A stretch of DNA of 64,000 nt, from NCBI GenBank assembly GCA_964187785.1, contig OZ076409.1, positions 28,274,001 through 28,338,000 of the forward strand, in the 5' to 3' direction. A program made the translations under genes and the position numbers. How positions within the stretch are numbered: position 1 is the stretch's first letter; each line of letters begins with the position of its first letter. Positions 1 through 64,000 of the stretch are shown piece by piece. The notes below the pieces were generated by a model, which was not told the DNA's origin, made no database searches, and worked only from the letters and a program-made list of their open reading frames with translations. The stretch is from Amphiscolops sp. MND2022. Taxonomy: Eukaryota.

Positions 1-2795
1 GTCTTTAGTAGCTTTTCATCATTGGTAGTTTCGTCTGCGATTGTTCGCAGGTCCGTTGAAAATTTTTCTTCAACTTGTCGTACAGTTTCTTCTAAATCCC
101 ACTTGTCTTCATACTGTACTTTGCTCGCGGTTCCCATTTGTATGTATCTCAGACTGGTTGCGCCCAGATATCTTTTAAAGTTTATAGCCGGTACGGCTAT
201 TGTTTGGTCTGAATCTGAAGACATTGTTTCCGTTTCGTCTCACTGGTCTACGTTTACGTTCTCTTCTTCGTACTGCGGTTGTTGTTGCTGCTGTGTAATG
301 CTGCTGCTCGGGCCTGCTTCGTCTCGTTTAGGTAGATTTCTGATCCTCTCAATTACTCTGTGGAACTCTATTTTTCGTGCTGCTTCTTCCAGTGCTTCTT
401 TATTATTCTTCTCCATTTTCTGCCAAATTAGTCTATTTCTCTTTTGCCATAAGTCTACTTCGATTCTCTTTAACTCAGCTCTCAATGTTCTCGGGGGTGC
501 GTATTTTCTCCACTGTCCTTTGGTAAATCGATAATCGCCCGGTTCAGTAATTTCTCTCCATCTGCTGGTAAGTCGGAGTGTGTCTTCTGATGGATCATCT
601 TTCTCGATGCTTTCAATTGTTTTAATGTCCATATTGATTGAACGGTGATCGAATTTGCGGTATGAATTGTTTGGTTCGCTCGTTTGCAAAGTTTGGAATG
701 GCTTGCGTTCGTTTATCTGATTTATGGTGAGTGGTTGTTTGTTCACGCTTCTTGTCTGTGTTTTGCTTCGCGGTGTTGTTGTGCTTCGCGGTGTTGTTCT
801 CCGTTTGCATCGTCGCTTTCTTTTCATCCGAGATGCTGCAATTCGTGTTAATGAACTCCAGTAGAGGTATTATGCAATTGATTACGTATTCTTCGTCGTA
901 ATTCTCAATTGGTACCGGCTTTGCTACTGGGTTTCTACTTAAACAATCCGTCAAAGTCAAGTGTTTTCCAGCGATATGCTTCATGTTGATATCAAAGTGT
1001 GCCAATCTATCCAACCATCTTGTTAATGTTGCACTATAAGTTTTATTTGATGTATTCCTTTTAATTAGCGGCTCCAGTGCTTGGTGATCGGGAAGTATTT
1101 CAATTGGTTTTCCGTATATGTATAGGCGAAATTGTTCCCGTCCCCATACTACAGCTAACAATTCTAGTTCGTTTATTGCGTACTTTTCCTCCGTGTCCGA
1201 TAAAAATCTACTAGCGAATCCGATCGGCTTTATATTTCCATCTTTTTGTTTTTGCGATAATGTTGCCCCCAATCTTTTTGTACTGGCGTCCGTTGTTAGG
1301 ATATTTTCGTTATCGGCGTTAAACTCTGCTAGGCATGGCAGGTGTGTTATTAACTTTTTTAAGTTGTTAAACGCCTCCGTATGTTCTTGTGTCCAATTCC
1401 ATTCATTTTGTTTTTTCAGTAATTTTCTGAGGATATCTGTTTGTGCTGACAAGTTTTCTATGTATTTTGCCAGGTATTGGATTGCGTCCAAGAATGATTT
1501 TAGTTCTTTTCCGTTCTTTGGTTTTTCTATCTTTGTGATTGCTTCCAATTTGTCTTGTAGAGGTCTGATTCCGTTTTCGTCTATTCTATGTCCAATCCAT
1601 TCTGCCTCCTGTTTGAAGAATTCGCATTTGTTTGGGTGTAGTCTGTACCCGGCTTTTTCTAGCTTTTCCATTGTTTCTTTTACCTCCGCTTCATGTTTAT
1701 CTAATGTTCTTTTGGTTACGATTATGATATCGTGCAACCAAGCGTGCTGTTTGAATTCTAGTGTTTTGTCTATCCGTTCCTGGAAAATGGTTGGTATGTC
1801 TGCCAGTCCGTAGAATCCTTTGAGGAAACGGTAGTATCCCGTGAATTCTCCTCTTGTAATGGTGAATATGCAGAGATATTTTGTTTCAGCGTCAAGTTTG
1901 ATTTGTCCATATGCGTAATCAAAATCTAGTTTTGTTAGCCATATTTCGCCTTCTTTTTCTTCAGATATTTTTCGTGATATTCTCGATATCAGTTCTTCCA
2001 TATTTGGCATTTGGGTTTTCTTTTTATTGTTGCTTCGTTCAATTTTTTTGAGTCTAAGGCGATCTTTACCAATTTGTCTTTCTTCTTTGTAATTACCGCG
2101 GGGCTCACAAAACAATTTTCGGTTATCTCAGTTGCTCTTTCGAGATAACCGTTTTTTATTAGTCGTTTGATTTCATTGGGTACTTTTTCTTGTAAATGGA
2201 TCGGTACTGGTCTGCCTCTCTGTTGTAATATTTTTGCGTCTTCTTTCAGATTTATCTTTACCGATAAATTATTTATTTCCGTGTTATTGTAGAATAGGTC
2301 CTTGAATTCGTTTTTTAATTTCAGGATTTTCTTTTGGGTTTCATCCAGTTTGATGTTTTGTATTTTGAAGTTCTCCGTTGTTGTGTTGAGAGCTATACCT
2401 AGCCGGTTCATCCAGTCTAATCCCATTAACGGTGTTGTATTTGCTTTAGTGATTAGCAGTGGTAATTGTAGCGTCGTATTGTTTGTTTTCACCGTTGCTA
2501 GTGTTTGCCCCCGGAATTCAATTCTATTGTCGTTTACATCATTGTAGCTTGTGTTTAATTTCGTTACCTCTGAAAAGTCCTTGAAAAGTTTTTGGGGTAT
2601 TAGTGTGACTGGTGATCCGCTGTCTATTATGAATTTTATTGGTACGTCATTAAATAATAGCGTTGCGTGGAAGAAATCTTCTTTTTTCTTCTTGTTGTTG
2701 TTGATACTTTGTATTTTGTTGTAATCCCAGTCGTCTTCTTCAGCTGAGGATGATATTTTATCCACGTATTGTATTCTTTTTGGGAGTCTGCACAT
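1..2795 (-). pseudogene. pol pseudogene (PR-RT-RNase H plus long linker) of the decayed gypsy element
   Basis: ORF pieces 1989-2795, 622-2115 and 240-827 are joined by frameshifts. There is a stop at 240-242 and the reading frame continues to the window edge. Confidence 0.85.
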
Positions 2796-3700
2796 TTTTT
2801 CGTAATGTCCCTTCTTTTTATAGCTTAGGCATTCTACCGTTCTGGCTGGGCAAATGTGTTGTCTTGACCAATTAGGTGCTCCGCACTGTCCACACCGGTT
2901 ATCTTTGTATTTTTGTTTCTGATATTCCGGTCGTTTCTTGTTCCTTTCGTAACTGGATTTTTCTGATCATTTTTTCTTTTGGGGCCTTTCCTGTACATGT
3001 TTTACGTTTCTTCCGTCGTTTGAGTTGTTTGAATCGTTTAATCGATCATACATGTACTCGTGTATAAGATCGGTAATGGTTTCAATTGTCATGTTGCTTT
3101 TCCGTATCTTTTTCTTTAGTTCATAATCTCCCGTTGACCTTCCAATTAATGACAGGAACTTCGATGCAATGAGCTCGGCTGGTGTAACGTTGTCAAATTC
3201 ACAGTTTTTCTCTGTCTGGAGAATTCTGGTCCATACGTCTTCAGCTGTTTTGCTGGGTTCTCGTACTATTCCAAAAAAATCGGCTCGACTATGGAAATTG
3301 TTTCTTTCTGGGATGAAGTGAAGTCTAAATAATGAATATAGCTGATTTATATTCATTTTGTTTGGGTCATTGTCTCTCTCTGTTTTTGTCATTTCGGTGA
3401 CCGCTTCTTCTCCCAGAGCCCAGATAAAAATATCCTTTATTTTATCTCCAGTTCTTCTCTGTAGTCTTCTATAATCTCTTTGTCCGTTGTCATTCTGTTT
3501 AAATCGATCTTCTGCGTCATTTTGACATACTGTATAAATCGTCGACACCATAAATTGGCCTCTTGAATGGCCTTCTTCTCAAATATGGGTAACGTTATTT
3601 TTTGGTGTGTTGTTGGTCTCCCCTTCTTTTCTCCGGATTCTTCGCTTGAGGAGTTTCTGCTTGACACTTCTGTCGGGTTCGTCTCGTTCTTTTGACTCAT
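2780..3700 (-). pseudogene. gag pseudogene of the decayed gypsy element (frameshifted)
   Basis: MSQKNETN...WCRRFIQYVKM, then a frameshift into DIFIWALGEEA...SRADFF...ILQTEKNCEF, followed by CGQCG...HICPA and degenerate C..YKKKGHYEKMC knuckles. Confidence 0.75.
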
Positions 3701-3713
3701 TCTAACTGCGCCA

Positions 3714-4025
3714 TGTTGAATGTGATCAGTTATATTCAAAAGAGGTAAGAAGGAATGTAATACTGAATTGTAACTGTATCTAATGTTTTGTGTTTTGTTA
3801 AGATATACAGTAATCTTCAGTACTATGTTAGCAGGTACATTATGTAATATGGTCATAGACAGTATGATATGAAGGTATGTAATCTTACATGACATTGTGA
3901 CCTTTAGGTATACCATGCTCCATTCTACATTGGAGCTGGTTATATTCCAATTCTCTTCCTGAAAACACGTGACATCGTCCGGATGTCTTTTCAGTAAATC
4001 GAGCTCATTGTCGATCGTTCTCACA
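3714..4025 (-). repeat. Putative 5' LTR (~312 bp) of the decayed gypsy element
   Basis: On the minus strand it begins TGTGAG (4025) and ends CAACA (3714), immediately followed by TGGCGCAGT (PBS-like, 3713-3705) and the gag ATG at 3700. The partner LTR is not in the window. Confidence 0.6.
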
Positions 4026-5933
4026 AAGTAAAAGTTGTTTGAAATTACCTTTTGAAATTACAAGGCATACGTACTTCAATTTAGGAGTAGAATAAATTAG
4101 GCCTTGCCCTAATTAGTAAGATTAACGAACGGCGGACTTCAAAACTAGCAATTTTACTAACTGCTATGTTTGGACTTGTTTTGAAAACTTGGTGCAAAGA
4201 TAAAAGTATCCACAAAGTTCCAAAACAAAACAACAAACTATCAAACGTGCTTTTCAGAAGAGAAATGCAATTTTTCAACAGAGAGTTCCAAAGTTTACTA
4301 TTTGAATGTGTCCAATGAAGGCTTTGAGAAACCCTTTTTTCAGTTTTTGACTTTTTGAAGTACTTTTCAGGCTTCAATGCACATTTTGGAAGTAGTGATT
4401 TATGTTACGATACTCAGAGTGCAAGAACAAAAATGTAACTTTCAAGAGACAAAATCCTCTTAATTTTGTGAAAATTTTCCACACAGTGAACCTTAGCAAA
4501 AAAGGTTAAACTTGGTCAATTTTTGACTGTTTTACACTACTTCCGTAAAATACATGCATTTTGTGTTCGCTTGAACATCCAGAGATTTCAAAAACAAGTC
4601 ATTTGTATATTAAGCATAATGTTTTGCAGAGTCAATTTTTTTACAAATCGAATAAATGGGCATCAAGATGTTTCACAAATTGACTTCGCGACGACGTACT
4701 GTTGTTTTTGCCTGAGTTCTGCGTTTTTCGTCGTCTTTTATCACGCTACCTGGCTAGTTAATTGTCGAATTCCTGAGAAACAATTGCTGTATAAATTCTT
4801 TTAGAATTTTGAGGAAGAAAAGTTTTGCGAAAAAACGCCTTTCAGAGTTGACAAAATTTTGACTAAAAATCAGTTCTTTGATTGCTTGTCAAGTTTGTGG
4901 CAAGCATCCAATGTCAAAAGCACATCCCCCTCCACCAGTCGAGTGCAGTAATCTTAGTCTTGATGCGTTTTTTTCTTGATCAAGTTCACCTTTCTTTACG
5001 AGTTATTAACTGGTTTCCAAGTGTCGGAGACATTTGCAATTGAAGCTTTTGCGGAGGTTCTCCTCGAGTGTCCGATAATATTCCTGCATACTGATTATGG
5101 GGTTGATAGTGAAAATATCACAGCGTGAGAAAATCACTGCAAGCTTAGCAATGAAAAGTCAATAGCGAATGTGTTTTGCACTATTTTGTAACCTCGTATT
5201 ACATTGATGCTCATTTTAAATGCGTGTTTTTGAAACATTTGACTTGGGTTGTTTTAAAATTCTCATGGTTGGACATTCATTTTTCACACAGATTCTGGTG
5301 TATGTGTTCCGCCTTTCCTTTGACTTGCTTGATTATTTTTATATCACTCACCTTGTGCCCAAATGTCTGACCGAACGGAGTGTAGTAAATGCCAAGGGAA
5401 TCTCCGAGGTGGAGGAATCTGATACATAGGATAAATCATTTTCAAATGCAGCAGTTTGACGTCAATTTTGTCGATACCCACTGTACATCAGCTTCAGTGA
5501 ACAACGCACCTGAATAGACACGCAAAGCACAATTAGTCGCTCCCCAAGACACACAATGCTCAATGTTTCGGTTCCATTGCAACATCCGACAAAGATACTT
5601 AAATAGCACCTCAATATAAAAGCAGTTGTTCACTTGCCAGCCTACATAATAAAAAAGCAGGACTCGACTTGAAACGTCATTTTTAGCACTTGTTGGCATA
5701 AATCTAGATTCACCCTACACCATGAAAACGCCATGGAAACACGAGCAGGACAGATCTTTAGGTTATCCACTGACACGGCAGATGAAACAATTGCTGAATG
5801 GTCAATTCGAACAACTCTTCAACGAAGTTAAGACCCTGCAACAACCACGGAAAACAACGATTAAATACAAACTTAACGCTTTCAAGGAACTCGATCAACA
5901 TATGATAGCGCGTAAAGTTTCAACTGCCTTGTG

Positions 5934-6375
5934 GGGAAATGGACGATTGAGTCCCAAATGCAAAAAGCGACAATTGAGTCCCAAAACAAATTGAGTCCCA
6001 AAATAAATTAAATTTTGGGGGTCGACAATTGAGTCCCGTGACAATTGAGTCCCAAATAATTCAGAAATGAAATATTATTATAACGTAGTCAGATATGTTC
6101 ACATACCCCTAGTGCCCTAAATGCAGGAGCGAAGCGGAGCGACGTGCCATATGGCCACGCCTCAATGTTGCTACTTGGCGAAGGGAGCGAAGCGACCGAG
6201 CCATACAACAAATATGCAACCTTTTCAATTGTCGCTATTTACATTTGGGACTCAACTGTCGGCATTTGGTAAGTTCGTCAAAGTAATTTGTTTGGGACTC
6301 AATTGTCGCGGGACTCAATTGACGCTTTTTGCATTTGGGACTCAATTTGTTTTGGGACTCAATCGTTGCCTCACC
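5934..6375. mobile_element. Foldback/MITE with GG...CC ends, arms built of ATTGAGTCCC repeats, 8-bp TSD
   Basis: Left arm has repeated attgagtccc and right arm has repeated gggactcaat. It is flanked by direct repeat GCCTTGTG (5926-5933 and 6376-6383). The internal ~130-bp core recurs elsewhere in the window. Confidence 0.75.
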
Positions 6376-6803
6376 GCCTTGTGATGCTGCGACGAAACAC
6401 AGAAAGGACAAAGTTGTCATTGAACGAACTAACTTAAACAGGAAAGTACGAGATACAGGTCGACAAGTACCCAACACCCTCAGATCCATGACCCATGTTC
6501 ATCGCGATGCATGTAAAAGTACAAAACCTCGGCCCTCTTCATTCCTGGACTCCAATGTCCAGAATGTTGCCGAACACACAGTGCTGCTTCGACGGCAGGG
6601 TTCGAAGCACCATGCAAACAATTAGGCGAAAATCTCATAATCGAAAACTAGCATCAAGTCAAAAACCCAGCCTTTCACACCAGAATGTTTCCGCAAAACG
6701 GAAAAACGTCTCGAAAACGAACTGTCTCCTGAACCACATCTGACATTGTGGCAATCTTTCAAGGGACAGAGAAGACAATCTCGGAAAATGATTCACCTGC
6801 TTT

Positions 6804-7517
6804 TGTAACGGCAACTGCCCATGTCAAAATTTTCGAAGCAAAAATTCGTTCAAGTCTGACGTGGCACTCAAACATGCTCCAGACGAAAGACCTGTCAAAA
6901 AAGCAGATCAGAAATCAGAAATCGCCCCCGCGAGAGACGACGAAAAGAGAAGACGTAGAAAACAGTCCCTAGAACACGGTGATGTGCCCATCTTTGGCGT
7001 TTGCACTACATAGGTAACAGAAACCGGTGTTCCAGATGCTCGCCTGAAGATCCTGCGGCGTCCTGTGCGGTGACGAGCGCTAGCGCTGGGAAGCCATGGT
7101 CAATTCGCTCCTGCTAAATAACTCAAACTTCTGATATTGTTATGCTTATTGTGCTTTTCTTGTTGTAGTAGATTGATATGCTCGAGAGCTGCCCATTTAC
7201 ATCTTTGGTTACCCCTTTTTGATGTCGATTTTATCAGATTCTCCAATACTATGGCTCAACATCCTCCTGTTTTCAGCCCCCTTTTTAAAGGCTAATTGAG
7301 CAGTGGTCTTGAGACGTGCAAGATGCCCGTTACTTTTAGCAGTTACAGACTAGGACCAGGCCAGAGAGTTTCCAACAAGACGGTTCCCCCACCTTGGGAC
7401 TGGCTCCTTCGGAGGGAAAATGAGCTAGGGCCGCGGAGATCTAAGTCCCGGATTACATTCGCTGTTCTAGTTCCTCCATTCTACGTTGCGGTTCAAGCGC
7501 CAGCGCTTATCGTTACA
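6804..7517 (+). repeat. 5' LTR (714 bp)
   Basis: TGTAACG...CGTTACA terminal inverted 7-mers. Identical to 24985-25698 except T7205/A25386 on by-eye comparison. Confidence 0.97.
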
Positions 7518-7532
7518 TAGAACCTCATTTTT

Positions 7533-7550
7533 TGGCGACCACAGAGGGAT
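7533..7550 (+). promoter_or_regulatory. Primer-binding site, probably tRNA-Arg(TCG)-type
   Basis: TGGCGACCACAGAGGGAT resembles the reverse complement of the 3' end of metazoan tRNA-Arg(TCG) (TGGCGACCACGAAGGGA). It lies 15 nt downstream of the LTR end. Confidence 0.7.
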
Positions 7551-8728
7551 CGTCTTGGGAAGCTTTCCCTAGCGGTTTTTAAAAGATCTGGCCCCCTGGT
7601 AATCAGCGCCAAGCCCGTTTTGACTCTGAAGAAGGAGAGAGAAGCAGAGTTTTGCCCTTTTTAGTCGTGTGACATTCTACTGGAACTGGGAGAGGCGTTG
7701 AACCAGAGAAAACCCGAAAAAATCACGTTTTCAGGTGTGAAAATGGTATTTTTAGGTGTTTTGGAAGGAAATCGATATTTTTGTGTGATGTGTTGTGTGC
7801 CCATCAGCGGGTATCTTTTTGCAGGTGCTGAAGACCGTAGCACGTGGCTACGGGTGTTTAACAGGTTTTGCAAGCTATTTTCAGCCATTTTATGCCATGC
7901 AAGAGGGTGACTGGTGGATGGCTGACCATGAACCAGCGAGGCGAAGGGGAAGTCAAATTGTGTGTTGCCTACTTCCTACTCCCATTTCTCGTGGAGACGT
8001 CCTAGAGGTATGGTTTTTGGTGGACAGCAAGTGCAATTGCAGACGATGCCAATGGTCCAAACCGCGTGTCTGTATCTGGTCTGGATGTGGAGAAAAAGCG
8101 TGGTGAAGGTGCACCCCCTGTGACCGGACGCGTCGCTCAAATGGCTCATGGTCGGTGAAATTTTTGAAAATGCACCTTTTTCGACGGGGAATCGTTGGTG
8201 CAGGTCAGTAATGTTTTATTGTAGATGTAACGACACCCTACGAAGTGCTTTTCTGTAAAAAAGATAGCACTTGCGTGAAAAAACCCTGATTTTGCGTTTT
8301 TTTCGTGTTTTTCGTGGTTTTGAGCACTTGTGCTCAGCGGAGCCAGGAAAACTTCGTGAAAAGTGTTGTAAAAAGCAACTGCAAGGCTCGAGAAAGCGAG
8401 CACGAGGCACAGAAGGCCGTAATTTTGCCTTTGGTTGTGATAAAAGTGCCGATCTAGCACCAGAAAATTGCAAAAAAGTGGAATTTTGACCAAAATGGCA
8501 CCCAGAAACACAGGCGTACACTGGTGTAGAAGTATGAAAAAGCAGTGTACGGTGTTTTGTCAAGCGTAGTAAACCCACAGGACACTAACTGTAACTTTTA
8601 CAGCGGATTCAGGCAGCCTGGGGCTGACACGGTGCAAAAAACCGGTAATTTTAGGTGTTTTTAAGCATAGAAAGTGCATTGTCTGAAAGTCTTAAGTGTG
8701 AAGCTTAGTGGACCAGAGCGAGTTTGAA

Positions 8729-9002
8729 CGCTCTTATTTTCCGTTCTAGCAATAAAAATAGCGCATTGTGGTGAAAACCGCGTGCAGAAATTCCTTTTCA
8801 ATGTTGAGAAAAGTTGAAAAACCTATAATTTTGGTTAGTTTCAGGAGTGTCCCAGCGCACAATTAAAACCCCCTGGGCACTCTGTCTTTTTGTTAGCTAG
8901 GAGCTTCCGCGCTCTCATTTTCTGTTTTTATAAAAAAAATAACGCATTGTGGTGAAAACCGCGTGCAAAAACTCCCATTCAGTGCTGAGAAAAGTGGAAA
9001 AA
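8729..9002 (+). repeat. Two ~93-bp imperfect direct repeats in the retroelement leader
   Basis: cgctct.atttt...aaaata.cgcattgtggtgaaaaccgcgtgca...tgagaaaagt.gaaaa at ~8729-8821 and ~8909-9002. Confidence 0.8.
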
Positions 9003-10223
9003 CGCACTGGATTTGATCAATTTTCCACAAAACCGGACTGTCTCTGAGCTAGGGTCGGGTCATCGATTCCTGAACCCTAGCCAAAAAGTGGTTGCATTTT
9101 CGTAACCACCACAAAAAGTAACGTTAGTGCCGAAATTTTGGTGGGCGTATCGTTCCCCAAAGTCGAGAAAAGCTCTCTGACGTTTTGACTCCAGAGAAGC
9201 TGAAAAAGCCGAAAAAATCCAAAACTGCAGGACTGTCAGTGCCTTATATCCAACGGGCACAACCAATTGAGGGTTTATCCCAGTGCTACGGATAGTGGGG
9301 CGACACGTTGGTCCCATTTTGCCCGCCGTATCACTTTCTGAGGTGATCCTCTTGGTCAATTTGTGAAAAAAGTCGTCAAAAACAGTGTTTTTTCGTGTAC
9401 AACGTACATAGTGGGTCGGAACTTCAAATAAGCGCTTGCGCTTCAATTCGACCATATCAGTGGCATTGTAGGTGCCCACTGGCATAAACTATTAAGTTTG
9501 GTGCCGATCTGTGCGATAATTGTCGAGAAAATAGGAAAAACGCGGCGCCCAAAAAGGTGTGCAAAAAGGCAGTTTTTTCTTAATTTTTCCAAGTAACCCG
9601 GGTACCTTAGCCGACGGGTGGGTCTATATTGCAGCCCACCATCGTAACCTGTGCTAGTTCCTACGTCGTTGCAGAGAATTTGAGCTTGCTAGCTTTTTTT
9701 CAGTAAACCGCAATCTTGAAAAAGACGTGAAAAACAGTGTATCCCGGTACATAGTGGTACCGCACGTCTGTACCTAGGTGAAACTGCGTAGAAGGGGTGC
9801 AGCTCAATTCTGTGTTTATTTTCGTAAACCTACACGTACCTAAGATCTGCTGGTCAATTTTGGGCTTGATACAGCGCCTCCAGCGCACACACGAGCCTCT
9901 TGAGTGTTGTAGTGCAAATTTTGGAAAATCCAAAAAATCTTTGAAATTCTTCCTGTGAGTGACCGGAGACGTTTTGCCCTGAACCAGGTTGATTTTCTGG
10001 CCCAGTGTGCTTGTGGAAAAGCGCTGTGCAAATTTGAACAGCCTACGAGCCTTAAAACGTATTTCGAGAAATTTGGGACGTTGCGAAACAGTCAAATTTC
10101 TTAAGTCCACACCGAGACGAGCCTAGAGCTAACAGCGACTCGACAAATCCCGCGTTCTTCGAGGCTTCTTTAAAGGTTACGTCCGAATCGTTGACACCTG
10201 CTCTGCCATTGGCATCGTGTGTA

Positions 10224-13200
10224 ATGGTCCTACCAGGCCTGGAAAAGCTTGACATGAGTTCGCAGTCATGGGTGACCATAGGATCCACAATGGACGGTTC
10301 GCGTTTTTCAGACGAAATGTCTGACGAAGTCACTATCGAGCAACAACGAAAGGAGGAACTGGCCGCCATGGTCCCTCCCTCTGAGGGTTCCGTTACATCT
10401 GGAAGCTCTCGTCGAACCGAACAATGGGTCGAAGAAACCTGTCGTGAAAGAGCCAATGAAGCAGAAGAAGAGTGGCCCAACTCAAACGTGACCAACGAAC
10501 TTGCAGCTGAGGAAGGGTGCTCTCGCGCACCCCTAGGGGAAAAAATGAGCTCTCGCCTACAGATCACGGTGGATGAGGATCTTACCTACTCGGAGAACAC
10601 GAGTGGTGCGAGGCCGCAAGGGTCTGGAGTCACTCGAAGTAACACTAGAGTTTGTGCTTATGGCAAACACAAGAAAGTGCGACCACCCATGATAAATGTA
10701 GGTGAACGTCAAGTTGAGGTGCCTCGTAAGAGGAGCGTGGCAGGTTCAGTGGCATCGTCCCAACGATCTTCGGTGTACAAAGCAGCAATATTGGAAGCCC
10801 AAGCCGAGACCCAACGTGCCTTAGCTGAACTGGCTAGCACTCGTGCTGGATGCAATGACCAACACCGTGCCATCGCAGAAAATATGAGAACATTGCAGAC
10901 AACGATGCGAGAAGGTTTGCAGGTCAGTGATCAGCTGCGAACCGCGCAGAACACGCAGAGCGCTCGCGTAGATGCACTAGGCTACAGAATGGGTGAGATG
11001 AATGACCTTTTGATGGCCCGTGAACTTCGTGTGGAAACCCAGATCAATGATTTGAGTAACCAAATGCACACTGTACTCAATGCTATCAACATCATGAGGC
11101 GCGAAAGGTCCCTCCCACGACAAGCTGGTGCCACTGAAGGTGTGCCGATCGCGGATTCAATTAAGGCCACGGAATCATCGCACCAGGGTCAGGCAACAAA
11201 ACCCGAGTTGGCGAGCGTATTGAAGCCCAGCACCTCCAAGTCGACAACGCCTGAAACCCGAACCAAGGATCCTGTGCCCATCATGGCTGCTGTGGAGCGT
11301 AAACCTGCACGGGTGCAGGTAAGAGGGCCCCACGACTCCTCGTCGATGAGCCAAATGACATCCTCCATAGTTCGAAGTGCCACCCGAGACCAAGGTGTGG
11401 ACCCGATGTCACCTATCTATCTAGATACTTCTACTGAAGTTGATTTATCCTGTACTAAGGCCACACTAGGGTCCCAGACTGATGGAGCTGCGTATGCGAC
11501 GGCCCCTACCATGGTTTCTGGAACGGACTCCCTGTATCTGACCGCCGACTGGACAGCTGAGGACGGGATGCCCTCGGGCGCTCCTTGCGCGAGTAGCACT
11601 CGCAGGAAAGAAGACGTGACGAACCTCTCAGTGCGAGCTACGCATGGCAGTGACGACGGTACTGATGATGTGGCACCCAAGGAAGGAGAGGCTGAAGTCA
11701 TCTCTCCTGAGCAATTGAGGTTCACTGCCGCCATTTCCAAAGCAATGTCCAAAGAACTGGCACCGTTACTGGCGGGACGTGACCTGGCTCAAACCAAACC
11801 CAGCGTGTATCGAGGCTCTAAGGACGGGTCTATTGATGGCTGGATCCTAGTAATGCAGCGATACTTAAAGAGAATCCAAACCAAAATCTCGGCCGAAGAT
11901 CGAGCCTGGAGCATTGTCGGTCACCTCGAAGGTGAGGCTCGCAACTACATCATCAACAAGGCAGAGTCTGAACGTGACACCCCCGAGAAGGTGTTCGAGT
12001 TGCTATCTAGTCGATTTGGCGCGGGAGGAAATCGCATGCAGGTGCGGCAGACCTTCCAAAGCCGCGTCCAACAAGAAAAAGAAGACTGGATGCAGTACTT
12101 AGACGCTTTAGAGGGTCTCAGGAGCCAAGGATTCCCGCAAGAAAGTATCACTACTAAACGCTATGAAATCTTGCAACGCTTCATGGAAGGTGTGCGAGAT
12201 CCAGTGTTGAGGCGTGAACTTGCTATAGTATACGCCTCGGAAACTTTTCTTACCGAACCCCCTACCGTGGAGTCCTTGCGATTTACCACGCGTCAGCTGC
12301 AACGCAATCGTCCCAGACCCACCCAACCTCAACAACCCTATGATCCCCGATTAGCCATGAGGTCTAGACCTCATCCTTTCGCACCACTGCCGCCGAACAA
12401 GATGGTTATGCCGCAGGGCGTCTTGCCACCTCCGGCGCCCCCCCAAAATGTCCCAGCTCCGGCTGTCCCAGCTCCCGTCCGAGCGCCAGTAGGTGCTTGT
12501 TTTCACTGTGGGCAAAACGGACATTTTGCTCGCGAGTGCCCCAATCGTGACCAAGCTCGAAAACCAATGACTGCCTCCGAACCAGAGGGCGTGAAGGTGA
12601 CCACGGAGGACACGATCGATGGTATCCTTGAAGGTCATCCAGGGATCTATCAATGCGCGAGCTGTGGCCTTTTCGATCAGGCGGAAGTGCAATGTGGTGA
12701 GCACTCCCATGCGCCAAAACCCAATGAAGAGTTGGCCTACAATCGATGGGCTGAGGTCGAATCAGCTGGCATCGCCGCGCACACCGTACCTTTGGAGGAT
12801 GACCGCGTGTTAATGCTACATCCAGCGGAACCGCCTGCGTTTCACACTCCGATGACATTCACTTGTGGTGCTAAGCAAGTTCAGACCTGCTTGGAACCCA
12901 CAACGTTCGATCCGCAAGGACGTACGCTAATTTCAATTCACCTGTTGCTGGCAGCTGAGCAAACGCGTAGGCCGACGCTAACTCTGGCGAAGCTATGGGT
13001 CGAGTTGTCTATCCTCTACAAACGAAACGAGTTGCCTCGACCGAAAGAATGGTACGCTCCGGGAGAGTCTGTGACTCTGACAACGTATTCCCCAGTGCCA
13101 GTCTGCGCTTCAATGGATGGAGTGGATATGAAATTCGAAGCCTGTGTGGTGGTGGATGTATTTTCCCCTGGCATTTGTCTGGGTCCCCAGGAGCTCAAAT

Positions 13201-16200
13201 GCTATAACATCAATCACCAGGAGCCCACCGGCGAAGCGCGTATTGATGAGCGTGCGTCGCTCGTAGTCTCTTTCGTGGTGCCTCATGCAGCACCTATTCC
13301 GCTGCGAGGGCTGGTGGACACTGGCTCGGGCGTCTCCATACTGACGTTTTCCGCCTTCAACAGAGTGGCAGCTCGAACTGGAACGGTACTTAAACCCTAC
13401 CAAGTTGACCTGTACGCAGCCAACGGGAAGACAATAAAGACCTACGGCCTCGCAGAACACATCCATTTCCAGCTGGGAGGATACGAACTTGAAACGAACT
13501 TTGTGGTGGTAGATGATGCAATGGGTGTGGAAGACTTCCTACTTGGCCGGAACTTTCTTCGCTCCTACCAGGTGTTAGTGGATCTAACATCTATGAAGAT
13601 TGTGGTGCGAGCACCAGTGAAGCCTGTGTGGCATCATGCTCACGCACAGGTAGGTGACACTTCAATAGCTACTCCAGTCGTTTTGGACAGTGACTTGGTC
13701 CTGCAACCTTTCGAACGAGCGGTGGCTAGAGCCAAGCTCGTCACCAACACACTAGAGCCGCTGATTTTTCAAAGCGTAGCGCTCAATGCCTCTTTGTCTG
13801 ACACTACGTTGCACAATGTCGTCTTTTTAGAGGACAGCGTGGCCACTGTCAGTGAGACAGGAACACTCTTTGTGAGCCTGATAAATCTCACCAGCAACCC
13901 TCAACGCATGCGGTGTGGTGTACAACTGGGCACCGTAGTACCCGTAACGGTAGTATACCAAGCAGTACCTCAATGTTTGGACTCTCCCACTACAACCCGC
14001 ACAAAAACTGACGCCGACGACAGTCGTGCAAATTTTGTTCATAAAATTTATAGTGAAGTGAATCTATCCACTGCTTCTGAGTTAACCTCTTCTTCCGAAT
14101 TTGAGTTTTTGTCCTCTACTGACCCTAGCGAGGCAGGACTATCGGAGCGCGAGATTCGCAAACGAACGGACCCAGAGCTAATGGCTCCGATTCCTGGGCC
14201 GGAATCTCAGCTCAAGGCGGTCAAGGATTTGTGGGGCGCTAGCGCCTGCGAGTCTCTCCGTAACCTCCTCGATGAATTTGATGAGCTGTTCATGAAACAC
14301 AAAGCAGACATCGGTCGGTGCACTATCTCTAAGCACACCGTGGAGGTGGAACCAGGGGCTGTACCGCATCGCGAAGGTGCTCGCCGGATGTCCCCTGAGA
14401 AGGCCGAACGTGCCAATCAGGAGGTACGGAACCTCTTAGCTCTGGGAATGATACAGCCCTCGCTGTCCCCCTGGGCGAGCGGCATTGTAATGGTGAAAAA
14501 GAAAAACGGGGAGTTGCGCTTTTGCTGCGACTTCCGCCCGTTAAATGAGGTAACCATTAAGGATGCTTATCCCTTGCCCCGCATTGATGAAAGCCTGGCA
14601 CGGCTAGGCAAAGCCAAGATCTATACCAGCATAGACCTTGCTTGGGCCTTTTGGCAAATTCCCGTGCGAAAAGCGGATCGCCACAAAACCGCTTTTGCTT
14701 GTGAACTAGGACTTTTTGAGTGGCGGCGAATGCCATTTGGTATGTGCAATGCATCTGCCACATTTCAGCGGTCAATAGCGCGTGCGCTAAGGAATATTGT
14801 CAATCGTGAGGGCAGCATGGTCATGGCCTACATTGATGATATCGTGATTGCCACGGAGACTGTGGAAGACCATATGGTACGCCTACGTGAAGTCTTTGAA
14901 TGTCTCCGTGAAGCCGGCTTCAAAATGCGCGTGGCCAAATGCGATTTCATGAAATCGGAGATCAAGTATTTGGGACGAGTGGTGTCCGCAGAAGGAGTGA
15001 AGCCCGACCCAAAAGCCGTCGTCAAGTTGCGCGATTGGGAAATTCCCCGTAACAAGACGGAGATGCAGAGTTTCCTTGGATTCGCCAACTATTATCGCGA
15101 ATTCATTCCTTGGCACGCTAAGCTGGTTGCACCCCTGCACGCCGTCACTGGACTAAATGCCACCTTCGCCTGGGGTCCTGAGCAACAAACCGCATTCAAT
15201 GAGATCAAAAAAGCCCTAATCGAGGCAACTGCGCTCGCGCAGCCTGATTCCGAAGGAGAGTTTGTGTTGGACACTGACGCTAGTGCTGTCGCCATTTCGG
15301 GTATTCTGCACCAGTGGCAAGGTCCTCCGGGTGAACGACGCCTGAGACCGATAGTTTACGGTAGCAAGAAGCTCACCACCACACAAGCCGAATACGGAGC
15401 CCGCAAACTTGAAATGTTCGCCGCCTACTATTTCATAGTGAAGAACCACAGCTATCTATGTCCCCGGAAATTCACCCTGCGGGTGGACAACCAAGCTTTG
15501 TCCTGGTTGAAAACCTACTCCACGGATCAAGCGCTAATCGGCCGATGGATTATGACCCTGGAGAAATATCACTTTCGCGTGGAACACCGCCCGAGGACCC
15601 AACATCGAAACGCCGATGGCTTGAGCAAACGAACCAACGAGTACCGATGCCGCGAAAAACAGCTTGCACAGCAGCCAGCTGCGGGCGAACGCTGGAACTT
15701 TCTTTCAGCTGACGAATTTGATAAACTACCTGTTGCCCCATGGTTCGACCTTCAGGGTCGAGTCATCCCGAACCATCCCGAGTTACCTGCGCACCTGCAG
15801 AACTTGGAGCCTAAGGCTCCCAACCAATTGATACGCGTGCTTCGCCGCACCAAACGAGCGAGCAGGAGGGACAGACAAGCAAAAGCATTCGCAGCCCCCT
15901 TGCCACCTCCGCCTTCCCTTGCTCTGCAACCGCACGAGGATGCATATCCAGACTACCCTGAGGACTGGATTGATGTGACTGATGAAGCACGCGAAGATTA
16001 TCTATTACCAACGCATGCCGTAAATGTACCCTCACGTACCGTCTATGCTATTGCTGGGGCGAATCCTGTTGCGTTGCAAGGTACTCCCTCGGGTGTGCGC
16101 GACTCAATCACGGCTCTTAAAGACATCAACACTGAACTTCACGAACATGCTCACACCGTGCATGGTATCAAAGATTTGATTCTAGCCCAAAACCGTGATG

Positions 16201-19200
16201 TTCATGTGCTAGCACTCAAAAAGTTGGTGCTGAACGAATCTATCGATCATGACGTGTTTCCCGAGAACGTGCGTGAATTCGCACGCAACTACTACCGCCA
16301 GAAGAAAACCCTCCTGTTTATCAACAAGAATGGTGTACTTTGCGTACAATACCCTCCCAACCAACGTCCCCTGCACGAACGTCCGTGCATGATCGTCATG
16401 CCACAACTGTACCAGCATGAGATTTTATTCCGCGCGCATGACGCCATGGGACATCAAGGTATCTCCAAAGTGGTGGCTAGGATTCAAGAACGTCACACAT
16501 GGCCTGGTATTCGGCGCAGCGTGGGCCGTTACGTTGGCCAATGCCTCACCTGTCAACAAGTTCGAGATAAGCCTGGTGACGTCCGATTCCACCTAAAGAA
16601 CATCCAAAGCGGATACTTCAACGAATTGGTCCAATATGATCATCTGAAGATCTGCCCCTCAGACAGTAATAACACTGGCATCTTGGTCATAATTGACCAT
16701 TTCTCCAAGTTCGCGGAAGCAGTGCCCTGTAGTCATCATGACTACGACGCTGTGACTACCTCTCGGTTGCTGTTACAAAAGTGGTTCGCCCGTCATGGCA
16801 CACCCACTAGGATGCAGTCTGACAATGCCCCTAATTTGACTGGCGAGGTGTCCAACGAATTCCTAAAAGCAGCCCACGTTACCAAAGTAACCTCTACGGC
16901 TAGCCATCCGAGAACCCAAGGCTTGGTCGAGCGCCAAAATCGGACGCTGCTAACCCTACTGCGAGTTTTTTGTTCCCGCCGTATGCGCGATTGGGACCAA
17001 TGTCTTGATGAAGTCATGGGTGCCTACAACTCTACGAGGCACGCCACCACTGGCTTCTCACCCTACATGCTGACCCGTGGCGTAGAGAAGGCCATCCCTC
17101 TCACGTTCTTATATCCCGAGTTTGCAGCCAAATCATTCGAGTCGCATGAGGCATATGTCGATCATGTATTGGCTCGCCAACAGGAAATACATGACCTGGT
17201 ACGGCGTAACACGCACCAAGCCCAATTGCGTCAAAAGTTGAAGTACGACCGTGCTATACAAGCGCGAGCTTACCAAGTAGGCGAGCTCGTCTGGGTTTTT
17301 TGCCGCTACGTACCGCAAAAGGGTTCCCCGAAATTGATGCGTGCTTGGCGAGGCCCGCACAAAGTTGTACAAGTCTTTCAGGACGGTCGTGTCTATGTAC
17401 TAGACACAGGTCAAAAGGTTCATTTTGAGCGTCTTAAACCGCACCACAGTGGCCCACTTGAACTTGCTACCGCACACTCGGACAGTGGTGAGGTGGTGGT
17501 CCTTATGGACCCCGAACCTGAACGTTCCGTCGATGTAGTTGATGACGACAAGTCTTTATCGTCGTATAAACCCGAACAACTACTTTCAGAGGCGTCCGAT
17601 GCATCTTTGCCCCCACGTCGACGTCACTGGATGGACACTCGACTACGCACGAAACTTCGCGCAGGTGGCTCCCGCCCGCATTATCAGCAATTTGACTATT
17701 CCACCTCGGGTACAGACGACGAACTATCCGATGCCATGTTGCCAATACCTCCTAATCCCGTTGACGAGGATATGGTGGAGCCTGCGGCTCCTCCGACTAC
17801 GTTGGATCAGTCGATATCCCCTGCCCGTGTACTACCCCAACTGTTCTCTGACCACGAGCGAGTGCGCTCACCGTCTCCACAGATATCCTCCGAAGAAGAG
17901 ACATCGCTACCAGGAACCTCAGCTTCCTTGTTGACGAATCCCTCGCTAACCAACTTTCTTAGTAACTATCCCATATGGCCGACCGCCCCTCCGATTCCCC
18001 TCAAATCTGCCAGCAGCGACAGCAACGTTCAACCCGATCCGCCTCATGCTCCCGAAACTTCGCCAGGAGCGGGGACCGCTCCTTATTTTAAAAGGGGGAG
18101 GGGGAGACCACCCAAGGCACAGAAGAAACGGCTGATCCGAGCGAAGGCAAGGACGAGGAAGAAAGAAACACCGAGAAATGCCGAAACTGAAACTGCGATC
18201 CAGGCCGAAACGGAAGCTCCCAGAACTGCAGAGACGCTAACAGAAGCATCTGCAACTGCTCTTAGGTATCAACTAAGGAGTAAACGACAGCCGCGCTACA
18301 AGTGTGGAACCTGCGGGCTGCGAGATTGTGTCTGCCTATTAGCTGTGAATGAGAACCGGAGGGTTCCCATTGGAGCCCGGGGAGTTCCTCCGGAAAAGAG
18401 AGAAAACTTGGTGTACCGCCTCACGGTGCGGGCCGAGAAAACCTACTCAGCTGTAGAGCGGTCCGGAGACCACCCTGTGGACACTATCTTGGAGAAGTTG
18501 TCACTGCCTGGGGTAGCGAAGGCCCCTTGTCCTAGGTTTAAGGAGTGGACTAGCGATGGAAAGGGCCTGGAGTTTACCCTGCCCACGGTGTTGCCCCCCG
18601 TGCCTAGTAATATTGCGTTTGGACCATTCAATTTTGAAAGAGAACCTGTGCAGATGGTCCGATGCATCACTGCCGACTTGTTATGCGACAAGTATGGAGT
18701 CCAGGTGGAACCAGGAGGGGTATACAGCCCGGCTCCTCACTGGTGGTTGCTGGTAACAGCTCCACGAGTGGAGGCGCTGGTGGAACCGTTGAATCTGTTA
18801 TCCTGTCTAGAGAGTCTGAGGACCCTCACCACAGTGGACTTAATACTTTGCTTCCATATCATAGACTGGTACCGAGGTAAGATGAAGTTCGCGTGGTGGC
18901 TGGAACTAATAATCACATGTTTCGCCACCTATCCCAGAATTCGACTATTAGATGAGTGGACTCACACCTTCGAGATCCCCTTGTTCCCCAAAGCCGCCCT
19001 GGGAACTTTAGATGCGTGGGTAAAGGCCGGCAGCGACAATCGAGCGATGCCCCGCTCAGTGTGGCAAGACCTGGCTGCAGTCCAAGGGCGTACGCATCGC
19101 GTGTGTCTGCCCCCAGATAATGACCCCGGACGAGAGATTGTTTACCCGGGAGCCCTGTATCCGAATTCAGCCGAACACGTCTCTTACGATGAATCCGATT

Positions 19201-19637
19201 TCTTGCAGGCCGAGGGCGACATAGTGTTAGCATGCCCTGCTGACCTAAAGACCAACTCTGCCGCCCTGCGATATGTGCTGCGGGAGTGCGGCATGGAAGA
19301 TGTATTTGCCTTACGACCTAAGGTGGGCGAGATTCTCACTATCCCGCCTGATGTGAACCCCAACCCTAACCAAAGTATTCACCTGTTGATAGTCCGTGCT
19401 AACCAGCGCGCACCGCTGCTGACAGATGACTACTTGCGTTGCATGACGTACTTGATACAGCGCCTGATAGATAAAGGATCCACACGGGTCCACCTACCCA
19501 TTCTGGATCCCGAGAGACCGGCTTTCTCGTTGGTCAATCTGTACCATACTCTAACGAACATGTTCGAGGGTACTGGTATTCACGTGGTTTTGCATAGCCG
19601 CGTATATGTATCAATATTAACTATAGGGCTGAAGTAG
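10224..19637 (+). CDS. Gag-Pol polyprotein (~3140 aa): long N-terminal extension, capsid, CCHC knuckle, aspartic protease, dUTPase-like fold, RT, RNase H, integrase, extended C-terminal tail with AT-hook and two macrodomain-like units
   Basis: Single open frame (track ORF 10191-19637; first ATG 10224). CFHCGQNGHFAREC (12498-12539), LVDTGS (D 13317), YPLPRID...LAWAFWQ...MPFG...YIDD (14829), TDAS (15276), HDAMGH...CLTC, IDHFSK/SDNA/VERQN integrase core, WRGPHKV GPY/F-like motif. Confidence 0.95.
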   Translation: MVLPGLEKLDMSSQSWVTIGSTMDGSRFSDEMSDEVTIEQQRKEELAAMVPPSEGSVTSGSSRRTEQWVEETCRERANEAEEEWPNSNVTNELAAEEGCSRAPLGEKMSSRLQITVDEDLTYSENTSGARPQGSGVTRSNTRVCAYGKHKKVRPPMINVGERQVEVPRKRSVAGSVASSQRSSVYKAAILEAQAETQRALAELASTRAGCNDQHRAIAENMRTLQTTMREGLQVSDQLRTAQNTQSARVDALGYRMGEMNDLLMARELRVETQINDLSNQMHTVLNAINIMRRERSLPRQAGATEGVPIADSIKATESSHQGQATKPELASVLKPSTSKSTTPETRTKDPVPIMAAVERKPARVQVRGPHDSSSMSQMTSSIVRSATRDQGVDPMSPIYLDTSTEVDLSCTKATLGSQTDGAAYATAPTMVSGTDSLYLTADWTAEDGMPSGAPCASSTRRKEDVTNLSVRATHGSDDGTDDVAPKEGEAEVISPEQLRFTAAISKAMSKELAPLLAGRDLAQTKPSVYRGSKDGSIDGWILVMQRYLKRIQTKISAEDRAWSIVGHLEGEARNYIINKAESERDTPEKVFELLSSRFGAGGNRMQVRQTFQSRVQQEKEDWMQYLDALEGLRSQGFPQESITTKRYEILQRFMEGVRDPVLRRELAIVYASETFLTEPPTVESLRFTTRQLQRNRPRPTQPQQPYDPRLAMRSRPHPFAPLPPNKMVMPQGVLPPPAPPQNVPAPAVPAPVRAPVGACFHCGQNGHFARECPNRDQARKPMTASEPEGVKVTTEDTIDGILEGHPGIYQCASCGLFDQAEVQCGEHSHAPKPNEELAYNRWAEVESAGIAAHTVPLEDDRVLMLHPAEPPAFHTPMTFTCGAKQVQTCLEPTTFDPQGRTLISIHLLLAAEQTRRPTLTLAKLWVELSILYKRNELPRPKEWYAPGESVTLTTYSPVPVCASMDGVDMKFEACVVVDVFSPGICLGPQELKCYNINHQEPTGEARIDERASLVVSFVVPHAAPIPLRGLVDTGSGVSILTFSAFNRVAARTGTVLKPYQVDLYAANGKTIKTYGLAEHIHFQLGGYELETNFVVVDDAMGVEDFLLGRNFLRSYQVLVDLTSMKIVVRAPVKPVWHHAHAQVGDTSIATPVVLDSDLVLQPFERAVARAKLVTNTLEPLIFQSVALNASLSDTTLHNVVFLEDSVATVSETGTLFVSLINLTSNPQRMRCGVQLGTVVPVTVVYQAVPQCLDSPTTTRTKTDADDSRANFVHKIYSEVNLSTASELTSSSEFEFLSSTDPSEAGLSEREIRKRTDPELMAPIPGPESQLKAVKDLWGASACESLRNLLDEFDELFMKHKADIGRCTISKHTVEVEPGAVPHREGARRMSPEKAERANQEVRNLLALGMIQPSLSPWASGIVMVKKKNGELRFCCDFRPLNEVTIKDAYPLPRIDESLARLGKAKIYTSIDLAWAFWQIPVRKADRHKTAFACELGLFEWRRMPFGMCNASATFQRSIARALRNIVNREGSMVMAYIDDIVIATETVEDHMVRLREVFECLREAGFKMRVAKCDFMKSEIKYLGRVVSAEGVKPDPKAVVKLRDWEIPRNKTEMQSFLGFANYYREFIPWHAKLVAPLHAVTGLNATFAWGPEQQTAFNEIKKALIEATALAQPDSEGEFVLDTDASAVAISGILHQWQGPPGERRLRPIVYGSKKLTTTQAEYGARKLEMFAAYYFIVKNHSYLCPRKFTLRVDNQALSWLKTYSTDQALIGRWIMTLEKYHFRVEHRPRTQHRNADGLSKRTNEYRCREKQLAQQPAAGERWNFLSADEFDKLPVAPWFDLQGRVIPNHPELPAHLQNLEPKAPNQLIRVLRRTKRASRRDRQAKAFAAPLPPPPSLALQPHEDAYPDYPEDWIDVTDEAREDYLLPTHAVNVPSRTVYAIAGANPVALQGTPSGVRDSITALKDINTELHEHAHTVHGIKDLILAQNRDVHVLALKKLVLNESIDHDVFPENVREFARNYYRQKKTLLFINKNGVLCVQYPPNQRPLHERPCMIVMPQLYQHEILFRAHDAMGHQGISKVVARIQERHTWPGIRRSVGRYVGQCLTCQQVRDKPGDVRFHLKNIQSGYFNELVQYDHLKICPSDSNNTGILVIIDHFSKFAEAVPCSHHDYDAVTTSRLLLQKWFARHGTPTRMQSDNAPNLTGEVSNEFLKAAHVTKVTSTASHPRTQGLVERQNRTLLTLLRVFCSRRMRDWDQCLDEVMGAYNSTRHATTGFSPYMLTRGVEKAIPLTFLYPEFAAKSFESHEAYVDHVLARQQEIHDLVRRNTHQAQLRQKLKYDRAIQARAYQVGELVWVFCRYVPQKGSPKLMRAWRGPHKVVQVFQDGRVYVLDTGQKVHFERLKPHHSGPLELATAHSDSGEVVVLMDPEPERSVDVVDDDKSLSSYKPEQLLSEASDASLPPRRRHWMDTRLRTKLRAGGSRPHYQQFDYSTSGTDDELSDAMLPIPPNPVDEDMVEPAAPPTTLDQSISPARVLPQLFSDHERVRSPSPQISSEEETSLPGTSASLLTNPSLTNFLSNYPIWPTAPPIPLKSASSDSNVQPDPPHAPETSPGAGTAPYFKRGRGRPPKAQKKRLIRAKARTRKKETPRNAETETAIQAETEAPRTAETLTEASATALRYQLRSKRQPRYKCGTCGLRDCVCLLAVNENRRVPIGARGVPPEKRENLVYRLTVRAEKTYSAVERSGDHPVDTILEKLSLPGVAKAPCPRFKEWTSDGKGLEFTLPTVLPPVPSNIAFGPFNFEREPVQMVRCITADLLCDKYGVQVEPGGVYSPAPHWWLLVTAPRVEALVEPLNLLSCLESLRTLTTVDLILCFHIIDWYRGKMKFAWWLELIITCFATYPRIRLLDEWTHTFEIPLFPKAALGTLDAWVKAGSDNRAMPRSVWQDLAAVQGRTHRVCLPPDNDPGREIVYPGALYPNSAEHVSYDESDFLQAEGDIVLACPADLKTNSAALRYVLRECGMEDVFALRPKVGEILTIPPDVNPNPNQSIHLLIVRANQRAPLLTDDYLRCMTYLIQRLIDKGSTRVHLPILDPERPAFSLVNLYHTLTNMFEGTGIHVVLHSRVYVSILTIGLK

Positions 19638-19932
19638 CCTTTTCATTTTAGTTGTCCCCATTTTTCCTTTGCCCTCAGTTCTTGCAACAGTTTCTGTAAC
19701 AACCTTGGAAGAGCCTTGAAATGCTCTCGAGATGTTAATTTGTCATGTTGTTCACTCAAGGGTTTTGTTCTAGTTCGTTAGTTAGTTAGAGTTAGATTTT
19801 AAGTTTGTAGTGGCCCCCTTACGGAGCCGATGTTGCCTGGCTGCAATTGAAGGACGAACCGACTCACGGCTCGTTCCAGAGAGAACTTGTCCCCATAAGT
19901 CTAACAGTGGTCCTTTTTAGACCTATGCATTA

Positions 19933-22900
19933 ATGGCCCATTGCCCAAACAATTCAGCGCCTGCAACAGGGTCTAATAGTGCAAGGCCCCAGGAATCTGC
20001 GCGAGCGCAGAGGGTCAATCAGGCCCAATATGTCGAAGCAAAGCTGCGGGACGGTCTTTCGCCAGTAGCCGTAGCTGGGGTGGCCGCCCTACTGACTCAG
20101 CTTGAATCGATGCAAATGCTGCCGAATGCATCTTTGTCAATCACCACGGAGGTGGCAAGCTATCGTCGCACCTTGACGTGCACCAACAATGCCTGGGATG
20201 GGCACGACCTGACTCACCAGTTCTTGGACGAAAGATCAATCGCAGTGCATGGCCCCAGCCAGGGCACCAGATTCGAACAAGAAACATCACTGCGTATGAT
20301 GCCCGTTAACGTCCCATCGCTGCCTTCCATTGCGGCACCAAATCCAGTGCAGACGACGCCGCATTCTAGCTCGATTGCTTATGGGGCACCATATGGAACC
20401 CGGGCAACGACGACGCAGAACATTACCAATCAACCAGCCTCAAGTCGGGAGCCCTCGGGGTCCCAACCGCCAGCAGTGCCTAATCTAAATCTGATCGGAC
20501 GGAGTGCCAGCGAGCAAGCGGTGATTGTGGCCCTGCAGGCTGTCGCCAACTACCCCAACTCCTCTGACTTCGTTCGTGCAGTTGAGCAAAGGATTCCCGG
20601 ATTGGCACATTACTTGCAAGCCGCAGCTCAGCCCTCGGGCTGCGTCACCCCACCCACCACCCTAGCCGAAGCTGTGTCTATGGAAGCAGAAACTACGGCT
20701 GGACCAAGCACCAGCGCCATGACCTATCCCCGTGAGGAAACTGGCCGGAAGCGACTTACTGAGGAAAACATCGTCGCTACACGCCATGATTCCGTGACCG
20801 ACAGTCCGACCAGTCGTCCCCCTCCGGACAAGCGAGCAGATGTACCCCACCAGTCGCAGATGAAAAGTGTGGTGGTCGTGAGGCCTCCATATCGCGTCGG
20901 CCACCTAGGCGTAGGCGCGCCTCAGATGTCCCTGGAAGAGGCCATTAACCGCTACGGCAGTGTGGATGCGAATCCTGGAACGAGTCCTGTGCCCTCGGGC
21001 ACAGGCTGTGCCAACATGTCCCTGGAGGTGCCCGAGACAATAGATGAGACCAGTCCTCCCGCCTTTCTTCCCCCGTCCGATGATGTATCCGGCACCGTGG
21101 TGACTGGCGATAGCAAACGCATCTGGATGGCGGCAGAGTGTTTGTACCCGAACACATGTGCGGTTAGAAGTAGAGCACCGCCGTCTGACGCCGAGCAGAG
21201 AGAAGTGAGCAGAATCACCATTGCGGCTCAGATAACTCGGTCGCTACGTGCCCGTGATGCGGACTTGAGTGAGCAAGCCTGGGAACAGCGTGCTCGAGAG
21301 CAACTGCCCGCGACACCCAACAACTATATGGCTCGCCTGCAGCATGACCTCACCGAGCAATTTCCCGCTAGGTACATGTTGCACGAAGGAGAAACCTGGG
21401 AAGCAAACGCCCGCTACGCTCGCAATATCAAGTCAATGAAGCCCCTCTTGAAAGCAGCTCTGCAGCGTGCGCGCTATTGTGTGGCAGTAGATTCGACACT
21501 CAAGAGTGATCTCCCCATCGACAACCTTCTGCCCGATGTGCTGGTATTAACAATGCCACTCTCCCGCTTCGCTGAGGTCGCGGAGATGGTCGCGGTCATG
21601 TACGACCCTAACCTGAGAGGGTCCCTAAGAGAGCCGCCCCCGCGACGTGTAGTCTTCACCAATCTGATCGACCACATGGCTTGTGAAGGACTGCTACGCA
21701 ACCTGGATGCCCTCATGGCAGATACCCGTAGACCTGGGAGTGTGGCGTCCTTAGTAAACGTGGTTGCAGACGCAATGGAGCGTGCAGCAGGGATCCTTCG
21801 GGGTCGTCTGGGAGCGCTCGCGCTCTTCGCATCCCCGCCGGGATTCATGTATTGGCAACGAAGCTTGCAGCAATTTGTGTACATCCTGTCTGAGGTATGC
21901 AAAGCGCGCCGAATCGAGTTTGCTATTTGCGCGCCAAATCTGCGGGTTGATCGAGGAGACCTACGCCCCGATGCATTGTCATACCCCGCCTTCTTTGCTG
22001 CCGTGTCGAGAGTGCTGATCGCTGTGGAACGATCAGGAAATGCACAACTGACTATCGACGACGCCATACTGTTCGATCATGGAATGTGTATGGGGCGAAT
22101 GGCCTTCGACTTGGACGGGAATCGCGTCATGCGGGCATCCAACATGAGTGAACGAGAGGCCGTCCGACGATACAACTGGTTGGTGCGGAAGGACAAAGAA
22201 ATTCCCGTACGAGCAGAGCTGGCAGAGCTAGTGAAGGAAATTGAAACCTGGCCTGCCACACGCACGGTCGAAAGGACCATTCCCCAAATTCGGTTTGCCG
22301 CGGGAATAGAACCCGTCAAGTTGCCCGTGGGCATGAGGTACGTCGTGGCTATAGAGGCGACCAACTTGAAGGCTGAAGTAGATGCCGCCGGAATAACGTA
22401 TGCCGAGTGGTATCAGTCCAGATTCGTGGACAGGACCCTGGCCGAGGTAGCTCAAGAGCTTAACTGTCCCTTGGAAGCCTTTTGTACCAGTCTCGGACTA
22501 GGCTGGAACATCGACGTAATAGCCTCTGAGTACTTGCTCACCAATGTGCAGACCGACAAATTGTTGGAAACCATCGGCGAAGCTACTGTAGGAGAGATGT
22601 TAGCGCTCGCGCTAGCCATGGGCCCGACGAAGTTTGTGGCAGGTCCCCTTGCTATGCTAGTCGAGTTGGTAGTGTCCAGTGATCTAGTCACCTTTTACAG
22701 CTACCTGATCCTCGCGCAGGGACAACTACGCAGCCTAACTCGATGGGGCCACCTCCTAAATTCCAAGGACCAGCAAGATTATGTCACCCAGCTGGAACGC
22801 ATGCGTGCGTCCCTCCAACATTGGTTGTACTCCACCCTAGTGTTCGCCTCTGGCTTGTTCGTAGGCGTGGATCAATCGCAACCCCTCCACCATTCCGAGC

Positions 22901-24213
22901 GTCAACTCCCTGCGGAAACGGCGGGATTCCCCATGCCTCAGCAAATCGCCGATTTGACTCTGGCCGAAGTGGAAGACTTCGTGGCCGTTATGGCTTCCGT
23001 CCTGGCTCCAATCTTCGGTGCGGTCGGTGTGTGCCGGTATCCCACCAAACCACTGGCGAGAGCAGTACAGGTGCATATGGTCTCCTTCTGCACCTATCTC
23101 CAAGGACGCCCCCCACTGACCTATCAGCGAATCGTGCAGGCTGTATTGAGTGGCGAGATGCCGCACGGGTACACCACCTTGAAGTCGGAGAAACAACTAG
23201 AAGAGAATTTGATGGGTCTGTTGCGTGCCCGCACACGAAAAGCGTGCCCTTTGCCACGAGAATACGGCCCAGTCAACTGGTACTCCGCACCCCTCAGCCT
23301 GAATGGAGTCCCCTTTAGATTCCCTTGGTCGCAGGAGTTCATTCGCAAGGTGATCCGTGCCAGCACTAGTGCTGGTCCACCAGTAGATCCCCTGTACGCC
23401 TTCAAATGCATCACCTTCCCAAATCACTATTGGAAGGAGCCACTGGGATGGCCTAGAGCAAAACCCGTTGGTCGCGCCCCTGAAGCCTTCAATCGACAAA
23501 TCCAGTATATGGAATTGGCTCAAATCCCAAACTGGATTGAAGGAGCAGCTCAGACTCGCCAGAGGAACCTGCAGAGCCGCGTGACTCCGTTCCCAAGAAA
23601 AGCTGCCTGGCGACCGCAGGCCAAGATGACAATGTCAGGGGATATGTCCATCGTCCAACACGATGAGATTAATTCTGTGCTAGGCTCCGAAGCCCGCGCA
23701 GAGTGGGAAGGACATTGTTTGGAGCTGGAAATTGCCAGCTTCCCCAAATGGAAGCGAGCTTGCGAGCTCTGGAGTCAGCCTGGCTGGGTCTCCAAACGGA
23801 TATCCTTGGCCGTGGAGAGTAGAGCTGAACTCGAGAGACAACAGGCGTTCGCGCCTACCATGCTGGCACCCACAATGGCCATGTCACTAAGTCAGCCCAT
23901 CGACCGGCCCGTGACTCTGGATTTGCCCACTCATATTCTGCAGGCAGAGCCTGTGAGTCCACCATCGACACAGGCCAGTCCTCAGTCATCGCAACCCCAG
24001 ACCGGAGAACACGACGCTGAACTGACCCCCAGCACTATCCTGGTGCAGCCAATCGCCGATTTAACGCTCCCAGAGGACCTGTCAGACTCGGAAACAGTAG
24101 TTACTGTGGTTCCTGCTCAACGTAGAGCGTCAATTGCGTCGGAAGATGCCAGCAATCCAGGAACTCCCGATGATGCCATAAAGAATCGAGCTCGACGCAG
24201 CTCAGCCCAATAA
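19933..24213 (+). CDS. Accessory ORF2 (1426 aa) of the giant LTR element; unknown function, central SGNH/GDSL-hydrolase-like domain
   Basis: Uninterrupted 4.28-kb ORF between pol and the 3' LTR with the same elevated GC as pol. P/S/T-rich termini; YCVAVDS...VVFTNLIDH...ASPPG...DLRPD pattern at ~21475-22030. Confidence 0.85.
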   Translation: MAHCPNNSAPATGSNSARPQESARAQRVNQAQYVEAKLRDGLSPVAVAGVAALLTQLESMQMLPNASLSITTEVASYRRTLTCTNNAWDGHDLTHQFLDERSIAVHGPSQGTRFEQETSLRMMPVNVPSLPSIAAPNPVQTTPHSSSIAYGAPYGTRATTTQNITNQPASSREPSGSQPPAVPNLNLIGRSASEQAVIVALQAVANYPNSSDFVRAVEQRIPGLAHYLQAAAQPSGCVTPPTTLAEAVSMEAETTAGPSTSAMTYPREETGRKRLTEENIVATRHDSVTDSPTSRPPPDKRADVPHQSQMKSVVVVRPPYRVGHLGVGAPQMSLEEAINRYGSVDANPGTSPVPSGTGCANMSLEVPETIDETSPPAFLPPSDDVSGTVVTGDSKRIWMAAECLYPNTCAVRSRAPPSDAEQREVSRITIAAQITRSLRARDADLSEQAWEQRAREQLPATPNNYMARLQHDLTEQFPARYMLHEGETWEANARYARNIKSMKPLLKAALQRARYCVAVDSTLKSDLPIDNLLPDVLVLTMPLSRFAEVAEMVAVMYDPNLRGSLREPPPRRVVFTNLIDHMACEGLLRNLDALMADTRRPGSVASLVNVVADAMERAAGILRGRLGALALFASPPGFMYWQRSLQQFVYILSEVCKARRIEFAICAPNLRVDRGDLRPDALSYPAFFAAVSRVLIAVERSGNAQLTIDDAILFDHGMCMGRMAFDLDGNRVMRASNMSEREAVRRYNWLVRKDKEIPVRAELAELVKEIETWPATRTVERTIPQIRFAAGIEPVKLPVGMRYVVAIEATNLKAEVDAAGITYAEWYQSRFVDRTLAEVAQELNCPLEAFCTSLGLGWNIDVIASEYLLTNVQTDKLLETIGEATVGEMLALALAMGPTKFVAGPLAMLVELVVSSDLVTFYSYLILAQGQLRSLTRWGHLLNSKDQQDYVTQLERMRASLQHWLYSTLVFASGLFVGVDQSQPLHHSERQLPAETAGFPMPQQIADLTLAEVEDFVAVMASVLAPIFGAVGVCRYPTKPLARAVQVHMVSFCTYLQGRPPLTYQRIVQAVLSGEMPHGYTTLKSEKQLEENLMGLLRARTRKACPLPREYGPVNWYSAPLSLNGVPFRFPWSQEFIRKVIRASTSAGPPVDPLYAFKCITFPNHYWKEPLGWPRAKPVGRAPEAFNRQIQYMELAQIPNWIEGAAQTRQRNLQSRVTPFPRKAAWRPQAKMTMSGDMSIVQHDEINSVLGSEARAEWEGHCLELEIASFPKWKRACELWSQPGWVSKRISLAVESRAELERQQAFAPTMLAPTMAMSLSQPIDRPVTLDLPTHILQAEPVSPPSTQASPQSSQPQTGEHDAELTPSTILVQPIADLTLPEDLSDSETVVTVVPAQRRASIASEDASNPGTPDDAIKNRARRSSAQ

Positions 24214-24967
24214 ACCCTGCCGCCAATGGGAGCGTTCGCGCTCCCTATAGACTCTAAACTCTACCGAAACTGTGCCTTCAAACTTATCGCTTTAGCCGGT
24301 GCTACCCTTACATGGTGCAAATTTTTGTTCATAGTTATTACTTAGTTATTGTACTGTTAGTAATGCGCTGGGTGTACGGTCAATAGAGTGCACCTGCCCC
24401 AGCTGCTTCGCCTACAAAGTAAAAAAGAATCTATTACCGAAGAAAAACTGTTATTTCTGTTGCGCACCGTTCGCGGTGTTTTTGAGTTGCCATGGTCTAG
24501 AAAAAGTCTTAGCCTTTTAGTTACGATTTTTGCCGTTTTTCCTTGTGTTTTGGTGCTCAAGCATTTTCTATCGACTGTCTAAGGAGTAGCCGAAGCGGCG
24601 CCCTCCCAAAAGAAGTTTTATGTTATCCGAAATTGATCGAAGACTGTAAATGTCAAGTTGCATAAAAAAGAAAATTTTAGCTGACCTTGGTCGCAAAAGA
24701 AATTTTAGCGAAAACTGCTTGCCCAAACGAGTTTTAACCGACTGAAAACCTTAGCTCTCGAGCTGGTGCTAAAACCTCGTTTGCACTTTTTGTAAAAATA
24801 CTAGGCAGTAAAGTTTTCTTTGAAAAAAACCGCGAAATTTGTCAAAAATAGTTGCTGAAAAACAAGGACTCGTCCTTGTCCCCTGTGGTGTGGATGATGA
24901 TCCCCAGCAGTCTCTGCGATGCCGTTTCCAGACGAGGCCAGATGCCGCTTGCCAGGGACGACAAGCC

Positions 24968-24984
24968 AGAAGCCCGGGGAGTGA
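24968..24984 (+). promoter_or_regulatory. Polypurine tract
   Basis: AGAAGCCCGGGGAGTGA immediately 5' of the 3' LTR start. Confidence 0.7.
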
Positions 24985-25698
24985 TGTAACGGCAACTGCC
25001 CATGTCAAAATTTTCGAAGCAAAAATTCGTTCAAGTCTGACGTGGCACTCAAACATGCTCCAGACGAAAGACCTGTCAAAAAAGCAGATCAGAAATCAGA
25101 AATCGCCCCCGCGAGAGACGACGAAAAGAGAAGACGTAGAAAACAGTCCCTAGAACACGGTGATGTGCCCATCTTTGGCGTTTGCACTACATAGGTAACA
25201 GAAACCGGTGTTCCAGATGCTCGCCTGAAGATCCTGCGGCGTCCTGTGCGGTGACGAGCGCTAGCGCTGGGAAGCCATGGTCAATTCGCTCCTGCTAAAT
25301 AACTCAAACTTCTGATATTGTTATGCTTATTGTGCTTTTCTTGTTGTAGTAGATTGATATGCTCGAGAGCTGCCCATTTACATCTATGGTTACCCCTTTT
25401 TGATGTCGATTTTATCAGATTCTCCAATACTATGGCTCAACATCCTCCTGTTTTCAGCCCCCTTTTTAAAGGCTAATTGAGCAGTGGTCTTGAGACGTGC
25501 AAGATGCCCGTTACTTTTAGCAGTTACAGACTAGGACCAGGCCAGAGAGTTTCCAACAAGACGGTTCCCCCACCTTGGGACTGGCTCCTTCGGAGGGAAA
25601 ATGAGCTAGGGCCGCGGAGATCTAAGTCCCGGATTACATTCGCTGTTCTAGTTCCTCCATTCTACGTTGCGGTTCAAGCGCCAGCGCTTATCGTTACA
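24985..25698 (+). repeat. 3' LTR (714 bp)
   Basis: Direct copy of 6804-7517. Confidence 0.97.
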
Positions 25699-28600
25699 TT
25701 TCATCAGCAAAGTTGCTGACACCGAAAAGCAGTGATCGATCTTTTTACACCTTTCAAAGAATAGCTGTCTCATCGTCCTCTCGCTACAGAGAACTTTCAG
25801 TGCTGAATCAACCGTTTTTTTTTCAAAAAAAAACAAAAACACACGCCATCAAAGTGTCATCTAAAAATGTTTCATTTGACTCATTGCGCTCCCCCCACAA
25901 AAATTTGGCTTCACCATCACCAAATCGGATTCTGAGACAGTGTTCCGCCATTTGATATGAACGGGAACCAGAAAATCTCCCAATTTCTTGCGTATGCGGT
26001 GAACTTCGTTATGTGTCATGTTAAGTTCTTTGTATACGTTTGCAAAGACGGTGAAACCGAACCGAAACTACAGCTGTTAGAATCAACGACCACTGAAGAT
26101 GTGGCCAAGTAAGACTTCAAAGCAAAAGGACTCAAGATACGAAATTTTGTCTGTTTTTCTCCAATTCCTTTGCTACATGCCAAAATGTCGACAGACAAAA
26201 TGCCGAACGTCAAAATGTCGAAAACTGAGGTCGAAATGTCCAATGTGTTTTTCGGCATTTTGACTTGCTTCTAAGACGTAAAAGTATATCTGTATACTTC
26301 TAAATGTATAAAACGTGCCTCGGAGATGTTCCCATATCCTATAGTGCCTTTTGGGGCCGCTCATGTTCCTATCTTGGTAAGCGAGGTCGGAAAAAAGCAA
26401 AGAGGGAAACGGAATGAGACCTACGGAATGAGACTTAAACCAGAACGTGAAGAAGACGTACACAAAATTCATTTTTCGGGAATAGGATATAAACTTTTAG
26501 GTCTTATTCCTATTTTTAAGCTTTTTCCGGTACATTGGTAATATTATATTGCTTTTTTGAGCTTTTCAGTCTAAATGGAATACGAAGTAATTGAAAAAGA
26601 AAAAAGTGAAACACAGAATTAGATCTGAAGGAATAAGATCTAAAAGGACATGCTAAACTGCCAAAAGGTGGGGAAAGTACTAAAAGTGCTTTAAGACATT
26701 TACGAAAGGTAATATTTTGTTCTTGAATAAAATTGATTTGAGATCTGAGTACTTCATAAAATCAATGGGGTAGAAGTTTATGAGTGAGAATATTGTTATT
26801 TATTGGTTATTTGTGTTGATTGTCTCAATTTCATCTGCTGGAGATTCTTTTCTTGAGATTCGGCAAATTTTACTGACTTCAAACGTTTTTTCCATCAAAA
26901 AACAATTCTTTTTCAAATCCGTATTTCAAGCTTTCTTCCCGTTTTTCAGGTCTTATACCACTATTTTTTGTTTTTAGGTATTCCTTTAGGAGACAATTCA
27001 GAAAGCCGAAATATTTCAAAGTATTCGAAACGTCAAAAATTGCCAAAATATTCAAAACGTCGAAAGAATTCCATAGCAGTGATTATTTTCAAGGGGTAAA
27101 TAGTCACTTGGCTCAAAGACACTTGACTCAAAGTCATTTGGCTTAAAGTCATTTGGTTAATCACATTTAGACACTTCGCTTAATTTTTCAAGCCAACCGT
27201 CTCGGGTAAATGGTCACTGACTTAATACGGGTGACCGTAACAGTATCTAAAGATTAATATTTGAAAACGTTTCGGCAATAATATCTAAAGCCGGCATGTC
27301 TGAAATTATTTTTTTTGGAACGACATCTAAAGTTTTAGATCCAATTCTCGGTTCAAGAAGGAACATTACTGACTTTTCCAATGGTTCTCGCATTTATTTT
27401 ATGTCATGATGGATTCCGAAAAGAAGGTACTCGCAAAGGGTCTGTTACAAACATTGGTGGATGATATTCTATTGAAATATAACTATATTTCATATCATTG
27501 CACCACAAGACGTGCCTTGGATATGTCCCCATTTCCTGTAATTCCACGCGGCCACTTAGGGCTGCTCATGTTCCCATCTTGCTAAGCGAGGTCGAACAGC
27601 AGCAAAGAAATAGCAGGAAAGGAGATTGTGAAGCGATTGTAGTGGGATGTGAGCTGGTTTTGTGACGGTGAGGTCGAGTATGCATACACCGAATATGCCC
27701 TCCTGTAAGGGGAAAGTACCTGTATTTTATTTCAAGTTCAAAAATGGAGAGACTAACTTGAAACCACACCGAGAATTACACTCAAGTTCGATGGAGTTTA
27801 ACTGAATTTGGAACTTTGTTTAAAAAGATGAAAGCGAGGCAGTGTTAACACAAAATGACCACATCGATTTTTTTGACATTGGATTAGAATGCGATGAAGG
27901 TAATGTCGAAGACTATACGAAATTGCATATTATGCGTTTTGACAGATTTTAGATACAATTATCAGTTTTAGATCTTATTGTGTTTTTTTGGAGACTATTC
28001 TTTCAAAATGGAGTTAAGATAATATTCCATTAGATATTCTTTTCTCGAGTTTTACAGAAATTATTTTTTGGAAACTGTTCCTGGTCCCCGCTTAAGACCA
28101 TTTGGCTGGAAAGCACTAAGATGGAAACGCATGGCAGATGTTGTTCGAAATTTTTGTTACCGGAGTCAGCTATGAGCGATCACATACGCTTAGTACCCTA
28201 AAGACAGGAGCGACCTGCCACATGGCTATGTCTACATGTGGCTATTTGGCGAAGAGAGCGAAGCTAAATACATTTATGCTAAATATTTCGTTAGTTTTCT
28301 GTTTCTTGAACATTTCATTGAAAATTCAAAACAGTTGTGGTCTTTATTAGGTTGTTTTTAACTATTGCTTAAATTAGAACGGACTTGGCCTATTTATGTA
28401 GTCATTTGGCTGGAAATTGGTTATTTGGCCTAAAACCACTAAACCTAAAGTCATTTGGTTTAACACATTTGGTCACGTGGCCTATTTGCTTACAGCCAAA
28501 CATCTCGGTGATAGTCATTTGGTTTCAAGTCATCGGGCTCAAAATCACTATGTTGGAAATGCGTGGCAGGTTTTGTCGAAAGTATTATTCTAACGTTGTT

Positions 28601-28947
28601 AGCTACGTTAACATACCCCGAATGCCCCGAATGCAGGAGTGAAGTGAAGTGAAGCGGAGCGACGTACCATATTGCCATGCCGCAATGTTGCTACTTGGAG
28701 AAGGGAGCGAAGCGACCGAGCCATACAAGAAATATGCTAAACATTTCGTTACAAACTTTAAATCTTTTTGATGTTTCTTAAACATTTCGTTAAAAATTCT
28801 ATTGAGTTTTGGTCTTGAATAGGTTGCTTTTAGCCATTGTCTGAGTTAGAATAGACTTGGCACGGTTTTGGGGCCATTTAGCCTAAACATTTTCAACACA
28901 TATTTTGCTGTTTAATTTAGATTGTTGTTTAACTAAAAAGAGACAAA

Positions 28948-29770
28948 GTGAATCAAGGCGCCATGGAAGATCAGCTCTACAGCCTTCAACTGGCGTCGGA
29001 GAAAGGGGCATCCAGCCGGCTCAAATCCTTACGCCTCAAAAGATTCGCTTTTTCATCAACGAAAACGGAGTTCCGCGATGGCCTTGCAATTCGAAATGGA
29101 TGGGAACCAAAAATTATCCCGGCAGCATGTCACCGCGGAGGAGATTTCGATCTAGTGCACGCAGTGCACTGTGCGAAAGGGGGAGACATCCATGAGATAT
29201 AACGAAATCCGCGACACTTTTGGAAAACTCATGAAAGATGTTTGTTTCGATGTAGAACCGTGAACCAAAGATTCAGCTGTTAGAAGGCGAGTCCTTGGAT
29301 AACAGAACAATGACAACTGGAAACGAGGCCAGATTGGATATCAAAGCAAACGGTCTATGGGAAACGAGATTTAATCGTACGTTTTTTGAAGTGAAAATTT
29401 TCAATCCTCATGTAAAATCTTACCTCAAAACGACGAAAGAAACCTATAATCTTCATGAAGCTCAAAAACGATTGAAGTACGAGCAACGAACAGACGAAGT
29501 TGAAAACAGCTTCTTTTACCCTGTCGTGTTTGTCACCACAGGTGGAACCGCTTCGACGACTGCCTCTAAGGTAATGAGCAGGCTTTCATTCAAACTGAGC
29601 GAAAAAGGATAAGACACTTACGCAGCTACTTATGCAGGACTACATAAGAACGAAAGTAAATTTTGTCCTACAGAAGAGCTCCGTTCTGTGCCTCCGCGTG
29701 TGCCGCTCACTCGAACGACAATCTGAAATAGTTGAGTCTGCGATCGGTGCGATAGTGGAAAAGGAAAGAC
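28948..29770 (+). mobile_element. Decayed 3' fragment of a CRE-like (restriction-like endonuclease) non-LTR retrotransposon
   Basis: Frameshifted translation EKGASS...EFRDGLAIR.GW...HAVHCAKGG, then ARLDIKANGLW...FFEVKIFNP...HEAQKRLKYEQR...FYPVVFVTTGG, the zinc-knuckle plus RLE pattern of CRE/R2-type LINEs. Confidence 0.75.
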
Positions 29771-31191
29771 TGTCATAGTGGCACCACCCCATGGTTTCCT
29801 TGACGTAGGGAACCATAATACGGTCAAATTTTTAGCGTCGAGTTTGAAGCTTCGTCCTAGTGTCGAATTCCCATTGTCGAAAGATCTTGGTCGAAGTAAT
29901 TGCGTCGATGCAAGTTTTAAATCACCAGAAACACATTTGCGTCGCAAATAATGTTTTTGGCCCGCCCTCGAACATGCCCCCATTTCTTCTAATGCACCGC
30001 GGCCCATTGAGTCCGCTTATGTTCCCATCTTGCAAAGCGAGGTCGAACAGGAGCAAAAACCTAGCGGAAATGGAGATCGCGAAGCGATCGAATTGAGAGC
30101 TGGTCTTTTCGACGGTGAGGGCGAGCGTGCCTACACCGTAAATGAACTCATATTAAGTGAGGAAAAGCTTGTTTGGTGTAGTTAGTAGCGGTATTATCAG
30201 CGAATTTAATCTGAAACAAACAGGAATATTTCGACTGAACTTCGACATAAATTCGACAATAATTCGACATTGGTTGTTCGACTAGATTCGAGGTTGTTCT
30301 TTGACTCTAACGATTTGTTTTTAGGAATTCGACGTGTCGAAACTCGACGCTGTTGAGGGACGCCCCTTGACGTGCATTTGGTTGCCAGATTCCACTTTAC
30401 AACGCGCAATGTCTAAAATTGTGATAATATTGCAGTAATTCATTAATTTTTTCCACTTACCCGGTTTTACAACATTTGTTATATGGGACCGTTAGTGACC
30501 CTGCTAGTAGTACCTGCAGCTTGCAGCGTTTACGACATCCTCTTCCAGTTCTTCCGTCTCGCCCACCTTTTACCAACCGGCTTCTTCCATATTTGTCCCA
30601 ACATGAAAAACGGGTTTCAATAGGCACGGTCAGGGATTGCAATACCAATACCAAAATCAAAACCATAAAACCAAAACAAAGCCCCTCAAAACCAAAACCA
30701 AAACTAGTAACGTTTTTCAATCAAAACTTCAAAACCAATGCCATTACCAAATCTCGTAATACCAATACGAAATTTTTGGACTGTTTTGAAATGTTTTCAA
30801 ATTTTCAGTTTTTTGCGACCCATTTGTTTTTCACTCTTCAAAATTTGGGTATTTTACTAATTTTTAGGTATGATGGTGTTTATGTGCAATAAAACCTGCG
30901 TTTTTCAGTTTTGGGATGGCTGATAACGGATAACAACTGCGTCGCGGTTGTGCCGCCTATTTAATATAGAGTTAACAAAACATCCCAAGCGGAAATCAAC
31001 TGAAAGTTTCTAGCCCATTATCGCAACGGTTTTAAAACGGAATAGAGAAAGTGCCTACGCTGAGGCGCATCGATAGAGGCGGAACACAGACCAGATTCTA
31101 AACATTTCATTTGATAAATGGTCTTCGATTGATGGAAAGAAGTTTATTGGCGTATATTTATACGTTGACACTGATAGCCTCTGTCTGGGTC

Positions 31192-33039
31192 GGGGCACGG
31201 TAATAAGTTCGAACGCAAAAGTTTGAATTTTATTTTCGAATGGACTAAGTTCCAATTTTTCAAAAACCAGAACAAGTTCGAATCACTGTGTTCGAATTTT
31301 GAACTAAGTATAAAACGTGCCTCTGGTATTTCCCCATTTCACCAAGTGCCTCGCGGACCCTTGGGGCCGCTTATGTTCCCATCTTGCTAAGCGAGGTCGA
31401 ACAGGAGCAAAGACCTGGCGGGAACGGAGATCGCGAAGCGATCGTAGTGGGAGCTGGTTTTGCGACGGTGGGGGCGAGAGCGTGCATACACCGGATATGC
31501 CCCACGTTTCAGTTTTTAGATTCCTTTAGATCCTAGACGGTGGAGCTCTCAGGATCTTGTGTGGAGGATGTTCAGTTTACGTCGGATATGTCCGATATGA
31601 AAATTCGAACTTGGTGTCTCGAAACTATTCCATTCGAACTTATTGCACTAGTTCAAATTCGAACTTAGTAAATCAAACTTTTTGCCCGAAGCCTCTGGGT
31701 TTAATTCCGGGGCACGGTAACAAGTTCGAACGCATAAGTTAGAATTTTAATTTCGGATGACTAAGTTCGAATTTTCCAAAAACGGGAACAAGTTCGGATC
31801 TTTGTGTTCGAATTTTGAACTAAGAATAAAACGTGCCTCTGATAAATCCCCATGTCATCTGGTGCCCAGCGGCCCCTTGGGGCCGCTTATGTCCCCATCT
31901 TGCTAATAGACGTCGAACAGGAGCAAAGCTCTAGCAGGAACGGAGATCGCGAAGCGATCGTAGTGGGAGCTGGTCTTTGCGACGGTGAGGGTTAGCGTGC
32001 ATACACTGGATATGCCCCACATTTCAGTTTTTAGATTCCTTTAGATCCTAGACGGTGCAGCTCTCAGGACCTTGTGTAAAGGATGTTCAGTTTACACCGG
32101 ATATGTCCGATATGAAAATTCGAACTTGATGTCTCGAAACTATTCCATTCGAACTTATTGCACTAGTTCAAATTCGAACTTAGTAAATCAATCTTATTGC
32201 CCGAAGCCTCTGGGTTTAATTCCGGGCCACGGTAACAAGTTCGAACGCATAAGTTAGAATTTTAATTTCGAATGGACTAAGTTCGAATTTTCCAAAAACG
32301 GGAACAAGTTCGAATCTTTGTGTTCGAATTTTGAACTAAGTATAAAACGTGCCTCTGAATCAGGCTCTGATATTTCCCCATGTCATCTGGTGCCCAGCGG
32401 CCCCTTGGGGCCGCTTATGTTCCCATCTTGCTAATCGAGGTCGAACAGGAGCAAAGCCCTAGCAGGAACGGAGATCGCTAAGCGATCGTAGTGGGAGCTG
32501 GTCTTTGCGACGATGAGGGCGAGCGTGCATACACTGGTTATGCCCCACATTTCAGTTTTTAGATTCCTTTAGTTCCTAGACGGTGGAGCTCTCAGGATCT
32601 TGTGTGAAGGATGTCCAGTTTACACCGGATATTCCCGATATGAAAATTCGAGGTTGGTGTAGTAGTAGTAGTAGTAGTAGTAGTAGGGCTTTTGCGGGAT
32701 CCGCAAGGGGCTTCTCACCCCGTCACAGTCACTCAATCACGTGATAGGTGAGTTTACTTCTCTTCTAGCTGCCTCAGGTTCTCTTACAAGACAGTGGATT
32801 GAGGTATAGCACACGACACGTGATACTATGACTCATCCACCAATGCGGTCATCTCTTCTTTCTTCTGATAGCTGACTGCTTTATTTTGGGTGCTTGGTGA
32901 AACAAGACAAAGCACACGACCCGTGATACTTTGGCTAGTTCCACTTGTCCCGGCAAGTGGTGTCTCGAAGTTATTCCATTCGAACTTATTGCACTAGTTC
33001 AAATTCGACCTCGGTAAAACGAAGTTATTGCCCGAAGCC
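31192..33039. repeat. Tandem array of three ~500-515-bp MITE copies (GTTCGAA-rich inverted arms) inserted in the hAT remnant
   Basis: Units 31192-31693, 31709-32208 and 32224-33039 (third contains an insertion), separated by identical 15-bp spacers TCTGGGTTTAATTCC. The central core also occurs at ~26315, ~27510 and ~29970. Confidence 0.85.
32661..32957 (-). mobile_element. Short non-LTR retroposon insertion (SINE or 5'-truncated LINE) with (TAC)n tail
   Basis: (GTA)n run at 32659-32686 on plus, adjacent stem-loop TTGCGGGATCCGCAA, and flanking 6-bp duplication TGGTGT (32655-32660, 32958-32963) that restores the MITE unit sequence. Confidence 0.7.
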
Positions 33040-33652
33040 CTAATTCCTTCCACAGGTGTCTGTGGTGGTGAATAAATTGCAAAGCGACTGCAGGAGCAAC
33101 TAGTCTATGAGGAAGACAACGAAAATGATCATGCCTACAATTTGGACGCGGATGTCTCTTCTTGATTTTTCTAAGCGATTACTGGACGAAAACTTCTATA
33201 TTGAGAATTATACGAAGAGTTTTCGCCCTGTCAGCAAAGATCCTGAGCGTATGTTTTCGTTGTGCAGATACTCACGTAACTATCTCCAATGTCGTATGAC
33301 TGTTGAAAATGTCGTATGACAGTAAGAACACTTCATTTATGCCTGAATAAGCGCATATTGTTCTTCCCTCACATCCCACATCACTCAAAGTGCAGTATTT
33401 CTTCTAAGTTGGGTTTGTAAGTTGCTATTGTTTTGCGTTTAGTTTGAAACTGCGCGAATAAACCTTCCATAATGTTATACATGTTTTCTGAGAACGTAAG
33501 CTGTGGATGGAAATGTATTTGACAGTTACTTAATGTTGGGTTTCCTGTTTCCAGGCATATCTTGAAATCAATACCAAAACCAATACCAAATCAGTCAAGG
33601 CCAATACCAACTTCGCTTGGTATTGAAATCCCTGGGCACGGTCCTTTTTAGT

Positions 33653-33988
33653 GGGTGGCTGTAAATAGGTCGAATTTTTCTGGTCGAAAGGACAGAGGTC
33701 GAACCATTTGATCGAATTGCAGGGATCGAATGGAATGCGGTCGAATTTTATCGTATTTGTCGCTTCGCTCCCTTCGCCAAGTAGCAACATTGAGGCATGG
33801 TCATATGGCACGTCGCTCCGCTTCGCTTCGCTCCTGCATTCAGGGCACTAGGGGTATGTGAAGATATCTGACTACGTTATAAAAATTTCGATCCGAGTTG
33901 TTTCGATCCCATTCAAAAATTTGGTATGTCGACCTGAGGACTAACTCTGATTTTCGATCCCGTTCCTTCGACCTACTTCCGCCCACCC
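33653..33988. mobile_element. MITE with GGGTGG...CCACCC ends, GTCGAA-rich arms, 9-bp TSD
   Basis: TSD CTTTTTAGT at 33644-33652 and 33989-33997. It carries the same core as the 5934-6375 element, in reverse orientation (~33760-33880). Confidence 0.7.
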
Positions 33989-33989
33989 C

Positions 33990-34513
33990 TTTTTAGTCGG
34001 CGTTTTCGAAGAAAGTGCACGACCCTTACAGTTGCTAGTTGTTTTTCGTCAGTTCAACGCAATCGGTCCACTTTTTTGTTGATTTATTCAACATCATCAA
34101 CTTGAACAACGGACCTCCAACCATACTCAAAACGCCAGAACCTCGTACAAAAAAAACATCGACGTACAGAACCTCAATAACATGTGTGTTTTTGGTGTTT
34201 TTCTCGAATTTTTTACGGCACAATGCGACTTTGATTTTTTTTGGATTCCACCAAAGTCTCTCCCCTTCGTTTGCTTCGATATTTTGTAACACAATGGATC
34301 TCAAAAAATCACTAAGGGTCCCCCTTTTTACATTTTTCGGCACTGTGACTCTGTTCAAAAATATTAAAATTTTTTAAGATCTCTCAATGGTCCCCCTTAA
34401 TTTTTTTCATATTTTGCAACCAACTGGAGTTTCTTTCACAAAGCCCGAAGGCTCCCCCATTCACAATTTTGTGCCTTAGATATAGCGCCGACTTTGGCCG
34501 TTTCCGGCTTGTT
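33990..34513 (-). mobile_element. Helentron/DINE-1-like non-autonomous element (HINE-like)
   Basis: One end AACAAGCCGGAAACGGCCAAAGTCGGCGC, other end ...AAACGCCGACTAAAAA; subterminal inverted AGTCGGCG/CGCCGACT. Same family as 44301, 49519 and 52500. Confidence 0.6.
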
Positions 34514-34935
34514 TTCAATTGTTTTGATGAGCTGTATAACCGCGATACCTCATTTACAGACGAACTTCTGTCGATTCGGTGTTTTATTTCATAAATTACA
34601 GATGTTTCCAAATTCTATAAGGGAGGGTTCATGACACTGCAAGTAGGCTCTGCTGCTTGCAGCGTATTGACACCACCCATGTCTATTTCCTGACAAGCCC
34701 CCTTCAACACGGGCTACATATTCAAATCATCGCCTTTTTGGTTTCGATGCACACGGTCAATACTTCATTTTAAAGAGAAAAATTCAATGTTTTCAAAGCT
34801 TTGTCACTCGAATTACTAGAGAAAATTGGATTTCTATAGAAAATTCAATCAATTTCCGGGGTACCCATCAGATAAAGAGAACCTTTTCTCCGGTCCACTT
34901 TATTTAAGGATGTTTCGATATTTCAGTTTAGTAGT

Positions 34936-62453
<27,518 letters not shown>

Positions 62454-63636
62454 ATGAATCTGTCTTCGTTTTACAATTCCATTCACACTTAGGATAGCGT
62501 TTTCTATTATTGCCTTTCAAATTGCTATTTTTCCATAAAAAATGAAGTATTATATCCAAAATGGCCATTTGTTGAAAAAAATTGGTTTGGTTTTTAATTG
62601 TGATGAGATTTCACTGTGACTTCTCGTGATTAGTTAACATAATCGAAGTTCTACTGGCGGCTTTTTGCAACTTCACCATTCTAACTGGTACATATAACAT
62701 TCTATAACAACTTCCAATCAGCATGCTTTGCTTTTGCCGGATTAGTCTACGATGTAGTCTTTTTCTGGGATGTTGTATTAACTTCAAAATGCTATGAATA
62801 CACGCTGGATGATTGTCATCATATTTACTTGGGTTCTCACAATTCGGTCGGAAAATGGAGAGACTTGTTCATCATATGAGTTTTCGCGGAGTCAAATTCA
62901 AAACGAATCAAAGATCATGAAAGAATAATCATGATCATTTTTACTACAGTCGGACCTCACTATAACGAAATATCGCTACAACGTAATTCTCGTTTTACAG
63001 CAATTTGATTTCTAAACCAATCAGAATCAAGTGCCCAAACAAGTATTCGGAACAACGTAAACTCTTAAACAACGTAATCAATGAGATACTCCCCAAGGGG
63101 TGTGGTAACCTGAGTTCCGACTGTATGACATTTTTCGTCAAAATCACATGTCTCGATGGGGCAACGTGGAGCGCATGGTATTTCTGCATAAGCATGCGCG
63201 AGCCGATCTGTTGATTTTAATTAACATAATATTTTGGAATGTTTTAGCTTCTGGTCAAAATCAAAATTGGTAATAACGTTGTTCTATCTTGTTATCCGAT
63301 GAAATGTGGGCGCTGCTATTGTTTCGAAATGGGAAATAATTGTATCAGGGCTCTGCTTTGCTATCAATCAGTTGTACATTGTTTTCATTACTCAATACTT
63401 GATGGAGTGAGTTGCTGGTTAAGGGACAGTAATGAAATCATTCAAGCTTAGTTTGTGGCTTTTAATGTTTATCTGGCCTCATATTTGCCATGTTTTTTCC
63501 TACTCACTCAGTATCTTATTGATGATAGTAGACTGCAATGATTACACTTGCGATAAGTAAGTGTTCTGGGAAAGTGCGGGCGCTTTTTTTCCGGGCGACA
63601 ACACTCTCGTTTCACTCGGCAAGTCGCACAGTTCAC

Positions 63637-63708
63637 GCGTTCGTGGTCTAGTGATAAGATGTTTGCTTTTCAACCCAGAGGCTTCGTGTTCGAACCCGTG
63701 CGTATGCG
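63637..63708 (+). pseudogene. Degenerate tRNA-like sequence (tRNA-Gly-like) embedded in a repeat
   Basis: GCGTTCGTGGTCTAGTGATAAGAT...GTTCGAACCCGTGCGTATGCG with A-box and B-box, partial acceptor stem and downstream oligo-T; anticodon and T stems are mismatched. Confidence 0.55.
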
Positions 63709-64000
63709 CTATTTTTTTTACAAGTATTCCGAAGCAGAAGGTTCTCACTTTTTTTCGGCACTATGAGACTCCCCCACTTTTTTCGGCTTTGTGAGACTTT
63801 TTTTCGAAAATTTTTTAATGTCCCCAAAGTGTCCTCTATTCAATTTGCTTGATATTTTGCAACAGAACGAATGTTAGAAAATCGCAAAGGATCTCTTTCA
63901 GATTTTTCGGCACTATGAAACTGTTAAAATTTCTCATTTTTTTCCGAAAATTTTTCGAAAGACTCCAAACGGTCTCCCTTCTGGTTTTTGAAATTTTACA

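Follow-up and report, generated by a model that had tools for sequence, protein, structure and literature searches.

A giant LTR retrotransposon lineage of probable Ty3/gypsy-like kind with 3-bp target-site duplications and a long spacer before the primer binding site in Amphiscolops

A 64-kb stretch of the Amphiscolops sp. MND2022 genome (the window) contains a giant LTR retrotransposon of 18.9 kb (~19 kb) at positions 6804-25698. Its second long ORF and the accessory domains behind its integrase raise two questions: whether such cargo belongs to a functioning lineage, and how an element of this build integrates. The features of the window copy are listed below in window coordinates.

6801..6803, +: 5' copy of the target-site duplication (TSD), TTT
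6804..7517, +: 5' LTR, 714 bp, TG...CA
7518..7532, +: LTR-PBS spacer, 15 nt; putative U5-end extension of the linear cDNA
7533..7550, +: primer binding site (PBS) for host tRNA-Arg(TCG), by complementarity to the tRNA 3' end
7551..10223, +: non-coding leader, 2.7 kb, with a 181-bp-spaced repeat at 8720-9003
10056..19637, +: ORF1, a single fused Gag-Pol frame of 3193 codons; first Met at 10224
11829..12539, +: Gag capsid-like region (PNMA, E 0.004, weak) and CX2CX4HX4C zinc knuckle
12828..13241, +: protease-like repeat without the catalytic Asp (pseudo-protease, weak support), kept in 5/5 families
13299..13562, +: aspartic protease, intact DTG
13653..14060, +: putative conserved domain after the protease and ahead of RT, at the site of a dUTPase-like domain in other elements
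14493..15569, +: reverse transcriptase (YIDD) and RNase H without an intervening tether domain; best solved relative Ty3
16401..17435, +: integrase with HHCC, D-60-D-35-E and GPH at the Ty3 GPF position
18090..18335, +: AT-hook-like GRP motif and CX2CX4CXC cysteine cluster, both kept in 5/5 families
18591..18995, +: first macro-like domain (moderate support)
19161..19607, +: TARG1/DarG-type macrodomain by fold, catalytic Asp and glycine loops replaced
19901..19920, +: putative splice acceptor (branch-point-like CTAAC, pyrimidine run, AG), 12 nt upstream of the ORF2 start codon
19933..24213, +: ORF2 in env position, 1426 aa from Met 19933 (frame from 19921, 1430 codons)
21466..22050, +: predicted SGNH-fold domain that retains the block-I Ser and block-III Asn but has Arg in place of the block-V His
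22300..22860, +: all-helical domain, confidently predicted by modelling
24976..24984, +: polypurine tract (PPT) GGGGAG (24976-24981), then 3 nt up to the LTR (2-4 nt depending on the family)
24985..25698, +: 3' LTR, 714 bp
25699..25701, +: 3' TSD copy, TTT

This layout agrees with an earlier sequence-only reading of the locus. LTR alignment returned the single mismatch it had reported between the 714-bp LTRs (LTR position 402), and the PBS (7533-7550), PPT (24976-24981) and 2.7-kb leader (2706-2736 nt) are all in place. The frames it had described as a stop-free Gag-Pol of ~3140 aa and a stop-free second ORF of 1426 aa run from stop to stop for 3193 codons (3137 aa from the first Met) and 1430 codons, respectively. 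Three traits had been overlooked: the 3-bp TSD, the 15-nt LTR-PBS gap and the splice-acceptor-like site before ORF2.

Hundreds of copies are present in the genome. Exact LTR-spacer-PBS (5' LTR-PBS) junctions number 415 for families A and A' together; all 142 scored ORF2 matches are at 97-100% identity, about 93 of them (counted by eye) with an open frame of at least 1420 aa; and 18 LTR pairs ~18 kb apart occur among the 40 LTR matches listed. Four sister families (B-E) share with family A a common 19-kb layout and the same domain order, with TG...CA termini in 5/5, LTRs of 710-746 bp and an internal region of ~17.5 kb. In 6/20 pairs the two LTRs do not differ at all, and pairs differ by 0.18% on average, in a sample picked mostly as closest matches and so biased young. 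These observations support the claim that the element is young, multicopy and a member of a stable large-cargo lineage. Present activity, thought probable in the earlier reading, is less secure: just 2 of the 22 family-A copies examined have both frames uninterrupted.

The cargo itself is under purifying selection, with dN/dS well under 1 (~0.05-0.3 overall) wherever an accessory region was measured. Two unsaturated family pairs gave dN/dS of 0.055-0.059 for the SGNH domain and 0.045-0.09 for the macro domains; within family A, pN/pS from shared variants was 0.11 in ORF2 and 0.13 in the tail. Were ORF2 and the tail passengers, or the locus a one-off chimera or assembly artefact, broken copies would be no surprise, and most copies are indeed broken in at least one frame. 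The hundreds of copies, the order common to five families and the dN/dS and pN/pS values nonetheless refute this reading, to which we assign next to no probability.

Two judgements of novelty in the sequence-only reading need adjustment. The size was overstated as exceptional: the 17.5-kb internal region falls short of the 20-kb threshold that a review of giant elements applies, and Burro exceeds 30 kb, both according to the accessible part of that review (PMC6431247). The cargo had been called an unrecognised combination; no description in the literature covered matched it, but SGNH and macro ORFs are known in other elements, the former in LTR elements of rotifers and the latter in fish endogenous retroviruses according to the accessible part of PMC4977317. 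The lineage as a whole may be undescribed: the literature search, which covered few subscription papers, with Repbase Reports and the Repbase, Dfam and GyDB collections outside its scope, returned no matching description. Relatives of ORF2 and the tail are unnamed except for one hypothetical protein, ORF2 proteins exist in other species, and the scanned metagenome and viral contigs contained no relatives.

The enzymatic core resembles that of a Ty3/gypsy element. Pol is ordered PR-RT-RH-IN, as in Ty3/gypsy (Metaviridae), and the best solved relative of RT-RH is Ty3 (E 4e-70; next, caulimovirus-type, 7e-46), as a best match and not a tree placement. Ty3 is also the best solved relative of the integrase, whose GPH aligns to the Ty3 GPF. 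The TG...CA ends, tRNA PBS, PPT, CX2CX4HX4C knuckle and GPY/F-position motif are all Ty3/gypsy traits. The domain between PR and RT gave no dUTPase match with a shallow, 4-sequence profile. The pseudo-protease noted earlier is kept in 5/5 families, but its resemblance to the protease is weak (hhalign E 0.001 over 39 columns; control E 0.48).

What is most unusual about the element is its 3-bp TSD, together with the long spacer at U5. Exact 3-bp TSDs flank 30/35 scored lineage copies (28/33 scored pairs, the window copy and one A' copy), with a chance expectation of 0.018 per site; the other five comprise one 5-bp duplication, two that carry a single mismatch, one copy without any duplication and one spacer-retaining copy. 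Empty-site paralogues share 3 bases for three of the four insertions that have one; one paralogue shares 4 bases and one secondary match gave -3. The flank of the window copy is single-copy in the genome and without a paralogue, so its own empty site is not visible. A neighbouring control gypsy family in the same genome has 5-bp TSDs in 8/9 scored pairs and a PBS offset of 0. The lineage thus departs from the 4-6-bp TSD typical of LTR elements, which is a habit of the group and not a formal definition, and because of its 3-bp TSD we file it as a gypsy-like variant and not a typical member. The element is likely a variant of the Ty3/gypsy-like kind with an unusual intasome, the geometry of which sets TSD length. 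The 2025 description of Troyka by Kojima treated 3-bp TSDs as confined to that group, against 4-6 bp elsewhere, and used them toward proposing a new superfamily (PMC12440569). Another lineage with 3-bp TSDs, which combines TG...CA ends with a Ty3-like integrase, makes this trait less useful for classification and the determinants of stagger testable by comparison of two integrases.

The PBS is complementary to the 3' end of host tRNA-Arg(TCG), for which the genome holds 256 pattern matches; the three loci scanned among these matches carry tRNA-Arg genes. The spacer between LTR and PBS measures 15 nt in family A and 16 nt in families B-E. No precedent for such a gap was found in the largely non-subscription literature covered; a PBS-LTR gap of 4 nt is reported in a cestode element (PMC4558846). 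Because the PBS lies 15-16 nt beyond the LTR, the standard mechanism would give a U5 extension of the same length, and four fossil junctions support it. In families C-E, five of 13 pattern matches (four events, in families C/D) are 3' LTRs with an upstream PPT and the full spacer, broken 0-2 nt into the PBS, one event being a head-to-head join of two U5 ends; the rest are seven 5' LTRs with mutated PBSs and one ambiguous match. The same search in family A found no retained spacer, its four matches at three loci all being 5' LTRs with mutated PBSs. In all four events the joined partner is element and not host DNA, and one of them sits at the edge of a contig; any single case could therefore reflect recombination or a fault in the assembly.

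Since these junctions retain the spacer on a 3' LTR, the cDNA end would carry the spacer, which must then be removed. In every family, normal copies terminate precisely at CA. The pairing of spacer with U5 in an RNA hairpin is conceivable but weak (z -0.1 to -2.2). Judged from the junction sequences, a 15-16-base tail appears to be trimmed from the cDNA before insertion. The usual end processing before integration is a dinucleotide trim, and a processed end of 15-16 nt, if true, would stretch this short-trim model. The fossil junctions show the extension, not its remover: in the same element, a host nuclease could remove the U5 tail, or the plus strand might never complete it, with an integrase that trims short and only the 3-bp stagger being new. 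The integrase core, conventional in its DDE spacing and alignable along the greater part of its length with that of Ty3, would suit such a division of labour. However, the exact CA ends would be unexpected of a sequence-blind exonuclease and the head-to-head junction implies that both strands reach the PBS boundary, and we hold removal without the integrase to be unlikely, though far from negligible.

The tail after the integrase contains the AT-hook and macrodomains named in the sequence-only reading. The GRP motif is AT-hook-like and present in 5/5 families. The predicted fold of the C-terminal macrodomain resembles TARG1 (Z 16.4, Foldseek E 1e-8, TM ~0.8), with a weak TARG1 profile match (E 0.16); the upstream domain is moderately supported by its match to the C-terminal one (hhalign E 3e-4). 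A 5-row profile of the tail had no match in the PDB, and Atlas leads were all below 0.9, one being Macro at 0.81. The glycine-rich loops are replaced (NSAAL, DPERP), and the positions of what we take to be the catalytic Asp and Lys of TARG1 hold Pro or Ser and Arg, respectively. The macrodomains are therefore probably catalytically inactive.

ORF2 consists of a small conserved N-terminal domain, a long low-complexity linker, the SGNH domain and helical domains. Its fold was predicted from one alignment (A2), a 141-row alternative (A3) having been dropped for misaligned fragments. The best structural match of the SGNH region (Z 8.5, rmsd 3.8, 177 aligned) is barely above the usual background of the tool, 7-8, and nearly all top rows are SGNH/GDSL proteins; this moderate but consistent list supports the SGNH-like call made earlier. 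A 936-aa ORF2 model had no Foldseek match at E 0.001 in PDB or viral libraries, Pfam returned no family for ORF2 and Atlas no usable match for the SGNH region. Designer PPR repeats, the sole PDB profile return for ORF2, were rejected as spurious.

Whether this domain is an enzyme bears on what ORF2 does. With blocks assigned by motif and secondary structure and not by atomic superposition, the block-I Ser is kept in 12/12 rows and the block-III Asn in 13/13, the block-II Gly is found in 1/13, and the block-V DxxH pair is absent, with Arg at the His position in 13/15. By these substitutions the domain is probably catalytically inactive. ORF2 may not be dead, however, because Ser525 (12/12) and His585 (11/13) are kept, and Asn581 and Asp584 are invariant. 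With a site rewired around Ser525 and His585, ORF2 could be a working hydrolase or acyltransferase, remodelling membranes and standing in for an envelope protein in cell-to-cell spread. The env position, the acceptor-like site and two hydrophobic stretches are compatible with such a protein, and active SGNH ORFs are known in other retroelements from the accessible parts of PMC3905857 and PMC5408684. The absent block-V acid and His, the loss of the block-II Gly, and the lack of an internal furin-type site or Pfam envelope match all speak against it, and we regard an active ORF2 as a minority possibility. An envelope of errantivirus or retrovirus type was rejected on its SGNH fold, the Pfam result and the search for envelope hallmarks, in which residue 1423 held the sole RXXR-type site and the C-terminus had neither a hydrophobic segment nor a TM anchor. 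As to expression, a pyrimidine-YAG precedes ORF2 in 5/5 families, and a scan of the leader found no strong splice donor.

Taken as a whole, the best explanation is an autonomous, recently mobile 19-kb Ty3/gypsy-like lineage with a non-standard integration reaction, a reading that we consider somewhat probable. Genomic RNA would encode one fused Gag-Pol, as the frame suggests, and host tRNA-Arg(TCG) would prime at the complementary PBS 15-16 nt past the LTR. Linear cDNA would then end 15-16 nt past CA at U5 and 2-4 nt at U3. The DDE integrase may cut after CA, releasing the long tail, and join the ends to the target with a 3-nt stagger, as the 3-bp TSD indicates. The AT-hook, Cys cluster and two putatively dead macrodomains follow IN, where chromoviruses carry a chromodomain; judged by fold and selection, these modules most likely bind, tethering or shielding the integration complex. 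ORF2 would be translated from a subgenomic RNA, spliced or trans-spliced, and may serve as a non-envelope scaffold, its dead SGNH domain binding RNA or anionic lipid and localising particles, by analogy with Oskar OSK and the ZfL2-1 esterase surface.

More tentatively, the elements could represent an undescribed LTR clade in more than one animal species, with a gypsy-type intasome whose 3-nt stagger is independent of Troyka and which itself excises the 15-16-nt end, with dead macrodomains in tandem as its guide and an Oskar-like pseudo-hydrolase scaffold for its delivery. If true, such a clade may be common but hidden, as default de novo LTR finders miss it on distance and TSD. LTRharvest defaults to a maximum LTR distance of 15,000 and a minimum TSD of 4 (PMC2253517, Table 1) and excludes these elements because their distance is above 15,000 and their TSD below 4, although one family group alone accounts for 415 junctions here. 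The strongly conserved pseudo-enzymes point to host-element interactions of an undescribed kind.

Among known systems, Ty3/gypsy is nearest in PR-RT-RH-IN order, TG...CA ends, CX2CX4HX4C knuckle, GPY/F-position motif, tRNA priming and closest solved RT-RH and IN. The present lineage differs in its 3-bp TSD, a PBS 15-16 nt from the LTR, its 18.9-kb length, and a single 3137-aa polyprotein with a macro tail followed by a 1426-aa ORF2. Troyka (probably equivalent to Kuafuorterviruses; PMC12440569) shares the 3-bp TSD, single Gag-Pol, domain order, lack of an envelope and animal host. Its termini are CG...CG, its LTRs 100-400 bp, its internal region 1.6-7.7 kb and its finger CX2CX8-10HX4C without a GPF/Y motif; ours are TG...CA, 710-746 bp, ~17.5 kb and CX2CX4HX4C with GPH at that position. 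On these four features (termini, LTR/internal size, finger and GPF/Y-position motif), set against the published description, membership in Troyka was rejected. The 3-bp TSDs of Troyka in aquatic animals (PMC12440569) could still point to a derived Troyka/Kuafuortervirus branch that inherited the 3-bp stagger, or the lineage might already stand in Repbase, Dfam or GyDB; given the same differences, a literature without a matching description and relatives unnamed bar one, we find either improbable.

In the accessible part of PMC6431247, Burro/GYPSM1 of planarians is likewise a giant gypsy-like metazoan element with a very long single polyprotein, accessory domains and an extra domain between PR and RT. 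Burro is >30 kb there, and most of its cargo (BIR, BCL2, MATH, ankyrin and env-like) is placed between Gag and PR, whereas the present element has macro domains after IN, an SGNH ORF2, 0.7-kb LTRs and 18.9 kb in all; no Burro-type apoptosis, ubiquitin or env-like cargo matched Pfam at E 0.1. For ORF2, Vesta1 of bdelloid rotifers offers an SGNH/GDSL protein in env position, with ORF3s typically spliced and, in the accessible text (PMC5408684), intact catalytic residues in its GDSL ORF3, against Arg for the block-V His in a 1426-aa multidomain protein here. The accessible parts of two further papers describe the SGNH fold reused without a triad for RNA binding in Oskar OSK (PMC10792757; Z 7.2 here) and for anionic-lipid binding in the ZfL2-1 ORF1p esterase (PMC3905857). 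The likeness to both is one of predicted fold, with no sequence-level homology found, and ORF2 keeps a Ser that OSK, so far as that text goes, lacks. TARG1/OARD1 and DarG have the same macro fold as the tail, in which the glycine-rich ADP-ribose loops and the catalytic Lys and Asp are replaced.

The 18.9-kb Ty3/gypsy-like LTR retrotransposon lies at window positions 6804–25698 on the forward strand. These coordinates, the 714-bp LTRs with one base different between them, and the two long open frames, all proposed in the sequence-only reading, were borne out.

Terminal repeats of the window copy (window positions)
6804–7517, forward strand: 5′ LTR, 714 bp, starts TG, ends CA
24985–25698, forward strand: 3′ LTR, 714 bp, starts TG, ends CA

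The open frame of ORF1 (Gag-Pol) spans 3193 codons and that of ORF2, in the env position, 1430. Pfam matches in ORF1 follow the gypsy order (knuckle, protease, RT, RNase H, integrase), the best solved-structure match for both RT-RNase H and integrase is Ty3, and the DTG, YIDD and D-60-D-35-E catalytic motifs are all intact. The interval between RNase H and integrase holds a conserved 220-aa region (window 15690–16355, ORF1 residues 1880–2100; dN/dS 0.05), for which no family match was found. The PBS matches host tRNA-Arg(TCG). The tandem array supplying this primer (contig C9 of the searched genome G000, 57.54–57.58 Mb; loci L060, L061; ~174-bp spacing) is large, holding 99 of the first 100 listed among 256 matches. 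The PBS of sister families C and E (L062, L079) differs from that of families A, B and D, pointing to a possible switch of primer tRNA within the lineage.

Across G000 (1.07 Gb), 415 exact LTR-spacer-PBS junctions were counted for the window copy's family A and the grouped A′ together. From 3226 candidate ORF2 matches, 142 were scored; every one shows 97–100% identity, and ~93 of the 142, counted by eye, have a full open frame. Twenty fetched copies diverge from the window copy by 0.2–4.4%, and 6 of 20 LTR pairs are identical (mean difference 0.18%, a figure biased young because most pairs were chosen as closest LTR matches). Of 22 family-A copies checked, 2 carry both frames uninterrupted over their full length. 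The four sister families B–E share the layout of A at ~19.1–19.2 kb, with identities of 88% or 66–73% in RT-RNase H, 53% or 40% in the tail (ORF1 after integrase) and 45% or 28–30% in the ORF2 core. ORF2 and the tail are thus no one-off chimera, recurring in many copies and four families, and near-identical LTR pairs and copies uphold the element's earlier description as young. The element is a real, young, autonomous-type, gypsy-like one with recent mobility.

Five ORF2 relatives on short contigs (P0118, P0258, P0139, P0273, P0138) show 26–31% identity; P0138, labelled a Bacteroidota MAG protein, is probably contamination. The best G000 match of P0118 reaches only 28–30%, and because such ORF2 proteins lack a close match there, the lineage probably occurs in another host species. 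The 680-aa P0213 (six cluster members) fuses ORF2 residues 722–1022 to ORF1 residues 2698–3090 in reversed element order and, by this arrangement, is a rearranged derivative.

TTT flanks the window copy on both sides. An exact 3-bp target-site duplication (TSD) was found in 28 of 33 script-scored pairs (36 fetched), and in 30 of 35 once the window copy and one A′ copy are added, with two pairs outside scoring; the chance of a 3-bp match is 0.018 per site. The five exceptions are a 5-bp TSD, two with one mismatch, a copy that lacks any duplication and an aberrant copy. Empty paralogues for four insertions at fetched loci share 3 bases in three cases and 4 in one; one secondary match gave −3. 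A control gypsy family, also in the window, has a PBS offset of 0; of its 10 pairs 9 were scored, and 8 of these carry 5-bp TSDs. Its window copy (240–4130, reverse strand; also L112), an ordinary gypsy with ~215-bp LTRs and broken frames, lacks a TSD and is flanked by a 202-bp direct duplication (99.5% identical); the eight 5-bp TSDs belong to other pairs.

The PBS begins 15 nt past the LTR in A and 16 nt in B–E, and the PPT-to-LTR gap is 2–4 nt. Under standard reverse transcription the spacer therefore sits on the U5 end of the cDNA, and since normal copies end at CA, 15–16 nt must be removed. A search of family A for spacer-retaining 3′ LTRs found none, its three loci all being 5′ LTRs with a mutated PBS. 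Among 13 matches in C–E, seven were likewise 5′ LTRs with a mutated PBS, one was ambiguous, and five loci (four events) were spacer-retaining 3′ LTRs with the PPT present, the spacer full and a break 0–2 nt into the PBS. All four events join element DNA, the pattern expected from end-joining of unprocessed cDNA; one, at a contig edge, joins two U5 ends of differing sequence head-to-head. Tandem 9.5-kb units on C7 (28.93–28.96 Mb; L090–L092, L113–L115), where a 3′ LTR plus spacer meets mid-pol beside an inverted copy, look like an amplified circle of unprocessed cDNA. We infer that integrase is the remover; trimming of the long U5 end by the host we consider rather unlikely.

The tail model (mean pLDDT 83) ends in a TARG1/DarG-type macrodomain (Z 16.4; E 1e-8), preceded by a domain that shares its topology (hhalign E 3e-4). 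Across 50–66 rows, other residues stand in place of the glycine loops and at the TARG1 catalytic-Asp position. Upstream of both domains, 5/5 families have an AT-hook-like motif together with a small cluster of cysteines.

The ORF2 model (mean pLDDT 57) has two confident parts, an SGNH-like part (best Z 8.5, rmsd 3.8, 177 aligned; Oskar OSK, Z 7.2) and a predicted helical domain. Foldseek with the model gave no match, Pfam no family, and no envelope hallmarks were found in ORF2. The accessory macrodomain, AT-hook-like motif and SGNH-like ORF2 of the sequence-only reading stand, whereas its pseudo-protease gained weak support. The SGNH blocks and OSK are defined in PMC3905857 and PMC10792757. 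In ORF2 the Ser and Asn never vary; Arg takes the place of the block-V His in 13 of 15 rows, and position 585 holds a second His in 11 of 13. An active enzyme with a site so rewired, partly compatible with the main mechanism, seems doubtful to us. A pyrimidine-AG precedes ORF2 in 5/5 families; no strong splice donor was found for it. In family A only, a two-codon upstream frame (window 19925–19935) ends in a stop that shares bases with the ORF2 start (TAATG); this arrangement may serve as a stop-restart signal.

In the two unsaturated family pairs (many deeper pairs being saturated), dN/dS was 0.055–0.059 for SGNH, 0.06–0.13 for the helical domain and 0.045–0.09 for the macro domains, with integrase at 0.027 (C–E pair) and linkers and termini up to 0.1–0.3. 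Within family A, pN/pS was 0.11 (ORF2) and 0.13 (tail) for shared variants, and 0.33 and 0.25 for singletons.

From the observed ends, folds and selection, and with agents and ligands put forward conditionally, we moderately favor the following mechanism. One Gag-Pol would be made from genomic RNA, tRNA-Arg would prime reverse transcription, and integrase would cut after CA, freeing the long tail, and insert the DNA with a 3-nt stagger. The dead macrodomains and AT-hook may serve as binding modules on integrase, and ORF2, from a subgenomic RNA, as a scaffold binding RNA or lipid.

Elsewhere in the window are a MITE-like inverted repeat (5946–6346), dispersed 515–528-bp repeats (31.2–33.0 kb) and several further non-coding repeat families (26000–33100, 34000–53400). 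One or more host exons encoding C1 and MRCK-type PH domains (48777–49409) mark the host as an animal. Immediately 3′ of a family-E copy, a 526-aa frame matches ubiquitin hydrolase (UCH; L078:2676–4253).

In the consulted sections of published accounts, 'giant' denotes an internal region over 20 kb, with Burro over 30 kb (PMC6431247), and the PBS is termed immediately downstream, a cestode element having offset 4 (PMC4558846). LTRharvest defaults set a maximum distance of 15,000 and a minimum TSD of 4 (PMC2253517), and 13,566 plant elements have TSDs of 4, 5 or 6 bp, from a finder demanding standard features (PMC6317226). The accessory combination, earlier called unrecognised, was not found in print, but each cargo type has precedent, as in GDSL ORF3s with intact catalytic residues (PMC5408684) and fish endogenous retroviruses with macro-domain ORFs (PMC4977317). 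Also not found in print were the pairing of dead active sites with strong selection and, most notably, a 3-bp TSD with TG...CA ends and a 15–16-nt trimmed end; the literature held no description of the lineage that we could find, Repbase, Dfam and GyDB lying outside the search. Only tentatively do we propose an undescribed LTR clade in more than one animal species, its 3-nt stagger independent of Troyka, whose intasome itself would excise the 15–16-nt end, guided by dead tandem macrodomains and delivered by an Oskar-like pseudo-hydrolase scaffold. That the lineage was described before, or descends from Troyka, has a small probability in our estimate. Troyka, probably the same as the lineage of PMC11673190, has 3-bp TSDs versus 4–6 bp in other LTR elements (Kojima 2025, PMC12440569); as far as that text describes it, our element shares this TSD alone and is unlike Troyka in termini, finger, GPF/Y and size.

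Follow-up and report, generated by a model that had tools for sequence, protein, structure and literature searches.

Architecture of the element and its copies

The window, i.e., the whole stretch of 64,000 nucleotides that was analysed, contains an LTR retrotransposon of the Ty3/gypsy type, 18.9 kb in length, at positions 6804-25698 (Table 1). Its LTRs have the form TG...CA and its pol domains follow the order PR-RT-RNase H-IN, both in line with Ty3/gypsy elements. An earlier note on this DNA had assigned the ORF2 domain described below to an LTR element, and this was borne out by paired LTRs of 99.86% identity around gag-pol and ORF2. The primer-binding-site-like TGGCG is found at a similar offset from the LTR end in three related loci. 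The leader between the 5' LTR and ORF1 (7518-10055) is 2.5 kb long, lacks any ORF of 150 aa and contains a 103-nt internal repeat (8720, 8901).

Table 1. Features of the element and of its ORF2 domain, in window coordinates.
Feature	Position	Strand	Remarks
Target-site duplication TTT, left copy	6801..6803	.	3 bp
5' LTR	6804..7517	+	714 bp, TGTAAC...GTTACA
Primer-binding-site-like sequence	7533..7550	+	begins TGGCG, 15 nt inside LTR end
ORF1 gag-pol	10056..19637	+	single frame, 3,193 aa stop to stop
Degenerate macro-like domain, ORF1 C terminus	19209..19601	+	predicted by profile comparison
ORF1-ORF2 spacer	19638..19932	+	295 nt; pyrimidine tract ending CAG; candidate splice acceptor
ORF2	19933..24213	+	1,426 aa, env/ORF3 position, without Pfam family
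Predicted SGNH-fold pseudo-esterase domain of ORF2	21466..22035	+	about aa 512-701; AF2 model and structure alignments
YCVAVDS (block I)	21475-21495	+	
Block I Asp-Ser-Thr	21490..21498	+	Ser521 (21493-21495) at nucleophile position
VLVLTMP (block II)	21538-21558	+	
Leu543, inferred block II oxyanion Gly position	21559..21561	+	hhalign register
RRVVFTNLIDH (block III)	21643-21675	+	
Block III N-x-x-D-H	21661..21675	+	Ile579 at inferred oxyanion-Asn position, strand-to-helix boundary
ALFASPPG	21820-21843	+	
LSEVCKARRIEF	21886-21921	+	
GDLRPD (block V)	21955-21972	+	
Block V	21955..21969	+	Gly675 at triad-Asp position; Arg678 (21964-21966) at catalytic-His position
FFAAVSRVL	21991-22017	+	
3' LTR	24985..25698	+	99.86% identity with 5' LTR, one base different
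Target-site duplication TTT, right copy	25699-25701	.	3 bp

Pfam matches in ORF1 comprise a PNMA-like gag, a CCHC knuckle, a protease, an RT, an RNase H and an integrase; a dUTPase family was absent among the 11 matches obtained with E up to 10. In the spacer between ORF1 and ORF2, a pyrimidine tract followed by AG is present in 4 of 4 loci (the window, L037, L118 and L121), as would be expected if ORF2 were made from a spliced message.

LTR elements, Ty3/gypsy included, usually duplicate 4-6 bp of their target. Here, a 3-bp target-site duplication was found in 9 of 12 distinct paired copies of the element, with the remaining three showing a mismatch at one of the three bases, and a match of 4-7 bp, and with it the 4-6 bp of Ty3/gypsy elements, was found in none of the 12. 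Duplications of 3 bp were also present in two of two more copies and in three of three copies of related families (target-site copies L078-L104; LTR pairs L036/L038, L117/L119 and L120/L122). The stagger of the integrase would accordingly be an unusual one; a literature search retrieved no paper on 3-bp duplications of gypsy elements.

The identical order of LTR, gag-pol, ORF2 and LTR was found in three of three further loci, at ORF2 identities of 29-49%. Searching the 1.07-Gb host genome (G000) with the domain yielded 3,089 candidates at first look. The 150 that were scored all had 97-100% identity, and in 149 of them the match is free of stops. For relatives at 81%, 49% and 34% identity, separate large sets of near-identical copies were obtained (150, 150 and 95 scored, respectively), all sets being lower bounds and not copy numbers. 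The element is young and abundant. A trypsin-like ORF (317 aa, catalytic-serine motif GDTGGP) on the minus strand of L036 was considered as part of the second family and rejected, as it lies outside its LTR, upstream.

The C-terminal tail of ORF1 is predicted to form a macro-like domain, presumably of the TARG1 type. It is 40-46% conserved in three related loci and resembles the macro domains of other LTR elements of the host genome, as evident from hhalign (80%, P 1.4e-5, 0 of 50 shuffles) and from an HMM search among 74 frames of that genome (E about 7e-5); Pfam and PDB sequence searches with the tail were blank. As the AHC-x-S and GCG motifs present in those macro domains are missing, the tail looks, from its sequence, like a second dead enzyme fold. 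Together, the 3-bp duplications and the macro-like tail suggest an undescribed element lineage. In other LTR elements of the genome (L126-L142), macro domains (PF01661) were seen in three different places, either following the integrase, separating RNase H from the integrase, or preceding the RT.

The window further holds a second gypsy-type element on the minus strand (240-4057), which is frameshifted and has its gag, protease, RT and RNase H pieces in separate frames, and exons resembling a host kinase gene, with C1 and PH-like sequence (47993-49409), presumably a kinase of the MRCK/citron type.

ORF2 and the predicted fold of its SGNH-like domain

A Pfam scan of ORF2 returned no family match and no env match. 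According to hydropathy, ORF2 has one borderline hydrophobic stretch (aa 1016-1034) and an N terminus that is not signal-like; by the same measure, the first 40 aa are hydrophilic in P0002, P0012, P0026 and P0259, and the best 19-residue window across five ORF2 sequences ranges from 1.62 to 2.28, with at least 1.9 in three of them. Because the N terminus is hydrophilic and there is one borderline hydrophobic stretch, ORF2 does not look like a classic env by these sequence properties. A small N-terminal domain without family match (aa 20-110, ~19990-20260) is kept in distant relatives, with 37-42% identity in L118 and L121, and is also visible in P0173 and P0238; a Pro/Ser/Thr-rich linker lies between it and the ORF2 core. 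The core spans about aa 430-1290 and includes a conserved LTxDDAxxxDxG helix directly after the SGNH-like domain.

The earlier note had quoted seven motifs as parts of a degenerate SGNH/GDSL-hydrolase-like domain, and all of them were located where it had placed them, in the one open frame of ORF2 (19933-24213). The motifs by themselves are weak. For the Pfam SGNH family, 0 matches were obtained with ORF2, the domain, 7 aligned relatives and 10 longer relatives. Nothing under E 0.089 was obtained from PDB sequences, whether the query was the domain, its profile from 7 sequences or an ORF2 C-terminal profile, and an ESM Atlas search with the domain gave no usable match.

The host genome contains several multicopy intronless ORFs with SGNH motifs (L048-L077; 85 PF13472 matches), which are probably ORF1s of non-LTR elements; six of them that were aligned retain S, G, N, D and H. 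An HMM of the domain, run against 30 frames of this genome that contain SGNH, performed no better than reversed controls. Using hhalign, a domain-only profile was matched to the six intact SGNH ORFs with a probability of 65% (P 6e-5, score 35.0), in an alignment that is collinear from block I to the fourth strand. In the controls, the maximum among 100 block shuffles was 24.8 (0 of 100 reached 35.0), reversed profiles scored 15.2 and 14.6, and an unrelated alpha/beta macro profile scored 14.4. The hhalign probability varies between 6% and 65% with alignment depth and trimming, shallower or untrimmed versions giving 6% and 25%.

An AlphaFold2 model of ORF2 aa 485-736, based on 94 sequences picked by 85% clustering from 253 proteins, reached a pLDDT of 93.0 and a pTM of 0.89. 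Beta strands are predicted at blocks I, II and III and before SPPG, and the last long helix begins three residues after Arg678. A first model from 24 close sequences had been poor (pLDDT 63.7, residues 1-34 and 168-223 under 50, block I unplaced); its TIM-barrel likeness (Z up to 7.1) was discarded when the 94-sequence model superseded it.

A structure search among 48,161 solved chains revealed 42 at Z 8 or above. The best match was the GDSL lipase 3p94 (Z 11.1, rmsd 3.9 Å, 177 aligned), and further matches include PAF-AH 1bwp (Z 10.8, rmsd 3.8, 175 aligned), EstA 3hp4 (Z 10.3, rmsd 3.2, 156 aligned) and E. coli TesA 1ivn (Z 10.0, rmsd 3.2, 158 aligned). The alignments pair model residues 28-217 with SGNH chains over their whole length, and the identity of the domain to solved SGNH chains is 5-17%. 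A second structure search gave a concordant result, with TesA of E. coli and Pseudomonas as further matches (Z 10.0-10.4). Neither of the two Z-ranked searches has the ZfL2-1 esterase 4C1B among its listed matches. Among the 50 matches listed, 12 are titled GDSL or SGNH, and 29 others are proteins that we take to have the SGNH fold. The other 9 appear in the SGNH table of PMC10792757, of which an excerpt was used.

Foldseek gave no match against the PDB at E 0.001 or better. Its weak rows were mostly GDSL/SGNH proteins, together with some RecA/CobU-like and designed proteins; in its viral library, one unnamed row passed the threshold and many of the named rows were SGNH. Membership of the domain within the SGNH hydrolase-like superfamily, as a three-layer alpha/beta fold whose parallel strands carry blocks I, II, III and V, is supported by the model. 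The SGNH-like fold proposed in the earlier note is thus upheld at the level of prediction (pLDDT 93, best Z 11.1), and in the comparison with Oskar OSK that it had put forward as a check, OSK was matched at Z 7.8 (rmsd 4.7, 163 aligned; rank 47 of 50 listed).

Active-site residues and conservation

Catalytic positions were assigned by extrapolating the register from the two end points of each alignment, assumed to be ungapped, for 15 listed chains with published catalytic numbers. The catalytic Ser position falls on Ser521 in 10 of the 15 reference chains, and the catalytic His position falls on Arg678 in 10 and within one residue of it in 13; the misses concern mostly chains with terminal extensions. 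The registers of blocks II and III, which derive from secondary structure and hhalign, are less certain than those of blocks I and V. Residues were counted in 60 relatives under 70% identity, taking the rows that cover each column, and many of these relatives are fragments of decayed copies.

Among relatives under 70% identity, 23 of 26 have Ser at position 521, as do 9 of 11 under 50%; Phe or Thr was found in 2 of the 11 distant relatives, which are possibly decayed copies. Gly is present at position 543 in 1 of 37 relatives under 70% identity (1 of 15 under 50%), and Asn at position 579, which is the oxyanion-Asn position if Asp580 is the block III Asp, in 1 of 44 (1 of 19 under 50%). Asp occurs at position 675 in 6 of 40 relatives under 70% identity and in 1 of 15 under 50%. 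At position 678, Arg was found in 32 of 39 relatives under 70% identity and in 14 of 15 under 50%, with His in 1 of 39. P0115 and P0180, which have His in this column, were considered as active forms and rejected; they lack the DxxH spacing and are likely decayed copies. Block III has conserved Asn577, Asp580 and His581, with Asn577 two residues before position 579, at the Gly position, and with His581 kept in 40 of 44 relatives under 70% identity (18 of 19 under 50%). The highly conserved set consists of Ser521, Asn577, Asp580, His581, Asn669, Arg671 and Arg678.

The earlier suggestion that the Ser is kept and the catalytic His replaced by Arg agrees with the end-point register of the model, in 10 of 15 chains each, and with the conservation of Arg678. 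The degeneration exceeds what had been suggested, in that the block II Gly, the block III Asn and the triad Asp also appear lost. As modelled, only S of S, G, N and H would remain, with a conserved Arg now in place of the base, and the domain, by this assignment, is not a member of the active SGNH/GDSL esterases. It is near neutral, with a pI of 5.7-9.1 over 11 relatives and K+R about equal to D+E in most; conserved basic residues are K507, R514, R671, R678 and position 693.

Word-based searches retrieved 26 and then 103 related proteins with identities of 45-100%, and an SGNH annotation was absent from all of them. A full HMMER search yielded 226 cluster representatives (E up to 0.001); among the 150 of these that were listed, aligned relatives extend down to 22-44% identity. 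Ten of ten relatives checked originate from ENA. The best match in the host genome is just ~29-31% identical for relative P0242 and 99% for P0113; as P0242 is without a close match there, the ORF2 family probably extends beyond this genome.

Comparing the domain with that of the 81%-identical family revealed a dN of 0.11, a dS of 1.46 and a dN/dS of 0.075 (~0.08), calculated from 188 codons of one pair with dS near saturation. The domain is under purifying selection and kept over several families. With Arg678 fixed in 14 of 15 distant relatives and a dN/dS of ~0.08, a selected pseudo-esterase is indicated, and not a decaying one. The parts of ORF2 flanking the domain are equally constrained (80-83% identity, low pN), so that it may be the 900-aa core as a whole that carries the function.

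Known SGNH-bearing systems and the function proposed for the domain

An SGNH module in an LTR element had been regarded as unusual in the earlier note. This held only in part, since an intact GDSL/SGNH esterase is described for ORF3 of the Vesta LTR retrotransposons of bdelloid rotifers, and inactive GDSL/SGNH derivatives for Athena-L retroelements, in the excerpted text of PMC5408684 (echoed in PMC6431247); what is new here is the Ser-kept, His-to-Arg form of SGNH inside a giant conserved ORF2. As in Vesta, a gypsy-like LTR element carries the domain in an additional ORF downstream of pol, and a membrane role, as proposed below for ORF2, was suggested for Vesta ORF3 (PMC5408684, excerpts). 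In contrast, the catalytic S, G, N and H are intact in Vesta, whereas the ORF2 domain keeps Ser alone; the Vesta GDSL ORF has about 1.3 kb, whereas the present domain lies within a 4.3-kb ORF; and the Vesta pol has a dUTPase between PR and RT, whereas none was found in ORF1 here (same excerpts of PMC5408684). The ORF2 domain is not a Vesta ORF3, being set apart by its residues and by the dUTPase. With the Penelope-like Athena-L it shares a retroelement SGNH domain without catalytic residues, in a different retroelement class and likened by description (PMC5408684, in part).

ZfL2-1 ORF1p (CR1/L2-type; PDB 4C1B) likewise is a multidomain accessory protein with a retroelement-borne SGNH fold; it differs in being an active Ser-His-Asp enzyme encoded upstream of pol in a non-LTR element, with a membrane face rich in Arg/Lys, as given in excerpts of PMC3905857. 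Binding of the ZfL2-1 esterase was seen with anionic phospholipids and liposomes but not with oligo-A RNA, and liposome binding persists in its active-site mutants (PMC3905857, excerpts). Oskar OSK (PDB 5A4A) resembles the ORF2 domain as a non-enzymatic SGNH fold. According to the available portion of PMC10792757, the block II Gly is retained in OSK, and its Ser and His positions are occupied by Asp and Phe, respectively; the ORF2 domain is unlike it in having Ser kept, Gly lost and Arg for His. OSK is part of a host gene with a LOTUS domain, whereas the ORF2 domain is part of a transposon ORF. In the literature searched, which excluded most subscription journals, Repbase and supplements, no report was found of an LTR element whose SGNH domain is catalytically dead.

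In SGNH chemistry, His and Asp activate the Ser, and Gly and Asn form the oxyanion hole (PMC3905857 and PMC3715468, both in excerpt); in the ZfL2-1 esterase, hydrolysis was abolished by the mutation H282S (PMC3905857, in excerpt). Lacking the base (His), the acid of the triad (Asp) and the two residues of the oxyanion hole, the domain would leave Ser521 unactivated, and ordinary ester hydrolysis would be lost. As SGNH chemistry needs the residues that are missing here, we consider it likely that the domain lacks ordinary esterase activity.

Our tentative preference is a non-catalytic SGNH-fold module that binds an anionic ligand. By analogy, the former active-site pocket, lined by Ser521, His581, Arg671 and Arg678, would hold a phosphate- or carboxylate-bearing group; the ligand would be anionic, most likely a membrane phospholipid, and the domain may help to place the particle of the element on membranes. 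This is favoured because an invariant Arg next to a retained Ser would be suited to a phosphate or carboxylate group, and because the ZfL2-1 esterase does not depend on its active site for binding anionic liposomes and leaves oligo-A RNA unbound. The near-neutral charge of the domain counts against the lipid reading, the membrane face of ZfL2-1 being Arg/Lys-rich.

This near-neutral net charge would suit a non-catalytic scaffold or protein-contact domain within the large ORF2 core (~aa 430-1290), with no small ligand at all. Flanks that equal the domain in conservation (80-83% identity, low pN), the conserved LTxDDAxxxDxG helix that directly adjoins it, and Asp520 and Asp580 as structural positions in SGNH proteins (excerpts of PMC10792757 and PMC3715468) are consistent with such a role, yet the near-fixed polar Ser521 and Arg678 below 50% identity would be left unexplained, and we regard it as rather unlikely.

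The conserved Ser521 and His581 leave room, as far as sequence conservation indicates, for rewired catalysis, in which a Ser521 nucleophile would be activated by His581 or by the substrate in an acyl-transfer or phosphoesterase-like reaction, and Arg678 would bind an anionic substrate or stabilise the oxyanion. High conservation of the entire set from Ser521 to Arg678 listed above would fit such an enzyme, as would the fact that the dead SGNH domain of Oskar lost its Ser (PMC10792757, in excerpt) and the ORF2 domain did not. However, the register places His581 on the block III side, away from the usual SGNH base position, and Ser gives way to Phe or Thr in two of the 11 distant relatives, possibly in decayed copies; rewired catalysis is deemed improbable.

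That the domain binds the RNA of the element like Oskar OSK, thereby aiding genome packaging or localisation, appears quite improbable. OSK is reported to be a non-enzymatic SGNH fold that binds RNA (excerpts of PMC10792757 and PMC8662646), it matches the model (Z 7.8, rmsd 4.7, 163 aligned), and several basic residues of the domain are conserved (K507, R514, R671, R678 and position 693). Against this, OSK ranks 47th of the 50 matches listed, well under the active esterases, the domain lacks a consistently basic character (pI 5.7-9.1), a CCHC knuckle is already present in ORF1, and oligo-A RNA was not bound by the ZfL2-1 esterase (PMC3905857, in excerpt). A generic alpha/beta resemblance of a domain of other origin, for which 5-17% identity to solved SGNH chains, the missing Pfam match and the RecA/CobU-like and designed proteins among the weak Foldseek rows could be cited, is very improbable, as we recognise no other natural fold in the listed Z-ranked matches, the catalytic positions land on Ser521 and Arg678, and the hhalign score is above all shuffles and the unrelated alpha/beta control.

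For the element as a whole, we see a possible, if doubtful, scenario of an undescribed, still-spreading gypsy-type lineage of large elements with 3-bp duplications and two repurposed dead enzymes, one macro-like and one a Ser/Arg SGNH domain. In this lineage, ORF2 would be a non-env factor for membrane targeting or cell-to-cell transfer that acts via a lipid pocket, or else the Ser/His581/Arg site would constitute a new SGNH chemistry.

Through the domain, a 1,430-aa ORF in the env position that otherwise lacks annotation becomes accessible in structural terms for the first time. The domain also adds a pseudo-enzyme pattern, with Ser kept and His changed to Arg, that is distinct from that of Oskar. 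Retroelements of unrelated classes repeatedly capture SGNH esterases, with activity shown for one LINE protein. With catalysis apparently lost and the domain strongly selected in several abundant families, these elements would offer a natural test of the SGNH fold being kept for binding and not for hydrolysis.
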